This document shows, piece after piece, positions 1 to 64,000 of a DNA stretch of 64,000 bases. Positions within the stretch are counted from its first letter, which is position 1. Every line of letters begins with the position of its first letter. The DNA is from Patescibacteria group bacterium. GTDB taxonomy: Bacteria; Patescibacteriota; UBA1384; XYA2-FULL-43-10; 1-14-0-10-43-13. Made by a program: the position numbers and the translations under genes. Under the pieces are notes generated by a model that was given only the letters and a program-made list of their open reading frames with translations, was not told the origin of the DNA and searched no databases. The DNA lies in assembly GCA_041649155.1 (NCBI GenBank), contig JBAZNP010000001.1, positions 673,183 to 737,182 on the forward strand. The letters run 5' to 3'.

Positions 1-258
1 TTTGCTCTGATCTCGCCAACTTTGGACACGTTAAAAACTGGTGGCTACATTGCTGTTTTGCCGGTAGATCCAAATGGCGCCAGCGAATATAAATATAAAT
101 CAGATGGCAAGCAATATAAGGCTATCGCAACCACGCCGGAAAGCTTGGTTGGTGTGACTGATGATAATAAGGCGAAAGAAAAAGCAGATGAGTATTATGA
201 TCCCAATACCAAAACCCGTTTTCAGATTTCCTCAGATGGAACGGCAGCAGCGTGGTGA
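1..258 (+). CDS. 3' end of a gene continuing upstream of the window; possibly a pilin-like protein given the adjacent pilin cluster
   Basis: Frame is open from position 1 to the TGA at 256-258. No recognisable domain in the 85 visible residues. Confidence 0.3.
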   Translation, partial: FALISPTLDTLKTGGYIAVLPVDPNGASEYKYKSDGKQYKAIATTPESLVGVTDDNKAKEKADEYYDPNTKTRFQISSDGTAAAW

Positions 259-446
259 GTTGAAAGTGGAGAGTGGAAGGTGAAAAATATACAAATTATT
301 TTTTAAAAAAGATACAAGAGACAAGAAACAATGACCAAGCAATATTCAATAATCAAAGACCCAAACGTTTGAATATTTTGAATTTGGATATTTGAGGTTT
401 GTTTGTGATTTGTATCTTGTTGCTTGTTTCTTAAAAAAAGAATTTT

Positions 447-932
447 ATGCATAAAAAAGCATTTACATTGATTGAGCTTATGGTTACAGCTGCCATTATT
501 GTTGTTATGGCTGTGGTGGCTATTCCTGCTTTTAATAGTTATGGAGATAAAAACACCTTTAAATTACAGGTTACTGAAATACAATCATTGATAAATCAAA
601 CTAACGTTATGGCTAGAAATCCGGAGCAGGGAGTTACGAGGTATTTTATTAAAGTGAACTCCTCTGATATTTCATTGTATAAAACAAGCGAAAGTTCCGG
701 TAATTTAATAAAAAAAATAGCTGTCCCTGACACATACTCATTTACTTCCGTGTCCAGCGCATATCTTGTTTGTGACTCTCCTTCAAATTTTTGTTGTCCA
801 TTGACAGCGGTTGGTGCTTGTTCTTTGGCACCGACTTCCGGTACTGATTTTTTAACAGTAAGCGATACTAATTCAGGTGGTTCTGCAGTTATTGAGATTT
901 TTTCAAATCCATTCAAAGCGGAATTACAATGA
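447..932 (+). CDS. type IV pilin-like protein with prepilin N-terminal methylation motif
   Basis: N-terminus MHKKAFTLIELMVTAAIIVV: short basic leader, F at +1, E at +5, then a hydrophobic helix, as in class III signal peptides. Confidence 0.7.
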   Translation: MHKKAFTLIELMVTAAIIVVMAVVAIPAFNSYGDKNTFKLQVTEIQSLINQTNVMARNPEQGVTRYFIKVNSSDISLYKTSESSGNLIKKIAVPDTYSFTSVSSAYLVCDSPSNFCCPLTAVGACSLAPTSGTDFLTVSDTNSGGSAVIEIFSNPFKAELQ

Positions 933-1525
933 AAAAAGTGATTATAATGACTAAGAACGTAAATATTGAAAAATATAAACAGGGTTTTGGCATTTTGGAA
1001 GTGCTGGTTTCTGCTGTGATTATTATTACTATTTTGTCGGTACTTGTATTTATAGGGAGATCAGCTTTAGCTAACAGTCTATATGCTCAAGGGAAAGCAC
1101 AAGCTATATATATAGCTCAAGAAGGGATTGAGCAAGTGAGACAGGCTAGAGATACCAACTGGATTGATGGAGATAATACGACGCAATTTGATGATGTCGC
1201 TTGGAATACAGCTATTAACGATTTAGTGCAACCAACAGCAGGAACGGTCTATGCTCCTAACTATGCACTAAATAGATGGGGGTTAAAAGCCACTACAACC
1301 GGAAGTAGTGATACAAATATTTTGATCCTGGGCCAGACATACAGAAGAGAAGTAAGAATAAGCACATTGGGTTCCTCGACAATTATGGCTGGTTCTGGCA
1401 GTAACGATGTAAATAAAAGCACCCAAAGTTTTAAGGTAACTGTTAAGGTGATGTGGGATCTCAACGGTCAAACAAAAAATGTGGAAGTTAGTGAAATCTT
1501 AACTAACTGGCGACCAAATTTTTAG
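929..1525 (+). CDS. minor pilin/pseudopilin-like protein
   Basis: KQGFGILEVLVSAVIIITIL prepilin-type motif (G-F...E) near the N-terminus. Start overlaps the upstream stop (ATGA), suggesting translational coupling. Confidence 0.55.
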   Translation: MKKVIIMTKNVNIEKYKQGFGILEVLVSAVIIITILSVLVFIGRSALANSLYAQGKAQAIYIAQEGIEQVRQARDTNWIDGDNTTQFDDVAWNTAINDLVQPTAGTVYAPNYALNRWGLKATTTGSSDTNILILGQTYRREVRISTLGSSTIMAGSGSNDVNKSTQSFKVTVKVMWDLNGQTKNVEVSEILTNWRPNF

Positions 1526-1550
1526 AATCATGAATCAAGAATTATAAATT

Positions 1551-2291
1551 ATGGTAAATAAGAATTTAAAAACTAAAAGAGGGTTTACTTTACTCGAGAT
1601 TTTAATTGCTTCGGCTTTATTCGCTATGGTAATGCTTATGACAACTGGAACGATTGCTAGTAGTAGTTCTTATCAATCCAAACTAAAAACAATGCGGGAA
1701 ACAGGAGAAGAGACCCGAAGAATTGCGGATATGATGACTCAGGATATCAGGGAAGCAGATGGTGAAATGGTTGTCCAAGGGGGAACAGCTAGCGTGCCTG
1801 TTTTGAAATCATTTAGTACTGGGATTGCCTTACTGCAGTTTAATGAAAGTGTAACCAATTCCTTTTCTTTTTTTGCTTTTACGAATCCTGTTAATTTAAA
1901 TGCCGCGGATTCTTTTAGTAGAGCCGATGTATTGGTTTTGGCAAGTAAAGATAAATATAAGGTATATTTATTTTCAGAAAAATATGGCAAGGTTGACTAC
2001 AAAGAATTTGATAGGTTTGATAGTTCTGGAAATGTTAAAACATTAACATTTACTAATATGCAATCCATGAGTTTCGGCGCTGGTGAATGTCCTTTGTCTA
2101 CAAAGGTGGATTTAGAAGCTTATTTTGGAGGCTTCGCGCCAGAAAAAAATTCATTTTCTGCAAGTAAACAGCAGCCTTTCATTCAATTTAATATCAAAGC
2201 GAAAACTTTGGGTTACGCTACCAGCAATGTCTCATCCAGATATCAGACAGCAATTCAGTCTATGGTCACATCGCGTAATTATAATAAATAA
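1551..2291 (+). CDS. minor pilin/pseudopilin-like protein
   Basis: KRGFTLLEILIASALFAMVM prepilin N-terminal motif. Confidence 0.6.
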   Translation: MVNKNLKTKRGFTLLEILIASALFAMVMLMTTGTIASSSSYQSKLKTMRETGEETRRIADMMTQDIREADGEMVVQGGTASVPVLKSFSTGIALLQFNESVTNSFSFFAFTNPVNLNAADSFSRADVLVLASKDKYKVYLFSEKYGKVDYKEFDRFDSSGNVKTLTFTNMQSMSFGAGECPLSTKVDLEAYFGGFAPEKNSFSASKQQPFIQFNIKAKTLGYATSNVSSRYQTAIQSMVTSRNYNK

Positions 2292-2354
2292 ATCTTGCTC
2301 TCATTTAAATTTTTATATATGGTTAAATTGTTGGAGGATGAGATTATTTTCATT

Positions 2355-2423
2355 CGTCATTCCAGACTTGATCTGGAATCTATATAAATAGTAACTGGAT
2401 CCCGTATCAAGTACGGGATGACA
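2355..2423. repeat. palindromic mini-element E1 (GTCATTCC...GGGATGACA family)
   Basis: cgtcattccagacttgatctggaatc...ggatcccgtatcaagtacgggatgaca forms two stem-loops and shares termini with the other copies. Ends about 20 nt before the trpS ATG. Confidence 0.7.
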
Positions 2424-2443
2424 AAGATGTGGAATATAAAAAT

Positions 2444-3433
2444 ATGAAAAGAATTTTTTCAGGCATTCAGCCTTCAGGTATTATCCATTTAGGAAATTAT
2501 CTTGGTGCCATAAAACAATGGGTAGAACTTCAAAAAGATGTTGACGAAGCGATTTTTTGTGTTGTTGATCTTCACGCAATCACAATTCCACAAGATCCGA
2601 AAGAACTGCAAAAAAATATTCTTGCAACCGCTGCATTGTACCTTGCTTCAGGCATCGATCTAAACAAGTCAACAATTTTTGTTCAATCATCTAGGCCGGA
2701 ACATGCAGAACTTGCCTGGATTTTAAACTGCCAGGCCAAAATGGGGGAGTTGTACAGAATGACGCAGTTTAAGGAGAAGTCAGTTAAAGGTGATGCCGAT
2801 ATGTCTGGTGTTGGTCTTTTTGATTATCCTGTTTTGATGGCATCTGACATTTTACTTTATCAAACAAATTTAGTTCCGGTTGGCGAAGATCAGAAGCAAC
2901 ATGTCGAGTTAACTCGTGATTTAGCGCAAAGATTTAACAAAAATTTTGGAGAGACTTTTATAGTACCAGAGCCAATTATTAAAAAAGAAACAGCAAGAAT
3001 AATGGGACTTGATGATCCAACCAAAAAGATGAGCAAGTCTGCTTCTTCTCCCTACAATTATATTGCGATGACTGACAATGCTGATACAATCAGGCAGAAG
3101 ATAAAACGTGCGGTTACGGACTCAGGCTCGGAAATTAAATCAGGACAAGACAAGCCTGCTATTACAAATCTCCTCGCTATTTATTCAGAAGTTACGGGTA
3201 AAGTGGTGGGGGAAATTGAGAAAGAATTTAATGGCAAAGGTTATGGTGAATTTAAAAATGCGCTTGCCGAAGCAGTTGTCGAATACTTGAAACCAATTCA
3301 AACTAAATATAATGAAATTATTCGTGACGAAAAATCGCTTAGAGATATTTTAAAAAAGGGAAGTGAAAAAATTGCACCTCTAGCTCAAAAAACTATTGCT
3401 GAAGTCAAAGAAAAAGTTGGACTGGGACTATGA
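2444..3433 (+). CDS. trpS: tryptophanyl-tRNA synthetase
   Basis: MKRIFSGIQPSGIIHLGNYLG class I HIGH-type motif typical of TrpRS, and KMSKS present. Start chosen at the ATG matching the TrpRS N-terminus; the ORF-track start is an upstream GTG. Confidence 0.9.
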   Translation: MKRIFSGIQPSGIIHLGNYLGAIKQWVELQKDVDEAIFCVVDLHAITIPQDPKELQKNILATAALYLASGIDLNKSTIFVQSSRPEHAELAWILNCQAKMGELYRMTQFKEKSVKGDADMSGVGLFDYPVLMASDILLYQTNLVPVGEDQKQHVELTRDLAQRFNKNFGETFIVPEPIIKKETARIMGLDDPTKKMSKSASSPYNYIAMTDNADTIRQKIKRAVTDSGSEIKSGQDKPAITNLLAIYSEVTGKVVGEIEKEFNGKGYGEFKNALAEAVVEYLKPIQTKYNEIIRDEKSLRDILKKGSEKIAPLAQKTIAEVKEKVGLGL

Positions 3434-3873
3434 AACAAATTTTTATCAATACAGACGGAGGGTCCAGAGGAAACCCTGGGCCGGCGGCAATAGGGATTGT
3501 TTTCTCTGATTCGGAAGGAAAATTAATTCATAACCATAAAGAATGTATTGGCAAGGCTACCAACAATGAAGCTGAGTATGGAGCAATAATCAAGGGTCTG
3601 GAGATATTAGTTAAAAGCAAATGGTTTTTGGAGAATAACACTCCCGAAAGCAAAGTTATTTGTCGGTTGGACAGCAAATTGGTGGTTGAACAAATCAACG
3701 GCAATTTTAAAATAAAACAACCTCATATTCAGAGATTCATTAATCAAATTAAAACTATTTTGAGTGATTTTCATTTAAATATACAATTTATTCATATCCC
3801 GAGAGAAGAAAATAAGGAAGCTGATAAATTGGTGAATGAAGCGTTGGATGAAAAGGTGGAGAGTAGAAAGTAG
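3430..3873 (+). CDS. rnhA: ribonuclease HI
   Basis: INTDGGSRGNPGPAAIGIV...NNEAEYGAIIKGLE catalytic motifs of RNase H. Start overlaps the trpS stop (ATGA). Confidence 0.85.
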   Translation: MKQIFINTDGGSRGNPGPAAIGIVFSDSEGKLIHNHKECIGKATNNEAEYGAIIKGLEILVKSKWFLENNTPESKVICRLDSKLVVEQINGNFKIKQPHIQRFINQIKTILSDFHLNIQFIHIPREENKEADKLVNEALDEKVESRK

Positions 3874-3893
3874 AGAATGGAAAGTTCTTTTTG

Positions 3894-3974
3894 CGTCATT
3901 CCGGACTGTGGCTTGAGATCCGGAATCTATACAATAGTCGTGCTTCTGGATCCCAGATCAAGTCTGGGATGACA
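3894..3974. repeat. palindromic mini-element E2
   Basis: cgtcattccggactgtggcttgagatccggaatc...ggatcccagatcaagtctgggatgacag. Lies 14 nt upstream of the next ATG. Confidence 0.7.
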
Positions 3975-3987
3975 GACTGTCAACATT

Positions 3988-4245
3988 ATGAAAAAAATTT
4001 CAGTAAAAGTTATTCCTGGAGCTAAAGTTGAGCAAATCCAAACAGTCCTTCCCCTATCATCCTCGGACTTGACCCGAGGATCTATGGAACATTCAAAAGT
4101 TTGGGTCAAGGGTAAACCTGTTGATGGAGAGGCTAATAAATGTGTAATAGAATTGCTTTCAAAACATTTCAGTGTTCCTAAAAGCAGTATTTTTATAGTA
4201 AGAGGGTTGACGTCGAGAAATAAGATAATACAAATTGAGAACTAA
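3988..4245 (+). CDS. DUF167/YggU-family protein
   Basis: KVIPGAKVE...[40 protein letters not shown] matches the conserved DUF167 core. Carries an in-frame half-element at 4058-4082. Confidence 0.55.
4058..4082. repeat. half palindromic element inside the DUF167 CDS
   Basis: atcctcggacttgacccgaggatc repeats the hairpin arm seen in E3 (ggatcctcggatcaagtccgaggatgac). It is in frame, encoding SSSDLTRGS. Confidence 0.5.
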
Positions 4246-4264
4246 ACTATATTTATGGAGGGGT

Positions 4265-4843
4265 ATGAACGAAAGAAAAAGGAGTTGTAATCTTGAGCGA
4301 AATCGAAAAGGGTTTACACTTATAGAATTGCTGGTTGTAATCACGATTATTGGTATCCTGGCAACTGTTATTATTATTAATGTGTCTAAGGCTCGGGCAA
4401 AGGCTTCAGACGCACGAAGAAAGAGCGATATTTCACAGATAGCTAAAGCAATAAAAATGTTTTATACAGAGAAAGGTGAATATCCACATAATCCCAGCCA
4501 GGATACTGTACATCTTGGTAGAGATAATTCTGCAAGTGCTTCTTCTAACTGGGGGTGGCTTGGTGGTGATAATTATCTTAAGCCATATCTCAATATTTTG
4601 CCTACAGACCCGATAAATAAGTCCTCGCCACCACCACAACATATTTATTATTATAATGCTAGAGATACAAAGAACACCACACTACTAGGGGGTCCATATA
4701 ATTGGTTCTCTATTTATGCTACTAGTTTAGAGAATACCGGCGACAGCCAAACTTGTAGTGGAGGAAATCGATTTACTGTAGGCTACAGTCAGCCTTGTGC
4801 CTCAAATTATAGCAACGGATTTGGCATTAGTAGCGATAAATAA
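4265..4843 (+). CDS. type IV pilin/pseudopilin (PulG/PilA-like)
   Basis: RKGFTLIELLVVITIIGILATVIIINVSKARAKASDARRKSDISQIAKA: canonical prepilin cleavage and methylation motif followed by a PulG-like helix. RBS ggagggg precedes the ATG at 4265. Confidence 0.8.
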   Translation: MNERKRSCNLERNRKGFTLIELLVVITIIGILATVIIINVSKARAKASDARRKSDISQIAKAIKMFYTEKGEYPHNPSQDTVHLGRDNSASASSNWGWLGGDNYLKPYLNILPTDPINKSSPPPQHIYYYNARDTKNTTLLGGPYNWFSIYATSLENTGDSQTCSGGNRFTVGYSQPCASNYSNGFGISSDK

Positions 4844-5147
4844 AACCTCCTTATTGAAAAAAACGTAATCATACTGTATTCTAATGCCTAGAAGCGTTTA
4901 TTAGTCTGAAATCAACAGACAAGTATCACTATGTGAATACGCTAAGGGAAGAAAGCGATTTTTCGTGATTAGAACCCTTCGGCTGGCAATCGTAATTGCT
5001 AAAATCAAGCATTTTTTTGGCTGGTACCTCACTTTTGTTAGAATTATGAAGTTAGAATTATGAATTATGGTTCATAATTCAATATTTTCATTATTCAAAT
5101 CATGGTGGCCTTAAGTTATAATATAACGAGAGGCTTTTTTTATAATC

Positions 5148-5217
5148 CGTCATTCCAGACTTGATCTGGAATCTATATAAAATAATTGGATCCTCGGATC
5201 AAGTCCGAGGATGACAC
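5148..5217. repeat. palindromic mini-element E3
   Basis: cgtcattccagacttgatctggaatc...ggatcctcggatcaagtccgaggatgacac. Lies 19 nt upstream of the ileS ATG. Confidence 0.7.
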
Positions 5218-5235
5218 AACACAAAAGGATGTATT

Positions 5236-8124
5236 ATGTTTAAAAAAATTGACCCTAAATTAAATTTACCGCTTGAGGAAGAAAAAGTTTTAAAGTTTTG
5301 GCGCGAAAATGACATTTTTAAAGAAACACTCAGGAAAGAAAGTCCAAAAGGTAATTTTGTTTTCTATGAAGGTCCTCCCACTGCAAATGGTCAGCCTGGC
5401 ATTCATCATGTAGAGGCACGTTCATTTAAAGACCTGTTTTGTCGTTACAAAACAATGCAGGGTTATCATGTTGAGAGAAAAGCAGGTTGGGATACTCATG
5501 GTCTTCCAGTGGAACTTCAGGTTGAAAAAGAGCTAGGTATTTCAGGCAAGTCGCAAATCGAAGATATCGTTTCCGGAGACAAAATAAAGTCAATTGAAAA
5601 ATTTAACGACTTATGCAAGCAATCAGTCTGGAAATACAAGGAAGAATGGGAAAAAATGACCGAGCGAATGGCATATTGGGTCGACATGGATGATCCATAT
5701 GTTACATATGAGCCAAAATACATTGAAAGCGTTTGGAATATCATCTCTGAGATTGATAAAAAAGGACTTTTATATAAAGGACATAAAGTAGTGCCTTACT
5801 GCCCTCGTTGCGGCACTGCTCTTTCATCTCATGAAGTAGCGCAGGGATATAAAAAAGTGACCGAAGAATCAGTTTACGTTAAAGTAAAATCCATGAAAGA
5901 TGAGGTTTGTTTCTTGGTCTGGACAACAACGCCTTGGACCTTGGCGGGAAATGCTGCGTTAGCTTTTAATTCAAACATTAAGTACGTTGTGGCCAAGAAA
6001 GACGGACAAAAACTTATTTTGGCAAAAAACAGGCTTTCAGATGTGTTAAAAGGTAATGATTATGAAGTTATTGAAGAATTAACAGGCAATGAATTAGTTG
6101 AGAAATATTCTACAAAAGAACTTGATTATGAACCAATTTATCCTGATGGTGAAAAATATTCCGAAGCAGGGGATAGAGCTTATAAATTAATTATAGCTGA
6201 CTATGTTTCTGATGCAGATGGCACTGGTATAGTCCATATCGCGCCAGCTTTTGGCGAAGATGACTATACATTCGGTTTTCAAAAAAATGGCATAAAAGTC
6301 TTGAAAACGGTTGACGAAAAAGGAATGGAGTTAGCCGGTGCCGGTGCTGGAAAGTTCGTAAAAAAGGCTGATTCTGATATAAAAATTGATCTGGAAGAGC
6401 GAAATATTTTATTTAAAAAAGAAGATGTCACTCACGATTATCCGTTTTGTTGGAGATGTGAGTCACCATTGCTATATTTTGCCAAAGACTCATGGTACAT
6501 TGCCATGAGCAAGGTGCGGGAAGATTTATTGAAAAACAATGAAGGAATCAATTGGAACCCCGCATATTTAAAACAGGGACGTTTTGGTAATTGGCTCAAA
6601 GAAATCAAAGATTGGGCCATTTCACGTGATCGTTACTGGGGAACTCCGCTTCCGATTTGGGAATGCGAGAAATGCAATAAATACAAAGTCGTTTCTACAT
6701 TAAAAGAAGTTGGCGATATTGATCCACATAAACCTTTTATCGATGAAGTGGAATTTGATTGCGAATGTGGCGGTAAAATGAAAAGAACATCGGAGGTAAT
6801 GGATGTCTGGCTCGATTCTGGAACTATGCCATTTTCGCAATATCACTGGCCATTTGAAAACAAAGAAACATTTGAAAAACAATTTCCAGCTGAGTTTATT
6901 TGTGAAGCTGTTGATCAAACACGAGGCTGGTTCTATACAATGCTTGCGGTTTCAACATTAATTAAAAACGAAACTCCTTATAAAAATGTTATTTCGGTCG
7001 GTCATGTTTTAGATGAAAAAGGCAAGAAAATGTCTAAGTCATTGGGAAACATTGTTAAACCTGAAGAAGCATTTCAAAAATTTGGTGCCGATGTTGTTCG
7101 CTATTATTTTTATGCGGTTAATCAGCCGGGTGAACCAAAACTATTTTCTGAAAAAGAGGTGGTTTCGTTGTCAAGAAATCTGTTTTTAACTCTATGGAAT
7201 GTTTTTTCTTTCTTTATGACCTATGCTTCAATCGATGATTTTAAACCAACAGGAAAAGTAAAAATTGATAATATTTTAGACAAGTGGATAATGGCCAAAT
7301 ATCAAAAACTTGTAAATGACGTCACAAAGTCGTTGGATCAATACGATCCATATCATGCAAGCAACTCTTTGATTGAATTTACAACGGAGCTTTCAACTTG
7401 GTATGTTCGTCGTTCTCGCAGAAGATTTTGGAAAAGCGAAAATGACTCTGACAAATTATCCGCATATGAAACTCTCTATCAAGTTTTGAATGGGATGACC
7501 AAACTTCTGTCTCCATTTGCACCAATGTTTGCAGATTTGTTGCACAGTCATTTAAAATCTAATTCAGATCCAATTTCTGTTCATTTGACAGAATATCCGG
7601 AAGTTTCAGAGCATGACAAAAAGGTTATTTTAGATATGGAACGTGCAAGAAAAATAGTCGAAGCCGGATTATCTGCTAGAGCTGAAGCAAAAATTAAAGT
7701 TCGTCAGCCTTTGCAATCCATTGGCTACTACGGAGAAAAATTAAGTCCTGATCTAGAAGAGATACTAGCAGATGAAATAAATGTTAAGGAAGTAAAAAAT
7801 CTTACAGAAAAATCAGAAAATGTTGTTAAACTTGATTTAAATATTACACCAGAATTAGAGAGAGAGGGTCAGGCCAGAGAGTTGGTGCGAAATATTCAGT
7901 CTTTGCGAAAAAAATCAGGTTTTGAAGTTGAGGACAGAATTGAACTATATTTTCAAACAGAATCTACTGTGCTTATTGAAATGATGAAAAAAATGCAAGA
8001 AATAATTGCAAAAGAGATTTTGGCGGAGAAAATTGAGAATATAAAAGCAGAAACTGAGGGCGAAGAAGAATTCTCTATTAGCGGCGAAAAAATCTGGATT
8101 GGTGTTTCAAGGGTAAAAAAGTAA
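5236..8124 (+). CDS. ileS: isoleucyl-tRNA synthetase
   Basis: 962 aa. PPTANGQPGIHHVEARSFKD (HIGH-region), KMSKSLGN, and the editing-domain region WTTTPWTL. Confidence 0.95.
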   Translation: MFKKIDPKLNLPLEEEKVLKFWRENDIFKETLRKESPKGNFVFYEGPPTANGQPGIHHVEARSFKDLFCRYKTMQGYHVERKAGWDTHGLPVELQVEKELGISGKSQIEDIVSGDKIKSIEKFNDLCKQSVWKYKEEWEKMTERMAYWVDMDDPYVTYEPKYIESVWNIISEIDKKGLLYKGHKVVPYCPRCGTALSSHEVAQGYKKVTEESVYVKVKSMKDEVCFLVWTTTPWTLAGNAALAFNSNIKYVVAKKDGQKLILAKNRLSDVLKGNDYEVIEELTGNELVEKYSTKELDYEPIYPDGEKYSEAGDRAYKLIIADYVSDADGTGIVHIAPAFGEDDYTFGFQKNGIKVLKTVDEKGMELAGAGAGKFVKKADSDIKIDLEERNILFKKEDVTHDYPFCWRCESPLLYFAKDSWYIAMSKVREDLLKNNEGINWNPAYLKQGRFGNWLKEIKDWAISRDRYWGTPLPIWECEKCNKYKVVSTLKEVGDIDPHKPFIDEVEFDCECGGKMKRTSEVMDVWLDSGTMPFSQYHWPFENKETFEKQFPAEFICEAVDQTRGWFYTMLAVSTLIKNETPYKNVISVGHVLDEKGKKMSKSLGNIVKPEEAFQKFGADVVRYYFYAVNQPGEPKLFSEKEVVSLSRNLFLTLWNVFSFFMTYASIDDFKPTGKVKIDNILDKWIMAKYQKLVNDVTKSLDQYDPYHASNSLIEFTTELSTWYVRRSRRRFWKSENDSDKLSAYETLYQVLNGMTKLLSPFAPMFADLLHSHLKSNSDPISVHLTEYPEVSEHDKKVILDMERARKIVEAGLSARAEAKIKVRQPLQSIGYYGEKLSPDLEEILADEINVKEVKNLTEKSENVVKLDLNITPELEREGQARELVRNIQSLRKKSGFEVEDRIELYFQTESTVLIEMMKKMQEIIAKEILAEKIENIKAETEGEEEFSISGEKIWIGVSRVKK

Positions 8125-8234
8125 TAAAATATGTTCATTCATTGGTCACTGCGAAAAGCGAAGAGATGAGGTAATCTGTAAGAGCATTAGATCGCCACGT
8201 CTCGCTTACGCTCGACTCGTGATAACTATCAAAT

Positions 8235-9350
8235 ATGTCAATAAAAATTAAAACTTTTGATATAGTTTTGCCAGTTATTCCCATAATGATCTTGGCCATC
8301 AGTACAGCTGTAATATACAGTTTGGTTTTTAATACTGCAGATTCTTATCTGGTCTTTCGGCAGGGCTTGTTTATATTGGTCGGAATTGCGCTAATGGCGA
8401 TCGTCTCATTTATCGATTACAGGATGTTTCGGGGGATTAACTGGATACTCTACATTATAGGAATTTTGTTGTTATTATACGTCGATTTTTTTGGGAAAGC
8501 AGCTGGTGGGGCAATGCGATGGATCAATCTAGGTTTTTTTCAACTTCAACCGTCTGAATTGGCAAAGATTTTTTTAATTTTTTCTTTTTCCGCTTTTTTT
8601 TCCAAAAAAATAGGTAAATTACAATGGCGTGATATATGCATTTCAGTATTAATATTGCTTCCGCCGCTTTTCTTAGTTCTTAAAGAGCCTGATTTAGGCA
8701 CAGCCCTTGTCTTGTGTTTCATTTATGTAATAATTCTTTTTCTCTCTAAGCCGACAAAAACTCAATCGTTGGTTATTTCAATGCTTTTAATTATTCTTGC
8801 AGGGTCTTTGTTACTATCAACTTTTAAAGTCAAGCCATTTGATAAATTAATGCATGATTATCAAAGAAATCGGATTTTAACCTTTATCGATCCAAGTTTG
8901 GATCCGTATGGCAATGGATACAACGTCAGACAGGCTCAAATTACCATTGGATCCGGAGGATTATCAGGTAAAGGATTGGGCCGAGGTTCTCAAAGCCAAC
9001 TCCGTTTTTTGCCTGAGCCATATACTGATTTTATTTTTTCTGGTATCGCAGAATCATTCGGATTTTTTGGAAGTTTTGTACTTGTTAGCTTGTATGCTCT
9101 TCTTATAATTAAGATAATAAATATTGGTAATTTAGCGAGAGATAATTTTGGAATGCTCATATGTATCGGTACGTCTGCTATGTTTTTGTTTCAGATTTTA
9201 GTGAATATAGGCATGAATTTAGGACTTGCTCCAGTTACGGGAATTCCACTTCCTTTCGCGAGTTGCGGCGGTACTTCGCTGGTTGTCTATTTATTTTTGA
9301 TCGGTCTGGTTCAGAGTGTGTTCATTCGGCATAAAAAAATATCATTTTAA
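8235..9350 (+). CDS. SEDS-family cell-wall polymerase (FtsW/RodA)
   Basis: Multi-TM protein with AMRWINLGFFQLQPSELAKI and the C-terminal GGTSLVVYL motifs typical of FtsW/RodA. Confidence 0.85.
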   Translation: MSIKIKTFDIVLPVIPIMILAISTAVIYSLVFNTADSYLVFRQGLFILVGIALMAIVSFIDYRMFRGINWILYIIGILLLLYVDFFGKAAGGAMRWINLGFFQLQPSELAKIFLIFSFSAFFSKKIGKLQWRDICISVLILLPPLFLVLKEPDLGTALVLCFIYVIILFLSKPTKTQSLVISMLLIILAGSLLLSTFKVKPFDKLMHDYQRNRILTFIDPSLDPYGNGYNVRQAQITIGSGGLSGKGLGRGSQSQLRFLPEPYTDFIFSGIAESFGFFGSFVLVSLYALLIIKIINIGNLARDNFGMLICIGTSAMFLFQILVNIGMNLGLAPVTGIPLPFASCGGTSLVVYLFLIGLVQSVFIRHKKISF

Positions 9351-9495
9351 GCAACAGATAGATATAAACAGAAAGACGCTATTGACTTTTTTGAGAATAT
9401 TATGTTAAATTATAAACAGTAAGGCCGTCGGTCTTTTTTAGATTTACTTAGGTTAATGGTTATTGAACGATAATGAATTTAAGGTTAAGGAGATT

Positions 9496-9825
9496 ATGTT
9501 TGCAGTAATTTCTCACAAAGGAAATCAGTATAAAGTGGCTCTTAACAAAGAGTACAAAATAGACTTAACTGATGAATTGGGCGAAGATCAAAAGAAAATT
9601 GTTTTTTCTGATGTTTTGTTGATCAACGATGGTAAAAAGAATGTTGTCGGCACACCTGTTATTAAAGATGCTAAGGTGGAGGCTGATTTCGTAAAAAACA
9701 TTTCAGACGAAAAAGCTTTGGTTTTTAAGTTCAAGGCCAAGAAAAGATATAAAAGGACTCAAGGGCATAGACAGTCATATAGTGTTATAAAAGTGACTAA
9801 TATCTCATTGAAAAATGAAAAATAA
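9496..9825 (+). CDS. rplU: 50S ribosomal protein L21
   Basis: MFAVISHKGNQYKV...KRYKRTQGHRQSY matches the bL21 signature (GHRQ). RBS aaggag lies before the ATG at 9496. Confidence 0.8.
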   Translation: MFAVISHKGNQYKVALNKEYKIDLTDELGEDQKKIVFSDVLLINDGKKNVVGTPVIKDAKVEADFVKNISDEKALVFKFKAKKRYKRTQGHRQSYSVIKVTNISLKNEK

Positions 9826-10012
9826 TATAATAATAAATTACTTTGTTAGTTCATGGGCCGAATTGAAAAAAGTTACCTGGCCTACTAAAAAAGAAGTTTT
9901 AAACCATACCGTAATTGTTGTTGTTTCCGCTACTTTGGCGATTGGAATAACCGGAGCGGTGGACTATGGGCTTACTTATTTAGTTCAATATCTTGTTCAA
10001 ATAAAGGGATAA
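9815..10012 (+). CDS. secE: preprotein translocase subunit SecE
   Basis: ELKKVTWPTKKEVLNHTVIVVVSATLAIGI: classic SecE motif plus a single TM helix. Confidence 0.8.
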   Translation: MKNNIIINYFVSSWAELKKVTWPTKKEVLNHTVIVVVSATLAIGITGAVDYGLTYLVQYLVQIKG

Positions 10013-10013
10013 T

Positions 10014-10688
10014 ATGACAAAAGATAAGACAAAAGAAACTGATGTTACTCAACCAGAAGTTGGGAATACAGAGTCTGAAAAAAACGAAAAAATTGAAAAC
10101 GAAGTTGCCGCTGAGGCCGTTCCAGCTTCTCCAAAGAAGAAACTTCTTACTTTAAAGCAGTCAGGTGAAAGAAACTGGTACGTTATACATACTTATGCCG
10201 GCTATGAAGAGCAAGTTGCTGATTCTTTGAAACAAAGAATTGAATCTTTGAGTATGCAGGACAAAATTTTCGATGTAATTGTCCCTAAAGAAAAACAAAT
10301 TGAAATAAAAAATGGTAAGAGAACCACTATCGAGAAAAGAATTTTTCCTGGATATGTTTTGGTTGATATGATCGTTACGGATGATTCTTGGTATGTTGTT
10401 CGAAATACACCTAATGTAACAGGCTTCATTGGCTTTGGCGTGAGGCCAACTCCAATGTCTAAGGAAGAAATCGATAGAATTAAAAAACGCATGGGTGTTG
10501 AAGAACCTAAGTTCAAAGTTGACTTTAAAGAAGGTGACCTAGTGAAAATAACAGACGGTGCTTTGAAAGGTTTTGAAGGAAAAATCGAAGAAGTTGATCA
10601 AGATAAAGGTAAGGTAAAGGTTCTTGTGAATATGTTTGGTAGAGAAACACCTGTAACACTAGATTTCTTACAAGCAAAGAAAGTATAA
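10014..10688 (+). CDS. nusG: transcription termination/antitermination factor NusG, with N-terminal extension
   Basis: WYVIHTYAGYEEQV (NGN domain), FPGYVLVDM, and KOW motif GDLVKITDGALKGFEGKIEEV. Confidence 0.9.
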   Translation: MTKDKTKETDVTQPEVGNTESEKNEKIENEVAAEAVPASPKKKLLTLKQSGERNWYVIHTYAGYEEQVADSLKQRIESLSMQDKIFDVIVPKEKQIEIKNGKRTTIEKRIFPGYVLVDMIVTDDSWYVVRNTPNVTGFIGFGVRPTPMSKEEIDRIKKRMGVEEPKFKVDFKEGDLVKITDGALKGFEGKIEEVDQDKGKVKVLVNMFGRETPVTLDFLQAKKV

Positions 10689-10737
10689 CATTAATACAAG
10701 TTACAAATATACAAATTATTACAAATAAGGAAACGTT

Positions 10738-11163
10738 ATGGCTAAACCGATAAAAACAATTATTAAACTTCAATGTGCTGCAGGCAAGGCTAACCCAGCA
10801 CCACCTGTTGGACCTGCTTTGGGTCAACATGGTGTAAATATTATGGAATTTTGCCAATCTTTTAATGAGCAAACAAGAGATAAAGGCGATACAATAATTC
10901 CTGTTGAAATTACTGTTTATGAAGACAGAACTTTTAGCTTTATTTTAAAAACTCCTCCGGCTGCTGTTTTAATTAAAAAAGCTTTAGGGCTAAAATCTGC
11001 TTCTGATAATTCCAAGAAAAACAAAGTTGGAAAATTAACTCAAGCCCAACTAGAGGAAATTGCAACTACTAAATTACCTGATTTAAATGCAAATGACGTT
11101 GAAGCCGCCAAGAAAGTGATCGCAGGTACTGCACGTAGTATGGGTGTTGAAATAGAAAAATGA
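10738..11163 (+). CDS. rplK: 50S ribosomal protein L11
   Basis: [39 protein letters not shown] is near-identical to the uL11 consensus. Confidence 0.95.
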
Positions 11164-11171
11164 CACGTAGT

Positions 11172-11211
11172 GTCATCCTGAGCGAATCGCTAAGCGATGA
11201 GTCGAAGGATC
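11172..11211. repeat. short member of the palindromic element family (E4)
   Basis: gtcatcctgagcgaatcgctaagcgatgagtcgaaggatc. Its reverse complement resembles E5 (gatccctcgacttcgctcgggatgac). Confidence 0.5.
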
Positions 11212-11230
11212 TAAAATAACTTTATATATA

Positions 11231-11257
11231 AAAAAATTCCTTGATAGGAATTTTTTT
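11231..11257 (+). terminator. Rho-independent terminator after rplK
   Basis: aaaaaattccttgataggaattttttt: perfect hairpin with flanking A-run and T-run. Confidence 0.7.
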
Positions 11258-11344
11258 GTTTGTGATGAATACGCTATCCACGGAGGCAAAAACCAAAGGA
11301 GGGGCAAAGGTTTTTTCGCAGATAGCATGCTCATCACAAAGCTC

Positions 11345-11374
11345 TTACTAAATCATACTATTTTATGCTATAAT
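11345..11374 (+). promoter_or_regulatory. sigma70-like promoter with extended -10 (tgcTATAAT) upstream of mfd
   Basis: ttacta, an 18-nt spacer, then tgctataat, about 20 nt before the ATG. Confidence 0.4.
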
Positions 11375-11393
11375 TTGTCAATAAAAAACTAAG

Positions 11394-13262
11394 ATGAGTA
11401 ATACAAATTTAAAAATTTCCATTGGGAGTCATAAAAAGATTTCCGATACAATAAAAATCCTGACTGAACTTGGATATATTCGTGAAGTGGTTCCAAACGA
11501 TCCTGGTACCTTTTCTGTTTCAGGCGGCAACCTGTCGATACATGCTGCCAACCATACAAATATTTTTATGGTTGAGTTTTTCGGTGATGAGATAGATCGA
11601 ATATTTGATTATGACAATGCAAGCAACAAGATACTAAAAAAGTATGAAGAAATCATAGTTTGCTCAAATTTCTTAGAGCTGGAAAATAACGTTAGAGTTT
11701 CGCCGGATGATTATGTCGTTCATGAAGATCATGGAATCGGAAGATTTTCATCAATTGAAACAAAAAATATAAATGGCGAAGATACTAAATATATATTAAT
11801 TGAATATTTGAATGGAGATGTACTTAACTTGCCATATGAATTTAAGAATAAATTATCTTCATATGTAGGAGTCGGCAGAAAAAAACCAAAATTAAGTAAA
11901 CTTGGCAGTGCAACTTGGCAAAGAACATATAAGAAAACGTATGAAAATATATTACTTTTAGCTAAGGAACTATTAAACATTTATGCCAAGCGAGAATTAA
12001 TAAATAGAGAAAAGTGGAAGATTAATAAAGACTGGAAAAAGGAAATTGAGAATACTTTTGGATATAGAGAAACGGAAGATCAGAAAAAAGCTTTGGATGA
12101 TATTTTTATTGATTTAGAAGGAGATAAGCCAATTGATCGTTTAGTTTGCGGTGATGTTGGATACGGAAAAACTGAAATTGCCATAAGAACCATAGCTCAA
12201 GCAGTCGCCAATGGCTATCAAGTTGCCATGCTTGTTCCGACTACAATTCTAGCTGAGCAGCATTATATAACTCTGAAAAACCGTTTTTGTAATCTACCAG
12301 TTTCAATAGAGCACCTGAGCCGTTTTATAAAAACTGAAGAGGAAAAAAAGATTTTAAATTCTTTAAAGAATGGCACAACGGATATAATTATAGGTACTCA
12401 TCGGTTATTTGGTGCAGATATTAAATTTAAGGAACTTGGCCTTCTGGTGATTGACGAAGAGCAAAAATTTGGCGTAAAGCATAAAGAAAAGTTGAAAAAG
12501 CTAAAACTCAATCTTAATATTTTATCTCTAACAGCGACACCAATTCCGCGCACTCTTTTCATGTCCTTGTCCGGCTTAAGGGATATTTCGCAAATTAGTT
12601 CTCCGCCTGCCGGAAGGCAAGAGGTTGGCACTAAGGTGGTTGTGTATAATGAAGAAGATATCATGAAATATGTGAATAGAGAAGTGGAGCGAAAAGGTCA
12701 GATTTACTATTTGCATAATGAAGTGAGAACGATTGAACCCAAGCGAAAAATATTACAAAAACTTTTTCCAAAGTTAAATATTGGCGTGGCACATGGGCAA
12801 ATGGGAGAGGTAGCGTTGGCAAAAGTTATGACAGACTTTGCTGAGAAAAAAATTGATTTGCTCGTTTGTTCTACGATTATCGAAAACGGTCTGGATTTGC
12901 CAAATGTTAATACGCTTATTGCCGACGACTCTGATAAGTTTGGTCTTTCCCAGCTTTATCAGATTAGGGGTAGAATTGGCCGAAGCAAAAAGAAAGCTTA
13001 CGCGCTATTCACTTTTCGGGACAAGAAAATTATCACAACCAATGCATACAAGCGTTTGAAGGCGATAGTTGAAAACACAAGATTAGGATCGGGCTATAGT
13101 ATCGCTTTGTCGGATTTAGAAATCCGTGGTGGAGGGAATATTCTAGGGAAAGAACAGCACGGCAATATGGAAGCAGTCGGTCTAGTTCTCTACACTAAGC
13201 TTTTAAATAAAGCGGTAGAAAACCTAAGAAAGAAGCAATCTAATAACAAAGTCATTAGATAA
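11394..13262 (+). CDS. mfd: transcription-repair coupling factor, short form lacking the UvrB-homology N-terminal domains
   Basis: RNAP-interacting motif DYVVHEDHGIGRF, helicase motifs GDVGYGKTE, LLVIDEEQKFG and QIRGRIGRS, and TRCF motif DLEIRGGGNILGKEQHG. Only 622 aa against about 1150 for full-length Mfd. Confidence 0.8.
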   Translation: MSNTNLKISIGSHKKISDTIKILTELGYIREVVPNDPGTFSVSGGNLSIHAANHTNIFMVEFFGDEIDRIFDYDNASNKILKKYEEIIVCSNFLELENNVRVSPDDYVVHEDHGIGRFSSIETKNINGEDTKYILIEYLNGDVLNLPYEFKNKLSSYVGVGRKKPKLSKLGSATWQRTYKKTYENILLLAKELLNIYAKRELINREKWKINKDWKKEIENTFGYRETEDQKKALDDIFIDLEGDKPIDRLVCGDVGYGKTEIAIRTIAQAVANGYQVAMLVPTTILAEQHYITLKNRFCNLPVSIEHLSRFIKTEEEKKILNSLKNGTTDIIIGTHRLFGADIKFKELGLLVIDEEQKFGVKHKEKLKKLKLNLNILSLTATPIPRTLFMSLSGLRDISQISSPPAGRQEVGTKVVVYNEEDIMKYVNREVERKGQIYYLHNEVRTIEPKRKILQKLFPKLNIGVAHGQMGEVALAKVMTDFAEKKIDLLVCSTIIENGLDLPNVNTLIADDSDKFGLSQLYQIRGRIGRSKKKAYALFTFRDKKIITTNAYKRLKAIVENTRLGSGYSIALSDLEIRGGGNILGKEQHGNMEAVGLVLYTKLLNKAVENLRKKQSNNKVIR

Positions 13263-13324
13263 ATTCTAGTTAAATTCTAGTCAAGTCATTTGGTCCTTAA
13301 GGTGCTCACGTCTATATTTTTTCC

Positions 13325-13363
13325 CGTTGTGGCAAATATCGTCGATCGTGAGTTTTCAGCATA
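13325..13363. repeat. 40-nt conserved hairpin repeat R1 (core AAATATCGTCGATCGTGAGTTTTCAGCATAA)
   Basis: One of three near-identical copies (13325, 13953, 22752). The 24-nt core is identical and is flanked by the imperfect inverted repeat gttatgg.../...agcataa. Confidence 0.6.
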
Positions 13364-13388
13364 ATAAAAATTAACATATAATATAAAT

Positions 13389-13952
13389 ATGAGCAGTGAG
13401 ATAAAAAGACAAATTCAGCAACAAAAGGTTGGCAAGGTAGCTAAAACTGTTATGGAAGGTTTTCTAGAGGGAGTTTATTTTGCTATGGAAACCCTAGGGA
13501 GATTAAATGTTAATAGATATAGCATATATGGTTCTTTAAGAAAAGGAGCTTTTTCTGATTGGAGTGATACACAGCTTTCAATAAAAATAAAAGATGCAGT
13601 TAGAACAGGCTATTTAAAAATTGATTCAAATAATTCTATCGAGTTTACCGATAAAGCCAAGTTGCGAATAGTGGATGTTGTTACTTCTAATAATCTAAAG
13701 GATGGTAAGAATCGTTTTATTTCGTTTGATATTCCTGAAGAAAAAAGGTCTCAGAGAGACGGTTTTAGAAGAACTATTAAAAAAATGGGGTTTAGACAGA
13801 TACAAAAAAGTCTTTGGGTTTGCGACAGGAATATTGGTGATTTTATTGAGATTGCGAAAAAAGAATATGATGTTGAGAAATACGTCGCATACATTGTTTC
13901 GGAAAAATCAGACATCGATGATCACATCAAAACTATTATGAGTATGCGTTAG
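13389..13952 (+). CDS. hypothetical protein with C-terminal Cas2-like/VapD-like motif and a putative N-terminal winged-helix region
   Basis: C-terminal half FISFDIPEEKRSQRDGFRRTIKKMGFRQIQKSLWVC follows the Cas2 pattern (YDIsdd..rR..v.k.l..yG.RvQ.SVFeC). No CRISPR array is present in the window. TATAAT lies 8-13 nt upstream of the ATG (leaderless-type start). Confidence 0.4.
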   Translation: MSSEIKRQIQQQKVGKVAKTVMEGFLEGVYFAMETLGRLNVNRYSIYGSLRKGAFSDWSDTQLSIKIKDAVRTGYLKIDSNNSIEFTDKAKLRIVDVVTSNNLKDGKNRFISFDIPEEKRSQRDGFRRTIKKMGFRQIQKSLWVCDRNIGDFIEIAKKEYDVEKYVAYIVSEKSDIDDHIKTIMSMR

Positions 13953-13993
13953 TGTTATGGCAAATATCGTCGATCGTGAGTTTTTAGCACAAT
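13953..13993. repeat. hairpin repeat R2
   Basis: gttatggcaaatatcgtcgatcgtgagtttttagcacaat, starting 1 nt after the stop codon of the Cas2-like ORF. Confidence 0.6.
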
Positions 13994-14143
13994 GATAAGT
14001 GGAAGATGTGTTGCGCGTAAAGAGTGTCTTTGGTGGCGGTGTCTTTGTTTTTATTGTTGTGAAATAATGGATCTGGTATACTGAAAACAAGCTGATAATC
14101 ATTATCACTTATTATTTATTGATCTCTAAGAGGAGGGAGTGAT

Positions 14144-15349
14144 ATGGGTTTTTTAAAGAAGGAAATTAAATCAAGCACGGCTTGGATAATTATTGCTGCT
14201 GCAGTTGTTCTATTGTTTGGCGGGGCATTAAGCTGGGCCTATTATAATGAACCAAATGATTATGATTACTCAAATGGCGGAACTCTAACTCAACAAAAAA
14301 CAGAAGTTGACGAAACCGCTGATTGGAAAACTTATACAAATGATACATATGGGTTTAGCTTTAAATATCCGAAAGATTGGGAAAATACAAAGACAGAAGC
14401 AACTTCAGAGCCAGCTTTGGGCGACCTAGCAACAGATTTGGTTTTCAAAGTAAAATTTTATGATCTATTAAATCAAAAACAGATTGATTGTGCAAACAAT
14501 GAACTTCAAAACTGGACCAGTAAAACACCAACAAAAACAGAATGCGAACCTATTCTGAGCGAGCTGACGAAAGTGCAAAAGGAAAATCTAACTGGCCCAA
14601 AATCTCCGCAGAATATTTATATTAGAATTTGGAAGAAGAATGACGCTGTAGCTTTGAAAGATTGGCTTTATAATAAATTCCATAAATCAAACACTGAACT
14701 TGAGAAATATCAGGTTGGCAAAGAAATTAACATTGCTAGTCTTAGTGGATACTATTCCTCAATTGGATGCTGCGCACAGTCAGATCGAAATTATGTAGTT
14801 GAAAAAAACGGTTATGTATACAGTCTAGGCACAAATTATTTTAAAGATAGTATAACTGATACAGAGATGCCTGCAATTTTTACTTTAATTAGTAAGACAT
14901 TAAAATTAACAACTCCAGCAAGCACTACTGCTGCTACCGTTTCTAACACCACAACTACCACTGCTGTTGCTTGGAAAACGTATGAAAATACTGATTATGG
15001 TTTTGGGTTGACTTTTACTGATGCGTGGGAAGGGTACAAGATGAAAGCTGTCGATTTAGAGGGGACTGTCAAAACATTTTATGTGAATGTTCCGACTTCT
15101 GATCCGCTTTATGTCTCCGAGACGAGTACGGCTTATGCCGGTTACGCTGCCCCTTTTGCTATAAGTGTGATCGAAAAATCAAAATGGCAGGACGATGAAT
15201 TATTTGCCAGAGATTTTGGTTCTAAAGTTGGGGAAAAGGGTGATTATGTTTTTACATCAAGCCAAGGGCAAGCTTGTGCAACCGACTTATGTGGCGGCGA
15301 CATTATGAGCTCTGTAAAAACCGTAATGGATTCATTCACCGTTTTGTAA
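14144..15349 (+). CDS. hypothetical membrane-anchored/secreted protein with an internally duplicated domain and a Thr-rich linker
   Basis: N-terminal TM STAWIIIAAAVVLLFGGALSWAYY. Two copies of a W-K-T-Y-x-N-x-x-Y-G-F...DWE module separated by TTPASTTAATVSNTTTTTA. Confidence 0.45.
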   Translation: MGFLKKEIKSSTAWIIIAAAVVLLFGGALSWAYYNEPNDYDYSNGGTLTQQKTEVDETADWKTYTNDTYGFSFKYPKDWENTKTEATSEPALGDLATDLVFKVKFYDLLNQKQIDCANNELQNWTSKTPTKTECEPILSELTKVQKENLTGPKSPQNIYIRIWKKNDAVALKDWLYNKFHKSNTELEKYQVGKEINIASLSGYYSSIGCCAQSDRNYVVEKNGYVYSLGTNYFKDSITDTEMPAIFTLISKTLKLTTPASTTAATVSNTTTTTAVAWKTYENTDYGFGLTFTDAWEGYKMKAVDLEGTVKTFYVNVPTSDPLYVSETSTAYAGYAAPFAISVIEKSKWQDDELFARDFGSKVGEKGDYVFTSSQGQACATDLCGGDIMSSVKTVMDSFTVL

Positions 15350-15353
15350 TTTA

Positions 15354-16430
15354 ATGTCTCAATACCTACTTGCACTAAATGCACATGAGAAAATTGGGAG
15401 TCAGACTATCAAAAAAGCTCTGGCTCCTTTTGGTGATAATGCTGAAAAATTGTGGAAAGTAGGGGATAGTGAAATTAGAAAAAAGTTGGATAGTCGGATT
15501 GCAGAATTAATTATTGAAGCGAAAAACCAATTTGATCCTTTGGCTGAAATTAAAAAATTACAAAAACTCAATATTGGTTATATGACAATGTATGATAAAG
15601 AATATCCGAAACTTTTAGCAGAAACGTCGGATGGGCCAGTCGTCTTATATATTCGGGGAGACATTAACGCCTTAAAAGTTCCAAGTATTGGCGTTGTTGG
15701 TAGTCGGAAATTTACCCACTATGGGCAAAAAGTCGCCTATCAATTATCCAAATCTTGTAGTGAGGCCGGTTTGAGTATCGTGTCAGGACTTGCCCTTGGG
15801 ATTGACACAGTGGCTCACAGGGCTGCGCTTGATGTTGGCGGGATTACGGTTGGGGTTTTGGGTTGTGGGCTGGATCGGATTTATCCTGCCAGTAATTTAA
15901 TGCTTGGCAAAGAAATAATCGAAAAAGGCGGGGCGGTTGTTTCGGAATTTCCGCCCGGAACTCCGCCGTTAAAATATAATTTTCCTGCTCGTAATCGAAT
16001 TATTGCCGGATTAACATTGGGTACACTTGTGATTGAAGCGGCCGAACAATCTGGAGCTTTGATAACGGCTTATCAGGCCTTGGAGTATAACCGTGAAGTT
16101 TTTGCTGTACCCGGCAACATTGACTCTGAAACCTCAAAAGGTACAAATTTACTAATTCAAAAAGGAGCAAAAACGGTAACTAAGCCGGAAGATATTTTAG
16201 AGGAATTTAATATTGAGGCGAGAAAAATTGAACAGAAAAATAGGGATTTATTGCCGGAAAATGTCAATGAAAAATTGATTTTTAATATCTTATCTTCGGG
16301 AGAAAAATTGGTCGATATCATTGTGTCTGAAAGTAAGTTAAACATCATAACTGTTAATACTTGTCTGACAATGATGGAGATGAAAGGAATAATCGAAAAT
16401 ATTGGGGGTGGTCGTTATAAATTGCGATGA
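15354..16430 (+). CDS. dprA: DNA processing protein DprA (Smf)
   Basis: GVVGSRKFTHYGQKVA...IVSGLALGIDTVAHRAAL...FPARNRIIAGL: Rossmann-like DprA core motifs. Confidence 0.9.
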   Translation: MSQYLLALNAHEKIGSQTIKKALAPFGDNAEKLWKVGDSEIRKKLDSRIAELIIEAKNQFDPLAEIKKLQKLNIGYMTMYDKEYPKLLAETSDGPVVLYIRGDINALKVPSIGVVGSRKFTHYGQKVAYQLSKSCSEAGLSIVSGLALGIDTVAHRAALDVGGITVGVLGCGLDRIYPASNLMLGKEIIEKGGAVVSEFPPGTPPLKYNFPARNRIIAGLTLGTLVIEAAEQSGALITAYQALEYNREVFAVPGNIDSETSKGTNLLIQKGAKTVTKPEDILEEFNIEARKIEQKNRDLLPENVNEKLIFNILSSGEKLVDIIVSESKLNIITVNTCLTMMEMKGIIENIGGGRYKLR

Positions 16431-16514
16431 TTTAATGCAGAGACGATTTGATTTTTGATTTTCGATATTATATGGTAGGATTTTAATGTTTAAAACAAAA
16501 ATATATAACAGAAA

Positions 16515-16543
16515 GATCCCTCGACTTCGCTCGGGATGACAAG
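16515..16543. repeat. short palindromic element E5
   Basis: gatccctcgacttcgctcgggatgacaag, 22 nt upstream of the topA ATG. Confidence 0.5.
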
Positions 16544-16564
16544 GGGGAGAAGAAAAGGACAAAA

Positions 16565-18745
16565 ATGAATCTTGTAATCGTTGAGTCGCCGGCAAAGGCA
16601 AAAACAATTGAAAAGTATTTGGGCAAAGATTTTAAAGTTTTGGCCTCTTTTGGTCATGTTCGAGATTTGCCACAAAAAAAATTGGGCGTAGATGTTAAAA
16701 AAGATTTTTTGCCGGAATATGAAATTCCAGCTAAAGCAAAAAAGATTATTTCTGAAATCAAGAAAGCTGAGAAGGGCGCCAAAATTCTATATCTCGCAAC
16801 TGACTTGGATCGGGAAGGCGAGGCTATCTCCTGGCATATCCTAAAAGCCTTAAATATTAAGGAAAATGATCAGAACGTTAAAAGAATTGTTTTTAATGAA
16901 ATAACTAAGTCAGCATTGGAAAACGCGGTAAAAAATCCACGTGGTCTTGATATGAATTTAGTTGATGCGCAGCAGGCAAGACGAGTTTTGGATCGGCTGG
17001 TTGGTTATAAGCTTTCTCCATTACTGTGGAGAAAAGTAAAATCTGGCTTGTCGGCAGGTAGGGTTCAATCTGTCGCAGTGCGGCTGGTTGTTGAAAGAGA
17101 AAGAGAGATCGAAGCTTTCAAACCGGAAGAATTCTGGCTTTTGGGCGCAAATTTGTCAAAATTACAAGATGACAAGTTGTTCAAATCATTTTTAACAGAG
17201 ATTGACGGAAAACCGGTTAAAAAATTTGATATAAATAGTAAGGAACTCGCGGATCAAGTAGAAAAAGGTTTGACGGGTGCTGATTACAAAGTATTAAATA
17301 TTTCCAAAAAAGAATCAACGAGAAAGCCATCTGCTCCGTTTACAACTTCTACTTTGCAGATGGAAGCTTCAAGAAAGTTGGGGTATTCAGCAAAACAAAC
17401 AATGATGTTGGCTCAAAAGCTGTATGAAGCGGGACGCATTACCTACATGAGAACTGACTCAACTAATCTTTCTGAAGAGGCGGTTGGTGCAATCAGAAAA
17501 ACCATTAAGAACGAATTTGGCGATAAATATTTACCGGAAGGTGCGCAGAAATATCAAACGAAAACAAAACGCGCTCAAGAGGCTCATGAGGCAATCAGAC
17601 CGTCTCATATTGACCGTAAAGATGCTTCTGAAGATGCTAGAGAGCAAAAACTCTATGAAATGATCTGGAAACGAACCGTGGCATCTCAAATGAAAGAAGC
17701 AATATTTGATATCACTACAGTTTCAATTGAGGCAAATGCCAAACAAAAATTTTTGTTTGTGGCAAAAGGAGAAGGTCTTCGGTTTGATGGTTTTATAAGA
17801 GCATATGTTGAAAGCCAGGATGAAGAAACGGATGAAATTGAAAACAACATTCCAGCTCTTAAAGTTGGTGAAGTATTACAATTTCATAACTTAATTAAAG
17901 AACAAAAATTTACTGAACCGCCAAAGAGATATTCAGAAGCAATGCTGGTTAAAAAACTAGAATCTCTTGGAATTGGGCGTCCATCAACCTATGCTCCAAC
18001 CCTAGCAACAATTCAAGACAGGGGATATGTCGAACTGACTGATAAGAGATTTTTTCCGACAGATATTGCTAAAATTGTAAATGACCTTTTGGTCAAGCAT
18101 TTCTCTAATATTGTTGATTATGAATTTACAGCAAAAATGGAAGATCAGTTTGATGATATTGCTGCAGGAGAGAAAAAATGGGTTCCGGTGATTGAAGAAT
18201 TTTATACGCCTTTTGCCAAAAATCTTTCTGAAAAATCAAAAGAAATTGAGAAGGACGATATTATTAAACCTGAAATGACAGATGAAAAATGTCCTGAATG
18301 CGGAAAACCACTTTTGATTAGACTTGGCCGATATGGTAAATTTATGGCTTGTTCTGGTTATCCGGAGTGTAAATTTTCCAAGCCTCTGGAAGAAAAAGGT
18401 GAGAGCGGGGAAGTGGCCAATAAAAAAGGCGAAATGGAATCAATAGCGGAGGCAACTGCGGAAAAATGTGAAAAATGCGGTGGAAAGATGGTTTTGAAAG
18501 AGGGAAGATTCGGAAAGTTTTTAGCATGCGAGAATTATCCGAAATGTAAAAATACAAAAACAGTTGTTCAATCTTCGGGAATTAAATGTCCGGAATGTGG
18601 AGAAGGGGAGTTAGTTCAGAAGAGGACTAAAAAAGGCAGAATGTTTTGGGGTTGCTCACGATATCCGGGTTGCAAGTATGCCAGTTGGAACGATCCGAAG
18701 CAGGAACGGACAGCGAACAAAACAGACGGCGAAAATGAAAATTAA
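16565..18745 (+). CDS. topA: DNA topoisomerase I with C-terminal zinc ribbons
   Basis: TOPRIM N-terminus MNLVIVESPAKAKTI, active-site region ITYMRTDS, and three CxxC...CxxC ribbons (CPECGKPL...CSGYPEC etc.). Confidence 0.95.
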   Translation: MNLVIVESPAKAKTIEKYLGKDFKVLASFGHVRDLPQKKLGVDVKKDFLPEYEIPAKAKKIISEIKKAEKGAKILYLATDLDREGEAISWHILKALNIKENDQNVKRIVFNEITKSALENAVKNPRGLDMNLVDAQQARRVLDRLVGYKLSPLLWRKVKSGLSAGRVQSVAVRLVVEREREIEAFKPEEFWLLGANLSKLQDDKLFKSFLTEIDGKPVKKFDINSKELADQVEKGLTGADYKVLNISKKESTRKPSAPFTTSTLQMEASRKLGYSAKQTMMLAQKLYEAGRITYMRTDSTNLSEEAVGAIRKTIKNEFGDKYLPEGAQKYQTKTKRAQEAHEAIRPSHIDRKDASEDAREQKLYEMIWKRTVASQMKEAIFDITTVSIEANAKQKFLFVAKGEGLRFDGFIRAYVESQDEETDEIENNIPALKVGEVLQFHNLIKEQKFTEPPKRYSEAMLVKKLESLGIGRPSTYAPTLATIQDRGYVELTDKRFFPTDIAKIVNDLLVKHFSNIVDYEFTAKMEDQFDDIAAGEKKWVPVIEEFYTPFAKNLSEKSKEIEKDDIIKPEMTDEKCPECGKPLLIRLGRYGKFMACSGYPECKFSKPLEEKGESGEVANKKGEMESIAEATAEKCEKCGGKMVLKEGRFGKFLACENYPKCKNTKTVVQSSGIKCPECGEGELVQKRTKKGRMFWGCSRYPGCKYASWNDPKQERTANKTDGENEN

Positions 18746-18799
18746 AGAACCGCCGGCCTACGAGATGTAGACAGGCGGTCAAAGGGTATTTTGTGCCAC

Positions 18800-18973
18800 T
18801 CACTTTAGTAGTGATGCGGCGATTGATGTGAGGAGCATTATGCCTCCAGTAGTGCTCCAGCAATATGCGGCATCTAAGAGAGCTTTGTTGTTGGTGAAAG
18901 TCCACAATGCGCAACCGCATATTCCCATAGCCAATCCGATCAAGAACGAAATCTTTGCTATATCTGAATACAT
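18800..18973 (-). CDS. candidate 57-aa small hydrophobic protein (below the ORF-track length cutoff)
   Basis: Minus strand: RBS aggggg, 6 nt, then ATG; translation MYSDIAKISFLIGLAMGICGCALWTFTNNKALLDAAYCWSTTGGIMLLTSIAASLLK. Lies in a locally GC-richer patch. Speculative. Confidence 0.25.
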   Translation of the reverse strand: MYSDIAKISFLIGLAMGICGCALWTFTNNKALLDAAYCWSTTGGIMLLTSIAASLLK

Positions 18974-19036
18974 ATTTAACCCCCTGGAACAGTCATAACG
19001 TTGTTAACTATACCATATAACTCAATAAAAGTCAAT

Positions 19037-19633
19037 ATGCTACCAAGAAGTGTTCAAAATTTAATTGATGAGTTTGCTAAACTTCCTGGTGTTGGGCCAA
19101 AAACTGCGGCAAGGCTGGTTTTTTATTTGCTTTCCAAACCAAAGCAGGACGTTTCTAACTTGGGAAATGCCGTTTCTGGATTGACTGAGAATTTAAGTTA
19201 TTGCAAAGAATGCTTCAATATTGCCGAATCGGAGTTGTGTCCAATTTGTTCAAGCGAAAAAAGAGATCACTCCATTATTGCTGTTGTGGAGGAACCGCTA
19301 GATGTCATTGCCCTAGAGAAGTCATTATTTTTTAGCGGGGTTTATCATGTTTTAGGTGGGTCTATTTCGCCGATCAATGGTATCGGCCCCGAGGATTTGA
19401 GAATTAATCAACTGATTGAAAGATTAGGCGGTGGTGTTCAGGAAATAATTTTGGCGACTAATCCTGATTTGGAAGGTGAAGCTACGGCATCGTACATAAA
19501 AGACAGGGTACATAATAGTTCTAGCGAAATAAAAATAACTAGAATTGCCAGAGGATTACCTGTCGGTGGCGATTTGGAATATGCCGATGAAGTTACTTTG
19601 AAGCGGTCTTTGGAGGGACGGCGGGAGTACTAG
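19037..19633 (+). CDS. recR: recombination protein RecR
   Basis: LIDEFAKLPGVGPKTAARL (HhH), C4 zinc finger CKECFNIAESELCPICS, and Toprim region. Start set at the ATG matching the RecR N-terminus. Confidence 0.9.
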   Translation: MLPRSVQNLIDEFAKLPGVGPKTAARLVFYLLSKPKQDVSNLGNAVSGLTENLSYCKECFNIAESELCPICSSEKRDHSIIAVVEEPLDVIALEKSLFFSGVYHVLGGSISPINGIGPEDLRINQLIERLGGGVQEIILATNPDLEGEATASYIKDRVHNSSSEIKITRIARGLPVGGDLEYADEVTLKRSLEGRREY

Positions 19634-19944
19634 AAATTACAATGTAATTGTAATTTCTAGATAACAGCTAACAGCTGAACAGATAACAGAAATTAGAAAA
19701 TAATTTTTATGAGTCTTTAAATAACTGTTATCTGTCTGTATTCTGTGATCTGTCAGTTGTCATAATTTGTCATAAAACATTTATAGGACTATATAATTTT
19801 GCCTAAATCTAAATTAGGTGGACAACTTTGTTGACACGAAAAATATTTTATCGATAAAATCCAGTAAGTATCAGCCAAAGGCTGATCGGCCTCTGGCCGA
19901 AAATATAAAAATTAATCGCTGTAAGCGAAAAAAACGAGGGTTAC

Positions 19945-20154
19945 ATGGCAGAAGAATTTGTATGTAGTGAATGCGGTCAGGTGTCGGAAAATGATTATTG
20001 TCCGATTTGTGAGAGCAAAATGGTCAAGCTTGGCGATTTTGACGACATGTCATATGAATCAGATGAAAATGACGAAGATGAAGACGAATTTGACACTATG
20101 AATGGAGATTTTGATGCCGACGATCTAGAGGAGGGTCTGCCAAACTTCGCTTAA
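19945..20154 (+). CDS. small acidic zinc-ribbon protein
   Basis: CSECGQ...CPICES CxxC-x12-CxxC motif followed by a D/E-rich tail. A hairpin terminator follows. Confidence 0.4.
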   Translation: MAEEFVCSECGQVSENDYCPICESKMVKLGDFDDMSYESDENDEDEDEFDTMNGDFDADDLEEGLPNFA

Positions 20155-20170
20155 AAAGATAAAACAAGAT

Positions 20171-20197
20171 CCCGGGAAGTATTAGCTCGGGTTTTTT
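20171..20197 (+). terminator. Rho-independent terminator
   Basis: tcccgggaagtattagctcggg then tttttt. Confidence 0.5.
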
Positions 20198-20263
20198 GTA
20201 TGGGTTATCGAAATTGTAAGATAAATATGATATCCTGAGGCTAAATTAAGATGAGGATTCAAA

Positions 20264-21616
20264 ATGAAACTTTTTAATACAATGGCAAGAGAAAAAGAGG
20301 AATTAATATCAATTGAAGATAAAAAAATACGATTATACACTTGTGGTCCGACTGTCTACGACGCTGTCCATATTGGCAATTTGCGCGCATATGTTGTAAA
20401 CGATTTATTAAAACGAACTTTAACTGAAAACGGATACAATGTTACTCATGTCATAAATATCACAGATGTTGATGACAAAACCATAAGGCGATCTGAAGGA
20501 AAAAAAGCTGCCTTTGAAAAACTTGTGAAAAAGTATGAAGAAAAGTTTTGGTCTGACATGGATGAGCTGAATAATCTGCGACCAACTAACGTAACTCGAG
20601 CGACTCAGTATATTGATAAAATAGTTTCTTTTATTGAAGATTTGGTAAAAAAAAGTTTTGCCTATAAGTCTTCAGACGGATCAGTTTATTTTTCAATAGA
20701 AAAATTTAAAGATTATGGAAAATTATCCCGACTTGATAAGAGCGGTATAAAATCGGGAGCGAGAGTTTCTCAGGATGAATACGACAAACAAAATCCAAGC
20801 GATTTTGCGTTGTGGAAAGCGTGGACAGAAGAAGATGGTGAAATTTACTGGGAAACAAGTTTGGGAAAAGGGAGACCTGGCTGGTCGATTGAATGTTCGG
20901 CAATGTCAATGGATGTGTTGGGAGAAACTTTAGATATTCATACTGGAGGAGTCGACTTGATTTTTCCTCACCATGAAAATGAAATTGCCCAGTCAGAAGC
21001 AAAAACAGGTAAAAAATTTGTGAACTACTGGGTTCACAACGAGCATTTATTGGTCGACAATACTAAAATGGCGAAAAGTCTGGGAAATTTTTTTACATTA
21101 GATGATATAAAGCAGAAGGGTTTTTCTTCATTGGATTTCCGCTATTTGGTCTTGGGCGCTCACTATCGATCGAAATTAAATTTCACTTGGAAATCTTTAA
21201 CTGCTGCCAAGAATTCACGTGAGCGACTTAATAATATTGTCGATAATTTTAAAGATGGGTCAAATGGCAATATCGATAAAAAATATTATGATGATTTTAT
21301 AGAAGAAATATCTGACGATATAGATGTACCTGGTGCCTTAGCTGTTTTGTGGAACATGCTTCGCGACGAGAACATTGGTCGGGCGGATAAGTATAAAACA
21401 GCACTTTTAATGGACAAAGTTTTTGGCTTAGACCTTGGCCAAATAAAAGAAGAGAATATTCCTCAGGAAATCACAAAACTTGCAGAAGAGCGAAAAGGAG
21501 CTAAGGCTAATAAAGATTTTCAGTTAGCGGATGAAATTCGAGAGAAAATCAAACAAGAGGGATGGTCGATTGAGGATCTGGAAAATAATGAATATAAATT
21601 AGCAAAAAGCCTCTAA
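20264..21616 (+). CDS. cysS: cysteinyl-tRNA synthetase
   Basis: YTCGPTVYDAVHIGNLRAYV (HIGH-region), KMAKSLGN, and C-terminal DALR-like region. Confidence 0.95.
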   Translation: MKLFNTMAREKEELISIEDKKIRLYTCGPTVYDAVHIGNLRAYVVNDLLKRTLTENGYNVTHVINITDVDDKTIRRSEGKKAAFEKLVKKYEEKFWSDMDELNNLRPTNVTRATQYIDKIVSFIEDLVKKSFAYKSSDGSVYFSIEKFKDYGKLSRLDKSGIKSGARVSQDEYDKQNPSDFALWKAWTEEDGEIYWETSLGKGRPGWSIECSAMSMDVLGETLDIHTGGVDLIFPHHENEIAQSEAKTGKKFVNYWVHNEHLLVDNTKMAKSLGNFFTLDDIKQKGFSSLDFRYLVLGAHYRSKLNFTWKSLTAAKNSRERLNNIVDNFKDGSNGNIDKKYYDDFIEEISDDIDVPGALAVLWNMLRDENIGRADKYKTALLMDKVFGLDLGQIKEENIPQEITKLAEERKGAKANKDFQLADEIREKIKQEGWSIEDLENNEYKLAKSL

Positions 21617-21730
21617 GGATAAAAAAGTGGACGGACACAAATGATGCGCCGTCCGAGTAAAGAGGGTGGGAAGGTCTGATTTTTTTAGCTAATAAATCAA
21701 CCAAATGGATTTTAACCCAATATAATAAAT

Positions 21731-22744
21731 ATGTCAATATCTGATAAATCGTTTTGGCGAGAAGTCAAGCGTCCAATTAAAGTTCTCGCACCAATGGCCG
21801 GATACACCGACTCAGCTTTTCGCATAATTTGCCGGCAATTTGGTGCTGACGTTGTAATGACTGAGCTTGTTTCGGCAGATGCGATTGCTTTTAGTAAATT
21901 TAAAGTCGAAAAAAGTGATGGCAAAACTAAAGCAATCTCGACTAAAAATAAAACTACAGCTGAAATGTTGTCTTTTTCTGACGAGGAACGACCTTTGGTT
22001 ATCCAGCTTTTTGGTAAGTATCCGGAAAAATTTGCTTTGGCTGCCAAATGGATTTCGGATAATTTAAAGCCTGATGGGATTGATATTAATATGGGTTGTC
22101 CTGCTAGAAAGGTGGTTGGCAGCGATCACGGTGCTGCACTATTGAAAAATCCTGATCTTGCTTGTGAAATCGTTCGAGCAGTTAAAGAAAATACGAACCT
22201 GCCAATCTCGGTTAAAACCAGACTTGGTTGGGACTCCGATGATCAAATTCTGGAATTTGGACCAAAAATGATATCAGCGGGGGCAGAGGTTCTAATTATT
22301 CATGGTCGGACTTATAAACACGGTTTTTCCGGCGAGGCACGTTGGGAAAATATTTATAAATTAAAAGAAATAGTCGGGGACAATATTGTAATTGGAAACG
22401 GCGATATTAAGAGCATCTTTGATCTTGAACGCCGCATAAACGGCGTTATTGACGGCCGGAATATTACGCTCGACGGAGCAGCAATTGGCAGGGCAACTTT
22501 TGGAAAACCATGGATATTCACTCAGAATACAGATAACAGAATACAGATAACAGCTTTGAAAAAAACTATTTTAGACCATGCAAGATTAGCTTTTGAAGAC
22601 AAGGGGGATAAAGGAATAATTGAATTCAGAAAGCACTTGCTTGCATATTTAAAAGGTTTTCCAGGCTCGAAAGCTTTACGCATTGTAGCGACTAAGATTG
22701 AGAATTTAAATGACATCGAACAAATTTTGTCCCATATTGTATAA
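21731..22744 (+). CDS. tRNA-dihydrouridine synthase
   Basis: LAPMAGYTDSAFRIICRQFGADVVMTELVSA...INMGCPARKVV: Dus family TIM-barrel motifs. Confidence 0.9.
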   Translation: MSISDKSFWREVKRPIKVLAPMAGYTDSAFRIICRQFGADVVMTELVSADAIAFSKFKVEKSDGKTKAISTKNKTTAEMLSFSDEERPLVIQLFGKYPEKFALAAKWISDNLKPDGIDINMGCPARKVVGSDHGAALLKNPDLACEIVRAVKENTNLPISVKTRLGWDSDDQILEFGPKMISAGAEVLIIHGRTYKHGFSGEARWENIYKLKEIVGDNIVIGNGDIKSIFDLERRINGVIDGRNITLDGAAIGRATFGKPWIFTQNTDNRIQITALKKTILDHARLAFEDKGDKGIIEFRKHLLAYLKGFPGSKALRIVATKIENLNDIEQILSHIV

Positions 22745-22751
22745 ATAATGC

Positions 22752-22791
22752 GTTATGCTAAATATCGTCGATCGTGAATTTTCAGCATAAC
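22752..22791. repeat. hairpin repeat R3
   Basis: gttatgctaaatatcgtcgatcgtgaattttcagcataac has a perfect 8-bp inverted repeat around the conserved core. Starts 8 nt after the dus stop. Confidence 0.6.
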
Positions 22792-23341
22792 AATTGGGTA
22801 AGTTAGCTCTCAAATTGGTCTACTCGATACTGCTCATTGTTAGAATGGGGTGGTTTTTTTAATTTTGATATTGACAAAAATTTATAAATGTGATAAAGTA
22901 TGCAGTCGGTTAGTTAAAGCTAACTGGGCAAGCAATTTGAAAATTTTAAATTGAAAACTGGCTGGGATCTGGGGAAATTATGAGTGGCGGTTTTATTCGG
23001 TTGGTCGGCATTGTTGACCCCTTAAAAAATGTGGGTCTGGCCACGCCAACTTCCGACCACTTCTCACCCTTTTCTTGGCTAGTTTTCAACTTAAAATTAG
23101 AAGATTTTACAATAATCTTTGTTGGCAATAGTCAAAATTGTATGAAAGATTAGCGTAAAGGTTTTGATAAAAAAATAAAATGGTTTAGCGGGAGATGTAG
23201 TGATTTAAATCATTCATTTCTCGCTAAAGTAAAAAAATACTTTAGTGAGTTATATAAATGACCCATGGACACAGTGCCTCCCGATCCATGGGTGGCACTT
23301 TGATATAAAACGAATCAAAACGAAAAAATACATAGGAGGCT

Positions 23342-24355
23342 ATGATGAAAAGATTTGGATTCGTAATTATAGTTGTAATGATGTTATCACTCGTTCCGAC
23401 GTTTGTCGGAGCACAGGTTGGTGCTGTTGTTGCAACAAACGGCAACGGCTTTGGCTGGTATGCTGGTGGGGAGTTCATCACGAACACCACAACGGCAAGG
23501 GCGACTGCAGTTCTCGGCATCGATCAGATGTACGAGGACTCATTCTCGTACGGTTGGCGCAACAACGCCGATGCTAAGGTCATCGATGTTGTAACTGGAC
23601 TTTTCAATGCATGTCCCACGGCTTATGCCGGGCCATTCACGACCGGTCCAGATGGACAACTGCTCAAACTCTCTGGAGTCTGGGTGTCAAACTTTCCGCT
23701 TAATTCAGCGGTAAAGAAAGTACCAGAAGGGTGTTTTTTAATTCAACTTGATTGTAATCCTTGTGGCGGCTTAACTGGTTCGTTTACTCCCCCATGTGGA
23801 TGCGCTAAAGGCGAATTGTTCTTTTACGGTCAAGTAGAGGCTGGAAAGAGAACGGTTTATGGAATTAAGATACCAGTCATTTCTTGGTTTTTCCCGAACG
23901 CTTTTGATTGGACAAAGAGGTCTGATTTATTTCAGCCGCTTGGAGTAGTTCCATACAACCTTGTTCGATGGGTGGGCGACAAGCCCTCTAATGCGACAGA
24001 GTTGGCTGATGTAATGATCAACCAGTTGGGTTCAGGTGGATCGTCTCCGGATATCATGGCGATGAGGGCTAATCACGCTATGGAAGAGGGTATGTTAAGG
24101 TCGACAAATGGCTTTAAGATAGCTCTCATGTCAGCAGACGGAACTCCGTTTACAGGAACGCTTAACTTTCGACTGAAGTCAATGTTTGACAACAGCGAAT
24201 ACACTCCCAGCCAGCTTTTTAGAGGACCAGTGTTAAGCTTTGGTCCGACGACTCCTGGTAAATATCAACTTTCCCTTTGGTGGGGAGCTGGTAAAACGAA
24301 GTCTTGGGATGTCGCTGTTGCGAATGACACTGTTATACCGATTCAATTGCCGTAA
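23342..24355 (+). CDS. secreted hypothetical protein (Cys-containing) in a GC-rich island
   Basis: Signal peptide MMKRFGFVIIVVMMLSLVPTFVGAQ and RBS aggagg. Local GC is visibly higher than the flanks. Confidence 0.5.
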   Translation: MMKRFGFVIIVVMMLSLVPTFVGAQVGAVVATNGNGFGWYAGGEFITNTTTARATAVLGIDQMYEDSFSYGWRNNADAKVIDVVTGLFNACPTAYAGPFTTGPDGQLLKLSGVWVSNFPLNSAVKKVPEGCFLIQLDCNPCGGLTGSFTPPCGCAKGELFFYGQVEAGKRTVYGIKIPVISWFFPNAFDWTKRSDLFQPLGVVPYNLVRWVGDKPSNATELADVMINQLGSGGSSPDIMAMRANHAMEEGMLRSTNGFKIALMSADGTPFTGTLNFRLKSMFDNSEYTPSQLFRGPVLSFGPTTPGKYQLSLWWGAGKTKSWDVAVANDTVIPIQLP

Positions 24356-24367
24356 GGAGGATGGGCA

Positions 24368-25036
24368 ATGCGAAAAATAGTGATTCTATGTTTAATGATG
24401 TTTCTTTTGCCAACCATAGCATTGGCAGCTATTGATTTGTCAAAGAAGGAATGGTATCCATGGCCGGTTTCGGCTCAAAAATATCGTCCTGCATTAGGGC
24501 CAAGAACATTGCAGGTGAATGTTCCTCCAGGTTATCTGACAAGTGTTGCGCGTTGGAACGGCGGTCGAGTAAAAAATGTCGAAGGATATAATAGCAAATA
24601 TGCACCTTCGATTGTTGACATTGTCAGCGAAACGGCCACTTATTGGACAGTTAATCCCAGAAGGCTACTGGTTTGTGGAAATCCAGAAACAGGGAGGTGC
24701 TTCAACGTTATGAAGCCTTGCCCACCGCCATGTCCAACGGTATCAAAACCGCCATGTGAACCGCCATGTCCACCTTTACCACCACCTTGTGCCATAATTG
24801 GTACAGCAGAAGGATCATGCGCAGTGTATACGAGAGGAGAGTCACAGTATTCTCCGACCACACCTCGAGAAAGCGTTGATAATGGTGGTTGGTCAATACC
24901 ATTCGGAGTATTCGGCTATAAGCCGAATGAAACGACAATTACTCAATCTCCAGATTGCCATTTGACGCCTGAACAGGCGGCGGCAATTGTTAAGCCGACT
25001 ATTGGGCAGGTAACTAATGGTGTTATCTTGTATTAA
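24368..25036 (+). CDS. secreted hypothetical protein with Cys/Pro-rich segment
   Basis: Signal peptide MRKIVILCLMMFLLPTIALAA, and CPPPCPTVSKPPCEPPCPPLPPPC. RBS aaggagg. Confidence 0.5.
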   Translation: MRKIVILCLMMFLLPTIALAAIDLSKKEWYPWPVSAQKYRPALGPRTLQVNVPPGYLTSVARWNGGRVKNVEGYNSKYAPSIVDIVSETATYWTVNPRRLLVCGNPETGRCFNVMKPCPPPCPTVSKPPCEPPCPPLPPPCAIIGTAEGSCAVYTRGESQYSPTTPRESVDNGGWSIPFGVFGYKPNETTITQSPDCHLTPEQAAAIVKPTIGQVTNGVILY

Positions 25037-25238
25037 TACTTGATGACACAATGAAAACCAGCGAATGCTGGTATCTGCGGGAGTGGCGCTAAAGCGCCAC
25101 TCCCGACATTCTTCCAAATCAATAATAATTATTTATTGATTTAGATAGAGTGATATTGAATAAAGTGATTAATTGAGGTATAAGAAAGCGTTAGTCAATA
25201 ATATTAACAAGCTTTCTTGTTATAATCGAAAGGAAAAA

Positions 25239-26411
25239 ATGAAAGTAATTAAGAGTTTCTTGGAGAATTTCAAAAAACTGTTTTGTATAACAGTTATTTT
25301 GTCGTTCTTTTTATCAATGTTCCTGCCTTCTCTGACGCAAGCTTCAGAAGGGCCTCATTTTGCGGCAGAATTGCCACTATTTGAGGGTGCTAACATAACA
25401 AAAAACCAACAGGGTTATTCTGACCCTGTAACGGGAGATCCTGGTGACAACATCGCTGGTCTGATCTACATTCACAATGATGTTAAAGGCACGACCGCGA
25501 CTAATTCCAAGGTAAAAGTAGATCTTCCATCTACGACTACTAATAAATCAGCTGTTCTAAAAGAGACGTTATCCGCTGATAATGCAGCTTCTATCTCAGA
25601 CACATTAACAGCAAATCTTAGCGCCGATGCTAACATTAATTATGTTGCTGGAAGTGCAAAATTTTACCATGTAGTAAACAACCAATCGGTTGAGATTCCT
25701 TTTCCAAATGGTGATGGGAACAATTTGACCACCACAGGCGTAAATCTTGGAAACCTACAAGGTTGTACCGAATTTATCTATTTTATTTCATTCATTTTCA
25801 AAACTACTCCAAAAGATGTTCCAGCTGCTAACTTTACAGTTGCAAAAACTGTGAGAAATATTTCTTGCGGTGAAAGTAATTTCGTTAAAAGCAATTATGC
25901 TAATCCTGGTGAGACTTTGGAATATAAGATTGATTTCCAAAATACTGGAAAAGCTGCCGCGGACATCTTTGTTGTAGATAAAATTCCTGCAAAAACCACT
26001 TTTGTTCCTGGTTCTGTTGTATTGGTTAGAAACGGTAAAGAAGAAAAATTAAGTGATGCTTTTGTCGGCGAGGGAGTATCTATCTCAAACGTTACTGCTG
26101 GTGAAAAAGGTACTATTAAGTTTAAAGTAAAAGTTAATGCTGACGCGAAAGACAAGGAAGTGCTTGTTAATACTGTAACTTTGTATTTTAATAAGATTTC
26201 AATCTGTGATACTGCTCAGACTACAGTTAAAGTTGCTGTAACTCCTACACCTCCAGTTCCAACTACTCCGGCTCTTCCTGTTTCTGGTCCAGTTGAAACT
26301 GCCAGCGCATTGGTTTCTTTGTCTGGAATGGGTATCTTCGGTTTTATGAGGTATCGAAAGTTTATGGCTCTTAAAGAAACTAAGATTATTGGCGAGCTAC
26401 TTAGCAAATAA
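25239..26411 (+). CDS. cell-surface protein with signal peptide and LPXTG-like (LPVSG) C-terminal sorting signal
   Basis: N-terminal signal MKVIKSFLENFKKLFCITVILSFFLSMFLPSLTQA. C-terminus PALPVSGPVETASALVSLSGMGIFGFMRYRKF (motif, hydrophobic stretch, basic tail). TATAAT lies 12 nt upstream of the ATG. Confidence 0.5.
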   Translation: MKVIKSFLENFKKLFCITVILSFFLSMFLPSLTQASEGPHFAAELPLFEGANITKNQQGYSDPVTGDPGDNIAGLIYIHNDVKGTTATNSKVKVDLPSTTTNKSAVLKETLSADNAASISDTLTANLSADANINYVAGSAKFYHVVNNQSVEIPFPNGDGNNLTTTGVNLGNLQGCTEFIYFISFIFKTTPKDVPAANFTVAKTVRNISCGESNFVKSNYANPGETLEYKIDFQNTGKAAADIFVVDKIPAKTTFVPGSVVLVRNGKEEKLSDAFVGEGVSISNVTAGEKGTIKFKVKVNADAKDKEVLVNTVTLYFNKISICDTAQTTVKVAVTPTPPVPTTPALPVSGPVETASALVSLSGMGIFGFMRYRKFMALKETKIIGELLSK

Positions 26412-26583
26412 GTAAATCTGTTGTCAGTAAATCAGTTATACAAAATTCCTCCGATGTAATGTTGGGGGAATTTTGTATATAGAATATCAAATACGAATTT
26501 GATACAATCAGGAGGAGAGGCTGCGGAACTCGCTTTGCTCTAACAGTCCTCGCCAATAAAACAAACAAGGCAAATAAATAACC

Positions 26584-27606
26584 ATGGATGCAAAACAACG
26601 TCTCTCTGAATTGAGACAAATTCTAAAAATTGACGAGAAAAGAGCGAAAGCTAAGGAAATTGAAGAAGAAATGAATTCTCCTGAATTTTGGCTTGATGAA
26701 AAAATGGCTCAGCAGAAATCGAAAGAAATTAAAGTCTTGAAAGAAGAAATTAAAAAATTTGATGATATAAATGAAATTGCTGAAATTGCAACTGAAGACG
26801 AAGAAGACTTCATTAAAAAAGAAATTGATAAGCTTGAAATTTACGCTCTTTTTAAAGGCAAATATGATATTAAAAACGCAATCATAAATTTCTATGCCGG
26901 TGCTGGTGGAGTGGACGCTCAAGATTGGACAGAAATGCTACTTCGGATGTATCTGAAGTGGGCGGAGAGCAATGAAGCGACTGCTGTTATTTTAAATGAA
27001 TCAAGAGGCGGGGAAGCAGGAATAAAGAGTGCAACGGTGGAAATTTCCGGTTCATATATTTTTGGTAAGTTAAGAGGTGAAAATGGGGTTCATAGGCTTG
27101 TTAGGCAGTCTCCTTTCAATGCAAAAAGCTTAAGGCAAACTTCCTTTGCATTGGTCGAAGTAATGCCGGAGATTGAGACAGACACTGAAATAGGCATTGA
27201 CGCCAAGGATATTAGAGTTGATACATTTCATTCCAGTGGTGCCGGCGGTCAATCTGTTAATACGACCAATTCGGCAATCCGCATAAAGCATTTACCAACT
27301 GGCATTATTGTTTCCTGTCAAAATGAAAGAAGCCAGCTGCAAAATAAGGAAATGGCAATGAAAATTTTAAGGTCCAGATTAGCTCAATTGATGCTTGATC
27401 AGCATAAAGAAAAAGTCGAGGAAATTCGGGGTGACTTTTCTGCACCGGAATGGGGCAACCAAATCAGATCTTACGTGTTGCATCCATATAAACAAGTAAA
27501 AGATCATCGTACGAACTATGAATCAAAAGATCCCGATAAAGTACTTTTGGGCGATCTAAATGGTTTTATTGAAGCGGAACTAAAACAAGTGGAAGGTAGG
27601 GAGTAG
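26584..27606 (+). CDS. prfB: peptide chain release factor 2 (single ORF, no programmed frameshift)
   Basis: SPF tripeptide (RQSPFNAKS) and GGQ (HSSGAGGQSVN). The N-terminus aligns past the position of the classical +1 frameshift site. Confidence 0.85.
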   Translation: MDAKQRLSELRQILKIDEKRAKAKEIEEEMNSPEFWLDEKMAQQKSKEIKVLKEEIKKFDDINEIAEIATEDEEDFIKKEIDKLEIYALFKGKYDIKNAIINFYAGAGGVDAQDWTEMLLRMYLKWAESNEATAVILNESRGGEAGIKSATVEISGSYIFGKLRGENGVHRLVRQSPFNAKSLRQTSFALVEVMPEIETDTEIGIDAKDIRVDTFHSSGAGGQSVNTTNSAIRIKHLPTGIIVSCQNERSQLQNKEMAMKILRSRLAQLMLDQHKEKVEEIRGDFSAPEWGNQIRSYVLHPYKQVKDHRTNYESKDPDKVLLGDLNGFIEAELKQVEGRE

Positions 27607-27646
27607 AAGGCGGAAAGAAGAGGGTAGAAAATGAAAAGGAGGGGAA

Positions 27647-28402
27647 ATGCAATTGCCGAAAATTAATGTTGATTGGGGTAAAGTGGGGGATTTGAATATC
27701 CAGAATTTTGATTTTCATTCTCCTTTTGGGAAGCTAATCTTATTGATTTCCGCTATATTATTGCTTTCTTTTGTAACAAATTACCTTTTATCTAGGTCAA
27801 TATTTGGTAGGGGCTACCGGATTTTTGTTGCCCCTGGTGTTATTGTCCACGAATTTTCGCATGCTCTAATGTGTCTTGTAACCGGAGCAAAAATTTCCAA
27901 AATGTCACTCTTTGATAAAGAGGGCGGTAAAGTTGAACATACGTCTCCTAAAATACCGATTATCGGCCAGATTGTTATCTCTTTGGCCCCGATATTTTTT
28001 GGAGCGGTTGTAATATATTTCTTATCAAGAAGATTGGGAATAAATAGTGTGGATTTTGCTACTATCCATTTAACCAAAGAAGGGATAGCGGAACTTTTTA
28101 AATCAGTGTTCTCTAATCTCAATTTTCGGATTGCCAGCACTTGGATAATTCTTTATCTAGTCTTGTCTATCACTGCTACTTTAACACCAAGCTTTCAGGA
28201 TTTGAGAAACATTGTAGCCTCGCTTGGTTTTATTGGAATAATAATATTTTTGGTTTATAGATTTTCCGCATTTCGTTTTAATTTTAATCTGTTGGCACCG
28301 GATCAAATTGTTGTTTTATTGTCGACTGTATCTTTGTTATTGATTTTGGGCCTCATATTAAGTATCATACTTTATATTACATCTAAGCTAATAAGCAGAT
28401 AA
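27647..28402 (+). CDS. putative membrane zinc metallopeptidase (M50B-like, HExxH)
   Basis: Polytopic membrane protein with VHEFSHALMCLVTGAKI in a TM helix. Family assignment is tentative. Confidence 0.4.
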   Translation: MQLPKINVDWGKVGDLNIQNFDFHSPFGKLILLISAILLLSFVTNYLLSRSIFGRGYRIFVAPGVIVHEFSHALMCLVTGAKISKMSLFDKEGGKVEHTSPKIPIIGQIVISLAPIFFGAVVIYFLSRRLGINSVDFATIHLTKEGIAELFKSVFSNLNFRIASTWIILYLVLSITATLTPSFQDLRNIVASLGFIGIIIFLVYRFSAFRFNFNLLAPDQIVVLLSTVSLLLILGLILSIILYITSKLISR

Positions 28403-28416
28403 GTAAAAGGAGAATT

Positions 28417-28722
28417 ATGGTAGATTTTTCAAAAGCGCGTGAATTGTATGATTTACAAAAAAAAGCAAGAAAAATTCAAAAAGAATTAAAAGACACAGAA
28501 ATTGAAGCAAAAAGCAATGACGGTTGGGTTAAGGTTGTGTTTAATGGTGAACAACATTTAACTGATATCGATATTGCCGAAGAAGCATTGAAAGTTGAAA
28601 ATAAGAGAGAGCTAGAAAAGGATTTAAAAAACACTATTTCTCAGGCAATTGCCAGAGCTCAAGCTCATGCAGCAGAGAAAATGAAAGAAATTGCTGGAAA
28701 TCTCAATATTCCAGGGATGTGA
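28417..28722 (+). CDS. ybaB: nucleoid-associated protein YbaB/EbfC
   Basis: About 100 aa, with K/E-rich N-terminus, core GWVKVVFNGEQHLTDIDI and C-terminal helix, typical of YbaB. Confidence 0.8.
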   Translation: MVDFSKARELYDLQKKARKIQKELKDTEIEAKSNDGWVKVVFNGEQHLTDIDIAEEALKVENKRELEKDLKNTISQAIARAQAHAAEKMKEIAGNLNIPGM

Positions 28723-28799
28723 GAAAACAACAGATTACTAATTATACAAATAATACAGATTATACAAATTAAGAATATTATAAAGAGTAAAGAAGCGAG

Positions 28800-29423
28800 A
28801 TGAAAATTATTGTTGGCTTGGGAAATCCGGGGGAAAAATATGAAGGCACGCGTCACAATGCGGGTTTTATGTTTGTTGATGCCTTGTCTGAATGTGAGGC
28901 TGTAAAGCCGGTTGATAGCAAAGTGGTTTTTAATTTTGATAAAAAGTTTGAAGCGGAAGTTGCTACTGTTAATTATAAAGCCGAGAAAATCATATTGGTA
29001 AAACCTCAAACTTTCATGAATTTATCAGGCAGAGCAGTTTCTAAAATTCTTTCTTTTTATAAGGCGTCGCCAGAAGATTTGATTGTGATAAATGATGATA
29101 TTGATTTGCCAATTGGTACTATTCGAATTAGAAAAGAGGGTTCAGGTGGAGGGCAAAAAGGGCTTGAAAACATTATTTCTGAATTGAAAACCGACAATTT
29201 TACCAGAATCAGAGTTGGTATATCTAGTTCTGGCGAGAAAGTAAATCAAATTGAAACGGTCAATTATGTTTTGGGTAAGATCGACAAGAGAGAACTTCCA
29301 ATAATCCAAAAAGCAATATCGCAGGGTATTAATTATATCTTGGAATTCATTGGCACTAATAATGAGATCCCTTGCCATACTATTGAAGTTGTCGGCAAGG
29401 AAGAGGGACCGAGTAAGGTCTAG
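28800..29423 (+). CDS. pth: peptidyl-tRNA hydrolase
   Basis: MKIIVGLGNPGEKYEGTRHNAGFMFVDAL is the canonical Pth N-terminus. Confidence 0.95.
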   Translation: MKIIVGLGNPGEKYEGTRHNAGFMFVDALSECEAVKPVDSKVVFNFDKKFEAEVATVNYKAEKIILVKPQTFMNLSGRAVSKILSFYKASPEDLIVINDDIDLPIGTIRIRKEGSGGGQKGLENIISELKTDNFTRIRVGISSSGEKVNQIETVNYVLGKIDKRELPIIQKAISQGINYILEFIGTNNEIPCHTIEVVGKEEGPSKV

Positions 29424-29830
29424 AAAGTAGAAGGTGGATTGTAGAAAGTGGAGAGCGAGCATTCATTCAAACTGTAATTCATGATGTCGAAAAATCCCCG
29501 AGTCGATCCAATAGAAAAAGAGACGGCCAGTGGCGCGGGCCGTCTCTTTGTTGTCTTGGTGCCGAACCAAGAGTAGATGGGGCAGTGGAGTGCCCAACCA
29601 TCAAGATCATCTACTTGCGGTTTGTAAGTGCTATCATCATAGGCAACCTCCGGAAGGGTCCCCATAAAATAGCGGGTAGTTTTATTGTATACAAATATTT
29701 TATATGCGCAAGTGGACAACTTGAAAAAAGAGCATAAAAGTAGTATTATATGATTTGTTAAATTAATTATGTGGGAGTTGGGAGACGTTTGCACCACAAA
29801 CCGCTAAGTTAATAGCGGGCTAGGAAAAAA

Positions 29831-30622
29831 ATGACAGCGAAAAAAGTTGTAGAGATGGCCAACGAAGAAGTCATCGACGAGAAGAAAATTCTCAAAGAAG
29901 CAGAGGAAAGAGAAAAAGAGAGAAAAGCTGAGGAAGAAGTAGCAAAAGAAGAAGAAAAAAAGGCTGAAAAGGAAGAGAAGAAAGAAGAGAAGAAAAAAGT
30001 AGAGCAGAAGAAAAGAAAGCCTTTGCATGGTAAAAAATACAGGGAATTGGCCAAGCAGATTGAGAAAGACACGGAATATCCAATTGCAGAAGCGATTGAA
30101 TTAGCACTTAAGACTTCTCCTGTAAAATTTGACGCTACAATCGAAGCTCATTTTAAGATCAATCCTAAAGAAAAAAATATTCGAGGCATGATCACTCTTG
30201 CCGGCGGTCTTGTTAAAGAGAAGAAAGTGAAGGAAGTTACCGAAGGTAATGTTGACGAAGTGATCGCAGAGGTTAAGGCTGGTAAAGTTGATTTTGATGT
30301 GATGATCGCCGAACTAAAGGCCATGCCTAAACTAGCTCAGCTTGCAAAAGTACTAGGTCCTAAGGGCCTTATGCCTTCGCCAAAGGCTGGAACTGCTGTT
30401 GAAGATGTAGCTAAAGCAGTAGAAGAATTAAAGAGCGGCAAAGTTGAATACAGAGCAGATAAATTCAATATCGTTCATTTGGCACTAGGTAAAATATCTT
30501 TCGGTTCCGAAAGAGTTAAACAGAATTATGATGCAATTTTAAATGCTTTGCCATTTAAGAAGATTGAAACTATATTCTTGACTTCTACAATGGGTCCAAG
30601 CGTTAAGGTGGCCAGAAAGTAG
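29831..30622 (+). CDS. rplA: 50S ribosomal protein L1 with Lys/Glu-rich N-terminal extension
   Basis: ...[44 protein letters not shown]...[24 protein letters not shown] matches uL1. About 70 aa of extra charged N-terminal sequence. Confidence 0.9.
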
Positions 30623-30670
30623 AGGGTAGAAAGTGGAAGGGGAACATAGAAAGCTGAATTGTGCTAAAGG

Positions 30671-30717
30671 AAAAATCGCCTTGAATTCGATAATGTCGGA
30701 TCAAGGCGATTTTTTTG
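30671..30717 (+). terminator. Rho-independent terminator after rplA
   Basis: aaaaatcgccttgaattcgataatgtcggatcaaggcgattttttt. Confidence 0.7.
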
Positions 30718-30746
30718 TTGACTTATGCTTGTGTTTTTGTTATATT
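30718..30746 (+). promoter_or_regulatory. sigma70-like promoter for rplJ-rplL (TTGACT-N17-TATATT), followed by about 150 nt leader
   Basis: ttgact, 17 nt, tatatt. The leader before rplJ contains hairpins (ctgtcgctgacag, gcacagtagttgcag), consistent with an L10-type autoregulatory leader. Confidence 0.5.
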
Positions 30747-30894
30747 AATTTTGTTCCAAAGACCACAAGTTCCGTCTGTCGCTGACAGCCGAGATTAAAT
30801 ATCTTGTGCAGGGATGAATTTAAATCATAATAAATTGATTTATTATTTATTTCTGCACAGTAGTTGCAGATTTTTTTATAAAATGGAGTGCATT

Positions 30895-31416
30895 ATGGCA
30901 AAGACAAAAGAAGCAAAATCAAAACTTTTAGAAAACCTTGACAGCAAAATCGAAAGAATGAAATCTGCTGTGATTGTTGACTACAAAGGTTTGAAAGTAA
31001 AAGACACTGAGGCATTGAGAAATGCCCTGAGAGAAAAAGGTGTTGAGTTTAACGTTTCAAAGAATTCATTAACAAAGATCGCTTTGAAAAAAGGTGGTAT
31101 TGAATTTGATGAAAGCGTTTTTACAAAACCGGTTGCAATCGCTTTCGCAATGGAAGATGAAGTTGCACCTGCTAAAGAAATCACTCTTTTCGCGAAAAAG
31201 AATGAAGCGATTGAGATTTTGGGTGGAATTCTGGAGCGAAAGTTCATTGATGATGCCATGGTAAAGCGGCTAGCAGCTCTTCCTTCAAAAGAACAATTGC
31301 ATGCCAAAGTTGTTGGCACAATTGCAGCTCCATTATCTGGCTTGGTCAATGTTTTTGCTGGAAATATGCGCGGCTTGGTCAATGTTTTAAATGCTCACAA
31401 GGAAAAAGTTAGTTAA
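30895..31416 (+). CDS. rplJ: 50S ribosomal protein L10
   Basis: MAKTKEAKSKLLENLDSKIERMKSAVIVDYKGLKVKDTEALRNALREKGVEFNVSKNSL is the uL10 N-terminal consensus. RBS ggag before the ATG at 30895. Confidence 0.9.
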   Translation: MAKTKEAKSKLLENLDSKIERMKSAVIVDYKGLKVKDTEALRNALREKGVEFNVSKNSLTKIALKKGGIEFDESVFTKPVAIAFAMEDEVAPAKEITLFAKKNEAIEILGGILERKFIDDAMVKRLAALPSKEQLHAKVVGTIAAPLSGLVNVFAGNMRGLVNVLNAHKEKVS

Positions 31417-31496
31417 ATAATTAATATTAATAAATAATTTATAAGAATTTGACCCCAGTTAGATAGCTATCGCATCTAACGGGGTAAAGGAGAAAA

Positions 31497-31952
31497 ATGG
31501 CAGAAGAAGAAAAAGTAGAAACAACTGAGGCAGTTGCCGAAGTAAAAGAAGAAACAAAAGCAGAAGTTCCTGCAAAATTTGAGAAGATCGTTGCTGAGAT
31601 TGATAAAATGTCAGTTTTGGATCTTTCAGAATTTGTTAAGGTTCTTGAAGATCACTATGGCGTATCGGCTGCAGCTCCTATGGCTATGGTTGGTGCTGTT
31701 GCTCCAGCTGCTGGCGAAGCAGAAGCTGCTGAAGAAAAAACATCATTTGATGTTATCCTAGCAGGTGCTGGCGCACAAAAGATTGCTGTTATTAAGGCTG
31801 TTAGAGAAATCAAACCGGAATTAGGTTTGAAAGAAGCTAAAGACTTAGTTGATGGTGCTCCAAAAGATCTTCTAAAAGGTGTTAAGAAAGAAGACGCTGA
31901 AGCTGCAAAAGCAAAGCTAGAAGCTGCTGGTGCTACTGTTGAAATGAAATAG
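31497..31952 (+). CDS. rplL: 50S ribosomal protein L7/L12
   Basis: Ala-rich hinge followed by the C-terminal domain [19 protein letters not shown]...[14 protein letters not shown]...[10 protein letters not shown]. Confidence 0.95.
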
Positions 31953-32001
31953 GCTGATTAGATAACAGCTAAACAGAATAAAGATAACAGATAGATATGT
32001 A

Positions 32002-32032
32002 CAAAAAAGCCCCGATTAATCGGGGCTTTTTT
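32002..32032 (+). terminator. Rho-independent terminator after rplL
   Basis: aaaaaagccccgattaatcggggctttttt. Confidence 0.75.
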
Positions 32033-32244
32033 GTATTTTGTGGTATAATTTTAATGTTAATATTTATACCGGAAGGGGGGTGGGCTGATTGGCAAAGCGG
32101 TGGCGCGAAAGACTCAGAAAGAGGCTGCGCGATTTGCTCGGATTGCGTCAGCCAATGTGGGCATGATTTTTTCTCTTTGGGCCGACACTGTCTTTTAGTG
32201 CCGGCTCTTTTCATTCTTATGGTTTTCTAGTATAATATTTTGTT

Positions 32245-33480
32245 ATGGCATTTGAATTAATCAAAAAATTAGATAACGGAGTTCGGGTTGGAAAACTAAC
32301 AACGCCTCATGGAGAAATTGAGACGCCTTTTTTTATGCCGGTGGGCACAGTCGGTAGTGTTAAGGGTGTATCGCCAAATGAATTAAACGAATTGGGTGCT
32401 CAAATAGTTCTGTCTAATACTTATCATCTGTATTTGCGTCCAGGAGAAAAACTAATTAAAAAACTTGGTGGACTGCATCAGTTTATGAATTGGAATAGGC
32501 CAATACTTACCGACTCTGGCGGATACCAAGTCTTTTCTTTGGGAAAAGACAATTCTAAATTTCTAATTTCTAATGACAAATCAAATTACAAAACCCAAAT
32601 AACAAATGTCCAAACATCTTTGGTTAAAATTACTGAGGATGGGGTTGAATTTAAGTCGCATTTAGACGGAAGTAAGCATTTTTTTACTCCTGAGAAAGTA
32701 ATCCAAATTCAACTTGATTTAGGGGTGGATATCTTGATGCCGCTCGATGTTTGTCCCAGCGGGAAGGCAACTCGGGAGGAGATTGAAGAAGCTTGCAAGT
32801 TAACAATATCTTGGGCAAAGCGTTCCAGAAAATATTTTCTGGAACAAGTAGAAAGTAGAAAGCTGAAAGATAACAGGCCACTTCTTCACGGAATAGTCCA
32901 AGGGGGATTGTATGAAGATTTACGCAGATATTGCGCTAAAGAGCTTATTAACCTTGATTTTGATGGATACTCAGTCGGAGGGTTGGCAGTTGATTTTGAA
33001 ACTCGTGATATGTGGAAGACTGTAAAATTGATGGGAGAAATTCTTCCCGAAAACAAGCAGAGATATTTAATGGGGGTTGGAACTCCTGACGACATTATTA
33101 AAGCAACGAAATTAGGCATGGACATGTTTGATTGTGTTTTGCCGACAAGATTAGCTCGTCACGGATCGGTTTATGTTAAAAATTGTCATTCCCACAACAA
33201 CCTTTGTCATTCCCGCGAAGGCGGGAATCCAGAGCCTGGATCCCAGATCGAGTCTGGGATGACAGACCATTATAAACTTATCAATCTTTTAAATTCCAAA
33301 TACAAAGAGGACGGGGGAGTGATCGATGAAGAATGCGCCTGTCCGGCTTGTAAAGGGGGATTTAGCCGTGCTTACATTTCGCACCTTCTAAGATCCAAAG
33401 AAATATTGGGACTGCGTTTAGCAACACTGCATAATCTACATCAGTATTTAGAACTGATGAGGGAATTAAAAAGTGAATAA
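32245..33480 (+). CDS. tgt: queuine tRNA-ribosyltransferase carrying an in-frame palindromic-element insertion
   Basis: TPHGEIETPFFMPVGTVGSVKG, LTDSGGYQVFSL, and zinc site CACPACKGG...SHL. About 30 extra residues (KNCHSHNNLCHSREGGNPEPGSQIESGMTDH) sit where other TGTs are contiguous; these are encoded by element E6. TATAAT lies 11 nt upstream of the ATG. Confidence 0.9.
   Translation: MAFELIKKLDNGVRVGKLTTPHGEIETPFFMPVGTVGSVKGVSPNELNELGAQIVLSNTYHLYLRPGEKLIKKLGGLHQFMNWNRPILTDSGGYQVFSLGKDNSKFLISNDKSNYKTQITNVQTSLVKITEDGVEFKSHLDGSKHFFTPEKVIQIQLDLGVDILMPLDVCPSGKATREEIEEACKLTISWAKRSRKYFLEQVESRKLKDNRPLLHGIVQGGLYEDLRRYCAKELINLDFDGYSVGGLAVDFETRDMWKTVKLMGEILPENKQRYLMGVGTPDDIIKATKLGMDMFDCVLPTRLARHGSVYVKNCHSHNNLCHSREGGNPEPGSQIESGMTDHYKLINLLNSKYKEDGGVIDEECACPACKGGFSRAYISHLLRSKEILGLRLATLHNLHQYLELMRELKSE
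33185..33265. repeat. palindromic mini-element E6 inserted in-frame in tgt
   Basis: gtcattcccacaacaacctttgtcattcccgcgaaggcgggaatccagagcctggatcccagatcgagtctgggatgacag: same termini and the same second hairpin as E2. Confidence 0.7.
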
Positions 33481-33652
33481 CAAAAATTGTTGTGGATAAG
33501 CAAATAATTTATTAATATTTTGAATTGACATTCGTTTTTCCGTCGAGGATAATAGAGCTAGACCCTGCAGGTCCATAGCGGTGCGTTTCGTGGGGATATT
33601 TTGCAACTTAGGGTTGCTGTTTAATTAGATTAGTAGGAAAGAGGAGGACGTT

Positions 33653-33856
33653 ATGAGTGATGATTACCAGGATGACCAAACAACCAAGGAAGAGGAAGCT
33701 GTAGAAGAAACAGATGATTCAGACGAGGAAACTGAAGGAGAAGAGACAGAAGCTGCTGAAGCACCTGTAGAAGAGAAAGAAGAAGATGAAACCGAAGAAG
33801 CTGAAACTCCAGAAGAAGAAGACGAAGACGAAGACGAAGATAAAGAAGAAGAGTAA
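33653..33856 (+). CDS. small highly acidic protein (67 aa, D/E-rich)
   Basis: Strong RBS aggaaagaggagg; sequence composed mostly of E/D/T. A terminator follows. Confidence 0.4.
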   Translation: MSDDYQDDQTTKEEEAVEETDDSDEETEGEETEAAEAPVEEKEEDETEEAETPEEEDEDEDEDKEEE

Positions 33857-33884
33857 ACTTGGCTGGATAATATCCAATTTTAAT

Positions 33885-33928
33885 AAAAAAGCTCCGATCG
33901 ATATAGTATTGTAATCGGGGCTTTTTTC
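33885..33928 (+). terminator. Rho-independent terminator
   Basis: aaaaaagctccgatcgatatagtattgtaatcggggctttttt. Confidence 0.6.
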
Positions 33929-33966
33929 TTTGTTCTGGCTTTGATTGCTGTTTTTTATTAAAGCTC

Positions 33967-33995
33967 TTGACAAATAAAATTTGGTATGCTATAAT
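33967..33995 (+). promoter_or_regulatory. near-consensus sigma70 promoter (TTGACA-N17-tgcTATAAT) driving a 400-nt structured leader/ncRNA and the downstream module
   Basis: ttgaca, 17 nt, tataat, with extended -10 TG. Followed by about 400 nt of GC-elevated sequence full of short hairpins before the first ATG at 34403. Confidence 0.6.
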
Positions 33996-34402
33996 CCAAT
34001 GTTCTTAAGGTGAGGGGATTCACAGCGAGAACCCAGTTACCTCAAGAAAATACATTACAATTTAGTGCGATAGTGTGCTGCATAATTCATTTCTTGGCCT
34101 CGTGCCAAGACGTAGGTTCCCCCTCCGCCTGCGGAATTATGTGGCACAGTATTGCACTTTTTTTAAACCTTTGGTTTAAAACCCAGCGTAGCTTTAGCGA
34201 AGTTGGGTAGATGCAATTGCATTTTGACAACTAAATATCCTTCAGAGCAAGTTGCGCTCCGTGCAACTAGTAGAAAGTGAAAGGCGGTAAGTAGAAAGTT
34301 TTACGCCCAGCTTGCTCTGAGGGAATAACACCCTCAAAAGGGCCGCCAAAACGGCGTTTAATTACGCCGCTTACGCGGCACTACATTTGGAGGGATCGTA
34401 GA

Positions 34403-35068
34403 ATGAGAACACTTGTAACTTTGGTCGTTATTATAACGACGCTGTTTCTTTTCTCGCCTAATTCCTACTGCGCCATTGGCGTTGTAGTGGAAGACGGTAA
34501 CGGACCTGTCGCACAGGGTCAGGAAGCTCAAACTAGTATTCAGGAATCTCCTCAAGATAGTGGTGAGCAGGTTGCACAAATGCCAGCTGAGGAACGGGTT
34601 GAAGAGATGGGGACCTTAGTTGACTCTCAAGTTTCGTGTGTCAATTCTGATATTTCGAAATTTAGAGAAGCTCGAGCTAATCTGGCTCGAAGGAATGAGA
34701 GTGTAGCAGTCCACGTTCTTGAACGGAAGGTTGCCAGTCTTCAGTCGAGACTGAGAATATTTAAATCTATGAAGGTTGAAATAAAAGATCTTCGTGAGAG
34801 AATGTTCACTCTCGATGACAAGAAAGATATTGAGGCGCTCAAGAAGCTCGTTGATTCATGGACGAGCAAGTTCGTTGATGATGAGGAATTCACAAAAAAG
34901 CTCCAATCTTATGTCACAAAAGAAGACTTGGAGCAGCAGTTGTCTTCTTATGCCACTAAAACAGAAGTGAATCACATCGGAAATCGAGCGAGAAATTCTT
35001 ATGTGCTTTCATGGTTAGCAATTGTGGGAGTGATTCTTCCTCCGATTTACAAGAAAGTGCGTGGGTAG
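34403..35068 (+). CDS. hypothetical secreted/membrane protein with coiled-coil region
   Basis: Signal-like N-terminus MRTLVTLVVIITTLFLFSPNSYCA, central heptad-like charged region, C-terminal TM YVLSWLAIVGVILPPIY. Confidence 0.45.
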   Translation: MRTLVTLVVIITTLFLFSPNSYCAIGVVVEDGNGPVAQGQEAQTSIQESPQDSGEQVAQMPAEERVEEMGTLVDSQVSCVNSDISKFREARANLARRNESVAVHVLERKVASLQSRLRIFKSMKVEIKDLRERMFTLDDKKDIEALKKLVDSWTSKFVDDEEFTKKLQSYVTKEDLEQQLSSYATKTEVNHIGNRARNSYVLSWLAIVGVILPPIYKKVRG

Positions 35069-35115
35069 ATAAAAAATAAGAATTAAGATAGTTATTGCGA
35101 CGTTGTCGCAAGAGT

Positions 35116-35148
35116 CGGGGCGGCCCATATGGGCCGCCCTCTTTGTGT
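35116..35148 (+). terminator. hairpin terminator/attenuator
   Basis: ggggcggcccatatgggccgcccc-like 9-bp GC stem followed by tctttgtg (weak U-tract). Confidence 0.45.
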
Positions 35149-35217
35149 CCAATAAACTAAACTGTTGTGCAAATAGTTGATTTGTTTTATTATAAATATA
35201 TACAAGCTAGGAGGGAG

Positions 35218-38200
35218 ATGGTCGAATCGGGACAACAGCCACCACAAGAACTCGAAGGATTACGAGGTGATCTTGTTAATTTAAAGCACGAAGAAATTTC
35301 TAGTGAAGAAGATGAAATTTTGGCGGAAATTTCCAAGGCTAGACAAGAGATCGAAAATAATCCTGAAAAATTTGAGGAAATTTTGGCGTCTTTAGATGCT
35401 GATGCACTTCTTTTAAAAAGGATTTTAGAAGAAAAAAAGAAGTTTTGGGGACTTGGTGAAAAAATATCAAATATTACTGTTGATAAAATACAAAATGAAA
35501 AATGGAAAAAAGTACTAAAAATCGGCGCTAAACTTGGCGGGGGAATCATTGCATCAAGGTTGATATCAATAGGTGTTAAGAGTGCTTTTAACGTTTCTAA
35601 TCCGGTAACTGGAGCAATCTCCGGCGCTGCTATGGGGGGGTTCTGGGGCTATGTCAGGGGGAAAGACAAGACTGAATCGGCAAACGCATGGATGAAAGAG
35701 CTGAATATTGAAGAGCTGGAAACTGAAACTGTTGATGAATATTCTAACGAAGATTTAGGAAAAGTTATTGGTATTTTAAAAAATGCAATTGAAGATGGTA
35801 AAAATGGAAGGATGAGAGGCAATGCTGTTTCTAAAATTAATCTAGCTAGGAAGTATCGAGTAGCAAACAAAGAGCTTGTAAGGCGTACTAATGAGATAGA
35901 ACAGGATGAAAGTGGTTCAGTAATCGATCGAATCGATGAATTGAGCCAGGACGCAGAGGTTGAGGGAAAAGCCATATCGGAGTTATCTGGTAGGGAGCAT
36001 GAAGAACTTTATAAAATTCTCACTGAGCGTAATAAATATACGGTTGTTAAAGAAGGAATCAAAGGAGCTCTTGTCGGTGCTGGAGTTGGCTATGTGGCAA
36101 ACTGGGCTATGGATAAGATTTTTCACGTTGATGGTAATTCAGCTAAAGATGCAGCGTTGGAAGCAAAGAAGGAATCAATTAGACAAGCACATGATGCTAA
36201 AATTGATCAATTTGGGAATAATGATCTTCATAGCTTTAATACAGATCAAACTACCCACTTGCAATTAGTTGAAACAAAGGGAGACCTGCATGGGTTTAAT
36301 GACACTGAACTATCAAGCTTTACAGAGTCAGTAAATAAATCCGGTAATGTCTGGGAATTAATAAGGGATAGCCATTCCGATCTTCATAACATTGATTTAC
36401 AGGCTCCAATTGATGGAGAAACGGGCAAAAACATCGGTCAATTCATACTTGAGCATAAGGAAGCATTTTCTAACCTCGATCCGAATATACAAAGAGAAAT
36501 GTTGTCATTTCCAAGCTTAGCAGAAGATATTTTTAAAGCAGCAACTGAAAATTCATCAGCATCTGCGAGCGCAATTTCGGGTAACGCATTAGGGACTTTG
36601 GGTTTGGCTGCAATTGGCAGTGGTGGCATTTATGCTCTCGCGGCTAAAAAAGAAAAAGTGGCTAATGAAAAAATCGAAGCTTACGAGCCTAGACAACAAT
36701 CAGCATCTGGTGGAGGTGATTCTGGTCCTGACGGGACTCCATCTCCTGATGCTGGTGGAACTAGTGAGCAGAAGCCTCGAATTGTAGCGCCTAAAGGCAG
36801 ATTTGACGACAGTAATCTTGGAGAAGGCGGGCTGGCAGAAAACAACGGAGTTAATCCGGTCGGACTGGTTGAAAGCAAACCTGTTGATGTTGAAAAATAC
36901 AATCCGACCAAAGAAGATTACAAAAATGCAGAAGAGTTTTGGAAAATAAATGCGGGCAAAAAAGAAGTTAAAGAACATCTGGACGAATGGTTGTCTATAT
37001 TTATCAATCAAGGCAAATTCAATCTTAGAATTAACGGTGATGAAATTAGCGAAGTCGAAGCTTTAGAAGTTGCTGCATATAAGATTATGATTTTCGAAAA
37101 AGGTTGTGGAATTGGTGAAATTAAGATCGAAAGAAATAATGGTGTGTATTCTGCAGAGGCTGAGATCGTCGCTTTAAATGGTGGTGCTTCTGAAAAACCA
37201 GAATTGTCGCCTCAAGCTGCCGGAGTTGCAAGCGAGGGAGTAAACGCTGAAGCGGAAGACTATGGAAATAAAGAATGGATTTCTCGTGAAGCAGGAGTTG
37301 TTTTGCATGGCGCTCATGGATCAATAGCTGTCAATGCTGGCGATGTAGTGACGGAAAAATTAGGCAATCGTTTTACTATACGTGAATTATATGTCGATGA
37401 AAATCAAGATAATATTAAGATTGTTTGGGAAGATGGAAGTGATAATGTAAACACATCCGATAAATGGTATGAGTTTTTTTGGGAGGCAAAGCAAAGAGAA
37501 GAAGTGGGAGGAGGCACTGGCTTGAGTAACGAAGGCGAAGATGAGCCGGAAGTTTTTGTCCCAAGAAAATTAAATCCTGATAGGGCAGAGGGTTTAATTA
37601 AATCAGCTTCTGAAAATAACACAAATTTAAATATTCCAGAACTTGGTTTACAGAAATTTAATGTTAATAATAGTGATCAAGTTGTTTTGCTTGGCGATTT
37701 AGGAGATAATCTTGACTATTTAAAACAAGACATAGACTTTGGGTTTGTGCGGATAAATGAAATACAGGGAGAGTTAAGGGAAAAGGGTGTACAGACACCG
37801 GATTATAAGTTTTCTATAGAAAATGGTGAAAATTTCATTGAGTCTTATCTTGAGCCATTGAATGTGTTTATGGAAAAAATTTACAATCATTTGCCTCATA
37901 ATAAAGTTGAATTACCGCCAAATATTGAAAGCCAGGATTTAAGTGAAGCAATTGAGCGATTTGAAAGCGGATTCGAGAAGGTTAAAGCAAAATTAGAATT
38001 TTTTGGAGAATCGGCCAAAATTGAAAAGGTTCAAAATTTTTTAAGTCTTGCAAGAGCAATTAGGGATAATGATATCCAAAAGATTAATCCAAAATCAATT
38101 TCAAATGTGATTATGCAAACGTGGCATCCTTATAACAGCAACAAAGAGACTAATTGGATATATAAAAATGCCGAGGTTCTTAACCAACTATTGAAGGAAA

Positions 38201-38712
38201 AACTAAAAGGCTTTGATTACGAGATCATAGATGAAGAAGATTTAATTGGACATGAATTTATTCCATCAATTTGTAGGAGTATTGCATTGGAAGTTCAAAA
38301 TAAAGAGAATAAAGGCAAGATAATAGCGTTAAAGGGAGATAAAATAACAGGGGCAGGCCCTGGGGCATTAATATTCAAAGGAAAATTAGAGTATCCTGCC
38401 TTAACTGTTCTTGGGGTTGATGGTTTCAAGATAGATTTGGGCAAAGGAAAAGAGATATCTTTAGACTTAAATTCTGTTTACCGGATTAAAGACGGAGATA
38501 AGGAAGAATTCATTAAGTTTCATTGGCTGCGCGAAATTCATGGTGAGTATTTAGTAAACCTAGAAGTATCTGATTATGGTGTGCCCTTAAGTAAAGAGGG
38601 ATTAATTAGATTTATTAACAGGTATTCGATTGAGAAGATAGAAGGAGAAGTCGATCTAGGTAAGACCGAGAAAGCATATGCCAATCAATTACTTGAGGAA
38701 TTTCGTAAATAA
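35218..38712 (+). CDS. large hypothetical protein (1164 aa from the ATG at 35218) with three glycine-zipper-like amphipathic/TM segments
   Basis: RBS gagggag then ATG. Segments GGGIIASRLISIGVKSAFNVSNPVTGAISGAAMGGFWGYV, GIKGALVGAGVGYVANWAM and GNALGTLGLAAIGSGGIYALAA. A Gly/Ser/Pro-rich linker. No recognisable enzymatic motif. Confidence 0.5.
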   Translation: MVESGQQPPQELEGLRGDLVNLKHEEISSEEDEILAEISKARQEIENNPEKFEEILASLDADALLLKRILEEKKKFWGLGEKISNITVDKIQNEKWKKVLKIGAKLGGGIIASRLISIGVKSAFNVSNPVTGAISGAAMGGFWGYVRGKDKTESANAWMKELNIEELETETVDEYSNEDLGKVIGILKNAIEDGKNGRMRGNAVSKINLARKYRVANKELVRRTNEIEQDESGSVIDRIDELSQDAEVEGKAISELSGREHEELYKILTERNKYTVVKEGIKGALVGAGVGYVANWAMDKIFHVDGNSAKDAALEAKKESIRQAHDAKIDQFGNNDLHSFNTDQTTHLQLVETKGDLHGFNDTELSSFTESVNKSGNVWELIRDSHSDLHNIDLQAPIDGETGKNIGQFILEHKEAFSNLDPNIQREMLSFPSLAEDIFKAATENSSASASAISGNALGTLGLAAIGSGGIYALAAKKEKVANEKIEAYEPRQQSASGGGDSGPDGTPSPDAGGTSEQKPRIVAPKGRFDDSNLGEGGLAENNGVNPVGLVESKPVDVEKYNPTKEDYKNAEEFWKINAGKKEVKEHLDEWLSIFINQGKFNLRINGDEISEVEALEVAAYKIMIFEKGCGIGEIKIERNNGVYSAEAEIVALNGGASEKPELSPQAAGVASEGVNAEAEDYGNKEWISREAGVVLHGAHGSIAVNAGDVVTEKLGNRFTIRELYVDENQDNIKIVWEDGSDNVNTSDKWYEFFWEAKQREEVGGGTGLSNEGEDEPEVFVPRKLNPDRAEGLIKSASENNTNLNIPELGLQKFNVNNSDQVVLLGDLGDNLDYLKQDIDFGFVRINEIQGELREKGVQTPDYKFSIENGENFIESYLEPLNVFMEKIYNHLPHNKVELPPNIESQDLSEAIERFESGFEKVKAKLEFFGESAKIEKVQNFLSLARAIRDNDIQKINPKSISNVIMQTWHPYNSNKETNWIYKNAEVLNQLLKEKLKGFDYEIIDEEDLIGHEFIPSICRSIALEVQNKENKGKIIALKGDKITGAGPGALIFKGKLEYPALTVLGVDGFKIDLGKGKEISLDLNSVYRIKDGDKEEFIKFHWLREIHGEYLVNLEVSDYGVPLSKEGLIRFINRYSIEKIEGEVDLGKTEKAYANQLLEEFRK

Positions 38713-38745
38713 TTACATTAAGATAAATAAAGTCGGAGGGGAAAA

Positions 38746-39096
38746 ATGAATAACGATGATATGAACAAAGCGGACAATATTGAGGAAACTAATGATATAA
38801 TATTGCTGTATCAGAAAAAAATCATGGAAGAACTAGGGCTTGATAAGCTTTCCGAAAAAGAAAAAGAGGAAGCTGAAGCAAAAATTGCCAACCTTGTTAA
38901 TAACAGGGTGGTGAATATTATTTTGGCGTATTTACCGGAAGAGAAAGCCGAAGAATTTAAAGTTTTGATTGAGCAAGAAAAACTGGATGAAATAATTAAA
39001 TTTTTAAAAACAACAGTGCCTGATATTGAAGTTAAAATTGCAAATGATCTAATGCTGTTAAGAAAAGAATTAATAAGCAAATTGGCGAAAAAATAA
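38746..39096 (+). CDS. hypothetical protein (116 aa, K/E-rich)
   Basis: ORF with RBS ggagggg. Stop overlaps the next start (ATAATG). Confidence 0.4.
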   Translation: MNNDDMNKADNIEETNDIILLYQKKIMEELGLDKLSEKEKEEAEAKIANLVNNRVVNIILAYLPEEKAEEFKVLIEQEKLDEIIKFLKTTVPDIEVKIANDLMLLRKELISKLAKK

Positions 39097-40886
39097 TGTT
39101 ACAAAATACGGAAACAAAATCTAAGTCAGGATTACTGATGGACGCATCTGCTCATTTTAGTGAATCAGGAACTTCTGATAACTTTTTGGAGCTTCAAAAG
39201 GCTCTTAGCGCTGCTTCTGAGGCGGATAAAAATAAACTACGTGCAAGATATGCAGGTAAAGAAGGTTCTGCGGTCGAAGCGTCTCAAGAAAAAGGTATTG
39301 AGACCAGTGAGCAGGAAAAATTTGATGAATTGATGGAGGCTGTGAATAAGTTTGAGGAATTGGCCAAAGAGACTAAGAACATTGAAAAAGAACTTCAGGA
39401 AGCCGAAAGGGCTCATGATGAACATTATAGTAGCTATGCTGGGAAGATTACTTTGGCTGATCAAAATAGAGAGAGGGGATTGGTTACACTTAGAGCTGAA
39501 GTCGGACAAAAGCTCGAAGAAATGATTGTATTAAAGGGTGATATTCTAGACAAATTATCAGATATTAAATCTCATGAACTGAGGGCGAAAACATATGAGC
39601 GATTTGAAAGAAAGAAACCTGATGAAGTAGGAATGTCCAGTGAAGTAAAGTTGGAAACAAAATCCGACAAACATACAGATGATTTAAAGCATCGAACACT
39701 TAATCATAAGGCTAGGGAAATAGTTAAGTCTAATCTTGAAAAAATAGCAAAAAAGAAAACAGAAGCGGAAAAAATTGTCGTAGAAGTGGCCCCTGAAAAT
39801 GTTGAGCCTTCTGTACAGGAAGAAACCGCTGTCGCAAATGATTTGAAAGAAGAAGAAATTAGAAATAATTCAGAAGATCATCTTGCGCCTGGGATTCAAA
39901 TTGGCCGAGAAGAGGAGAGTGAAACACCTAAACCAGAAGAAGTTCAGACTAAGTCTCCAAAGGATATTATTGAACAAAAAGCGGTTATTGATATTCCTGA
40001 ACAAAAACCCCAGCCAGTTGCAGAAAATAAATCTGAAATTAAAGACAAACCATCCGAACCTCCGGTTGAAATCATGGAAATTGGACCAGATGGCGATCCT
40101 GTTAGCGTTACAGATAATGAAGGAGACTTTAGGGAAGACGAGATAACTTTTGTTGATGGTTCGGCTCAGCAGAACATTCCACAATCAAAAGTGGGGGAAA
40201 GTGAAAAGCAAAAAGTAGATTCTTCAGAATTTATCGATAAAATCAGAGAAAAACAATCCGAAATTGCAGAAAGAATGGGACTGGAACTTAAGAAACCAGT
40301 TGCCGAACCGATAAGGAAAATTGACGACTTTTTGCCGCCAACATCCAGAATTGAACAGGCAGCGGAAACAATAGAGCAAGATTTAAATAAACCAATCGCA
40401 GCTGCAAAAGCAGAACCAATTATTGATGAGAAGACTGTGAGTTCTATTCCTGTTATCCCCGAGAAGTCGGGGATCCAAGATAGTGATAGATTAGTAGATT
40501 CCCGCCTACGCGGGAATGACAATGTGGAGGGCGGGAATGACAATGCGAAAATGGCTGAATCGGACGATCAAATATTAACTCAAAATATTCAAACAGCAGA
40601 GCCCGTTGTCCCTGAGCAGAAAATCGAACCGGTTCAGCCGGTTACGGAAGAAGTGGGTAATAATGATGCAGGCAATATGATAGATATCAAGCCGGCAATC
40701 GAGGCAAAAGAAATTCAATTAGAGCAGCCTTTGCCAGAGCAAAAGAGGGGATTCTTCGGGAGAATTTTTGGCGGGAATAACGCTGATAGGCATGGTGCTG
40801 AAGTGATAGCTGGAAAGGGTGATGAATTAACCGCTGACCACATACATCAAATATTGGGTGCTAATGAAGAGAAAGAAGCGGCATAG
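39096..40886 (+). CDS. hypothetical charged/low-complexity protein (596 aa) with an in-frame palindromic-element insertion
   Basis: Coiled-coil-like E/K-rich sequence. Element E7 encodes ...IPEKSGIQDSDRLVDSRLRGNDNVEGGNDNAKM. Confidence 0.4.
   Translation: MLQNTETKSKSGLLMDASAHFSESGTSDNFLELQKALSAASEADKNKLRARYAGKEGSAVEASQEKGIETSEQEKFDELMEAVNKFEELAKETKNIEKELQEAERAHDEHYSSYAGKITLADQNRERGLVTLRAEVGQKLEEMIVLKGDILDKLSDIKSHELRAKTYERFERKKPDEVGMSSEVKLETKSDKHTDDLKHRTLNHKAREIVKSNLEKIAKKKTEAEKIVVEVAPENVEPSVQEETAVANDLKEEEIRNNSEDHLAPGIQIGREEESETPKPEEVQTKSPKDIIEQKAVIDIPEQKPQPVAENKSEIKDKPSEPPVEIMEIGPDGDPVSVTDNEGDFREDEITFVDGSAQQNIPQSKVGESEKQKVDSSEFIDKIREKQSEIAERMGLELKKPVAEPIRKIDDFLPPTSRIEQAAETIEQDLNKPIAAAKAEPIIDEKTVSSIPVIPEKSGIQDSDRLVDSRLRGNDNVEGGNDNAKMAESDDQILTQNIQTAEPVVPEQKIEPVQPVTEEVGNNDAGNMIDIKPAIEAKEIQLEQPLPEQKRGFFGRIFGGNNADRHGAEVIAGKGDELTADHIHQILGANEEKEAA
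40455..40545. repeat. palindromic mini-element E7, in-frame inside the CDS
   Basis: atccccgagaagtcggggatc ... attcccgcctacgcgggaatgacaatgtggagggcgggaatgacaatg has the same arms as E6 (cccgcgaaggcgggaat). Confidence 0.6.
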
Positions 40887-40963
40887 AATCTTATTAACCT
40901 CACCTAACCCTGCCTACCGGCAGGCAGGCTCTCCTTGAAAAGGAGAGGGAGCAAAAAAACAAA

Positions 40964-43501
40964 ATGACAGACGATTATTATAATGGATATGAAAGTTCAA
41001 GTGGATCAAATTGGTGGATTTGGTTGGTTGTTTTTGTTGTCGCAATTATTCTGATTTATATTATTTATCAGAAGATAAGAAAGTCAGTATTACGAAAAAA
41101 CCAAATTAATTTGACTAAAGACTGGACAATGTACAAGGTTCTAGTGCCAAGAGAAAGGCATGCAGGAGAAGATGATCAACGCAAAAATTTTCAGGAAATG
41201 TTGTCAGTTATTGAACCTTTTTATGCAAACTTGAATGCAATGTTTGATAACACTGTCTCAAAAAGACTTCAGGGGCAGGATCATATTTCGCTGGAATTAA
41301 TTGCTAAAGATAATTTAATAAGTTTCTACATCGGTTGCTCCAAGAAAATATCTAATAGTATTTTAAAAAATCTCCATGCCCAATATCCTTATGCAGAAAT
41401 TACTGAAGATAAAAACTATTCAGTTTTTCCAAATAAGCCGTTAAAAATTGATATTGCCAATTTGGGGCTAATAAAAAGATATATTTTTCCCCTAAAAACA
41501 TACAAAACATTGGAAGAGGATCCCCTTAATGCTTTATCTAATTCACTATCGAAGTTGTCCGAGGATGAGCTGGCAGGGGTGCAATTTTTACTAAGGCCAA
41601 CCACAGGTGTCTGGAGAACGGCGGGAGAGAGGGCGGCGTTCAATATTCAGCACGGAAAATCCCGTGTTTCTCATTCAAACTCAGCTACAGTTAGAGCAGG
41701 GGAGGCATTTTTTAATTTTCTAGGTTCCGCGACGCAAACTGCGCAGGGAAAAGGGGAAGGCGAGCACTCCGAGCTATATGATCCAAAGAACCCAATGAAG
41801 TTAACTCCAATGCAGGAAAGTCAAATAAAGCTTTTAGGAGAAAAAGTCTCCAAGCTTGGATTTGAGTGTCAAATAAGAATTGTGAGTGTTGCTCCCACTA
41901 TGGAAAAAGCTCGCCAAAATACTAAAGAAATCGCTTCAATATTCAATCAATTTAATTCTCCTGACTCCAATGGGCTGAATATCAAATATCCAAAAAAGAG
42001 ATCAGAAGACATAGCGAACTATGTTTTCAGGCTTTTCGGTAGGGGACCGAGATTAATTTTAAATACTGAGGAGTTATCTTCCCTATATCATTTACCAAAT
42101 CGTTTTATTGAAACCCCAAATATTGCGTGGCTGTTAGCTAAAAAAGAGCCACCTCCATCAAATTTGCCAAAAGAAGGGACAATAATCGGAAACAGTGTAT
42201 TTAGGGGGAGTGAACTTCCAATTAAAATCAAAGAGTTAGATCGGCTGAGGCACGTTTATATGATAGGTAAAACCGGTGTTGGTAAAACCGTGCTTTTCGA
42301 AAATATGATCCTTCAGGATATAAAAGAAGGAAAGGGTGTCTGCTACCTTGATCCAAATGGAGATGCGGCAGAATACATTTTAAGCCGGATACCAAAAGAA
42401 AGAGCCGACGATGTAATTTACTTCAATCCAGCTGATATAGAGAGGCCAATGGGATTGAATTTGCTTGAATGGAAGACTCCTGAGCAGAGAGATTTCTTAG
42501 TTCAGGAAGCTATTCAAATATTTTATAAACTTTTTGATCCGGGGCAGACTGGAATTGTTGGACCGCAGTTTGAACACTGGATGAGAAATGCAGCCTTAAC
42601 TTTGATGGCTCATCCAGAAGGTGGAACCCTTATTGATATTCCAAGATTGTTTACTGACCCTGATTTTGAAAAGGACCGTGTGAAATATGTGCAAGATCCA
42701 GTAGTGAAAAACTTTTGGGAGAAGCAAATGGCTAAAACTGCTGATTTCCATAAGTCAGAAATGTTAAATTATTTCACTTCAAAATTTGGTCGCTTTATGA
42801 CCAATGATATGATGAGAAATATTTTGGGTCAGACTAAGTCATCATTTGACTTCAGGGATGTGATGGATAACAAGAAAATTCTGATCTGCAATTTATCAAA
42901 AGGATTAATAGGGGAGATCAACGCTTTTCTTCTGGGTATGATAATCGTATCCAAGATAGCGATCGGCGCTTTTTCCCGTCAGGATTTAACAGAAGAAGAG
43001 AGAATTCCCTTTTATCTTTATGTTGATGAATTCCAGAACTTTATTACAGATGTTTTTGCAACTATTCTTTCTGAGTCGAGAAAATACAAATTATCTTTAA
43101 ATATCACAAACCAGTACATTGCGCAGCTGGATGAAAAAATACGTGATGCTGTTATTGGTAATGCCGGCACTTTGGTGTCATTCAGAATTGGTGCGGCGGA
43201 TGCGGACTTTTTGGTTAAAGAATTTGATCCTCTTAAGCCTGACGATATGACCAATATTGATAAGTATAATTTTTATATAAAAATGCTGATTGATGGCGCA
43301 CCGACAAAGCCGTTTAATGGTCAGAGTTTGGCTCCCGATCCCAATGCAAATAGTCAGCTTAGCGCAGCTATAAAAGAATTATCAAGACTGAAATATGGGA
43401 AGCCAAAAGATCAAGTTAATAATGAAATATTAGATAGAACTAAAGTTGACTCTATAGATTTACCAGGGATTAGTTCTACGGATGCAGTGAAAACAGCATA
43501 G
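40964..43501 (+). CDS. TraG/VirD4/TraD-like (type IV coupling protein-like) P-loop ATPase with N-terminal TM and a 400-aa N-terminal domain
   Basis: TM WWIWLVVFVVAIILIYIIY. Walker A IGKTGVGKT (near 42264). Walker B/TraG-D_C-like YLYVDEFQNF. Arginine-finger/Q motif SESRKYKLSLNITNQYIAQL. Ends with IGNAGTLVSFRIGAADADFL. Confidence 0.6.
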   Translation: MTDDYYNGYESSSGSNWWIWLVVFVVAIILIYIIYQKIRKSVLRKNQINLTKDWTMYKVLVPRERHAGEDDQRKNFQEMLSVIEPFYANLNAMFDNTVSKRLQGQDHISLELIAKDNLISFYIGCSKKISNSILKNLHAQYPYAEITEDKNYSVFPNKPLKIDIANLGLIKRYIFPLKTYKTLEEDPLNALSNSLSKLSEDELAGVQFLLRPTTGVWRTAGERAAFNIQHGKSRVSHSNSATVRAGEAFFNFLGSATQTAQGKGEGEHSELYDPKNPMKLTPMQESQIKLLGEKVSKLGFECQIRIVSVAPTMEKARQNTKEIASIFNQFNSPDSNGLNIKYPKKRSEDIANYVFRLFGRGPRLILNTEELSSLYHLPNRFIETPNIAWLLAKKEPPPSNLPKEGTIIGNSVFRGSELPIKIKELDRLRHVYMIGKTGVGKTVLFENMILQDIKEGKGVCYLDPNGDAAEYILSRIPKERADDVIYFNPADIERPMGLNLLEWKTPEQRDFLVQEAIQIFYKLFDPGQTGIVGPQFEHWMRNAALTLMAHPEGGTLIDIPRLFTDPDFEKDRVKYVQDPVVKNFWEKQMAKTADFHKSEMLNYFTSKFGRFMTNDMMRNILGQTKSSFDFRDVMDNKKILICNLSKGLIGEINAFLLGMIIVSKIAIGAFSRQDLTEEERIPFYLYVDEFQNFITDVFATILSESRKYKLSLNITNQYIAQLDEKIRDAVIGNAGTLVSFRIGAADADFLVKEFDPLKPDDMTNIDKYNFYIKMLIDGAPTKPFNGQSLAPDPNANSQLSAAIKELSRLKYGKPKDQVNNEILDRTKVDSIDLPGISSTDAVKTA

Positions 43502-43562
43502 ATAGTTAATAAATGATAGTCTAATGATAGTCTATAGTTAATGGACTTCATAGAAAAAATCG

Positions 43563-43596
43563 CCTGTTATTTCAAAGGCGGTTTTTTAATTAAAAA
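43563..43596 (+). terminator. Rho-independent terminator
   Basis: aaaaaatcgcctgttatttcaaaggcggtttttt. Confidence 0.55.
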
Positions 43597-43670
43597 ATGT
43601 TGACGTCTGATCAATTATGTGGTAGGATAATTGCGTAAAAGGGGATAAAAAAACAAACAATCGGAGCATT

Positions 43671-44177
43671 ATGCCTCAAGAAAAAGAATTACAAGCGATT
43701 AAACACTTACTTGATTCTGCTGAAAATAATATCAGGCAGGTAAAAAGTATACTATTTGCGTCTGAAATTACAAAAAAAGCTCAAGATCTTGAGGAAAGTG
43801 GAGATGGCACAGTGATAGAAGGCGTGTTCGATGGTGAGAATATGATCGGTCCTGATAAGACAAAGTATCCAACACCTCCAAACTATGCGTCAAAATCAAA
43901 ACTTATTCCCGGTGATGTATTAAAATTGACAATACTTCCAGACGGATCATTTCTTTTCAAGCAAATTGGCCCGATAAAAAGAAAGAAGATCATTGGTGAG
44001 CTTGAAGAAATATCAGAAGGAAAGTTTATTGTTAATGCAGAAGGCAGGAAATATAGAGTTCTCCTTGCATCTGTGACATATTTTAAGGCTAATAATGGGG
44101 ACAAATTAACCATTATAGTGCCAGAAAAAGATGAGTCAGAGTGGGCAGCAGTAGAAAATATATTAGAAGGTAAATAA
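43671..44177 (+). CDS. hypothetical protein (168 aa)
   Basis: ORF with RBS ggag. No recognisable motif. Confidence 0.35.
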   Translation: MPQEKELQAIKHLLDSAENNIRQVKSILFASEITKKAQDLEESGDGTVIEGVFDGENMIGPDKTKYPTPPNYASKSKLIPGDVLKLTILPDGSFLFKQIGPIKRKKIIGELEEISEGKFIVNAEGRKYRVLLASVTYFKANNGDKLTIIVPEKDESEWAAVENILEGK

Positions 44178-44178
44178 A

Positions 44179-45213
44179 ATGACAACAATAAAGAATTTTA
44201 GTCCCTACAAAATTGTTAAAAAGGCAATGGAAAGCTTAAAACCAAATGAGGTTAAAGTTATTGCAGGTCGTTTTGGTATTGATGAAGACAGAAAGACTCT
44301 TTCCTCTATTGGTAAAGAATTAAATCTTTCGAGAGAAAGAATTCGTCAAATTGAAAAAGAGGGACTTAAAAAGCTTGCATCTAAAATCGTCGATCGTAAA
44401 AATGAATATCTTGAATTAATCATTCAATCATTTAAGCAAAGCGGTGGAATTGCCAAGCATGAAAATATCGCAAATAAGTTTTTGGAAGAGAGTTTGAAAT
44501 CAAATAAAAATGAATTTAATGCTTTGCATTTGATTTTCTTTCTCATGCCGGAACTTAAGAAGATCGATAAGACTAGAGAACTGGAAGCAAGCTGGGTCAT
44601 TGCTTCTTTATCTAAAGATGAAGTTCTTGGAATTATTAATAATTGGGTTGATCATCTACAAAAAGTGAAAAAACCAACTACGATAGATATTCTCGTAAAA
44701 GAAAATCCTAGTCATAATAAATATGAAATGACCTTTTTGTCCGAATTACCTTACATCAGTAAAAAGCTGGTTAAAACAGAAAATGACTTTATTGGATTAG
44801 CATCTTGGCCTGAAGTAAATCCTAAAAATGTGCGCGATAAAATTTACTATATCCTAAAAAAAGAAGGTAAACCTGTTCACTTTGAAATAATTGCAAAGAA
44901 GATTAATGAAGAAAAATTTTCAAAGAAAAAAGTTGTAAAAGCCACTGTTCACAATGAATTAATTGCTGACGACAGATTTATTCTAGTAGGCAGAGGAATT
45001 TATGCACTTAGAGAATGGGGATACGAGCCCGGAACAGTGAGAGATATTATAAAAAATATTTTAGATATTCATAATCATTCTATGAAGGTTGATGAAATTG
45101 TTTCAGAAGTTCTAAAACAAAGAACTGTTAAGAAAAACACTATTTTGATTAACTTGCAAACAAAGTCGGATTTTAAAAAAGCCGGCAAAGATAGCTACGA
45201 ACTCGCTAAGTAA
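44179..45213 (+). CDS. sigma-70 region-4-like HTH protein with 270-aa C-terminal extension (not a canonical sigma factor)
   Basis: VKVIAGRFGIDEDRKTLSSIGKELNLSRERIRQIEKEGLKKLASKI matches the sigma70 region 4.2 HTH. No region 2. Start overlaps the upstream stop. Confidence 0.5.
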   Translation: MTTIKNFSPYKIVKKAMESLKPNEVKVIAGRFGIDEDRKTLSSIGKELNLSRERIRQIEKEGLKKLASKIVDRKNEYLELIIQSFKQSGGIAKHENIANKFLEESLKSNKNEFNALHLIFFLMPELKKIDKTRELEASWVIASLSKDEVLGIINNWVDHLQKVKKPTTIDILVKENPSHNKYEMTFLSELPYISKKLVKTENDFIGLASWPEVNPKNVRDKIYYILKKEGKPVHFEIIAKKINEEKFSKKKVVKATVHNELIADDRFILVGRGIYALREWGYEPGTVRDIIKNILDIHNHSMKVDEIVSEVLKQRTVKKNTILINLQTKSDFKKAGKDSYELAK

Positions 45214-45306
45214 TTAGCAAAAACATTGAGAATGATGTAAAATAGTGTTAGAAAGTAAACGCGATATAATTTGGCGTTTACTTGTAAAACAAAATGGGGG
45301 AGCTCT

Positions 45307-48300
45307 ATGCAGATTTTTTTATTTCTAATTTTAGTTGTAATTGTGTTAGCCGCAGGCTATCTTATTTTGATTTTAACTAAAATCAAAAATGCAAAAGCCA
45401 AGCAGGAGTGGATGGAGTCGCAAGAATATACGACCTTGCGAATTGATGTACCTAAAAATAATGACAAAAAACCACTTTCTGCCGAACAAATGTTTGCTTC
45501 CATTCATGGAATATATTCTGAAAATTCTCTTTTTCAGAACCATTTGAGTTTTGAAATAGTTGCCCGAGACAAATTCATTCAGTTTTATGTGTATGTGCCG
45601 AAACATATTAAGGACTTTGTTGAGGGCCAAATCTATGCTCAGTATCCAGCAGTCGAAATTCATGAAGTTCCTGATTATACGGAGTCTGTAAAGCCGACAG
45701 ATGGAATTAATTTTGCCGTTTGCGACTTAAACATGACAAAACCGGATGTCTATCCGGTGAAATTTTTTACTGATTTTGAGGTTGACCCATTGAGTGGTAT
45801 TACTTCTGTTATGACTAAGCTTAATCAGGGTGAAGAAGTATGGTTTCAATTGGTCATGAAGCCGGTAGGGGATGAGTGGCAAGAAAAAGGCAATAGCATC
45901 GTTTCGGCAGTCAGGGCCGGACGTAAACCAGGTGGGGTGGGCATTTCTAGCACTATATTAGGTCATTTAAAACAATTTTCAAAGGCTTTTATTCAGCAGG
46001 CGATTCAGCCTGGAGTCGAGACAGAAGAAAGCAAAAGCGAGGTTAAACTTCCAGCTACTGTGGAGGAGGCTCTTAAAGGGATTGAACAAAAAATAGTTAA
46101 ATTAGGGTTTGAGACAAAAATTCGTATTCTTTCAATCTCGAACGATCCCATTTCAGCTAAAGTGAGATGCCAAAGTGTCTCAGCTGCTTTTAAACAATTC
46201 AATACAACAAATTTAAATGGTTTTAAGGTCGGGGAAATAGTCACGAACAATTATGATACATGGAAAGACTTTTCTCAAAGGTCATTTGAAGATGCGGGTA
46301 ATATTCTTAATATCGCCGAGCTTGCTTCTATTTATCATCTTCCTCATGAAACTGTAGAAACACCAAACATTGTTTGGTCGGGCGCAAAAAAGGGTGAACC
46401 ACCGGCAAATTTGCCTTTCAGAGAAAATATATCCGAAGAGGTTTTGACCGTTATTGGCATGACTAATTTTAGAAGCACTTTTCATGAATTCGGTATAAAA
46501 AATGATGACAGAAGAAGGCATATCTATATTGTGGGTAAGTCTGGTACTGGTAAATCAACTCTGATTGAAAATATGGCTGTTGATGATGTAGTTAGGGGCA
46601 AAGGCGTAATAATTGTTGATCCTCATGGTGAATTGGCAGATAAAGTTATATCTTGTGTACCTGATTATCGAATTAATGATGTTATTGTTTTTGATCCTGC
46701 TGATCGAGCATACCCGATTGGTTTTAACCTGTTGGAACACGTAGAGGATGATTTTAAGGGCATGGTTGCTTCTGGATTTGTAGGGATATTTAAAAAAATC
46801 TTCGGTGATTCATGGGGCCCCCGTTTGGAGCATATCTTAAGAAATACTGTTTTGGCATTGCTTGATTTTACAGAATCGACAATGCTTGATATTCCACGAA
46901 TGCTTACGGATAACCGTTTTAGAGATCGTGTAGTTGAAAAAGTTAAGGATCCGGTAATCAGGGACTTCTGGGTAAATGAATTTGCTCAATATGATAGTAA
47001 GTTCAGAACTGAAGCAGTGTCTCCGATTTTGAATAAAGTCGGTCAATTTTTGGCGACTGCTACTATTCGAAATATTGTTGGCCAGTCAAAATCAAAAATC
47101 AATATCAGGGAAATTATGGATCAGAAGAAGATATTGATTGTAAATCTTTCCCGTGGAAAAATTGGCGAAGACAATTCCGCTTTGCTCGGTGCTATGATGA
47201 TTACCAAAATTCAGCTTGCAGCAATGAGTCGTGCTGATGTTACGGCAGATAAGAGAGCAGATTGTTTCTTATATGTTGACGAGTTTCAGAACTTTGCTAC
47301 AGAATCTTTTGCAACCATTTTGTCAGAAGCGAGAAAATATAATCTATGTTTGACGATGGCTAACCAGTACATTGAGCAGATGTCTGAAGAGGTAAGAAGT
47401 GCTGTGTTCGGTAATGCCGGCACTATTGCGGCATTTAGGGTTGGCGGAGCTGACGCTGATTTTCTGGTTAAGGAATTTGAGCCTGTATTTGATGCAAACG
47501 ATATGGTTAATCTTGATAAATATAACATCTATATTAAACTTTTGATTGACGGTATTTCTTCGCCGGCTTTTTCGGCTAAGACTTTACCGCCGGTTCAAAA
47601 ACTTACCGGTAATGTTGAGAAAATTGTCAATCAATCGCACGAAAAATACTCTTCTTTGCGTTCAGTGATAGAAGAAAAGATTATCAATAGGGACAAGGAA
47701 GAAGAAGCTCTTCTTAAAGCTGAAGCTGAAGCTTTTAAACAAGGTGGATTAGAAGCTTTATTAGTAAAAAAAGCTGATCATTCTACGGTTCATGTTGCGT
47801 CGCCGGAAAAGAAATCCGATGCGTTTGGTGAAGCGCCAAAGGAGACGGGGGATAGTCTTAAAAGAGAAAGTGTGCCAGAAAGAGTAACGTCAGAAAATAC
47901 AGAAAATACTGAGGACTATATCAAGAAGGAATCCAAGCCGCGTGTTTTTAGATATCAAAATATAATTGGCGATAAAATCTATAAAGAGCAAACCGCGAGA
48001 GGGGGAGTAAAGTGGTATGTTGGAGAGGAAATCGATCTTGCTAAGCAGAAAGAGCTTGGTGTGGAAGTTTTGAAAGATGGCGAAAAAATGATTGAATTGG
48101 CAAACAAGGTCAAAAAATCTGCCGTTAACGTAAGCCATGAGAGAACGGAGGATCCAAAAGATACAGATTTAAACAAAACCGATTCTACTATTAAAGATCG
48201 CGAAACAGGATCAAAGGAAACTAAAAAAGTAGAAGATGAAAAATCTTTAACACCTTCTAAAGAACCTGATGTGATCATTCAGGAAGAAAAAGGCGAGAAA

Positions 48301-48393
48301 GCAAAAGAAACTACTACCAAAGATAATAAAACCAATATTGTTAATCATGCCGATGCGAAACACCTAACAGAAGGTGAAGAAACAGTTTTGTAA
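45307..48393 (+). CDS. second TraG/VirD4/TraD-like ATPase (paralog) with C-terminal 330-aa charged extension
   Basis: RBS gggggag then ATG. TM IFLFLILVVIVLAAGYLILIL. Walker A VGKSGTGKS (near 46535). FLYVDEFQNF. SEARKYNLCLTMANQYIEQM. FGNAGTIAAFRVGGADADFL. N-domain shares YAQYP(A/Y)(V/A)EI with the first copy. Confidence 0.6.
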   Translation: MQIFLFLILVVIVLAAGYLILILTKIKNAKAKQEWMESQEYTTLRIDVPKNNDKKPLSAEQMFASIHGIYSENSLFQNHLSFEIVARDKFIQFYVYVPKHIKDFVEGQIYAQYPAVEIHEVPDYTESVKPTDGINFAVCDLNMTKPDVYPVKFFTDFEVDPLSGITSVMTKLNQGEEVWFQLVMKPVGDEWQEKGNSIVSAVRAGRKPGGVGISSTILGHLKQFSKAFIQQAIQPGVETEESKSEVKLPATVEEALKGIEQKIVKLGFETKIRILSISNDPISAKVRCQSVSAAFKQFNTTNLNGFKVGEIVTNNYDTWKDFSQRSFEDAGNILNIAELASIYHLPHETVETPNIVWSGAKKGEPPANLPFRENISEEVLTVIGMTNFRSTFHEFGIKNDDRRRHIYIVGKSGTGKSTLIENMAVDDVVRGKGVIIVDPHGELADKVISCVPDYRINDVIVFDPADRAYPIGFNLLEHVEDDFKGMVASGFVGIFKKIFGDSWGPRLEHILRNTVLALLDFTESTMLDIPRMLTDNRFRDRVVEKVKDPVIRDFWVNEFAQYDSKFRTEAVSPILNKVGQFLATATIRNIVGQSKSKINIREIMDQKKILIVNLSRGKIGEDNSALLGAMMITKIQLAAMSRADVTADKRADCFLYVDEFQNFATESFATILSEARKYNLCLTMANQYIEQMSEEVRSAVFGNAGTIAAFRVGGADADFLVKEFEPVFDANDMVNLDKYNIYIKLLIDGISSPAFSAKTLPPVQKLTGNVEKIVNQSHEKYSSLRSVIEEKIINRDKEEEALLKAEAEAFKQGGLEALLVKKADHSTVHVASPEKKSDAFGEAPKETGDSLKRESVPERVTSENTENTEDYIKKESKPRVFRYQNIIGDKIYKEQTARGGVKWYVGEEIDLAKQKELGVEVLKDGEKMIELANKVKKSAVNVSHERTEDPKDTDLNKTDSTIKDRETGSKETKKVEDEKSLTPSKEPDVIIQEEKGEKAKETTTKDNKTNIVNHADAKHLTEGEETVL

Positions 48394-48617
48394 AACTGAG
48401 AGCTTAGATTTTAATTTAAGGGATTTTTTCGATTTTTCGGCAGGGGATAATGAAATCGGGGGAGTGCCTTATTTTTCATTTTATTCTATTTTTTATTTCT
48501 CAACAAAAAGTACCCCCTCTTTCTTTTCTGAAATCATTAAAATAAAATGAAAAATAGAATAAAAAAAAGAGGCTTATTTTATTTTATAATTTTATTATTT
48601 TAATGTAATTATTATTG

Positions 48618-48704
48618 TCATTTCGACCCCGTGCCCGTGAAACGGTTGGAGAAATCTTAATTAAGATGGGTTGAAAGATCCCTCCACGTTGGTTGGGATG
48701 ACAA
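48618..48704. repeat. palindromic mini-element E8
   Basis: tgtcatttcgaccccgtgcccgtgaaacggttgg...gatccctccacgttggttgggatgacaa. The terminal part is the reverse complement of E9. Confidence 0.6.
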
Positions 48705-48847
48705 TAGTGAGTTATATTGACCAAGAGGACTGGTTCGGAGAGCTGAGAAAGGCTTCTAGGGGGCTTTGCATGAGTCTGATATGAGAACTATTATGTGTCC
48801 TCGGTACAATAAATACTGGATTGCGTCGTGGCGATTTTGCATGAATA

Positions 48848-48875
48848 ATGTCGCATAACATGCATTATGCGACAT
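48848..48875. promoter_or_regulatory. dif-like 28-bp site (11-6-11) in the convergent intergenic region
   Basis: ATGTCGCATAA-CATGCA-TTATGCGACAT: perfectly palindromic 11-bp arms whose inner ends match dif/XerCD arms (…CGCATAA / TTATG…). Located exactly where gene orientation switches from + to -. Confidence 0.4.
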
Positions 48876-48993
48876 AAACATTTACTAAATATGACTTTTC
48901 TATCAAATCGGTTGTATTTTAACTAAGTAAACAGGATTATTGAGCACAAAAAACCCTACAATCGATTTTAAGCGATTTTTATTGTTTGAGTGA

Positions 48994-49368
48994 CTATTTC
49001 CCCATCTCGTCTTTAGATTCTATGTTGATTTGTTTCCAAATTTTACCGAATGCGGTGGTTTTTATAATTCCGATGTTGGCAAAGATCCTAATGACGAAAG
49101 CTACTAGTATGGCTAGATATAGATCCAGGTTCAATTTATCTCCAATAAAGGTAATCAGTACTGCGATGATCATATTGAAGGCAAGTCCTGAGAGAAATAT
49201 GGTTGTTGAATATTTTTTTTCGATCGATGCACGAATGGCGCCAAATAGGGAATCGAGAACTCCGACGATTGCAACTGCAGTGTAGCGGGCAAGTTCTGGC
49301 GGAATATTAATTTGAAGAAAAGCCCCCATGATCAATCCTAGTGAAAGACCCAATATTATAAGATACAT
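48994..49368 (-). CDS. small polytopic membrane protein (DUF1290/Sbp-like?)
   Basis: 124 aa with three hydrophobic helices. Family call is tentative. Confidence 0.35.
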   Translation of the reverse strand: MYLIILGLSLGLIMGAFLQINIPPELARYTAVAIVGVLDSLFGAIRASIEKKYSTTIFLSGLAFNMIIAVLITFIGDKLNLDLYLAILVAFVIRIFANIGIIKTTAFGKIWKQINIESKDEMGK

Positions 49369-49551
49369 AATAACTCCTTCGGATAAATTTCTAAATCCTA
49401 ATTTCTAATGTCAAATAAAATAACAAATGCTCAAATGTTTAAAATAATTTATAAATTTGATTTTTAGATTTTTATTTGAAATTTGTAATTTAGGATTTGT
49501 CATTATGCTGATATTCTGGAAAATAAACTAATTTTTCTTTCTCGCGCTCCC

Positions 49552-50463
49552 CTACTTTGCAATAGCAGTAGAAGGGATTTTCTTTTCCTGCCATTTAACC
49601 AGAATTGCCGTGGCAACAAATATTGAGGAGTAAGTACCAAAGAATATACCAATGATCAAAGTTAGTACGAAATGTCTTATGGAAGTTCCGCCTAGGACAA
49701 ATAATGAGATTAATACAATAATCACTGTTAAGGAAGTATTTATTGATCGCGCAAGTGTTTGATTAACACTTTCTTCTGCTATTATTGTAACGCCTTTATG
49801 CGGGTTTTTAATAAAGTTTTCACGCAATCGGTCATAAACGACGATTGTATCATGAACGGAAAAACCCATTATAGTAAGAAGCGCAGTAATAAATAAAGCA
49901 TCTACTTCCACCCATGGAACAAAATGGGATATCACAGCAATCGCACCGGTTGTTATTAATAGGTCGTGAATTATGGCAACAACCGCTGATATACCGAATT
50001 TCCATGATGAAAGTGGTTTGGGTATCTTGCGAAAAGCAAAAGCAATATAAATTATGATTGCGATTGAAGCTAAAATCACAGCAATTATTGATTTAGTTGT
50101 TAGATCCTTGCTAATAGAAGGCCCGACGCTATCGTATAAACTTTCTTTGTAATCCCCTCCTAATGCGTTGGTGAGGTTTTCTGTTAATTTTGTGTGATCT
50201 TCATTTGAAAGGACTGGCAAGCGCAGGTTGATCTGATTATTGGCACCTTCTTTTATTTGATAGCCTGAGCTGAATTGTTGCTTAACTGTATTCTCAACAA
50301 TTGTAAGCTTGTTGGAATTATTTGAGTGCGCTTCAATAACCGTACCTCCTTTGTAGTCAATTCCGAGTCTTAAACCGAATACGGCGATTGCTACTATGGA
50401 CAAGACCATGAGAGATCCTGAAAATACAAACCAATAGTTTGAATTTTTAATAATTTTAAACAT
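49552..50463 (-). CDS. secF: protein-export membrane protein SecF
   Basis: MFKIIKNSNYWFVFSGSLMVLSIVAIAVFGL... has SecF topology with conserved C-terminal TM bundle. Overlaps the secD stop by 8 nt. Confidence 0.85.
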   Translation of the reverse strand: MFKIIKNSNYWFVFSGSLMVLSIVAIAVFGLRLGIDYKGGTVIEAHSNNSNKLTIVENTVKQQFSSGYQIKEGANNQINLRLPVLSNEDHTKLTENLTNALGGDYKESLYDSVGPSISKDLTTKSIIAVILASIAIIIYIAFAFRKIPKPLSSWKFGISAVVAIIHDLLITTGAIAVISHFVPWVEVDALFITALLTIMGFSVHDTIVVYDRLRENFIKNPHKGVTIIAEESVNQTLARSINTSLTVIIVLISLFVLGGTSIRHFVLTLIIGIFFGTYSSIFVATAILVKWQEKKIPSTAIAK

Positions 50464-51751
50464 GAATAAGTCCTTTTGCTCTGCTGCCGGCAATTAATAG
50501 TAGGATGGTTCTTGTTACGGTTATAGCCGTAAACAAACTGATAGCAATACCAATGCCCAGTGTTAAGGCAAATCCCCGAACTGGTCCTGATCCAGCAGTG
50601 AAATAGAGAATTAAACAAGTGATGATCGAAGATAGGTTTGAGTCTTTAACGGAACTCCATGCTCTCTTGAAACCATCAATTATTGATAAATTTAATGTTT
50701 TACCTAGCGCCATTTCCTCTCTCATTCGTTCAAAGATTAGAATATTGGCATCAATTGCCATTCCGATAGAAAGGACGAAACCGGCGATACCAGCTAAAGA
50801 TAGTGTAACTGGAATTAATTTATATAGAGCAAAACTGATTATCGAGTAAAAAACCAAAGCTATCATCGCAATCAGTCCTGAGGTTTTGTAATAAGAAACC
50901 ATAAATATTCCAACTAAGAGAAGGCCGACTATGCCGGCGACAGCACTTTTTTGCAGTGAATCTTTGCCGAGTGTAGCTCCAACGTTCTGTTGCCCGATTA
51001 AAGTGGCTGGAACTGGCAGCATGCCCTCATTGAGGCGCTGAGCCAGCTCTTGTGCTTCTTTAATATTGTTTGATCCAGTTATAATGGCTTCGCCATTGGT
51101 TAATTCTGTTTGAACAGTTGGCGCAGTAACTATTTTATTATCTAAAACGACAGCTATTTGTTTTTGGACATTCCTTTTTGTTAATTCGGCAAATTTTTCC
51201 TTGCCGACATTATCAAATTTAATTGTTACGACTGGTTCTGACTGTAAATTACTCTGGCTGCTGTTTTGGAAAGTGTATTCGGCTGATTTTAATTGCCGTC
51301 CATTTAGATCGGTCTTTTTCCAGTAACCAGGATATGTGAAGCTGGGATCATAATAGTCATTTAGCTGCACCCCGTCTTCTGCTGTTCCTGTTTCCATAAA
51401 TACGAGTTCGTATGTTGCTCCGATCTTATCAACAGCCTGATTTATGTCTTTGACGCCTGGCAGTTCAACAATAATCTTACTAGTGCCGGAGGTTTGAATG
51501 GTTGGTTCAGCTACGCCAAGCTCATCTATTCTATTCCTAAAAACGTTTGCAAGGTTATTTAGATCCTTTATTTTGTCGGTTGATGCCGATAAATCGGCCT
51601 GATAAACAAGTTCGGTTCCGCCAACTAGATCAAGACCCAAAACAGCCTTAATTTTTTGCCCGGCAATCGGACTTTTAGGCACGTCAATTAGTACACCGAA
51701 AGTGACAATGACTATAATCACAGCAAACATTATCCAAAGATTTCTTTTCAT
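50456..51751 (-). CDS. secD: protein-export membrane protein SecD
   Basis: N-terminal TM, large periplasmic domain, C-terminal six-TM SecD/SecF core (LAGIAGFVLSIGMAIDANILIFERMREE). Confidence 0.85.
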   Translation of the reverse strand: MKRNLWIMFAVIIVIVTFGVLIDVPKSPIAGQKIKAVLGLDLVGGTELVYQADLSASTDKIKDLNNLANVFRNRIDELGVAEPTIQTSGTSKIIVELPGVKDINQAVDKIGATYELVFMETGTAEDGVQLNDYYDPSFTYPGYWKKTDLNGRQLKSAEYTFQNSSQSNLQSEPVVTIKFDNVGKEKFAELTKRNVQKQIAVVLDNKIVTAPTVQTELTNGEAIITGSNNIKEAQELAQRLNEGMLPVPATLIGQQNVGATLGKDSLQKSAVAGIVGLLLVGIFMVSYYKTSGLIAMIALVFYSIISFALYKLIPVTLSLAGIAGFVLSIGMAIDANILIFERMREEMALGKTLNLSIIDGFKRAWSSVKDSNLSSIITCLILYFTAGSGPVRGFALTLGIGIAISLFTAITVTRTILLLIAGSRAKGLIHV

Positions 51752-51804
51752 AAATTTCTCCGTTTCTATCTAATATGATAGTTCATTTGACCACTGTCAG
51801 TCAA

Positions 51805-52434
51805 TCATATCATTGGATAAATGGCGATTTCCTCTTCTTTTAAGAGCTTAGGAAAAATATCGCTTTCAAGCATGGAGAAACCGTTCGGTAAGTGATTGAA
51901 AATTTCTGATTCTAAGATATAAGCTCCTTCTAGTGCTGACAAATTATTTGTGGCTATTGTGGCGGTATTTTTTTGTTTTCTATGAAAAGAGATCAATTTT
52001 TCCAAGTTAATTTTTAAGACTTCATCTGTATTAACTACTATAAAAGTTTTGTTAAAGGTCTTTTTGAGTTGTTTTATTGCTCCTCCTGAGCCTTCGCCTT
52101 CAATATATTTTATCTCTAATCCGAGGTCTTTTCCGTCGCCTAGTTTTTGAATTATTTTATCTCCCAAATATCCAATTGCGACATGCACCACAGTGCAGCC
52201 ATATTTTTTAAGGAGCTTTAAATTTTCTTTTGCTGTGGGTATTAACTTGAGAGCGTCCTTACCTCCCAGCAATAAAATAGCATTTCTGGTTTCACCTGAG
52301 TTTAGGGCTGTAGTGGTGAGTGTCTCAATCGCATGTGAGCGATTTCTGATATTCATTCCGTCTATCGTACCATCAATTTCTTTTAGCAGGTTTTTTTTAA
52401 TTGAGATCGTTATTCTTTCGCGTTCCATGCTCAC
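51805..52434 (-). CDS. ribbon-helix-helix domain fused to a degenerate sugar-nucleotidyltransferase-like domain
   Basis: N-terminus ERITISIKKNLLKEIDGTIDGMNIRNRSHAIETL (CopG/Arc-like). Followed by NAILLLGGKDALKLIP...IGYLGDKIIQKLGDGKDLGLEIKYIEGEGSGGAIKQL...FIVVNTDEV resembling a GlmU/RmlA-type NTP-transferase with a degenerate G-loop. Confidence 0.4.
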   Translation of the reverse strand: MSMERERITISIKKNLLKEIDGTIDGMNIRNRSHAIETLTTTALNSGETRNAILLLGGKDALKLIPTAKENLKLLKKYGCTVVHVAIGYLGDKIIQKLGDGKDLGLEIKYIEGEGSGGAIKQLKKTFNKTFIVVNTDEVLKINLEKLISFHRKQKNTATIATNNLSALEGAYILESEIFNHLPNGFSMLESDIFPKLLKEEEIAIYPMI

Positions 52435-52539
52435 CTTTCTTTAATGTTGATAAAATAATTTTGTTATTAATACTAAAATTACCGTACCATATACTTTTTT
52501 TGAGTGCAAATATTAATATGAATTTGTATGATTAAGGCG

Positions 52540-53505
52540 TTAAATTGACTTTAAATTATCGAGAACTGATTCCATGTCTTTGGGAATTGGTGCCTCAAAT
52601 GTTGAGTGTTTGACATCTCCTGGTAATGAAATCTCCAGAGTTCTGGCATGCAATAATTGCCTTTCAATTCCCATTTTTTGGGATAGGTTGTCACAATGTT
52701 TGTTGCCATAAAATTGATCGCCTAAAACAGGAATTCCAATCAGACTCGCCTGTACTCTGATCTGATGCGTTCTTCCTGTTTTGATATTAAATTCAACCAG
52801 TGAAATTCTATTATGTTGGCTATCTTCAAAACATTGTAATACTTTGTAATCAGATATTGCTTCTCTCCCCTTCTCTTTTCCAATATCTGCTATCATTTTT
52901 CTATTTTTCGGGTGTCTTCCTAGATAATTAATTAATCTTCCTTCGGATTTTTTGGGCCAGCCACAACAAAGAGCAATATAAATCTTTTTAACAGTGCGGT
53001 TTTGTATCTGCTTTGACAATGAGTGCATTGTCCTTTCATTTTTTGCGATGATTATTACTCCTGATGTATCTTTATCTAAACGATGAACTAAGCCAGGTCT
53101 TTGCTCGGAGACAATATTGCCTTTTTCATATACGGCCTCCCGTATTTTAGGGAAATAATCTAAAAGCGCATTCACTAGCGTTCCACTGCTATTTCCGGCA
53201 GCAGGATGGACTACAATTCCTGGTTGTTTGTTTACGACAATAACGTTCTCATCTTCGTAAATAATATCCAGGTTAATTTTTTCAGGAACAACCTCCTTTT
53301 TTAATCTTGGAGCAATATTTATTTCGATTAAATCTAGTGAGTTAATTTTATAGCTGGGTTTAGTGCTATTTTTGTTTACAGTTACCATATCTTTCTTGAT
53401 CAAACTAGAAAGTTGAGACCTAGAAAATTCCGGCAATTTCGCAACTAAAAAAGAATCTAGACGCTTCCCTACTTCATTTGATTTTGCTTCAATTTTTTTT
53501 ATCAT
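52540..53505 (-). CDS. rluD: RluA/RluD-family 23S rRNA pseudouridine synthase
   Basis: S4 domain N-terminus, catalytic HRLDKDTSGVIIIAKN, C-terminal GRTHQIRVQ. Confidence 0.9.
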   Translation of the reverse strand: MIKKIEAKSNEVGKRLDSFLVAKLPEFSRSQLSSLIKKDMVTVNKNSTKPSYKINSLDLIEINIAPRLKKEVVPEKINLDIIYEDENVIVVNKQPGIVVHPAAGNSSGTLVNALLDYFPKIREAVYEKGNIVSEQRPGLVHRLDKDTSGVIIIAKNERTMHSLSKQIQNRTVKKIYIALCCGWPKKSEGRLINYLGRHPKNRKMIADIGKEKGREAISDYKVLQCFEDSQHNRISLVEFNIKTGRTHQIRVQASLIGIPVLGDQFYGNKHCDNLSQKMGIERQLLHARTLEISLPGDVKHSTFEAPIPKDMESVLDNLKSI

Positions 53506-54353
53506 TTTAAAAAACCGGATATGCTAGTATCGCTGTTAACCCTATATCGATTAAGCTCAAATAAATTCTCAAAAGTTGTTAACTTGCTTTTTGTGGTTAC
53601 GGCATATTTATAGCCAGTCTCTTTGACGATTTGAGCCGTTTCTTCGGAAAATTTCCCCGAAGGATAGCAGAAAGAAATTACATTGTTGCCGATAAGCGAT
53701 TCAAGAGCTTTCTTGCTGCTTGAAATTTCTTCCTGTGCTCTACTGGAGGACGATGTGCTTAAATCCGGATGTGATAAAGTGTGAGAGCCTATTTCTATTC
53801 CATTTGAATTTATCTCTTTTATCTCTTTTTCGCTTAAGTAATCATTCTTGCCAATATCATTTACAATAACGAAAACCGTGCCGATCATTCCTCTTTTTTT
53901 AAGCTCGGGATAGGCATTTTGATAAAAGTTTTCATATCCATCGTCAAAAGTTAGTATTATTGGTTTTGTTGGAGTATTACCAGTACTTAAATCATTAAAA
54001 GTAATTGTTGTATATCCTTCGTTTTTAATTAGATCAAGTTGCTTGGCAAATTTTTCCGGCGAAACTGATAAATTAGTTCCTATTTTGTCATTTGGATCAC
54101 TAAAATCACGAATGTGATGATACATTAAAACTGGCATCGACAGGTTTTGTAGATTTGCTTCATTTGTTGATGTGGATGTGGTGTTATCTTCAGTCTTATC
54201 TTCAATTGAAGATATTTTCACAATCTCCGAGTCGTTATTATTCTGTGTGGACGGAGAAATAACTTTTTCATTTTTAATGAAAATAATTCCGCAAAAAATT
54301 AATGCAGAAGCAACTGTTAATATTATAATTTTTTTTGATTTGCGTTTTTTCAT
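53502..54353 (-). CDS. polysaccharide deacetylase (NodB/PgdA family), membrane-anchored
   Basis: TM IIILTVASALIFCGIIFI. NodB motifs LTFDDGYENFY and HTLSHPDLS. Confidence 0.85.
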   Translation of the reverse strand: MKKRKSKKIIILTVASALIFCGIIFIKNEKVISPSTQNNNDSEIVKISSIEDKTEDNTTSTSTNEANLQNLSMPVLMYHHIRDFSDPNDKIGTNLSVSPEKFAKQLDLIKNEGYTTITFNDLSTGNTPTKPIILTFDDGYENFYQNAYPELKKRGMIGTVFVIVNDIGKNDYLSEKEIKEINSNGIEIGSHTLSHPDLSTSSSSRAQEEISSSKKALESLIGNNVISFCYPSGKFSEETAQIVKETGYKYAVTTKSKLTTFENLFELNRYRVNSDTSISGFLK

Positions 54354-55483
54354 TACTCTATTAAATCATTTGTTTTTTGTTCTAGAATGTTTTGACTTTT
54401 AATTTTATCCACAACTGAAGTTAATTGTCTATTTCTAGTATTTGCTACTACATCGAATTGTTTGCCAGCTGAAGATATTCGATCACCCAAAGTATCAACT
54501 GCAGCACAATATTTTTGATATTCAGTATCAAATTTTTGAATTAAGCCGATAATGTGGTGAAGATTTTCCTGATATCGGAAGTTTGTGTATGCCTGCTTGA
54601 CCATTCGCAAAATAGCAGTGAAACTAAATGGTCCTGCTAAAATTACTTTTTTTTGCATCGCTTCTTCCCAAATATCATTCATTTTATCGTAAATGAAGCT
54701 GAAAATCATCTCATTTGGAATAAAAAGTATGACAAAATCAACTGTTTTTTCTTCAGGGTTAATATAATCTCTGGTGCAAACCTGTTTAATCTTATTCTTT
54801 ACGTCCTGTTTAAAATCTCTCAAATAACGCTCTTTTGTGGTTTTGTCATTTGATTCAACATATTTTACTAATGAAGAATAAGGAAACTTAACATCAATGT
54901 TGATTTTAGTTTGATCTGGTAAGAAGATCGTAAAATCCGGCCTAGTGTCTCGTGTTTGCTGAGTTTCATTCTTTGAGTAGTCTTGTCCAATTACTAAACC
55001 TGCCATTTGCAGTAAATTTTCAGCTACCTGTTCGCCAAATGCTCCTCGCATTTGGTTGTTGGAAAGAAGTTCCTTTAGCTTATCAGTACTTAGCTTTAAG
55101 TCGCCAGTTATTTCTTTATAGCTTTTCAATTCGTTTTGTAGTGCTGAAAAAGATTTTACCCTGTCTTCATCGCTTTTAGTAATTCGTTCTTCGTTTTTTC
55201 TTATGTCTTTTCTTATCTCGTTTATTAGCTCTCCGATTGCAGATTTCTTGCCGTCTAAATCTGTTTTGATCTCATTTTTCTGTGAATTCAGAACTTCTTT
55301 CGCCAGTGTTAAAAATTGTTCTGTGTTATTTTTTAAGGCGTCGTTTGAAATTCTGGCGATCTTGTCTTCCAAATTCATGTCATCAACATTTTTTGTATTC
55401 TTTTTCTTAATTAAAATATTGGCGGCAATTGTTCCAATTATGGCTGCCAAAAATACTGAGATAATAATAAGTATGTTGTTCAT
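54353..55483 (-). CDS. rmuC: DNA recombination protein RmuC
   Basis: N-terminal TM, long coiled-coil, C-terminal RmuC core (DFVILFIPNE...FTAILRMVKQ). Confidence 0.85.
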   Translation of the reverse strand: MNNILIIISVFLAAIIGTIAANILIKKKNTKNVDDMNLEDKIARISNDALKNNTEQFLTLAKEVLNSQKNEIKTDLDGKKSAIGELINEIRKDIRKNEERITKSDEDRVKSFSALQNELKSYKEITGDLKLSTDKLKELLSNNQMRGAFGEQVAENLLQMAGLVIGQDYSKNETQQTRDTRPDFTIFLPDQTKINIDVKFPYSSLVKYVESNDKTTKERYLRDFKQDVKNKIKQVCTRDYINPEEKTVDFVILFIPNEMIFSFIYDKMNDIWEEAMQKKVILAGPFSFTAILRMVKQAYTNFRYQENLHHIIGLIQKFDTEYQKYCAAVDTLGDRISSAGKQFDVVANTRNRQLTSVVDKIKSQNILEQKTNDLIE

Positions 55484-55533
55484 TTCGATTCCCTCTTTTA
55501 TTAATTAGGCGCGACTGTTCAATACTCTCCTGT

Positions 55534-55559
55534 GTCATCCCGACCAACGTGGAGGGATC
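55534..55559. repeat. short palindromic element E9
   Basis: gtcatcccgaccaacgtggagggatc is the reverse complement of the E8 terminal half. Lies about 50 nt upstream of the rmuC start on the - strand, followed by the GC palindrome cctgcctgccggcaggcagg, which also occurs at 40905-40930. Confidence 0.55.
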
Positions 55560-55847
55560 TGTTAACAGTTAATTCTTTTTATTTGTAAGATTTCCCTGCC
55601 TGCCGGCAGGCAGGTCCGCCCCTCAGACAAGGCCGAGGAGTCGAAATGACAGCGGCGAGTGAGCATTGCAATTAAATATAGCATTATTGTAGCATAAATA
55701 TTTAACCGAACAAATGCTGAACATAACAACACAGATTTCTTACACAGATCGAACACTGATACAGGGTGGTCAATAGGACGTTTTACTAATAAAATCGCTG
55801 GCAATATGCCAGTGATTTTATTAGTCTTTCTATTCCCTTTTCTTTCT

Positions 55848-58800
55848 CTACAACTTCACAAATCCGAATATCCTCTGTAGTGATTCCAGTATTACTTCAA
55901 GTGGTCCTTTGTCTTTTTGCGCTGTTGGAGTGGTGAAGGTAAAGTCTCCTGAGACTGCGGTGTTGCCATTGGCATCTTTTGAGGTTGTTCTAAAGTGGTA
56001 GGCTGTGTCAGGAGCTAAATCTTCCAGTGTTACGGAGTGACCCATATTCAGAGATTCTTCTTCTCTTGTCTTTTGTCCATAGTTTCCGCTTGTGCCAAAT
56101 TCAACCTGACTGCTTGCTCCTCTGTTTGTATCCCATGATACAGTTAATTGTACTTTATCTTTAGCTACCAACACTGATTCTTCTATCACCTTGCTATTTG
56201 TAACTTCCAGTGTTGAGTCGTCTCCGACTATCGGCTTTCTCACTACAGGGAGCCCGTCATTTATGCGGTATCTAAAGGTTGTGTTTAGACTCAAGCCTTT
56301 GTCTATGAAGTAGCCATTACTATCAGTGTTAATGCTAGAGTAACTGCTATCATCATTGCTCTTTTCTACCTTTGATCCTTTTGGAAAGGTCAGAACATTT
56401 TGATAGAATCCCTTTTCTTTAAACGATACATCTGTAACTAGAAGATTGTTGGAAAATCCCTGAAGCGACTCCAATGAGTTAGTATCTGAAGACGTGGTGT
56501 CAGCCGCTTTTGTGTTGGTTGTTGTTAATACCCTGAACAGCCCTTGTAATGTATCAATGATGATCTTGAGAATTGATTTGTCTTCCGGTGCAGGTTTCGT
56601 TGTAAATGAAATATCTTCACTTACAAGTTCTTTACCATAAATGTCCTTGCTTGTTACTTTTGCATGATAAGTGGTCGCTGGTTTTAGATCCTTAAGAAGA
56701 ACATTGTGTCCTTGGTTTAAGCTTTCATCTAATTCTGTTTTGTTTCCATAACTGGTAGAGGCTCCATATTCAACTAAGCTTGTTGCTGGATAGACAGTTT
56801 TCCATGAAACAGTAACGGTGGTTTTGTCCTTAGCTACTACAGAAGAAGCAGTGCCTTTTGGATCAGAGATGACATCTGTTTCAATTGCTTTTCCTGTCGT
56901 ATTAACTTTAACTACTCCTGTTTCTGAGCTATTGCCGGCATTGTCAACTGCTTTCACTTTGTAGACATAATCTCCGGAAGTAACATCTGCGTCTAATAGA
57001 TAATATGGCTGGCTCTCATTTCCAGTGTAATTAGTATTAGTATTTTCTTTCTTCGGATTGATATCCCCTATCTTGGCATCTCCCTTAAAGACCTCGTAAT
57101 TTTTAATTAAAGAAGTGTCATCATTTGATCCAGCAAAGTCTAGATAAATGGCATAAACAGAAGCAGCAGTATTGGAAACATTGAATACCCTAAGATCAGA
57201 TGGAATAGTTGGGGCAATGCTATCAACTATTACGGAAAATGTAGAAGTAGCCTTTTCGTTGCCGGCATTATCTAAAGCACGAGCTACAATTGTGTGATTG
57301 CCTTCTGTATAATCTTTCCATTCATAATTCCAGGAATTAGAACTTAGATCTTCGCTCTGAGAACTTAGGGTAGTAGTATTCCAGTCACCATTATCTATTT
57401 GGATTTCTACTTTATTTAGTCCGACTATTGGTTTGGAGGCAGTACCAGAAAGAGCGATTGATTTAGAATTAACGTATTGGCCGGAAGTTAAGTTATCTAA
57501 TGTAATCACAGGACTGGTTTGATCGATCAATACACTCCCCTCAAGAGAGAAGCTGCTTATATGACCAACATTGTCAACTGCCTTAATCCTAATGTAGTAT
57601 GTGCCGACAGAAGCAAAGGTTTTTGATATTGAGTTAGTAGTTACAGTTGTGCCATTTACTATGTCAGTGCCACCAGAGATTGATCCAATGTAGACTAAGT
57701 ATTCCTTAATTCCTGAACCATTACCGTCAGAAGCGGCATTCCAGTTAAAGCTAACCGTTAAATTATTAGTAGGATTGGCAGAAGCTGCAGGAGTAATACT
57801 GCTCAAATCAGGAGTGATAGTGTCGACTTTAACCTCTCTTGACCCAGGAGACAATGAATTAGAATTTCCGGCGTTATCAACGGCATAATATGTTAGAATA
57901 TTATTTCCTTCAGGGGCAGTAATAGCAGAAGAGTAATCAGCCCAGTCCCCGTTCCCCCATCTATACTTGATACCGGATACACCACTGCTATCGACATCCG
58001 TAGCTGACAAAGTCACAGTCGGAGCGGAAGTGTAATATCCGTTTGTATCAGGAGATGCGGGGTTGATGGATGAGGATGATGAAGGATTAACAGTATCCAA
58101 TTTAATCTCTCGATTAAAGGTGGATGAGACATTTCCTGCTATATCGACACCATAGTAGTAAACAGTATTTACTCTTTCTGGTGCAGTTAAAGCGGTAGAG
58201 TATGTGCTAAAGTCGCCACTACTACCCCATCTGTAATATATCGAACCGGCACCACTCAAAGCATCTGTCTCTGAGAATGTAACAGAAGGAGCTGTTCCTT
58301 TGTAGTATCCGTTAATACCATTTACCTCAGAAGGAGAAACAGAGATATCTACAGCAGACGGAGCAGCAGTGTCTACTTTGTATTCTGTAATTGAAGGATC
58401 ATCAAGACCAGAATTATTGGCTTCATCTGTAGCATATGCATAAAGAGAATTCGTTCCTTCTGGAGCAGTAACTGGAGTAGAATAAGTCAAGTAATCTCCA
58501 GAGCTTCCCCATCTGTAATATATTCCTGTCACAACCGGCCCGATTGACTCGGCCGATAAAGTAATGGTCGGAGCAGTTGTCTTAAACCAATTATTTGATC
58601 CGTTCGGAGATACGGGATTAGAAACAGAAATTACAATCGGTGCTGTATAAACAAAATTCCAACCGTTGTTATTGCCGCTATCAATAACATTACTATAATT
58701 TCCAGGAGTGATTATTCCTCCTGTAATGTTTGAATTAGCAACTTGAATATATTGATCAGACGTAAATGAAGCAGGGATAGCAATTGTATATTGATCTGAC

Positions 58801-61472
58801 CCTGACCCGCCATTACGATTTAAGGTTAAAACCTTGCCTGATGCTCCAGCCAAAGTTAACGAGTTTGAGATTGTCTGAGTGGAACCAGAAGTGAAAGAAA
58901 CGGTTTTGCCTGAAGTCGATCCCGAAGAATTAATAGCCAATTTATTAAATGTGCTACTACCTGAGATAACAGAAGCGCCATCATTAACAATACTGACTGT
59001 TTGGGTTGTGGCACCTCCTCCAACCTTTGAATTAAACGAACCGCCGGATATACTCCAATTACCGCTGACATTCACATCCTGATTATTCGCGTCAAAGACA
59101 CCATTGCTATTGGTAATGTTACCTGAAACAGCCAAAGCATTGGTTACAAGTTGCAGTGTTCCGGCTCCGGAATGAGTAAGATTATTAAATATTTGAGATG
59201 CACCGGTGCCACCGCTGTTCAATGTCTGTGTGCCTGATGTTTTAGTAAAGTTGACGGTGGAAGTGCCGGCGGTAAAAGTGCCATTGTTTGTCCAGTTACC
59301 GGAGACAGTAAATGTTGACGTACCAACGCTGCCATTCGTACCAGCATAAAGCACTCCGCCTGTATTTACTGTCGTATTTACGCAAGAAATATTGTAGCTA
59401 GTTGTGCCAACATATGTATTTAGAGTCGCGTTAGTGTCAACTGTAAGACTACCGCTCATGGCATTACTAGAAGTAAGGCTGCCAGTTAAGTTATAACTTT
59501 CAGCTGATGCGGGAGCAAATTGAAGATTATTGTAAGCCAATGTGGCAATATTAACATTGCCGCCAGAATTAAGTGCAGTATATTTGACTGTAGAATTACT
59601 GCCTGGATCTAGACTGCCATTAACAGTCAATACATCGGCGGCAGAGCCGGTACCAGCCAGAGTCAAAGTATAACCAGAAGAGCTAAGATTAAAAAAATTC
59701 ATACCAGATATATTTACACTATCTGCTGTAATACTTGAAGCAAGAGCGACTATATTAAACTCGGGAAAATTATTAGTTTTGCTAATAGTAACTGAACCCA
59801 AATTTTGAGGCGTAGCATTGGAATCGGTATAGGTTGTTGTAGTAGTAGAGCCATCAAAAGTAACACCAGCTCCTTTAGTAAAAGTAGTACCGTTAGACAA
59901 TGAAAAATTACCGGCAACTGTCATAGCCAAATTGTTTGTTCCAGCATCAAATGTGCCGGCAGAGTTGGTAAAAACACCGTTAACATCAAGGGCACTAGTG
60001 TTTAACTGCAAAGTTCCAGCACCTGAATGAGTCAGGTTGTTAAAGAACTTTCCTGTCCCTGTTCCACCGCTATTTAATGTTTGGGCGTCGGAAGATTTAA
60101 TGAAATTAACAGTCGAAGTTCCGGCAGTGAAGGTATCAGAGTTTGTCCAGTTTCCGGAAACATTCATATTAATAGTTTTTGTATCATTGGCAATAATTTT
60201 ATTATGTCCTCCTCCATCGTAGATAGTAATATTGTTTGTTGTAATAAGTGATTCTGAAGCACCTGAATTGACTATTTGACCGTTACGTGCTGTATCGCCG
60301 CTATTACCTATATTTAAATTTCCACCTGTACTAGTTAGACTGTGGCCTTTAAGATCTAGGGATCCTACTGCATTATTGCCATCAGAATAAACGTAAATGG
60401 TATCAGACGCAGTAACGTCTCCATTAAGCTCAAAAGTTGTGAGAGCACTGGCTTCGGTTCCACTATTAACCACAAGTCTGGCATAGAAAGTGCCAGCTGG
60501 GATTTTGTAGGTCTCTCCGTTTGCTCCATACCATTGTGCGTTTGATTTTCCGGTGAAATTAGCTCCATTGGATACTATGCATGGATCAGCTAACTGGTTG
60601 CCAGTAAACTGAACAGCAGAATAATCTCCCGCAAAATGCCCCGTGCTATCGCCTGCCAATGTAAATAAGTGAGAAACTTGAATGTTGCCGAGATTAGTAT
60701 TGGTTTGGCCAGTGTGGGCGACTTCTAGATCATAGAAATAGCTGCCGTTAGTAATACTACCTGATAACATCATTCTCACTGTCGAAGTGTTGTAATTAAA
60801 TGTTCCAGTTCTAGCCCAATCTCCATACACAATCAATGTCGATGATCCAGCTGTAACTACTCCACCGGTGTTAATGGTCATTGAACCAAAGGTAATATTG
60901 TTGTTGCTGGTGGTAAGAGTACCGGTGACAGAGATACTTCCTAGGATTGTATTGTCTGTGTTGTTTAGGTTTAGATCATTAACATCAAGCGTAACTGATC
61001 CACTTGGTATAGATACATCATAAGCTGTTGCTGCAGTTTGACCTGGATATTCTCCATTACAATTTGACCAGTTAGCGGTGCTTGACCAGTTGCCTGTTGT
61101 TCCATCCCAAGTACAAACATAGTCAGCTGCTTTGGCTAGATTGGGTCTACCTAAAAGAGGAAACGAGAAAAAGAGAGCACTTGATAATAGAATGACTAGC
61201 AATGCACCTGCATGCACTTTAGTAGCATAAGGTTTTGTGTGCCAGTTATAGTACCAACTGTATCTTACTCTGCAATAGTTATGCACAGGAGCAAAGAATG
61301 AGAAAGTAGTTCTGGTTGATTTCTGGATAGCAAGGAGCTCCTGATCGATCTTTTGGAGTTCTTTTAGTCGATCTTCTCCCTTTTCGACAAGTTCATCGAT
61401 CCTCTCTTTGTCTTGGGGAAGAAGACTTGCTTTACGCTTTATAAGTTTGAGTTTACGTAAAAAATTCCCCAT
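55848..61472 (-). CDS. giant cell-surface protein (1874 aa): N-terminal cytoplasmic coiled-coil, TM anchor, beta-helix-like repeats, three Ig-like repeats, two FN3-like domains
   Basis: TM HAGALLVILLSSALFFSFPLL. Duplicated block of about 400 aa (GTSTVNF(I/T)K(S/T)S...TLNSGGTG...FNNLTHSGAGTLQL...) rich in Gly/Thr/Asn. Three repeats YYRWGSSGD(Y/F)(L/S)TYSTP(V/L)TAPEG. Two ...VSWKT.../...VSWDT... FN3-like modules with conserved tyrosines (YHAK/YHFR). Confidence 0.55.
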   Translation of the reverse strand: MGNFLRKLKLIKRKASLLPQDKERIDELVEKGEDRLKELQKIDQELLAIQKSTRTTFSFFAPVHNYCRVRYSWYYNWHTKPYATKVHAGALLVILLSSALFFSFPLLGRPNLAKAADYVCTWDGTTGNWSSTANWSNCNGEYPGQTAATAYDVSIPSGSVTLDVNDLNLNNTDNTILGSISVTGTLTTSNNNITFGSMTINTGGVVTAGSSTLIVYGDWARTGTFNYNTSTVRMMLSGSITNGSYFYDLEVAHTGQTNTNLGNIQVSHLFTLAGDSTGHFAGDYSAVQFTGNQLADPCIVSNGANFTGKSNAQWYGANGETYKIPAGTFYARLVVNSGTEASALTTFELNGDVTASDTIYVYSDGNNAVGSLDLKGHSLTSTGGNLNIGNSGDTARNGQIVNSGASESLITTNNITIYDGGGHNKIIANDTKTINMNVSGNWTNSDTFTAGTSTVNFIKSSDAQTLNSGGTGTGKFFNNLTHSGAGTLQLNTSALDVNGVFTNSAGTFDAGTNNLAMTVAGNFSLSNGTTFTKGAGVTFDGSTTTTTYTDSNATPQNLGSVTISKTNNFPEFNIVALASSITADSVNISGMNFFNLSSSGYTLTLAGTGSAADVLTVNGSLDPGSNSTVKYTALNSGGNVNIATLAYNNLQFAPASAESYNLTGSLTSSNAMSGSLTVDTNATLNTYVGTTSYNISCVNTTVNTGGVLYAGTNGSVGTSTFTVSGNWTNNGTFTAGTSTVNFTKTSGTQTLNSGGTGASQIFNNLTHSGAGTLQLVTNALAVSGNITNSNGVFDANNQDVNVSGNWSISGGSFNSKVGGGATTQTVSIVNDGASVISGSSTFNKLAINSSGSTSGKTVSFTSGSTQTISNSLTLAGASGKVLTLNRNGGSGSDQYTIAIPASFTSDQYIQVANSNITGGIITPGNYSNVIDSGNNNGWNFVYTAPIVISVSNPVSPNGSNNWFKTTAPTITLSAESIGPVVTGIYYRWGSSGDYLTYSTPVTAPEGTNSLYAYATDEANNSGLDDPSITEYKVDTAAPSAVDISVSPSEVNGINGYYKGTAPSVTFSETDALSGAGSIYYRWGSSGDFSTYSTALTAPERVNTVYYYGVDIAGNVSSTFNREIKLDTVNPSSSSSINPASPDTNGYYTSAPTVTLSATDVDSSGVSGIKYRWGNGDWADYSSAITAPEGNNILTYYAVDNAGNSNSLSPGSREVKVDTITPDLSSITPAASANPTNNLTVSFNWNAASDGNGSGIKEYLVYIGSISGGTDIVNGTTVTTNSISKTFASVGTYYIRIKAVDNVGHISSFSLEGSVLIDQTSPVITLDNLTSGQYVNSKSIALSGTASKPIVGLNKVEIQIDNGDWNTTTLSSQSEDLSSNSWNYEWKDYTEGNHTIVARALDNAGNEKATSTFSVIVDSIAPTIPSDLRVFNVSNTAASVYAIYLDFAGSNDDTSLIKNYEVFKGDAKIGDINPKKENTNTNYTGNESQPYYLLDADVTSGDYVYKVKAVDNAGNSSETGVVKVNTTGKAIETDVISDPKGTASSVVAKDKTTVTVSWKTVYPATSLVEYGASTSYGNKTELDESLNQGHNVLLKDLKPATTYHAKVTSKDIYGKELVSEDISFTTKPAPEDKSILKIIIDTLQGLFRVLTTTNTKAADTTSSDTNSLESLQGFSNNLLVTDVSFKEKGFYQNVLTFPKGSKVEKSNDDSSYSSINTDSNGYFIDKGLSLNTTFRYRINDGLPVVRKPIVGDDSTLEVTNSKVIEESVLVAKDKVQLTVSWDTNRGASSQVEFGTSGNYGQKTREEESLNMGHSVTLEDLAPDTAYHFRTTSKDANGNTAVSGDFTFTTPTAQKDKGPLEVILESLQRIFGFVKL

Positions 61473-61562
61473 CCTGTGTCCCCCGCCAATTAAATAGTTA
61501 TAACAACATTATAATACACAAAAAGCAAAACACAAAATTTTCTATAGGATTCATGCGATCGA

Positions 61563-61662
61563 CGTCATTCCGACTCCTTGGCTTTGTCCAAGGATGGAGG
61601 AATCTTTTAATTAATTAAAACTACTATAAAAAGATCCCTTCATTTCAGTCGGGATGACAAAG
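61563..61662. repeat. palindromic mini-element E10 (two halves)
   Basis: cgtcattccgactccttggctttgtccaaggatggaggaatc ... gatcccttcatttcagtcgggatgacaaag. Lies 90 nt upstream of the giant gene start on the - strand. Confidence 0.6.
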
Positions 61663-61728
61663 TGAGAAGTCGGGCTAGCAGAAGATGGTAAAAATTGATT
61701 AAACGCGTAAGTCTCACAATTAAAATAA

Positions 61729-64000
61729 TCATTCGTTTTGGTTGTTGTGACAAATATTGTAGTATGCGCAAACACCGGAACTTTTCTTGCAAGCCTGTTC
61801 TTCGAGGTGAAATTCCAAATTTATGATTTTATCATACACCTTTTCCACGGTTGTTTTGAATTCTGAGTATTGCTTGTCATCAATCGGTAGCGACACCCTT
61901 TTAAATTTCTTATCAGCAGAAGACGCTTTGTCCGGAGAAATAAAATCAAATTCAATTTCTCCGACCTGCCATTGAAAGATTGGATCAACCTCAGAAAGAA
62001 GCTTATAGAAATAAGCCTGATACATTAACTTTGTATCCTTCTCCTTTGTATTACCAAGTATGAAGTTTAGTGATTTAGGCGAAGATGTTTTGTAATCAAT
62101 TATTCGAACGTTATTGGATAATTTATCAGCCAAGTCTATTCGATCAATTTTTCCGGTAACCGGAATATCCTTAAAATGTACGTCATGTTTAGAAAAGTCA
62201 TATTCACAAGACAAAGGAATACCTCTGCTTTGCCAGTCTTTATCGTAAAAATCGTAGTATTTTGAAAGAATTTCTTGCCCAAATTCAATGGCTCTTTTGC
62301 GTTCTTCTACGGTGAAAATTTCCTCTTCCAGTGCTCCAAGAAAATCACCGATAAATTCTTCCTTGCTTGGTAATTTAAAATCCCTTCGATACTTTTTAAA
62401 AAGTAATTCCAAAGCTTTGTGAACGGCTGTCCCATAACTCTGAGTAAAGTCTTTAGTTTTCGGCACACGTAGTATATTGTCATAGAAAAATCTCTGAGGA
62501 CATTCAAGGTAGCTATTTAATGCTGTCGGACTTAGTTTAAAATCGTGAATTAATTGTTCCAGGAAATGGGACAATGCTTCAGAGGGTTCCCACTTTTTTT
62601 TAGCGAAAGTTAGTTTGAGGCGTTCGTCGAATTCGTTTTCATACTTTATCACACTTATTCTGGAAATAAGATCGGAAGAAAGCTCTGTAATAAATTTAGA
62701 AGGAACTGTTAAACTAATACTGTCAGCTTCTCCATAGGCAGTGGCATGTGTCAAGAAAATTTGTTTCTTTGCTCGTGTCAAAGCGACATAAAAAAGACGT
62801 CTTTCTTCTTCATCTTGTGCTATGGTTTCAGAAGACGGGTCGTCATCTTGAGTTGATTTTAGGATAGATTTAGGCAGTTTAATCAGTTCTTTTTTAACCT
62901 TGTTACCCCAATGTTTATCTGTGCAATGGATTAGAAAAACATATTCAAATTCTAGCCCCTTTGATTTATGGGCTGTCATTAAGTGTACACCTTCATAGTT
63001 TGCGGAGAGTTCTTTTTGTTTGATCGATAAATTATTTTCCTGTAAGAGCCCAATATATTCCAAAAATCCATTTAACTTCAAGTTCTTGTTTTTAGTATTA
63101 ATTGTCTTTATTTCGTCAAAAAGAGTTTGAAGTCGATTTAAATGATGAACGGATTCACCTAATGACAAAAGATAATTTAAATAACCAGTGGCGTTTATGA
63201 TGTGCTCAAATGCATGAGCGAAAGCGGCAGTATTGGCAATGTGACGGCATTCCAAAAAAGTATTTACAAATTCTTTAACAGCATTTGGTTCATCTAATTC
63301 TAACTCCTCCAGAATTTTGGGTGACGAAACTATGTCAAATATGTTTTTTCTTTTTTTATTAGTTTCAACTACTATTTTGTAAATGTCCAATGGAGAAATT
63401 CCGAAGAATGAATAATGCATAACTTCCATTAAAAGCTGATTGTCCACTTGCTTGACGCCAAAATTCAAGGCTTTCAAGTAGGTTATTATTTTATCTATCT
63501 CAGGATCTTCCAAAATATTGCCTCCGACTTCAATAATATAAGGAATGTTTAATTTTGAGAGAAAGTCGATCAACTCTTCTGAATCTCTATGTTCTTTGTA
63601 AAGAATGGCTATTTCATTGGGAGAAACCTTATTCTTTATTAATTCCTCAATTTTTTTAGCCACAAAGTAAGACTCAACTGAGCCATTTGAAAATTCGGCC
63701 AATTCAATGTCACCAGTGACATTCTGAAGTTGGCTTTTCAGTTTCTTTTCAATATTTAAACGTCCGGCAATTTGATTTTTGTTATTCTGAATTAACGTTC
63801 GGGACACATCAAGAATTTTTTGAATAGACCGGTAGTTATTTTCCAGTACGATCATTTTAGCCTCCGGGTATAATTCTTTGAAAAAAATAATATTTTCAAG
63901 CGAAGCTCCTTGAAAGCGAAAAACCGACTGTTCGTCATCACCCACAACAAAAATATTTGGGTTTTCATAAAAAGATCCCAATAGTTGGACAATGCTGTTT
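61729..64000 (-). CDS. UvrD/PcrA-family helicase fused to C-terminal RecB-like PD-(D/E)xK nuclease (AddA-like); 5' end lies beyond the window
   Basis: Helicase motif II at the window edge (VVGDDEQS), motifs V-VI (TAHKSKGLEFEYVFL, ALTRAKKQIF), C-terminal nuclease motifs (DRIDL...IIDYKTS), and a terminal Cys cluster. Confidence 0.7.
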   Translation of the reverse strand, partial: NSIVQLLGSFYENPNIFVVGDDEQSVFRFQGASLENIIFFKELYPEAKMIVLENNYRSIQKILDVSRTLIQNNKNQIAGRLNIEKKLKSQLQNVTGDIELAEFSNGSVESYFVAKKIEELIKNKVSPNEIAILYKEHRDSEELIDFLSKLNIPYIIEVGGNILEDPEIDKIITYLKALNFGVKQVDNQLLMEVMHYSFFGISPLDIYKIVVETNKKRKNIFDIVSSPKILEELELDEPNAVKEFVNTFLECRHIANTAAFAHAFEHIINATGYLNYLLSLGESVHHLNRLQTLFDEIKTINTKNKNLKLNGFLEYIGLLQENNLSIKQKELSANYEGVHLMTAHKSKGLEFEYVFLIHCTDKHWGNKVKKELIKLPKSILKSTQDDDPSSETIAQDEEERRLFYVALTRAKKQIFLTHATAYGEADSISLTVPSKFITELSSDLISRISVIKYENEFDERLKLTFAKKKWEPSEALSHFLEQLIHDFKLSPTALNSYLECPQRFFYDNILRVPKTKDFTQSYGTAVHKALELLFKKYRRDFKLPSKEEFIGDFLGALEEEIFTVEERKRAIEFGQEILSKYYDFYDKDWQSRGIPLSCEYDFSKHDVHFKDIPVTGKIDRIDLADKLSNNVRIIDYKTSSPKSLNFILGNTKEKDTKLMYQAYFYKLLSEVDPIFQWQVGEIEFDFISPDKASSADKKFKRVSLPIDDKQYSEFKTTVEKVYDKIINLEFHLEEQACKKSSGVCAYYNICHNNQNE

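Follow-up and report, generated by a model that had tools for sequence, protein, structure and literature searches.

We identified an 81-nt palindromic element inserted in frame in the tgt gene of a member of the Patescibacteria, within a 64-kb stretch of DNA (64,000 nucleotides), here called the window, and we propose, with a probability of about 0.7, that it is one copy of a palindromic repeat which is dispersed and either selfish or near-neutral, the copy being a dimer of TGTC/CGTC-tagged REP hairpins. Five further loci (L001, L002, L124, L128 and L203), from relatives or independent contigs, were compared with it at the DNA level. The gene and the parts of the element are the following:

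32245–33480, + strand: tgt, encoding the queuine/preQ1 tRNA-ribosyltransferase (411 aa), host of the insert, defined by ORF and Pfam.
33184–33264, + strand: whole in-frame palindromic element, 81 nt, C314 to T340 (TGTCATTCCC...GGGATGACA), a half-site followed by two TGTC-tagged hairpins that form a tail-to-tail heterodimer.
33184–33204, + strand: 21-nt unit, a solo 5' half-site (TGTCATTCCCA plus spacer), direct repeat at a spacing of 21, missing in the L001 copy.
33205–33232, + strand: NTS/CGTC-1 REP unit, composed of TGTC, 8-bp stem ATTCCCGC, loop GAAG, stem GCGGGAAT and tail CCAG.
33236–33264, − strand: second, inverted hairpin, CGTC-2-like, composed of TGTC, 8-bp stem ATCCCAGA, a 5-nt loop and tail CCAG.

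The host ORF (32245–33480) matches the Pfam TGT family (PF01702, E=4e-135), and its product is identical to MFA4996221.1 from a Patescibacteria group bacterium. Its AF2 model resembles Zymomonas mobilis TGT with TM values of 0.81–0.89 (Foldseek; 1PUD/1Q2R), which indicates a TGT fold. D90, D296, C364, C366 and C369 are invariant in the TGT alignment and H396 is nearly so; the catalytic aspartate pair and the Cys3His zinc site (C364/C366/C369/H396) are present in the window protein, in agreement with a preliminary description of this DNA in which these motifs were considered intact. The same description called the enzyme essential, which is overstated: tgt is dispensable in E. coli, and the dN/dS ratios obtained here (0.06 against L001 and 0.10 against L002) show, as judged from the substitution pattern, strong purifying selection and that alone.

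The element corresponds to exactly 27 codons, contains no stop in the tgt frame and has a GC content of 54%, against 37% for the window. It had been placed at 33185–33265, one base away from its exact limits (33184–33264), while the palindrome and the quoted peptides proved real, as did the insertion within tgt in which the reading frame of the ORF is kept. The distance between the DCV and CxCxxC motifs is 44 residues in canonical bacterial TGTs, exactly 44 in the majority of 80 metagenomic TGT loci, 47–48 in the shortest Patescibacteria forms, 48 in the shortest of the close relatives and 74 in the window TGT, so that the "about 30" added residues reported earlier are made up of 27 from the element and some three that belong to the baseline of the lineage. 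An alignment with orthologues, proposed then as a check, bears the insertion out. Three blocks of E. coli TGT (PDB 10fb) align, and at the insert 33 residues of the query face three; the shortest relatives have 2–4 residues there, as expected of a normally short loop. Residues 314–340 lie at the end of a beta-hairpin that comes after the catalytic D296 and before the zinc site; the interrupted hairpin is located between helix alpha-B (PTRLARHG), in which Arg286 has been placed (PMC5395182), and the zinc-binding CxCxxC motif. In the AF2 model the insert is a loop of low confidence (pLDDT <50 for residues 315–338) flanked by strands 308–312 and 343–347, and the 27 inserted residues are predicted to be disordered.

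At the nucleotide level, the two stems (33209–33216/33221–33228 and 33240–33247/33253–33260) are each complementary in eight of eight positions, the outer arms TGTCAT and ATGACA are complementary to each other, and the element as RNA folds with −34.8 kcal/mol (z = −3.6), a value reached by none of 200 shuffled sequences. The left unit (33205–33232) matches the 28-nt NTS consensus CGTCATTCCCGCGMAVGCGGGAATCYRG at 27 positions and also matches the degenerate Ssn-related motif (SRM), both taken as defined in PMC11893778. It contains the 20-bp palindromic core of dRS3, ATTCCC-N8-GGGAAT, as ATTCCCGCGAAGGCGGGAAT at 33209–33228, following the definition given for dRS3/NIME in Neisseria (PMC1797815). 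The arrangement of half-site and NTS, with offsets of 19–23 nt, is also seen at 12 of 171 NTS sites of other phyla and in N. gonorrhoeae. The second unit is laid out as ATCCCAGA/CTCGA/TCTGGGAT/CCAG and is nearly identical to the right arms of an intergenic copy of the window (3895–3973) and of the L001 tgt copy. Unpaired tags adjoin the stems (TGTC at 33205–33208 and GACA at 33261–33264), the intergenic copies having CGTC instead.

Besides the copy in tgt, we were able to identify five members of the family in the window. Four lie between genes, and the fifth is in frame within a second gene:

2355–2423, + strand: intergenic copy (CGTCATTCC...GGGATGACA), whose right unit matches the SRM motif.
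3894–3974, + strand: intergenic copy, whose right arm is the same as in the L001 tgt element.
5148–5216, + strand: intergenic copy, upstream of ileS.
40451–40542 (boundaries approximate), − strand: the other NTS-type copy, which also has the 21-nt half-site unit and lies in frame within a 596-aa ORF.
61563–61659, + strand: intergenic copy that shares the termini and has an AT-rich spacer of greater length.

Copies defined by their termini number five in the window, against 0.075 expected; the 28-mer of the left unit recurs at 40494–40521 (− strand; 0.00 expected) and the SRM motif is found there and at 2395–2423 (− strand; 0.11 expected). The copy at 40451–40542 is read in the conserved ORF 39096–40886 (+ strand) as ...VIPEKSGIQ...LVDSRLRGNDNVEGGNDN..., and a gap takes its place in the L001 orthologue of this ORF (39% identity, E=7e-98). 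The arms of the intergenic copies are as conserved as those of the tgt copy. Outside the window, the hairpin is found without a mismatch in more than 120 genomes from numerous phyla, among them Paceibacteria, Parcubacteria, Saccharibacteria, Uhrbacteria and Magasanikiibacteriota. From presence, absence and copy number we infer that the element is mobile. Direct repeats indicative of target-site duplication were absent from the borders of all six copies, no transposase was found in the 64 kb, and neither the window nor the relatives compared contained a related autonomous IS that shares these termini. Rfam and tRNA scans of the window gave no match, and the element is thus neither a known RNA family nor derived from a tRNA.

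The same position was then compared among relatives. L001, whose tgt is 75% identical in DNA (dS ~2), has this element too, inserted at an identical codon, and 58 of 60 nucleotides of the element are shared. Its 20 third positions are all unchanged, whereas 47% of third positions differ in the gene (P = 3e-6). The stems show no substitution, and the two differences are non-synonymous (P to S and E to K) and lie in hairpin loops. L002, a closer relative than L001, has a different CGTC element at the same codon boundary, and many orthologues have none, with 2–4 residues, or nothing palindromic, at the site. Of 120 homologues, about 10 have peptides of the GTCAT...ATGAC type at the insert loop and some 15 have them at the FSLG/SLVKIT loop; the repeat-type peptides at these two TGT loops are of at least eight kinds, all in frame, and CGTC-type elements were confirmed in DNA in the tgt genes of L002, L124 and L128. 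Distant orthologues had been expected to lack the inserted sequence, and L001 speaks partly against this. However, the closer L002 has a different element, and many sites are empty. Taken together, these three situations argue for recurrent occupation of the loop, rather than for an ancestral native one.

If the element is a selfish or near-neutral repeat, it would be transcribed and translated through as a tolerated surface loop with no required function in the protein, and the survivors of selection would be only those copies that are in frame, free of stops and located in permissive loops. Such selective survival would explain why two loops of Patescibacteria TGTs collect elements. The constancy of its nucleotides would be kept by something other than selection on the protein, be it stem pairing, homogenisation with other genomic copies, or re-insertion or exchange at the shared TGTCAT/ATGACA termini. 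Spread probably proceeds through a single-strand, hairpin-specific enzyme, for which an Ssn-type GIY-YIG ssDNA nuclease is a candidate, the Neisseria Ssn nuclease cutting exactly an NTS-type motif (PMC11893778). No Ssn-like or other hairpin nuclease was detected in the window, 64 kb from a contig that measures 799 kb or more, by regular expressions or tblastn, even at E<=50, and tblastn gave no match to an Ssn-like gene in L001 or L002 either. In L128, a hairpin related to the right arm of that locus's own tgt element (about 85–90% identical, by eye) comes after the 3' end of an Ssn-like GIY-YIG gene. This gene is recognised by a single truncated match of 40 aa (E=2e-7, small database), and the fragment stays below Pfam thresholds. 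We infer a possible link between the element and Ssn nucleases in Patescibacteria, and the ssDNA oligonucleotide TTGTCATTCCCGCGAAGGCGGGAATCCAG may be a candidate substrate of the putative Patescibacteria homologue.

Functional constraint, as opposed to neutrality, could also account for the near-identity with the L001 copy. An alternative that we consider unlikely is that the element is kept for a role as nucleic acid, either as an Ssn or recombinase site controlling recombination or transformation at the tgt locus, or as an mRNA hairpin tuning translation or stability, the protein loop being a by-product. Stems that stay unchanged at dS ~2, with both differences confined to loops, and the fold z-score of −3.6 are consistent with such a role, as is the modulation of transforming-DNA integration by NTS sites in Neisseria (PMC11893778; Nat Commun 2025). 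Nevertheless, the unrelated CGTC element of the closer L002 and the many relatives with none indicate that no specific sequence is required, the equal conservation of the intergenic arms fits family-wide homogenisation, and no Ssn gene was seen in the window.

Considerably less probable is the domestication of the insert as a protein module of TGT, in contact with tRNA or a partner or forming a Cys/His metal site (C314-H315 and C321-H322). Every TGTCAT tag does encode Cys-His in the tgt frame, the interrupted hairpin adjoins the zinc subdomain, and the insert is shared by two lineages separated by dS ~2. However, pLDDT is below 50 across the insert, L001 lacks the first Cys-His unit, other relatives have unrelated peptides or 2–4 residues, and the sole two changes in L001 are non-synonymous with synonymous sites frozen, the opposite of what selection on the protein would produce.

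That the insert is an ancestral, lineage-specific loop with no more than a likeness to a repeat, or a repeat pasted into the gene by faulty assembly, is effectively refuted: the 47–48 residues of the shortest Patescibacteria forms (44 in canonical TGTs) would suit the former, and the independent short-read contig L203, which follows the window as far as 33263 and diverges right at the limit of the element, shows assembly to be difficult there, but the element is present in four independent assemblies (the NCBI MAG, with its 799-kb contig, JGI, ENA and L001, another MAG), five more copies lie in the window, and the left unit matches at 27 of 28 positions a motif that occurs across phyla.

An intron, an intein or another excised intervening sequence was also ruled out. 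The element has no intron or intein features, and all intragenic copies checked in DNA (window tgt, ORF 39096, L001, L002, L124 and L128) are stop-free and in frame, as are the repeat-like peptides in annotated homologues, which is predicted by read-through translation and not by excision.

A bolder and rather unlikely proposal is that the two disordered TGT loops act as landing pads, in which CGTC/TGTC-tagged hairpin dimers would, as cassettes, be inserted and swapped again and again through their TGTCAT/ATGACA termini by an Ssn-type nuclease or a recombinase. Loops of many other Patescibacteria proteins would then probably behave likewise, and the elements would be near-invariant in nucleotides while synonymous sites of their hosts saturate. 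If true, this would mean an active, phylum-wide turnover of in-frame loops in minimal genomes, and would give the Ssn/NTS system a concrete biological role outside Neisseria.

The event itself is not new, since in-frame palindromic repeats in Rickettsia genes are textbook knowledge and the CGTC/GTAG REPs were catalogued in 2013; Patescibacteria are a new host of a known phenomenon. Our literature search on repeats of this sort in CPR/Patescibacteria, whether palindromic, MITE or in-frame, brought up no relevant work. New are the presence of the pan-bacterial NTS/dRS3/CGTC-1 hairpin, predicted to be translated, in genes of ultra-small CPR bacteria, the repeated landing of hairpins in the same two TGT loops, and an element that evolves far more slowly than the surrounding synonymous sites. 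With many independent insertions in one well-studied enzyme of which crystal structures exist, this is a tractable natural system, usable for studying the spread of REP-type hairpins, the involvement of Ssn nucleases and the tolerance of a protein loop to insertion. As a separate observation, the peptides CHSREGGNPE, VIPAKAGIQ and LDSRLRGND in Patescibacteria proteins are repeat-derived, and annotators may take such odd peptides as flags of repeat origin.

Among known systems, MITEs (reviewed in PMC10969869) are likewise short, non-coding and multi-copy, have terminal inverted repeats and may form in-frame fusions. The window element differs in having neither target-site duplication nor a detected related autonomous IS, and its anatomy of hairpins plus tags points to a single-strand mechanism of REP type, rather than to cut-and-paste by a DDE enzyme. 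RPEs, reportedly described by Ogata and co-workers in 2000 (Science 290:347) and 2002 (Genome Res 12:808), are said to be palindromes lying in frame in conserved genes, at surface positions compatible with the fold. Common to both is the palindromic insertion in a conserved ORF that is not disrupted. RPE-1 has about 100–150 bp, one conserved peptide and one orientation, whereas the window element has 60–81 bp, is used in either orientation and, as tgt and ORF 39096 show, in different frames. Its host belongs to the CPR, being free-living or episymbiotic, and not to Rickettsia.

In Neisseria, the 28-nt NTS (Neisseria Transformation Sequence) contains dRS3 and is cleaved by SsnA, a GIY-YIG ssDNA nuclease (PMC11893778); genes of the SsnA type encode a single GIY-YIG domain (cd10448) and usually have the motif at their flanks. 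The Neisseria repeats are intergenic, arrayed and linked to natural transformation; in contrast, the window copy is a dimer inside a gene, predicted to be translated, with no ssnA in the 64 kb. Shared are the 27/28 consensus match, the dRS3 core, the SRM motif and the half-site followed by NTS, also found in N. gonorrhoeae.

The closest likeness is to the CGTC REPs. In the accessible text of Di Nocera et al. (2013, BMC Genomics 14:522; PMC3733652), these are described in five phyla, mainly Alphaproteobacteria, without a known dedicated transposase; their stems have 8–9 bp and their loops 4–5 nt, and the CGTC tag is often TGTC; some are intragenic in-frame dimers encoding 20–30 aa, including in RNA-related enzymes; the CGTC-1 class is equated with R. 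conorii RPE-6 and also identified with dRS3, and RPE-4 with the CGTC-4 REP. With the CGTC-1/RPE-6 equivalence taken from that source, and the comparison with named RPE families made by description, "RPE-like", the term first applied to the insert, is correct: the family is dispersed and palindromic, lies in frame in a short loop, and its left hairpin is the CGTC-1 REP/NTS/dRS3 unit. As far as that text goes, Patescibacteria and tgt are not among the described hosts, nor does it describe two loops reoccupied by many subfamilies or the 21-nt half-site. On the same basis, both have an unpaired CGTC/TGTC tag, an 8-bp stem starting with AT, a CCA tail and a 4-nt loop (5 nt in the partner unit of the window element), and both form heterodimers that can fold as one large stem-loop, mostly between genes and sometimes within ORFs.

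The element lies within an intact gene:

32245-33480, + strand: tgt (queuine/preQ1 tRNA-ribosyltransferase), intact ORF of 411 amino acids (Pfam PF01702, E=4e-135)
33184-33264, + strand: in-frame element TGTCATTCCCACAACAACCTT-TGTCATTCCCGCGAAGGCGGGAATCCAG-AGC-CTGGATCCCAGATCGAGTCTGGGATGACA, between FDCVLPTRLARHGSVYVKN and DHYKLINLL...CACPAC

The tgt product is identical to the recorded protein MFA4996221.1, encoded on a 798,787-bp contig. The dN/dS values of 0.06 and 0.10 against the two nearest relatives indicate that the gene is functional and, as previously noted, its Zn-site and catalytic motifs are intact, since D90, D296, C364, C366 and C369 are invariant among homologues and H396 nearly so. 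Superposed on Z. mobilis TGT, the AlphaFold2 model (pLDDT 81.7, pTM 0.82) gives TM scores of 0.81-0.89. In TGT, Arg286 was assigned to helix alpha-B, and the second subunit's beta-E/beta-F loop was credited, without residue numbers, with supporting the tRNA (PMC5395182). The preliminary description regarded tgt as essential, which is not established; E. coli tgt is dispensable. Directly 3' of tgt we noticed an extremely acidic (Asp/Glu-rich) 67-aa ORF (33653-33856); small ORFs, likened by position alone, are also present 3' of tgt in the relatives' contigs L001 (66 aa) and L002 (58 aa).

The element comprises 81 nt, corresponding to 27 codons (C314-T340) that are stop-free in the tgt frame, and has an open reading in four of the six frames. 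Within it are two 8-bp stems without mismatch, and the two ends of the element pair with one another (RNA fold of -34.8 kcal/mol, z = -3.6); its G+C content is 54%, versus 37% for the window. A palindromic in-frame element is thus confirmed, with the peptides quoted previously, its coordinates having been given one base off (33185-33265). We infer that it is translated through.

Of 80 metagenomic TGT loci examined, the majority have exactly 44 residues from the catalytic DCV to CxCxxC, against 74 in the window tgt and 48 in the shortest close relative seen. E. coli TGT (PDB 10fb) aligns in three blocks, with query residues 313-345 opposite three E. coli residues, in line with the insertion between conserved TGT blocks proposed earlier. 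Among the 120 closest protein clusters (Patescibacteria or Berkelbacteria wherever named), the shortest loop forms are ...VKN-R-SKYKLINLL or ...IKN-D-HAYALINLL, so that the empty site is VKN/DHYKLINLL, filled exactly by the element. In the AlphaFold2 model, residues 315-338 have pLDDT <50 and are bracketed by strands 308-312 and 343-347, which places them at a beta-hairpin tip and agrees with the loop location previously anticipated; the insert is thus predicted to be disordered. The loop is permissive, and purifying selection acts on the gene around it.

This loop (site 2) is variably occupied among relatives. Repeat-type peptides, starting with translated (N)GTCAT and ending with translated ATGAC, occur there in about 10 of the 120 homologues, and in about 15 at the FSLG...SLVKIT loop (site 1, window residues 101-126), with at least eight kinds at the two loops (e.g., CHS...GMT, RHPEGAQ...AQND, VILSHCEST...RND, VISSEAERRREI...SRND and VIPAKAGIQ...DPRVKSEDD). 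CGTC-tagged palindromes were confirmed in the DNA of L002 and of the Patescibacteria contig L128 (site 2), and of L124 (site 1). In L124, a Patescibacteria tgt with 67% identity, a dimer of the Neisseria Transformation Sequence (NTS) type, GTCATTCCCGCGCAGGCGGGAATC...GGGATGAC, is in frame at site 1 (575-628) and read HVIPAQAGISKIPDQVRDDK; the NTS-type family therefore also occupies another site, where it is read in another frame. The window tgt has a second in-frame insert, KDNSKFLISNDKSNYKTQITNVQTSL (32545-32622, residues 101-126, pLDDT <50), where E. coli TGT has two residues. Its DNA is related, in both orientations (27/30 and 22/24 matches), to an intergenic, AT-rich palindrome at ~49385-49510; a second repeat family, unrelated to the first, is thus its apparent source.

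The tgt element is a member of a dispersed hairpin-dimer repeat. A 28-mer of it recurs once more in the window (0.00 expected), and five termini-defined copies are present versus 0.075 expected. Besides the tgt copy, the window has:

40494-40521, - strand: second NTS-type copy, in frame in a conserved 596-aa ORF (39096-40886), read ...VIPEKSGIQ...LVDSRLRGNDNVEGGNDN...
2355-2423: intergenic copy, termini CGTCATTCC...GGGATGACA, two-hairpin layout
3894-3974: intergenic copy, same termini and layout
5148-5216: intergenic copy, same termini and layout
61563-61659: intergenic copy, same termini and layout

The L001 orthologue of the 596-aa ORF (E=7e-98) has a gap where the second copy sits. No target-site duplications are visible at the family copies in the 64-kb window.

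The window tgt copy includes a 21-nt unit (33184-33204), composed of a solo 5' half of NTS plus spacer, which the L001 tgt copy lacks. Such a half-site is found 19-23 nt upstream, sometimes two or three times, in 12 of 171 NTS sites from other phyla, and downstream in none of these; examples are in contigs L038, L044, L047, L052, L053, L067, L089 and L098. It is also present in N. gonorrhoeae (L204 151-196) and upstream of the second window copy (40522-40542, - strand). In both intragenic window copies the offset is exactly 21 nt (seven codons), as the reading frame would demand. L203, an independent short-read contig (ENA k141_2165819), is 97.4% identical to window 29648-33263 and departs exactly after ...GGGATGAC (window 33263). 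Beyond that point (L203 3597-4030) it runs into an unrelated, oppositely oriented ORF, with the result that its tgt is called as a shortened 346-aa protein (P0122); the contig is either chimerically assembled at the repeat or truly rearranged at the element.

The window and L001 tgt genes are 75.3% identical (52.7% at third positions, dS ~2.0), and their elements are identical in 58 of 60 positions. Both differences are non-synonymous and located in hairpin loops, and none of the 20 third positions changed (P = 3e-6). L002, the closer relative (81.5% identity, dS 1.16), has a different CGTC-tagged element at the identical codon boundary. A neutral insert passed on by simple vertical descent does not fit these observations; the conservation may be explained by constraint on the stems, by homogenisation with other copies, by independent re-insertion, or by exchange via shared termini. 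The intergenic copy at 3895 and the L001 tgt element have identical right arms, so that the whole family is slow-evolving or shared. A nucleic-acid-level function of the element at the tgt locus is unlikely, though the most plausible of the alternatives, and domestication of the insert as a protein module is less probable still. That the insert is an ancestral loop, or an artefact of assembly, is very improbable and is contradicted by four independent assemblies. What deserves follow-up is the hot-spot pattern, together with the frozen element sequence.

We favour a dispersed repeat tolerated within tgt: the element would be read through in translation, selection would leave only in-frame, stop-free copies in tolerant loops, its own sequence would be maintained at the nucleotide level, and its spread would depend on a single-strand hairpin-specific enzyme, possibly Ssn-like. 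Neisseria SsnA is a small GIY-YIG nuclease that cuts NTS as ssDNA, its gene being typically motif-flanked (PMC11893778). No Ssn-like gene was detected by tblastn in the 64-kb window. L128 contains, at 3-165, the 40 C-terminal codons of an Ssn-like GIY-YIG gene (a match of 45% identity, E=2e-7 against a small database) and, immediately 3' of them, a hairpin ending GATGACA. The contig's own tgt has a different CGTC-type element at site 2 (6100-6215), whose right arm is, by eye, ~85-90% identical to this hairpin. This single case is suggestive of an Ssn link in Patescibacteria, and does not amount to proof.

The exact hairpin GTCATTCCCGC-N4-GCGGGAATC is present in at least 120 genome stretches, whose hosts include, among the matches listed, Proteobacteria, Chloroflexota, Bacteroidota, Planctomycetota, Nitrospirota and others, and, within CPR, Paceibacteria, Parcubacteria, Saccharibacteria, Uhrbacteria and Magasanikiibacteriota. 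Single NTS units were observed in an apparent coding sequence of Saccharibacteria contig L032 (~1661, reverse strand) and in annotated ileS of a Sphingopyxis replicon (Sphingopyxis indica NZ_CP076395.1 32493-32527), and 11 places in the Microcystis jumbo phage MaAM05 match the NTS part of the element.

Of the 28 positions of the NTS consensus CGTCATTCCCGCGMAVGCGGGAATCYRG, the left unit (33205-33232) shares 27; it also fits the Ssn-related-motif pattern (both as defined in PMC11893778), and includes the dRS3 core ATTCCC-N8-GGGAAT (as defined in PMC1797815). The right unit (33236-33264), read on the other strand as TGTC-ATCCCAGA-CTCGA-TCTGGGAT-CCAG, is a CGTC-2-like hairpin, and the insert is thus a tail-to-tail heterodimer. 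According to Di Nocera et al. (2013; PMC3733652), CGTC REPs are mostly dimeric, often have TGTC as tag and have no known dedicated transposase; in-frame intragenic REPs or dimers code for 20-30 residues, including in tRNA synthetases and truB, and CGTC-1 corresponds to dRS3 in Neisseria and to RPE-6 in R. conorii. The left unit, with its TGTC tag, 8-bp stem starting with AT, 4-nt loop and CCA tail, has the same anatomy as the CGTC-1 REP of those authors, so that the earlier designation "RPE-like" is accurate, and the data support a CGTC-1/NTS-type REP dimer, an event of an already known kind, now in a Patescibacteria tgt.

Follow-up and report, generated by a model that had tools for sequence, protein, structure and literature searches.

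Eight co-oriented genes follow a promoter and a structured RNA

The window is a 64,000-nt stretch of DNA from a Patescibacteria group bacterium (GCA_041649155.1 JBAZNP010000001.1:673183-737182), and all coordinates are counted from its first letter. It contains a + strand block in which a promoter and a structured 5′ region precede eight ORFs, with a separate small unit immediately upstream:

33525-33927, +, small unit of its own, 5′ of the block (promoter scan, sequence reading, composition, public gene call)
33525-33553, +, promoter-like site of the small unit (promoter scan, 11/12)
33653-33856, +, 67-aa ORF, 61% Asp/Glu (composition; called as a gene on the identical public contig)
33891-33927, +, hairpin and T-run ending the small unit
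33967-33995, +, near-consensus sigma-70-type promoter, TTGACA, 17 nt, TG-TATAAT (promoter scan)
34002-34048, +, 5′ G-rich hairpin, GGUGAGGGG (fold)
34060-34167, +, covarying three-way-junction RNA motif (23-copy alignment, covariance model)
34168-34402, +, rest of the structured 5′ region, up to the 221-aa gene (fold, nhmmer, sequence reading)
34403-35068, +, 221-aa protein (ORF)
35117-35140, +, GC-rich hairpin (10 bp, 9 G-C, weak T-tail) in the gap that separates the 221-aa and giant genes; may act in termination or processing
35218-38712, +, giant acidic protein, 1164 aa from ATG 35218 (maximal ORF 35167-38712 from GTG 35167, 1181 aa)
38746-39096, +, 116-aa acidic DUF5663-family protein (Pfam E = 1.6e-4; precomputed PF18908)
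39096-40886, +, 596-aa highly charged protein of low-complexity composition (ORF)
40964-43501, +, ATPase1, 845 aa
43561-43587, +, hairpin (43561-43580) and T-run (to 43587) in the gap between ATPase1 and the 168-aa gene
43600-43628, +, promoter-like site, TTGACG, 17 nt, TG-TAGGAT
43671-44177, +, 168-aa protein
44179-45213, +, 344-aa DNA-binding protein (sigma-70 region 4 HTH, residues 16-66; HARE-HTH, residues 223-280)
45307-48393, +, ATPase2, 1028 aa from ATG 45307 (maximal ORF 45271-48393 from TTG 45271, 1040 aa)

A sequence-only reading had described this block as seven + strand genes. The shared orientation stood, but there are eight ORFs, each at the coordinates claimed; two of the reported lengths (1181 and 1040 aa) are those of maximal ORFs. 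For both genes, Shine-Dalgarno context and gene calls on the identical public contig favor the internal ATG starts at 35218 (1164 aa) and 45307 (1028 aa).

Two paralogous coupling-protein-type ATPases carry a DUF8128 domain

Both ATPases are full-length paralogs of the VirD4/TraG/TrwB branch of the FtsK-HerA superfamily and belong to a DUF8128 sub-family. They are 36% identical across 831 residues and carry the Walker A motifs GKTGVGKT and GKSGTGKS together with YVDEFQNF and SxRKY...NQYIxQ, as the sequence-only reading had proposed; these positions were invariant in 27 sequences from both paralogs. The TraG/VirD4-family assignment was borne out by Pfam coupling-protein models scoring above their curated cut-offs, namely T4SS-DNA_transf (29.3; cut-off 20.1), TrwB_AAD_bind (37.1; cut-off 20.5) and TraG-D_C (23.3 and 25.0; cut-off 22), while FtsK_SpoIIIE did not pass. 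The closest PDB relatives by sequence were DotL and TrwB, and the ATPase fold grouped within the VirB4/TrwB/HerA/DotL cluster. The pair differs from VirB4 ATPases: VirB4 sequence families were unmatched, the N-domain profile gave a probability of 0.4% against a Shouchella plasmid VirB4-like protein, and the TM-score to TrwK was just 0.30. VirB4 proteins are not known to have an N-terminal transmembrane (TM) helix.

ATPase1 consists of an N-terminal TM helix, a DUF8128 N-domain (residues ~45-400) and a coupling-protein-type P-loop ATPase domain with an all-helical insert (~506-635). ATPase2 repeats this architecture and continues into a charged C-terminal tail of ~250 aa, which is longer or shorter in different relatives. 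Just one TM-like segment was found per protein (residues 12-40 and 7-41), so that each would be anchored by one N-terminal helix, with the ~360-aa N-domain and the motor predicted to be cytoplasmic because positively charged residues come after the helix.

Although this architecture agrees with the sequence-only reading, its supposed departure from every known coupling protein is not supported, since the N-domain is Pfam DUF8128 and has plasmid and phage homologs. The N-domain profile matched the N-region of a Shouchella plasmid ATPase (probability 97.9%, E = 4.5e-13) encoded immediately 5′ of a replication-relaxation-family gene and conjugal-transfer genes, and a Peribacillus plasmid showed the same layout. 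Further tblastn matches into the N-domain came from other Bacillaceae plasmids and SPO1-like phages, whereas the match to a Sulfolobus pARN3 TraG-like protein began at residue 233; plasmid and phage homologs covered 66-88% of the query. The phage family phrog_5156, to which gp156 of Bacillus phage G belongs, matched over the whole length (E = 6e-91 and 4e-97). Phage 0305phi8-36 orf201 and SPO1 gp27.4 have been read as coupling ATPases beside MobC-like relaxases (PMC3357382). The Bacillaceae plasmid proteins are annotated as “DUF87 domain-containing protein”, and the term “DUF8128” was absent from papers in the literature searched.

A conserved ATPase core is distinct from a hypervariable upstream cassette

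The block had been proposed to form one module or a single operon. Comparison of synteny over 80 related genomes, the co-occurrence check for this gene set, instead separated a conserved core (ATPase1, the 168-aa gene and ATPase2, located between TGT and SecDF and joined in some genomes by the 344-aa gene) from four upstream genes that constitute a hypervariable, sub-clade-specific insert. The order L10, L7/L12, TGT, ATPase1, ATPase2, SecF, SecD remained syntenic down to ~47% ATPase1 identity, placing the pair in a housekeeping chromosome stretch. Wherever the insert occurs, it lies immediately 5′ of ATPase1; it was missing in relatives with ATPase1 identity of 55% or less, where TGT lies just 5′ of ATPase1 with at most one small ORF between. 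Because most lineages have the ATPase pair without this cassette, the cassette cannot define the function of the ATPases. Within the core, the hairpin and promoter-like site at 43561-43628 form a possible internal terminator and restart, with no conservation in relatives.

Pfam scans of 46 larger window ORFs, including all eight block genes, detected no VirB-like, relaxase or integrase family and no type IV secretion system (T4SS) gene, consistent with the sequence-only reading, and its view that the layout differs from any described conjugation locus was supported. Neither a tRNA gene nor a compositional break was found in the window.

Structural models suggest that the 168-aa protein comprises a long N-terminal helix and two OB/cold-shock-like barrels, an arrangement proposed here for the first time, and that it is probably a single-stranded nucleic-acid binder. 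Its gene lies directly 3′ of ATPase1 in 44 loci, at a spacing of 0-12 nt in distant lineages. A scan seeded with this protein found a coupling-type ATPase upstream in 24 of 80 loci (8 were too short to judge), in some with ATPase1 identity as low as 38-45%, and a DnaX-like gene 3′ of its own gene in 31 of the 80, followed by DnaB in the one such locus scanned with Pfam. Linkage to the ATPase could therefore partly reflect inherited gene order. In a further lineage, the family lies beside a T2SSE-family (PilT/VirB11-like) ATPase and gene arrays with a borderline T4SS_pilin match. The orphan sigma region-4 HTH protein noted earlier is the 344-aa protein: Sigma70_r4 was confirmed, and a HARE-HTH domain was found besides. 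It occurs in relatives with ATPase1 identity of at least 53%; from 62% upward, every relative with room downstream has it.

Among the cassette proteins, the 221-aa protein has a signal-peptide-like hydrophobic N-terminus and a coiled-coil-like middle, in line with the sequence-only reading, and a hydrophobic C-terminal stretch; it had no tblastn match in any related locus and no match to the families searched. The giant protein lacks a signal peptide and contains the glycine-zipper-like internal segments that had been noted. It comprises a conserved N-terminal module (~45-510) and an orphan C-terminal half, and it matched just 31 cluster representatives among 1.84 billion, nearly all within its N-terminal ~500 residues; one relative (77% identical) extended to residue 695. 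It has no relatives in Pfam, NCBIfam or the PDB. Its positional equivalents in related genomes cannot be aligned in sequence but have features in common, all being strongly acidic and most having internal hydrophobic or glycine-rich segments. We describe the 1181-aa protein as a member of a tiny, newly recognized orphan family paired with the DUF5663 protein, whose gene is the sole upstream gene recurring widely (29 loci by clustering) and usually directly adjoins a gene for a protein of >650 aa. The 596-aa gene shares one base with the stop codon of the 116-aa gene (TAATG), which agrees with the proposed coupling of the two; its protein cluster (c6) has just three members, and in distant lineages its place immediately 5′ of ATPase1 is taken by a low-complexity ORF that is shorter.

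A previously undescribed structured RNA accompanies the cassette

The promoter at 33967-33995, called near-consensus at the outset, is the best in the region (12/12 matches, including the extended TG), and several relatives have a similar promoter ahead of the RNA element; in several, the G-rich sequence of the 34002-34048 hairpin also recurs 3′ of the promoter. The predicted 400-nt structured leader was upheld as structure: the folding energy of 34002-34402 was −163 kcal/mol, compared with −109 ± 5.8 in shuffles (z = −9.3). It is not a mere leader, however, since its first ~165 nt resemble a separate small RNA. Within these, the three-way-junction motif displays an invariant, anti-Shine-Dalgarno-like apical loop (UCCCCCUCC) and is directly followed by a U-run. 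Across 23 aligned copies, compensatory changes occurred at 23 of 29 pairs, and 94.4% of cells could pair, compared with 27-46% in slid controls; 0 of 500 shuffles reached the observed values. The window copy scored 98.5 bits under the covariance model, and every copy scored best on the + strand; minus-strand matches of 26-40 bits overlay + copies because the stems are near-palindromic. There was no Rfam match, and all copies were in loci that also carry the variable cassette. We report 34060-34167 as a structured RNA not described before; it probably makes up the body and terminator of a small RNA of ~165 nt, and would otherwise be an attenuator. Downstream, the fold contains hairpins at 34161-34223, 34237-34326 and 34333-34399, and full-length conservation of 34168-34402 was limited to the two closest relatives (nhmmer).

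RsaE/RoxS are C-rich-loop regulatory small RNAs of Gram-positive bacteria. The RNA described here resembles them in its stable hairpin, C-rich anti-Shine-Dalgarno-like loop, own promoter and U-run end, and its loop CCCUCC is complementary to the Shine-Dalgarno sequence GGAGGG of the next gene, that of the 221-aa protein (34389-34394). It differs in having no sequence or Rfam relationship to them and in its three-way junction and often tandem copies.

The ATPase pair as a candidate nucleic-acid translocase

We regard the core as a three-gene unit, ancient in Patescibacteria and passed on vertically, that encodes ATPase1, the OB-fold protein and ATPase2. Our best explanation, a tentative one at somewhat less than an even chance, is a membrane-anchored coupling/translocase pair that handles nucleic acid, probably with a T4SS encoded elsewhere. 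The ATPases would form membrane-associated ring motors, possibly mixed rings, like their relaxase-adjacent plasmid relatives, and the substrate that they bind and pump would be nucleic acid or nucleoprotein (DNA or RNA); the role of the OB-fold protein would be to keep hold of single-stranded nucleic acid, and that of the HTH protein, inserted within the core in this sub-clade, to recognize DNA. The motors would most likely pass substrate to, or receive it from, a relaxase-less Gram-positive-type T4SS encoded elsewhere; an essential, relaxase-less T4SS has been reported for Patescibacteria (PMC10633639). In PMC12102498, 5,713 VirD4-like T4CP homologs are counted in 2,918 of 3,035 Patescibacteria genomes (~two per genome), compared with VirB4 in 2,417; just 148 are near virB4, and their function is left open. 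Support for the T4SS link is indirect, coming from these reports and from the T2SSE-family and T4SS_pilin-like neighbors of the 168-aa family in one further lineage. Counting against it are the lack of a T4SS gene among the scanned window ORFs, the wider spread of T4CP homologs than of VirB4 and their rarity near virB4, the dispensable Southlakia t4cp, and the occurrence of the 168-aa family away from the ATPases. The reported numbers do not support the idea that the ATPases are lineage-specific. The upstream genes and RNA, by contrast, form a cassette apart from the core, with fast-evolving proteins. This cassette entered the TGT-ATPase1 interval in a single Berkelbacteria-like sub-clade and possibly has a role in host interaction.

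The pair and the OB-fold protein could alternatively be a stand-alone FtsK/HerA-like pump, a T4SS-independent housekeeping translocase that might serve DNA uptake together with type IV pili and ComEC, handle DNA in connection with the chromosome or replication, or import host nucleic acid. We consider this doubtful, though it accommodates the wider spread of T4CP homologs than of VirB4, their rarity near virB4 and the finding, in the same paper, that the Southlakia t4cp gene is non-essential whereas its T4SS genes are essential (PMC12102498). Also consistent with it are the purely housekeeping flanks here and at a Terrybacteria locus, the DnaX-like neighbors of the 168-aa family, and the type IV pilin-like proteins and DprA encoded in the window. 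Against it, the sequence models that passed threshold are of coupling proteins, the closest N-domain relatives outside Patescibacteria sit in conjugation-type loci beside relaxases, no channel partner is evident for a motor with one TM helix, and Southlakia can grow without comEC (PMC12857230).

Should the cassette and ATPases instead act together, the eight genes would be one host-interaction unit, in line with the sequence-only reading, in which the giant protein is a T4SS substrate, the DUF5663 protein its chaperone or adaptor, and the ATPases the receptors, ATPase2 recruiting through its charged tail. Small acidic adaptors (IcmS/IcmW, VirE1) are known to bring effectors to coupling proteins. 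The usual position of the DUF5663 gene beside the giant gene, the constant position of the cassette 5′ of ATPase1, and giant proteins that are acidic, often glycine-rich or hydrophobic internally, and hypervariable, as for exposed or host-contact proteins, despite lacking a signal peptide, would suit such effector coupling. It is nevertheless improbable: most lineages have the pair without the cassette, the RNA motif co-occurs with the cassette and not with the ATPases, the cassette starts from a strong promoter of its own, with a hairpin 3′ of its first gene, and sequence searches detected neither a secretion signal nor a known effector domain. A decayed integrated conjugative element or prophage, with coupling-protein genes left behind, could explain same-architecture homologs on plasmids and in phages and the lack of nearby T4SS genes or relaxase. 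This is strongly disfavored and highly improbable given the constant TGT-SecDF location across the whole class, ATPase1 identities of 62-96% in the best 120 matches out of more than 2,300, fully intact catalytic motifs, and no integrase family (scanned ORFs), tRNA gene or compositional break. An anti-phage defense system built on HerA-like ATPases is disfavored and comparably remote; matches to such systems extended no further than the common P-loop core or the HTH, no effector partner such as a nuclease or Sir2 accompanies the ATPases, and the genes are near-universal, syntenic and vertically inherited, unlike defense islands.

Comparison with known systems

Coupling proteins usually carry two or more TM helices. 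Unlike VirD4, TraG, TrwB and DotL, the proteins described here have one, their anchor is separated from the motor by the ~360-aa DUF8128 domain, and they are encoded as two tandem paralogs that are chromosomal and vertically inherited, with no adjoining relaxase or T4SS genes; their scores against the NCBIfam TraD/TraG equivalog models also fall far short of the cut-offs. The mobile-element DUF8128 relatives considered here are the Bacillaceae plasmid proteins, the pARN3 protein, SPO1 gp27.4, 0305phi8-36 orf201 and phage G gp156. The Bacillaceae plasmid and phage proteins share the full-length architecture of the pair. The mobile-element ATPases differ from it in their identity of just 22-30% and in adjoining relaxase, primase and conjugal-transfer genes, or MobC-like genes in phages (PMC3357382), whereas the genes here are a single-copy chromosomal core without a relaxase; several of the phage ATPases reportedly lack a TM helix. 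The accessible text of Quinonero-Coronel et al. 2025 (PMC12102498) does not mention a DUF8128 domain, a tandem operon, an OB-fold partner or a neighboring cassette. Matched by description, the pair almost certainly corresponds to the homologs reported there, which are likewise VirD4-like, present at ~two per genome and mostly far from virB4.

Setting and transcription units of the block

The window is chromosomal and low in GC (about 37%), and its organism is related to Candidatus Berkelbacteria. Its proteins have their nearest named relatives in Berkelbacteria or "Patescibacteria group" MAGs. The region also occurs, without differences, on a 195,686-bp ENA metagenome contig, and an identical ATPase2 is encoded on a contig of 798,787 bp. 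Housekeeping genes flank the block on both sides: release factor, Pth, L1, L10, L7/L12 and tRNA-guanine transglycosylase (TGT) upstream, and, on the opposite strand downstream, DUF1290, SecF, SecD, an RluD-like protein and RmuC. Farther upstream lie aminoacyl-tRNA synthetases, NusG, L11, Mfd, DprA, topoisomerase I and RecR. The window holds neither a tRNA gene nor a compositional break. The features of the block are as follows.

33967–33995, promoter
34060–34167, + strand, RNA motif
34403–35068, + strand, gene for a 221-aa protein
35117–35140, GC-rich hairpin 3′ of the 221-aa gene
35167–38712, + strand, gene for the giant protein
38746–39096, + strand, gene for a 116-aa DUF5663 protein
39096–40886, + strand, gene for a 596-aa protein
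40964–43501, + strand, ATPase1 (845 aa)
43561–43587, hairpin with T-run in the interval between the ATPase1 and 168-aa genes
43600–43628, promoter-like site in the same interval
43671–44177, + strand, gene for the 168-aa OB-fold protein
44179–45213, + strand, gene for a 344-aa protein
45271–48393, + strand, ATPase2

All eight ORFs lie where the sequence-only reading placed them, although it spoke of seven genes while listing eight. Its lengths of 1181 aa for the giant protein and 1040 aa for ATPase2 hold for the maximal ORFs, but Shine–Dalgarno context and public gene calls favor 1164 aa (ATG at 35218) and 1028 aa (ATG at 45307). The promoter at the head of the block matches the extended sigma-70 consensus perfectly. 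That one operon spans 33967 to 48393, a possibility raised in the sequence-only reading, is unlikely, given the predicted hairpins at 35117–35140 and 43561–43587 and the promoter-like site between the ATPase1 and 168-aa genes. The hairpin 3′ of ATPase1 is not conserved, a comparable hairpin with T-run being present in 9 of 41 loci; for this reason, and because distant lineages have spacings of 0–12 nt, we claim no fixed operon boundary after ATPase1. An 11-mer, ATGATAGTCTA, occurs twice in tandem, 1 base apart, at 43513–43535, right after the ATPase1 stop codon and 5′ of the hairpin and T-run.

A 67-aa ORF (33653–33856) in which Asp and Glu make up 61% of residues occupies part of the interval from TGT to the main promoter. 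It has a near-consensus promoter of its own (33525–33553, 11/12) and a clean terminator (hairpin with T-run) behind it at 33891–33927, and public annotation of the identical contig includes a gene at its position; conceivably the ORF is spurious and lies inside a small transcript. Just past ATPase2, at about 48400–50000, gene orientation changes from all-plus to all-minus and GC skew goes from about +0.2 to about 0 without a clear inversion. This switch could be replication-related. We call no replication terminus near 50 kb, the GC-skew change being too weak and coinciding with the gene-strand switch.

Two paralogous coupling-protein-like ATPases

Both ATPases carry the motifs read from the sequence, with Walker A as GKTGVGKT and GKSGTGKS and Walker B as YVDEFQNF, and these are invariant over both paralogue families: G435, G438, G440, K441, D688 and E689 do not vary among 27 sequences. 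The two proteins are paralogous, as had been proposed, with 36% identity across 831 residues. By curated sequence models they belong to the TraG/VirD4-like family: PF02534 scored 29.3 on ATPase1 (curated cut-off 20.1), PF10412 scored 37.1 on ATPase2 (cut-off 20.5), and PF12696 gave 23.3 and 25.0 (cut-off 22). Both fell far below the cut-offs of the NCBIfam TraD, TraG and CD1115 equivalogs, so no named sub-family of type IV coupling proteins (T4CPs) is assigned; NCBIfam returned sub-threshold fragments only, CedD and TraD among them. VirB4 was rejected as an identity, as Pfam and NCBIfam VirB4-family matches were limited to a P-loop-only fragment. A hydropathy window revealed a single hydrophobic segment in each ATPase (residues 12–40 and 7–41) followed by basic residues, a pattern that points to a single anchor in the membrane and a cytoplasmic motor.

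The N-terminal ~360 residues of both ATPases, and of nearly all their relatives, have precomputed matches to DUF8128 (PF26449); a local Pfam scan gave no PF26449 match on either ATPase. Foldseek produced long alignments of ATPase1 to TrwK. Because the query was the whole ATPase1 model, motor-domain matches dominate these structure searches; on the modeled structure, a distant kinship between the N-domain and that of TrwK is possible. Comparison of the N-domain profile with PDB sequences returned nothing meaningful.

Relaxase, VirB4, VirB6 and T4SS pilin were absent among the scanned ORFs of the 64-kb window, and Pfam scans of 46 of its larger ORFs detected no family of VirB, relaxase or integrase type; the sequence-only reading had likewise seen no VirB-like component or relaxase in the block. 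Nor did relaxase or T4SS genes lie beside the Terrybacteria orthologue.

Related ATPases on plasmids and in phages

By sequence comparison, the DUF8128 ATPase architecture is not unique to this lineage: ATPases of this type also occur on plasmids and in phages. Using tblastn, we found plasmid matches reaching into the N-domain in Bacillus, Priestia, Peribacillus, Shouchella, Streptomyces and Natrinema, and a match on Sulfolobus pARN3 that begins at residue 233. The homologues of the Shouchella and Peribacillus plasmids each have a primase gene on one side and a replication-relaxation-family gene on the other, with conjugal-transfer genes following; one of the two plasmids carries TcpE there, its counterpart a VirB4-like ATPase. 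With hhalign, a profile built from just the N-domain matched the Shouchella homologue over 258 columns (probability 97.9%, E = 4.5e-13); against the VirB4-like protein of the Shouchella plasmid it gave no match (probability 0.4%).

Among phages, PHROG family 5156, whose members include SPO1 gp27.4, CP-51 and Bacillus phage G gp156, matched both window ATPases end-to-end (E = 6e-91 and 4e-97). SPO1 gp27.4 and 0305phi8-36 orf201 were read in 2012 as coupling ATPases beside MobC-like relaxases, and their N-domain was tied to the pING TraG family (PMC3357382).

A conserved core and a sub-clade-specific insert

We examined synteny across 80 loci of species-representative genomes, found via an alignment of ATPase1 relatives, by mapping all window proteins. 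At ATPase1 identities of at least 62%, the order ATPase1, 168-aa gene, 344-aa gene, ATPase2, (DUF1290), SecF, SecD was retained wherever the contig was long enough. At 47–55% identity, the order reads L10, L7/L12, TGT, ATPase1, sometimes the 168-aa gene, ATPase2, SecF, SecD; TGT stands directly 5′ of ATPase1 with at most one small ORF between, the 344-aa gene is mostly missing, and none of the four genes upstream of ATPase1 is found. At 39–42% identity (Paceibacteria-like, Gribaldobacteria and Terrybacteria), ATPase1 occurs without ATPase2 nearby, and its Terrybacteria neighbors are IMPDH, a P-type ATPase, a family-4 glycosyltransferase, Ddl, an aminoacyl-tRNA synthetase and a DD-carboxypeptidase. 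From the order kept and lost across these loci, the ATPase pair and the 168-aa gene form a conserved core, chromosomal and vertically retained, whereas the four upstream genes constitute a sub-clade-specific cassette inserted between TGT and ATPase1. The block is thus not the one module that had been proposed. The two T4CP paralogues are among the most conserved large proteins of the Patescibacteria.

In distant lineages, an ORF of 90–150 aa, largely low-complexity, ends at or overlaps the ATPase1 start codon (related loci L070, 9570–9992; L072, 6579–6992; L075, 9624–9992; L080, 9555–9914; and others). Eight of these small ORFs have a common C-terminal helical motif, roughly AIEVAKK..DP.LLD.LHD.L. 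Homology to the 116-aa or 596-aa protein was rejected, as neither BLAST clustering nor sequence reading found a relationship; the small ORF may encode a conserved small ATPase1 partner, with the 596-aa protein in the equivalent position of the window.

The OB-fold partner

The 168-aa protein is predicted to have the five-stranded OB-barrel fold, similar to cold-shock and S1 domains, and an HMM of its family located it directly 3′ of ATPase1 in 44 loci. Spacing between the two genes is 0–12 nt in seven distant loci, and in several of these ATPase2 follows within about 20–100 nt further on, spacings that indicate a compact operon. The adjoining 344-aa protein contains, besides the sigma region 4 named in the sequence-only reading, a HARE-HTH domain identified with Pfam.

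We also scanned metagenome contigs for the 168-aa family and analyzed the best 80 loci, 8 of which were too short to judge. A coupling-type ATPase lay 5′ of the homologue in 24 of these 80, in some cases with only 38–45% identity to ATPase1. A DnaX-like gene lay 3′ in 31, five of them also with a coupling-type ATPase. About 11 showed an FtsQ-like gene, DUF1290, the 168-aa homologue, a T2SSE-family (PilT/VirB11-like) ATPase and a paralogous gene array with a borderline T4SS_pilin match. Thus, the 168-aa partner is linked to coupling ATPases over deep divergence, not exclusively, and the remaining settings in which it occurs likewise have to do with nucleic acid or a T4SS.

The T2SSE row is conserved and belongs to another Patescibacteria lineage (L099, 4536–10520; L101, L106, L164 and L127); its FtsQ-like protein is a POTRA protein, its ATPase has 350 aa, and 4–5 small paralogues include the one with the borderline T4SS_pilin match. 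DUF1290 is also the first gene 3′ of ATPase2 in the window (48994–49368, minus strand). A third context (L163, 5986–10621; L155, L162, L165, L153 and L158) has DnaX (clamp-loader) and then DnaB helicase 3′ of the OB-fold gene, which suggests that the family may serve single-stranded nucleic acid more generally and not just alongside the ATPases.

An orphan cassette with its own RNA motif

The cassette recurs by position rather than by sequence: a 220–480-aa protein, a DUF5663-type protein, a 650–2,000-aa protein and a 200–600-aa charged protein, then ATPase1. The DUF5663 family of the 116-aa gene (107–250 aa, median 130) is the only broadly alignable member, present in 29 loci and usually directly before or after the giant gene. 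In the 80 loci searched, the 221-aa protein had no relative detectable by sequence, while the 596-aa protein had one tblastn relative and a cluster of three members. The giant protein aligned at 24–31% in about ten loci. Giant proteins across loci have features in common and not sequence: they lack a signal peptide, their net charges run from +11 to −119 and are negative in all cases but one, mostly below −18, and the majority contain internal hydrophobic or glycine-rich segments. Among 1.84 billion cluster representatives, the window giant protein has 31 relatives, nearly all aligning to residues ~45–510 only; one, 77% identical, extends to residue 695. No known domain was found in it with Pfam, NCBIfam, PHROGs, a PDB profile search or these cluster representatives. 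The cassette is, as judged from these comparisons, orphan and fast-evolving; possible roles lie at the surface, in host contact or as a T4SS substrate.

The interval 34002–34402 had been described as a structured leader, and its folding is indeed very strong (z = −9.3), but it is probably more than a leader: its initial ~165 nt resemble an RNA in its own right. By nhmmer, conservation over all 440 nt is limited to the two closest relatives, and a core of ~110 nt, 34060–34167, recurs in many loci, often as two tandem copies. The 23 aligned copies form a three-way junction whose apical hairpin shows an invariant GGUUCCCCCUCCGCC. RNAalifold identified compensatory changes at 23 of the 29 pairs; 94.4% of cells pair, against 27–46% in slid controls, and none of 500 shuffles reached any of five pairing measures. 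A covariance model detected the motif in the window and 20 related loci, with the best score of every copy on the + strand, and every copy it found is in a locus with the variable cassette. The RNA belongs with the cassette, not with the ATPases.

Read by eye, the alignment shows a U-run after the basal stem in about 16 of the 23 copies, the exceptions being mostly the first copy of a tandem pair. The covarying motif, the U-run and a consensus promoter about 60 nt upstream together suggest a stand-alone small RNA roughly 165 nt long, or else an attenuator. On inspection, the loop CCCUCC is complementary to the GGAGGG Shine–Dalgarno sequence of the 221-aa gene (34389–34394) and to that of the giant gene. 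Rfam gave no match in the whole window at gathering thresholds, and at E up to 10 on 33850–34450 nothing for the leader, including 34002–34349. In several relatives a short conserved element, TT(G/A)ACAA followed a few bases on by TA(A/T)ATA, lies 60–80 nt 3′ of the motif (window 34226–34245; L004, L007, L014 and L016); a sigma-70 promoter would need a longer spacing. The giant/DUF5663 cassette and the RNA motif are separate small discoveries, relevant to regulation, and possibly host contact, in Berkelbacteria.

Other genes on the stretch

Three genes with a prepilin N-methylation motif, one of them with a T2SSG-like domain, and DprA (447–932, 1551–2291, 4235–4843 and 15354–16430) are type IV pilus or competence components located 19–40 kb 5′ of the block, not beside the ATPases. 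An 1874-aa protein (55848–61472, minus strand) with a bacterial Ig-like (Big_13) domain, fibronectin-III repeats and a purple-acid-phosphatase N-domain near its C-terminus is likely a large surface protein unrelated to the block. A lone 187-aa protein (13389–13952) matches a PaaX central/Cas2-like domain; no other Cas family matched among the scanned window ORFs.

Possible functions

Our leading reading, tentative and at somewhat less than even chances, is that the ATPases, the OB-fold protein and the HTH protein engage nucleic acid, most likely serving a relaxase-less T4SS encoded elsewhere. Judging from their family, the ATPases would be ring-shaped, membrane-associated motors acting on a nucleic-acid or nucleoprotein substrate, with the 168-aa protein as a putative single-strand binder and the 344-aa protein as a candidate DNA-recognition or regulatory factor. 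A translocase that works independently of any T4SS is somewhat unlikely; it draws support from T4CPs being more widespread than VirB4, from the report that the Southlakia homologue is not essential and from the DnaX context of the 168-aa family. In the protein-effector reading, which is compatible with the idea first raised from the sequence, the giant protein would be the substrate and its DUF5663 partner the adaptor; this is doubtful, and it cannot define the ATPases because the cassette is missing from most lineages. An ICE remnant is highly improbable: the scanned ORFs include no integrase, relaxase or T4SS genes, no tRNA gene is present, and the chromosomal position is fixed throughout the class, points that also count against a prophage. 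We give a defense system just as little credence, PADLOC matches being at P-loop and HTH level only.

Beyond service to a relaxase-less T4SS, a bolder and rather improbable proposal is that the ATPase1/OB-fold/ATPase2 operon acts as a cytoplasmic-membrane motor for relaxase-independent nucleic-acid movement. For example, host RNA or DNA arriving via a T4SS or pilus might be pulled into the cell, the OB-fold protein serving as a single-strand clamp. Feeding on host RNA was reported in 2026, with the uptake route unresolved according to its authors (bioRxiv 10.64898/2026.06.21.733656). If true, an import motor would supply the missing mechanism of such feeding in nucleotide-auxotrophic cells and the reason why nearly every member of the phylum retains two coupling-protein paralogues.

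Comparison with known systems

Patescibacteria do not synthesize nucleotides and depend on hosts, and in the one species tested a T4SS without relaxase is essential. A survey of 3,035 Patescibacteria genomes identified 5,713 VirD4-like homologues, distributed over 2,918 genomes and with only 148 located near virB4; in Southlakia the VirD4-like homologue was not essential, whereas T4SS genes were, and exaptation of these homologues "cannot be ruled out" (Quinonero-Coronel et al. 2025, PMC12102498). The essential Southlakia T4SS cluster contains no recognizable coupling protein or relaxase (Wang et al. 2023, PMC10633639). Redundancy of the two paralogues could account for the reported dispensability of the Southlakia VirD4-like homologue. 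With two per genome and thousands of relatives, the window ATPases appear to fit this picture and add to a family that bioinformatic work had already brought to notice. No paper in the searched library mentions "DUF8128", and the literature examined does not describe the DUF8128 domain, the tandem operon or the OB-fold partner. Three results make the label "T4CP homologue" testable: the compact operon with a protein of predicted single-strand-binding fold, the N-domain shared with plasmid ATPases that neighbor relaxases, and the occurrence of the OB-fold family, in another lineage, beside a PilT/VirB11-like ATPase and pilin-like arrays. In summary, what is new relative to the known VirD4-like homologues is the compact operon with an OB-fold partner, the tie through DUF8128 to these plasmid ATPases, the orphan cassette and its RNA motif.

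What the first reader, a model, noticed from the sequence alone, without database searches (positions are those of the whole stretch)
33967..34402. Consensus promoter followed by a 400-nt GC-elevated, hairpin-dense untranslated region: candidate ncRNA or riboregulatory leader
TTGACA-N17-tgcTATAAT is the best promoter in the window. The next 400 nt contain many short perfect hairpins and a 9-bp long-range pairing (cagagcaag ... cttgctctg). The hairpins include agttgcgctccgtgcaact, aaacctttggttt, atgcaattgcat, cgccaaaacggcg, ggcgtttaattacgcc and gccgcttacgcggc. GC is clearly above the local background. The only ORF in the region (34010-34210) looks spurious. This could be a structured RNA such as a leader, riboswitch or a free sRNA.
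Basis: seen in the sequence. Interest (0 to 1): 0.6.

Follow-up and report, generated by a model that had tools for sequence, protein, structure and literature searches.

The report
New small RNA with C-rich loop
The interval encodes a small structured RNA that is in no RNA catalogue, from Berkelbacteria-like ultra-small bacteria; its unchanging C-rich loop looks suited to pair with ribosome-binding sites, and it heads the long leader of a surface-protein gene.

Summary
The promoter at 33967-33995 is the only perfect TTGACA-N17-TATAAT in the 64 kb, and the next 400 nt fold far better than shuffles (z = -9.6).

The region has two parts.

(1) 34001-34164 is a discrete small RNA. It has a 5' hairpin and a Y-shaped core. 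The 23-pair closing stem of the core, plus U7, forms an intrinsic terminator. The apical loop is UCCCCCUCC. A covariance model found 64 copies (49 distinct) in Berkelbacteria-like genomes and metagenomes. They always lie downstream of rplA-rplJ-rplL-tgt and are often tandem. 96.9% of cells are paired and 23 of 26 pairs show compensatory changes. Rfam 15 has no match.

(2) 34165-34402 is the read-through leader of a signal-peptide protein gene. It carries a boxA-like element, a 13-bp long-range stem around a hypervariable interior, and a CCCUCAAA segment predicted to sequester the Shine-Dalgarno sequence.

The most likely function is inferred, not shown: an anti-Shine-Dalgarno small RNA like 6C or the cuckoo RNAs, coupled to the mRNA that follows it. 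This is a new RNA family of a known kind.

The parts
33967..33995 (+). Sigma-70 promoter: -35 TTGACA (33967-33972), 17-nt spacer, extended -10 TGcTATAAT (33987-33995). The start site is inferred at about 33999-34002.
   Evidence: The same CTTGACAAA...TGnTAnAAT promoter precedes the RNA in about 30 related loci.
34002..34048 (+). 5'-terminal hairpin P0. Its 5' strand is the conserved GUUCUnAGGGUGAG motif.
   Evidence: MFE fold. The first 27 transcribed nt are identical in the 5 closest relatives. The consensus hairpin has 9 pairs, 4 of them with compensatory change. L104 changes GAGGG/CCCUC to GACGG/CCGCC.
34064..34158 (+). Y-shaped sRNA core. P1 is 34064-72 with 34150-58. A 2x2 internal loop is GU/AG. 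P2 is 34075-88 with 34134-47. P3 is the variable hairpin 34093-34109. P4 is 34111-34133.
   Evidence: CM R1 scores 99.6 bits, E = 6e-21. Covariation: 96.9% of cells paired, 23/26 pairs with compensatory change, 0/500 shuffles as good, slid controls 25-50% paired. Coordinates checked.
34118..34126 (+). Apical loop UCCCCCUCC. CCCCCUCC is invariant in all copies and is complementary to GGAGGGGG (SD-like).
   Evidence: Alignments A2 and A3. It is invariant also in the about 14 copies that were found without using the loop as a search pattern.
34158..34164 (+). U7 tract directly after P1. Together with P1 it forms an intrinsic-terminator-like 3' end of the about 165-nt sRNA.
   Evidence: A U-run follows the last copy in most loci and is missing after the first copy of most tandem pairs (L004 is the reverse).
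34165..34177 (+). Small hairpin AAACC-UUU-GGUUU.
   Evidence: It is kept with a compensatory change (GAACC/GGUUC) in L148.
34182..34207 (+). Hairpin with a symmetric GUA/GAA internal loop (CCCAGC-GUA-GC-UUUA-GC-GAA-GUUGGG).
   Evidence: The same motif, with covarying stems, occurs in L010, L181, L092, L139 and L098 between the sRNA and the boxA-like element.
34219..34230 (+). boxA-like element GCAUUUUGACAA. The family consensus is G-N-A-C-Y-U-U-A-A-C-A-A.
   Evidence: The E. coli consensus GYTCTTTAANA is taken from PMC5725501. This window copy is a weak match: the best site within 200 nt has 3 mismatches, and that site is not this element.
34239..34323 (+). Long leader hairpin. The outer 13-bp stem (34239-51 with 34311-23) is conserved. 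The interior (34252-34310) is hypervariable.
   Evidence: The outer stem is kept in L001, L168, L148 and L174 while the interior is unrelated.
34331..34338 (+). CCCUCAAA. It is predicted to pair with UUUG-GAGGG (34386-34394) and so sequester the SD. Alternatively it pairs with GAGGG (34319-34323).
   Evidence: MFE folds. The pairing is preserved with changes in L001 (CCUCAAA with UUUGAGG) and L148 (CUCUC with GAGGG).
34342..34380 (+). Cluster of short GC hairpins (CGCC/GGCG, GGCG/CGCC, GCCGC/GCGGC) just upstream of the SD.
   Evidence: Equivalent GC hairpins precede the SD in nearly all related loci.
34389..34405 (+). SD GGAGGG (34389-94) and the ATG (34403) of the 221-aa protein with a signal peptide and a C-terminal anchor. 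The ORF runs to 35068 and its terminator is at 35117-35147.

Best explanation
Shown by sequence comparison. The interval is one transcription unit driven by a consensus sigma-70 promoter. Its first about 165 nt (34001-34164) are a lineage-specific small RNA found in Berkelbacteria-like Patescibacteria. The RNA has a 5'-terminal hairpin and a Y-shaped core. The long closing stem of the core plus U7 has the form of an intrinsic terminator. The apical 9-nt loop always reads N-CCCCCUCC.

Inferred. Most transcripts stop at the U-tract and give an abundant free sRNA. The C-rich loop acts as an anti-Shine-Dalgarno seed. It pairs with G-rich ribosome-binding sites (GGAGGG(G)) and blocks translation initiation, without needing a chaperone, as the 6C, cuckoo/CcsR, RsaE and RNAIII loops do. 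Candidate targets are the minority of genes here with strong G-rich SDs: the gene on its own read-through mRNA, the DUF5663 gene and the M50B-like peptidase gene.

Also inferred. A fraction of polymerases read through the terminator and cross a boxA-like element, which probably recruits Nus factors and protects the long untranslated RNA. They then transcribe a 235-nt hairpin-rich leader in which CCCUCAAA can sequester the SD of the secreted-protein gene. Synthesis of the sRNA and of that mRNA would therefore be coupled.
For: Promoter. Folding: z = -8.25 for the sRNA and -5.38 for the leader, with the plus strand 25 kcal/mol better than the minus strand.

Family: 64 CM hits with E < 1e-7 (49 distinct) in the window, L001, L003-L010 and about 40 metagenome loci. 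None occurs in the 65 viral contigs searched that carry the same 15-mer.

Covariation: 96.9% of cells paired, 23/26 pairs with changes on both sides, 0/500 shuffles as good, slid controls 25-50% paired. Many G-U pairs, and 99.6 versus 26.8 bits for the two strands, point to RNA rather than DNA.

Loop: CCCCCUCC is invariant, including in copies found through tgt synteny or as tandem partners.

Expression signals: each unit has a conserved strong promoter. A U-run follows the last copy. This genome uses canonical hairpin + U terminators elsewhere.

Coding: there is no conserved ORF. Known families: no Rfam family matches at E <= 10 in the window or E <= 0.5 in 20 member loci.

Read-through leader: a boxA-like motif follows the last copy in most loci. 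It matches GYTCTTTAANA with <= 2 mismatches in 19/33 loci against 15% of shuffles, and L006 matches perfectly. In L163, L168 and L084 there is no room for a promoter between the U-run and this motif.

Targets: full GGAGG SDs are rare on the neighbouring housekeeping genes (4 of about 76 starts). They are the rule on the gene after the leader. They recur as GGAGGG(G) on the M50B-like peptidase gene in 5 loci, with GGAGGAGG in a sixth, and as CGGAGGGG on the DUF5663 gene.

Precedents for C-rich or anti-SD loop sRNAs: PMC6486639, PMC4615179.
Against: There are no expression data, so the 3' end, the efficiency of the terminator and the existence of a free sRNA are all inferred.

No perfect 8-nt complement (GGAGGGGG) exists anywhere in the 64 kb. 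Duplex energies of the loop against 59 start regions are no better than those of shuffled loops. The excess of G after GGAGG in SDs is small, 33% against 21%.

The strict single-locus synteny with the downstream gene, together with a boxA-like element reachable only by read-through, fits a purely cis-acting role equally well.

Sequence conservation inside stems P1 and P2 (GUGCGG.., GUGCUG) is not explained by a seed-pairing model and hints at a protein or processing partner.

Loop invariance in the metagenome set is partly by construction, because those loci were fetched with a 17-mer that covers the loop.

The window's own boxA-like site is a poor match to the E. coli consensus.
Confidence: 0.5

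Rival explanations
1. Purely cis-acting leader module. The hairpin with its C-loop is part of the 5' UTR of the downstream surface-protein gene. It acts only on its own transcript. It could be a 5' stabiliser, a protein- or factor-controlled attenuator that sets how many polymerases continue, or an anti-SD element that meets the mRNA's own strong SD.
For: The RNA is always at the same locus, directly upstream of a leader and a signal-peptide gene. There is no promoter between the U-run and the boxA-like motif. The downstream gene almost always has a strong GGAGG SD, while neighbouring housekeeping genes do not. The leader contains a chain of mutually exclusive CCUUC / GAGGG / CCCUC / GGAGGG pairings. 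A 5'-terminal hairpin and stacked GC hairpins are typical mRNA stabilisers (own knowledge).
Against: Tandem copies each have their own consensus promoter. A canonical terminator would be counter-productive for a simple stabiliser. A stabiliser does not need an invariant 8-nt loop across loci whose Tgt is only about 50% identical. The complementarity to the downstream SD does not extend beyond GGAGG(G). Loci whose downstream gene has a weak SD (L009, L003, L136, L193) keep the loop.
Confidence: 0.25
2. Protein-binding RNA. The long, sequence-conserved stem with its conserved mismatches and the C-rich loop form the docking site of a protein, which the RNA titrates or scaffolds. Candidates are a KH-domain protein that reads C-rich single strands, a dsRNA-binding protein or RNase III, or RNA polymerase or a Nus factor.
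For: Stem sequences, not only pairing, are conserved: GUGCGGUA, GUGCUG/CAGCAC, and an invariant A before a conserved 2x2 internal loop or C-A mismatch. A boxA-like element lies adjacent. No convincing mRNA target was found in the window.
Against: No candidate protein gene co-varies or co-localises beyond general synteny. The genes between tgt and the RNA differ among loci. A single conserved loop that is complementary to the universal SD core is more simply explained by RNA pairing.
Confidence: 0.15
3. A highly divergent version of a universal housekeeping RNA (SRP/4.5S, 6S, RNase P, tmRNA, 5S) that Rfam models fail to recognise in this lineage.
For: There is a single conserved locus per genome, a very strong promoter, a size of 75-170 nt and a long hairpin shape.
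Against: No hit to any of these models even at E <= 10 or in 20 other members. ARAGORN finds no tmRNA. The RNA lacks the SRP domain-IV motifs and GNRA tetraloop, the 6S central bubble and 5'-3' closing stem, and the RNase P conserved regions (seen directly). Tandem, differing copies are common.
Confidence: 0.03
4. Not an RNA at all: chance hairpins, a small protein gene, or a DNA-level palindrome such as a recombination or replication site.
For: An ORF of 66 codons overlaps the region.
Against: z-scores are -8 to -10. There is compensatory covariation with many G-U pairs and strong strand asymmetry. The ORF is frameshifted in relatives. A promoter and a U-tract sit in the right orientation.
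Confidence: 0.01

Closest known systems
6C RNA (B11/Mcr family, Rfam RF01066) of Actinobacteria
   Same: It is a phylum-wide conserved, strongly structured sRNA. Its only highly conserved single-stranded parts are C-rich hairpin loops. These pair with G-rich sites on several mRNAs without an RNA chaperone (PMC6486639).
   Different: There is no sequence or CM similarity. Here there is one C-loop rather than two. The loop sits on a Y-shaped core with a 23-pair closing stem that also serves as terminator. The RNA lies at the head of an mRNA leader with a boxA-like element, and the phylum is different (Patescibacteria).
Cuckoo / CcsR (RSs0680) sRNAs of Alphaproteobacteria
   Same: An invariant anti-SD-like loop motif (CCUCCUCCC) sits on stems that vary freely by compensatory change. 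Copies occur in tandem clusters and in conserved genomic neighbourhoods (PMC4615179).
   Different: The loop motif differs (CCCCCUCC). Each unit has a single loop rather than 2-4 adjacent hairpins. There is a long closing stem and a three-way junction. Each copy has its own consensus promoter, and the unit is followed by a boxA-like element and an mRNA leader.
RsaE/RoxS and RNAIII C-rich (UCCC) motifs of Firmicutes (own knowledge; also discussed in PMC4615179)
   Same: Unpaired C-runs pair with SD sequences to block initiation.
   Different: The sequences and folds are unrelated, and there is no Rfam match.
boxA / Nus-factor antitermination signals outside rRNA (suhB 5' UTR, CRISPR array leaders)
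   Same: A short GYUCUUUAANA-like element is placed early in a long untranslated RNA (PMC5725501; PMC7665894). The family consensus here is G-N-A-C-Y-U-U-A-A-C-A-A, and one locus (L006) matches perfectly.
   Different: Position 3 is usually A, not U. The window copy (GCAUUUUGACAA) is degenerate. The element lies downstream of a terminator-like hairpin. NusB/NusE binding is untested, and it is not known whether this lineage has Rho.
Leader-derived trans-acting sRNAs made by premature termination (e.g. riboswitch-derived SreA/SreB of Listeria, attenuator sRNA rnTrpL of Sinorhizobium; own knowledge)
   Same: One promoter yields both a short terminated regulatory RNA and, by read-through, the downstream mRNA.
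   Different: No ligand-sensing or leader-peptide mechanism is apparent here. Additional tandem copies have their own promoters.

Membership tests
Any Rfam 15 family (4227 models) | Covariance-model score at or above the family's gathering threshold | tested here: not met
   No hit in the window at gathering score. No hit overlaps 34000-34402 even at E <= 10. Nothing overlaps members in 20 other loci at E <= 0.5.
6C RNA (RF01066) | Two adjacent hairpins, each with a loop of six or more C; a match to the CM | tested here: not met
   There is one C-rich loop (five C, U, two C) on a Y-shaped or single long hairpin. There is no CM hit.
Cuckoo/CcsR sRNAs | 2-4 adjacent hairpins each carrying CCUCCUCCC in the loop (PMC4615179) | tested here: not met
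   The loop is N-CCCCCUCC in all 49 distinct copies, with one such loop per unit.
Base-pairing (trans-acting) sRNA | A discrete transcript with its own promoter and terminator | tested here: met
   This is met at sequence level only. The promoter is consensus. P1 + U7 forms a terminator-like end. A U-run is conserved after the last copy. Transcript ends were not measured.
Base-pairing (trans-acting) sRNA | A conserved single-stranded seed | tested here: met
   CCCCCUCC is invariant in a 9-nt apical loop.
Base-pairing (trans-acting) sRNA | Conserved complementary sites in target mRNAs | tested here: inconclusive
   GGAGGG(G) SDs occur on the M50B-like, DUF5663 and downstream genes. There is no 8-mer complement in the window, and duplex energies equal those of shuffled controls.
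Intrinsic (Rho-independent) terminator | A stable stem immediately followed by a U-tract on the transcribed strand | tested here: met
   The stem 34064-34158 is followed by UUUUUUU at 34158-34164. Termination efficiency cannot be tested with these tools.
boxA (Nus-factor loading site) | Match to the boxA consensus GYUCUUUAANA in an untranslated leader | tested here: inconclusive
   In the family, <= 2 mismatches occur in 19/33 loci against 15% of shuffles, with one perfect match. The window copy GCAUUUUGACAA is weaker. The lineage's own rRNA boxA was not available for comparison.
boxA (Nus-factor loading site) | Binding of NusB/NusE and an antitermination effect | not testable with these tools
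   This needs EMSA or in-vitro transcription.
Riboswitch | A conserved ligand-binding aptamer with many conserved unpaired or junction nucleotides, plus an alternative expression platform | tested here: not met
   The only conserved unpaired elements are the 9-nt loop and a 2x2 internal loop. P3 and the junctions vary freely, and a 74-nt class lacks the junction entirely. No antiterminator alternative to P1 was found.
SRP RNA / 6S RNA / RNase P RNA / tmRNA / 5S rRNA | Family CM match and hallmark motifs (domain IV loops, central bubble, P4 and the conserved regions CR-I to CR-V, tag ORF, loop E) | tested here: not met
   The motifs are absent from alignment A3.

The most novel reading that the evidence does not exclude
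The C-loop hairpin and the boxA-like element work together as a co-transcriptional device. A Nus-type complex bound at boxA stays on the elongating polymerase. This keeps the adjacent anti-SD hairpin next to the RNA exit channel, so that the hairpin captures the strong SD of the surface-protein gene as it emerges. The geometry would be the one that lets rRNA leaders find their distant pairing partners. The terminator in between would set the ratio of free sRNA to regulated mRNA. This would be a new way of coupling antitermination factors to translational control, in bacteria with very few protein regulators.
Probability: 0.07. Interest if true: 0.8.

Novelty: new member of a known kind. Interest (0 to 1): 0.52.

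Why it matters
In the literature searches run here I found no description of regulatory RNAs in Candidate Phyla Radiation (Patescibacteria) bacteria. These organisms have tiny genomes and, to my knowledge, few transcription factors (I did not check this here).

This is a well-supported RNA family with 49 distinct sequences and strong covariation. It has an rRNA-grade promoter and sits at a fixed locus between the ribosomal-protein/tgt cluster and a block of genes for surface proteins and type-IV-secretion-like proteins. That block is the kind of gene set expected to mediate attachment to host cells.

If the invariant CCCCCUCC loop really is an anti-Shine-Dalgarno seed, it would show that the chaperone-independent C-rich-loop strategy known from Actinobacteria, Firmicutes and Alphaproteobacteria has also arisen in CPR bacteria. 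It would also give a concrete handle on post-transcriptional control in organisms that cannot yet be grown alone.

The family can be added to RNA catalogues at once, which would improve annotation of these genomes.

Tried and rejected
Known-family searches. Rfam at gathering and at E-value thresholds on the window and on 35 related loci found nothing relevant. ARAGORN found no tRNA or tmRNA.

Searches for relatives. A genome-contig scan with the 221-aa downstream protein found no relatives. That protein has only one other homologue in 5.8 billion sequences. The 15-mer GGTTCCCCCTCCGCC in viral contigs gave 70 hits; none of the 65 I searched with the CM matches, so those are chance hits.

Target prediction. 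Duplex folding of the loop against 59 start regions of the window was no better than shuffled loops. No GGAGGGGG occurs in the window.

Pseudoknot between the conserved 5' GAGGG and the loop's CCCUC. I rejected this as the main reading. In L104, GAGGG changes to GACGG together with its local partner (CCCUC to CCGCC), while the loop stays the same.

16S rRNA mimicry or fragment. The P4 stem CGUAGG/CCUGCG equals the helix-45 stem, GUGCUGCAU equals part of helix 34, and CCUCC equals the anti-SD. I rejected this because the P4 stem covaries freely in the family (AUAGG/CCUAU, CAAGG/CCUUG and others) and the GGAA loop of helix 45 is absent. The complementarity of GGUUCCCC to the helix-45 loop was rejected because the UU is not conserved.

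An internal promoter for the downstream gene. None is conserved, and in several loci there is no space for one.

The hypervariable interior of the long leader hairpin as a repeat or mobile insert. No other copy exists in the window or in the 270 loci held.

The overlapping a:b / b:c / c:d pairings of the GC hairpins as an attenuator switch. These are probably a trivial result of tandem, similar hairpins, so I make no claim.

Literature searches for a prior description in CPR or Berkelbacteria found none.
Full report
ORGANISM AND CONTEXT

The downstream 221-aa protein is identical to a hypothetical protein of a 'Patescibacteria group bacterium' MAG on a 798,787-bp contig.

The genes around the finding, all on the plus strand, run as follows:
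- a release factor, an M50B-like peptidase, ybaB and pth;
- rplA, rplJ, rplL and tgt (32245-33480);
- a 67-aa acidic ORF (33653-33856) with its own promoter and terminator;
- the finding;
- a 221-aa protein with a signal peptide and a C-terminal anchor (34403-35068), followed by a terminator (35117-35147);
- a large protein, a DUF5663 protein, a 596-aa protein and two proteins resembling type-IV-secretion coupling proteins.

uL1 carries the N-terminal extension described for Berkelbacteria: its L1 domain starts at residue 94 (PMC9297842). The closest Tgt relatives are labelled Berkelbacteria or Patescibacteria. The window has no tRNA gene and no Rfam hit.

CHECKING THE OBSERVATION

TTGACA-N17-TGcTATAAT at 33967-33995 is a 12/12 match with an extended -10. 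It is the only perfect match in the window, where 0.06 are expected.

The 402 nt after it fold at -163.1 kcal/mol against -107.9 +/- 5.8 for dinucleotide shuffles, z = -9.56. The complementary strand is 25 kcal/mol weaker.

GC is 0.445-0.48 against a window mean of about 0.37.

A 23-pair stem (34064-34088 with 34134-34158, interrupted by a 2x2 internal loop) closes a three-way junction. It is followed directly by U7, which is the form of an intrinsic terminator.

RELATED SEQUENCES

The only close homologue of the downstream protein lies on a Logan contig (L001) that carries the same element. The first about 200 nt after the promoter are almost identical, although the flanking proteins are only about 80% identical. 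Further downstream only stems are kept.

BLASTN and nhmmer against loci fetched with Tgt found the core downstream of tgt in L003-L010. Twelve copies were aligned (A2). RNAalifold gave a structure in which 20 of 27 pairs show compensatory change. I built a covariance model, R1, from this alignment.

A metagenome scan with the 17-mer AGGTTCCCCCTCCGCCT returned 119 loci. R1 recognises 64 copies (49 distinct) with E < 1e-7, spread over the window, L001, L003-L010 and about 40 metagenome loci. It finds none in the 65 viral contigs searched that contain the 15-mer by chance. The window has exactly one copy, at 34060-34167 (99.6 bits).

STRUCTURE AND CONSERVATION

On the 49 distinct sequences, 96.9% of pair cells form standard pairs. 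23 of 26 pairs have changes on both sides. No shuffle out of 500 reaches any of the five measures. Sliding the partner by 1-3 columns drops pairing to 25-50%. That alignment was fitted to the model. The independent MAFFT/RNAalifold result agrees with it.

G-U pairs are frequent, and the reverse strand scores about 27 bits against about 100. The structure therefore belongs to an RNA read from the plus strand.

There are two size classes:
- a 100-120-nt Y shape, with P1, a 2x2 internal loop, P2, a variable P3 and P4;
- a 74-nt single long hairpin.

The invariants are the apical loop N-CCCCCUCC, the top of P4, and parts of P1 and P2 (GUGCGG.., GUGCUG/CAGCAC).

One caveat applies to the loop. The metagenome loci were fetched with a pattern that covers the loop, so invariance there is partly by construction. 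However, the about 14 copies found through tgt synteny, and the tandem partner copies, carry CCCCCUCC as well. The base after the loop (G, or A in L008 and L139) covaries with its partner, so it is a closing pair and not part of the motif.

SIGNALS AROUND THE CORE

Almost every unit is preceded by CTTGACAAA-N-TGnTAnAAT. The initial transcribed sequence is conserved: GUUCUGAGGGUGAG in the long class and GUCGUUA..GAGGGAA in the short class. It forms a 5'-terminal hairpin with 9 consensus pairs, 4 of them with compensatory change.

Tandem pairs of differing copies, often each with its own promoter, occur in at least 12 loci. A U-run follows the last copy and is usually missing after the first copy of a pair.

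SYNTENY

The metagenome loci were fetched without reference to tgt. Even so, 39 of the 50 RNA-bearing loci show tgt, and where the flank allows rplL-rplJ-rplA-pth, upstream of the RNA. The other 11 have less than 1 kb of upstream flank.

Relatives whose Tgt is at most about 53% identical, and that have ample downstream flank (L011-L013), lack the RNA. The family is therefore a single-locus feature of one clade.

THE SECOND HALF (34165-34402)

The same order of elements recurs downstream of the last copy in most loci:
- sometimes a hairpin with a GUA/GAA internal loop (window 34182-34207);
- a motif G-N-A-C-Y-U-U-A-A-C-A-A;
- a long hairpin whose outer stem is conserved and whose interior is unrelated even between near-identical relatives (window 34239-34323);
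- short GC hairpins;
- a strong SD;
- a gene for a signal-peptide protein.

The motif resembles boxA, whose consensus is GYTCTTTAANA (PMC5725501). It has at most 2 mismatches in 19 of 33 loci against 15% of shuffles, at most 1 mismatch in 6 loci against 1.7%, and a perfect match in L006. The window copy, GCAUUUUGACAA at 34219-34230, is a weaker version.

In L163, L168 and L084 the motif starts 10-20 nt after the U-run. It can therefore only be transcribed by read-through from the sRNA promoter.

boxA elements are known outside rRNA operons, on the suhB leader and on CRISPR arrays. There they protect long untranslated RNA from Rho (PMC5725501, PMC7665894).

In the window the MFE fold pairs CCCUCAAA (34331-38) with UUUG-GAGGG (34386-94), which sequesters the SD. 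The same CCCUC can instead pair with GAGGG (34319-23), which is itself the 3' end of the long hairpin. These pairings persist, with changes, in L001 and L148.

The leader alone folds with z = -5.38.

MECHANISM: WHAT IS SHOWN AND WHAT IS INFERRED

Shown by sequence comparison:
- a conserved, strand-specific, structured RNA with promoter and terminator signals;
- an invariant C-rich loop;
- a read-through arrangement into a structured leader with a boxA-like element.

Inferred:
- the terminated RNA accumulates as a free sRNA;
- its loop pairs with G-rich ribosome-binding sites.

Support for the pairing idea:
- The loop is the complement of GGAGGGGG, that is, the SD core plus a G-run.
- Full GGAGG SDs are rare on the neighbouring housekeeping genes (4 of about 76 start regions). 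They are usual on the gene behind the leader.
- G-extended SDs recur on the M50B-like peptidase gene: GGAGGG(G) in 5 loci and GGAGGAGG in a sixth. They also occur on the DUF5663 gene, as CGGAGGGG in the window.
- C-rich or anti-SD loops are the working parts of 6C (PMC6486639) and of the cuckoo/CcsR family (PMC4615179).

Evidence against, or missing:
- There is no 8-mer complement in the window.
- Duplex energies are no better than those of shuffled loops.
- The excess of G after GGAGG in SDs is modest, 33% against 21%.
- Sequence conservation inside the stems suggests an additional partner.
- There are no expression data at all.

I put about 0.5 on the combined statement. The existence of the RNA family itself I put at more than 0.95.

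The rivals are a purely cis-acting leader module (0.25), a protein-binding RNA (0.15), a divergent housekeeping RNA (0.03), and an artefact, coding region or DNA element (0.01).

COMPARISON WITH KNOWN SYSTEMS AND NOVELTY

No Rfam 15 family matches the window region or 20 other members. Literature searches found no description of this RNA.

By its features the RNA works like the C-rich-loop sRNAs (6C, cuckoo/CcsR, RsaE, RNAIII). It fails the defining features of each of those families, namely the number of loops, the loop motif and the CM match. It also combines features they lack:
- a closing stem that doubles as the terminator;
- a position at the head of an mRNA leader;
- an adjacent boxA-like element.

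I file it as a new family (a new member) of a known kind of regulator, found in a phylum for which I found no described sRNAs. Interest is moderate. The family is solid and can be added to catalogues. Its biology remains to be tested, in particular the link to the surface-protein and secretion-like gene block of an episymbiotic lineage.

Noticed in passing
window 33525-33925: A second near-consensus promoter (TTGACA-17-GATAAT, 33525-33553) is followed by a leader of about 100 nt. Next come a 67-aa ORF made almost only of Asp, Glu and Thr (33653-33856) and a clean terminator (about 33886-33925). The whole unit is conserved in L001 (about 1943-2310).
   Followed up: partly
L001 2388-2900: The closest relative carries an extra 140-aa ORF (2430-2852) between the acidic ORF and the sRNA promoter. 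It has its own promoter-like site and terminator and no Pfam hit on record. The window lacks it.
   Followed up: no
window 34252-34310; L001 3234-3308; L168 about 9380-9420: The interior of the long leader hairpin is completely unrelated between genomes whose flanking stem and sRNA are nearly identical. This is a small hypervariable cassette inside a conserved stem. No other copy exists in any sequence held.
   Followed up: partly
L003, L004, L006, L008, L009, L098, L101, L104, L108, L118, L136, L139, L177, L193, L195: The sRNA occurs as tandem pairs of clearly different copies. One recurrent subtype has the loop stem GGCC-CCCCCCUCC-GGCC and no U-run. It is followed within about 20 nt by the promoter of the second copy.
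   Followed up: partly
window 27638-27649; L004, L009, L168, L174 (and GGAGGAGG in L104) at the homologous gene: The M50B-like peptidase gene keeps an unusually strong G-rich SD (GGAGGG(G)) across loci. Its neighbours (ybaB, pth, rplA, rplJ, rplL) have no GGAGG at all.
   Followed up: partly
window 35167-35220: The 1181-aa ORF listed from GTG 35167 more likely starts at ATG 35218, behind the SD GGAGGG (35210-15). It is preceded by the terminator of the 221-aa gene, so the 221-aa gene appears to be monocistronic with the sRNA and leader.
   Followed up: partly
window 38746-48393: A block of genes with few or no family matches contains a DUF5663 protein, two proteins resembling type-IV-secretion coupling proteins (40964-43501, 45271-48393) and a protein with sigma-70 region 4 plus a HARE-HTH domain (44179-45213). 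Parts of this block stay syntenic with the sRNA in other loci.
   Followed up: partly
window 29831-30622: uL1 is 263 aa, and its L1 domain starts only at residue 94. This is the N-terminal insertion reported for Berkelbacteria.
   Followed up: yes
L003 10243-10275; L157 and L194 5' leaders: Short tandem repeats lie inside the transcribed leaders: (GTAA)n in L003 and AATTTCT repeats in L157 and L194.
   Followed up: no
window 1-64000; L174 8006-8189: No tRNA gene occurs in 64 kb. The ribosomal L10 leader (RF00557) reaches Rfam's threshold only in L174, and not in the window or the other loci, although rplJ is present in all of them.
   Followed up: no
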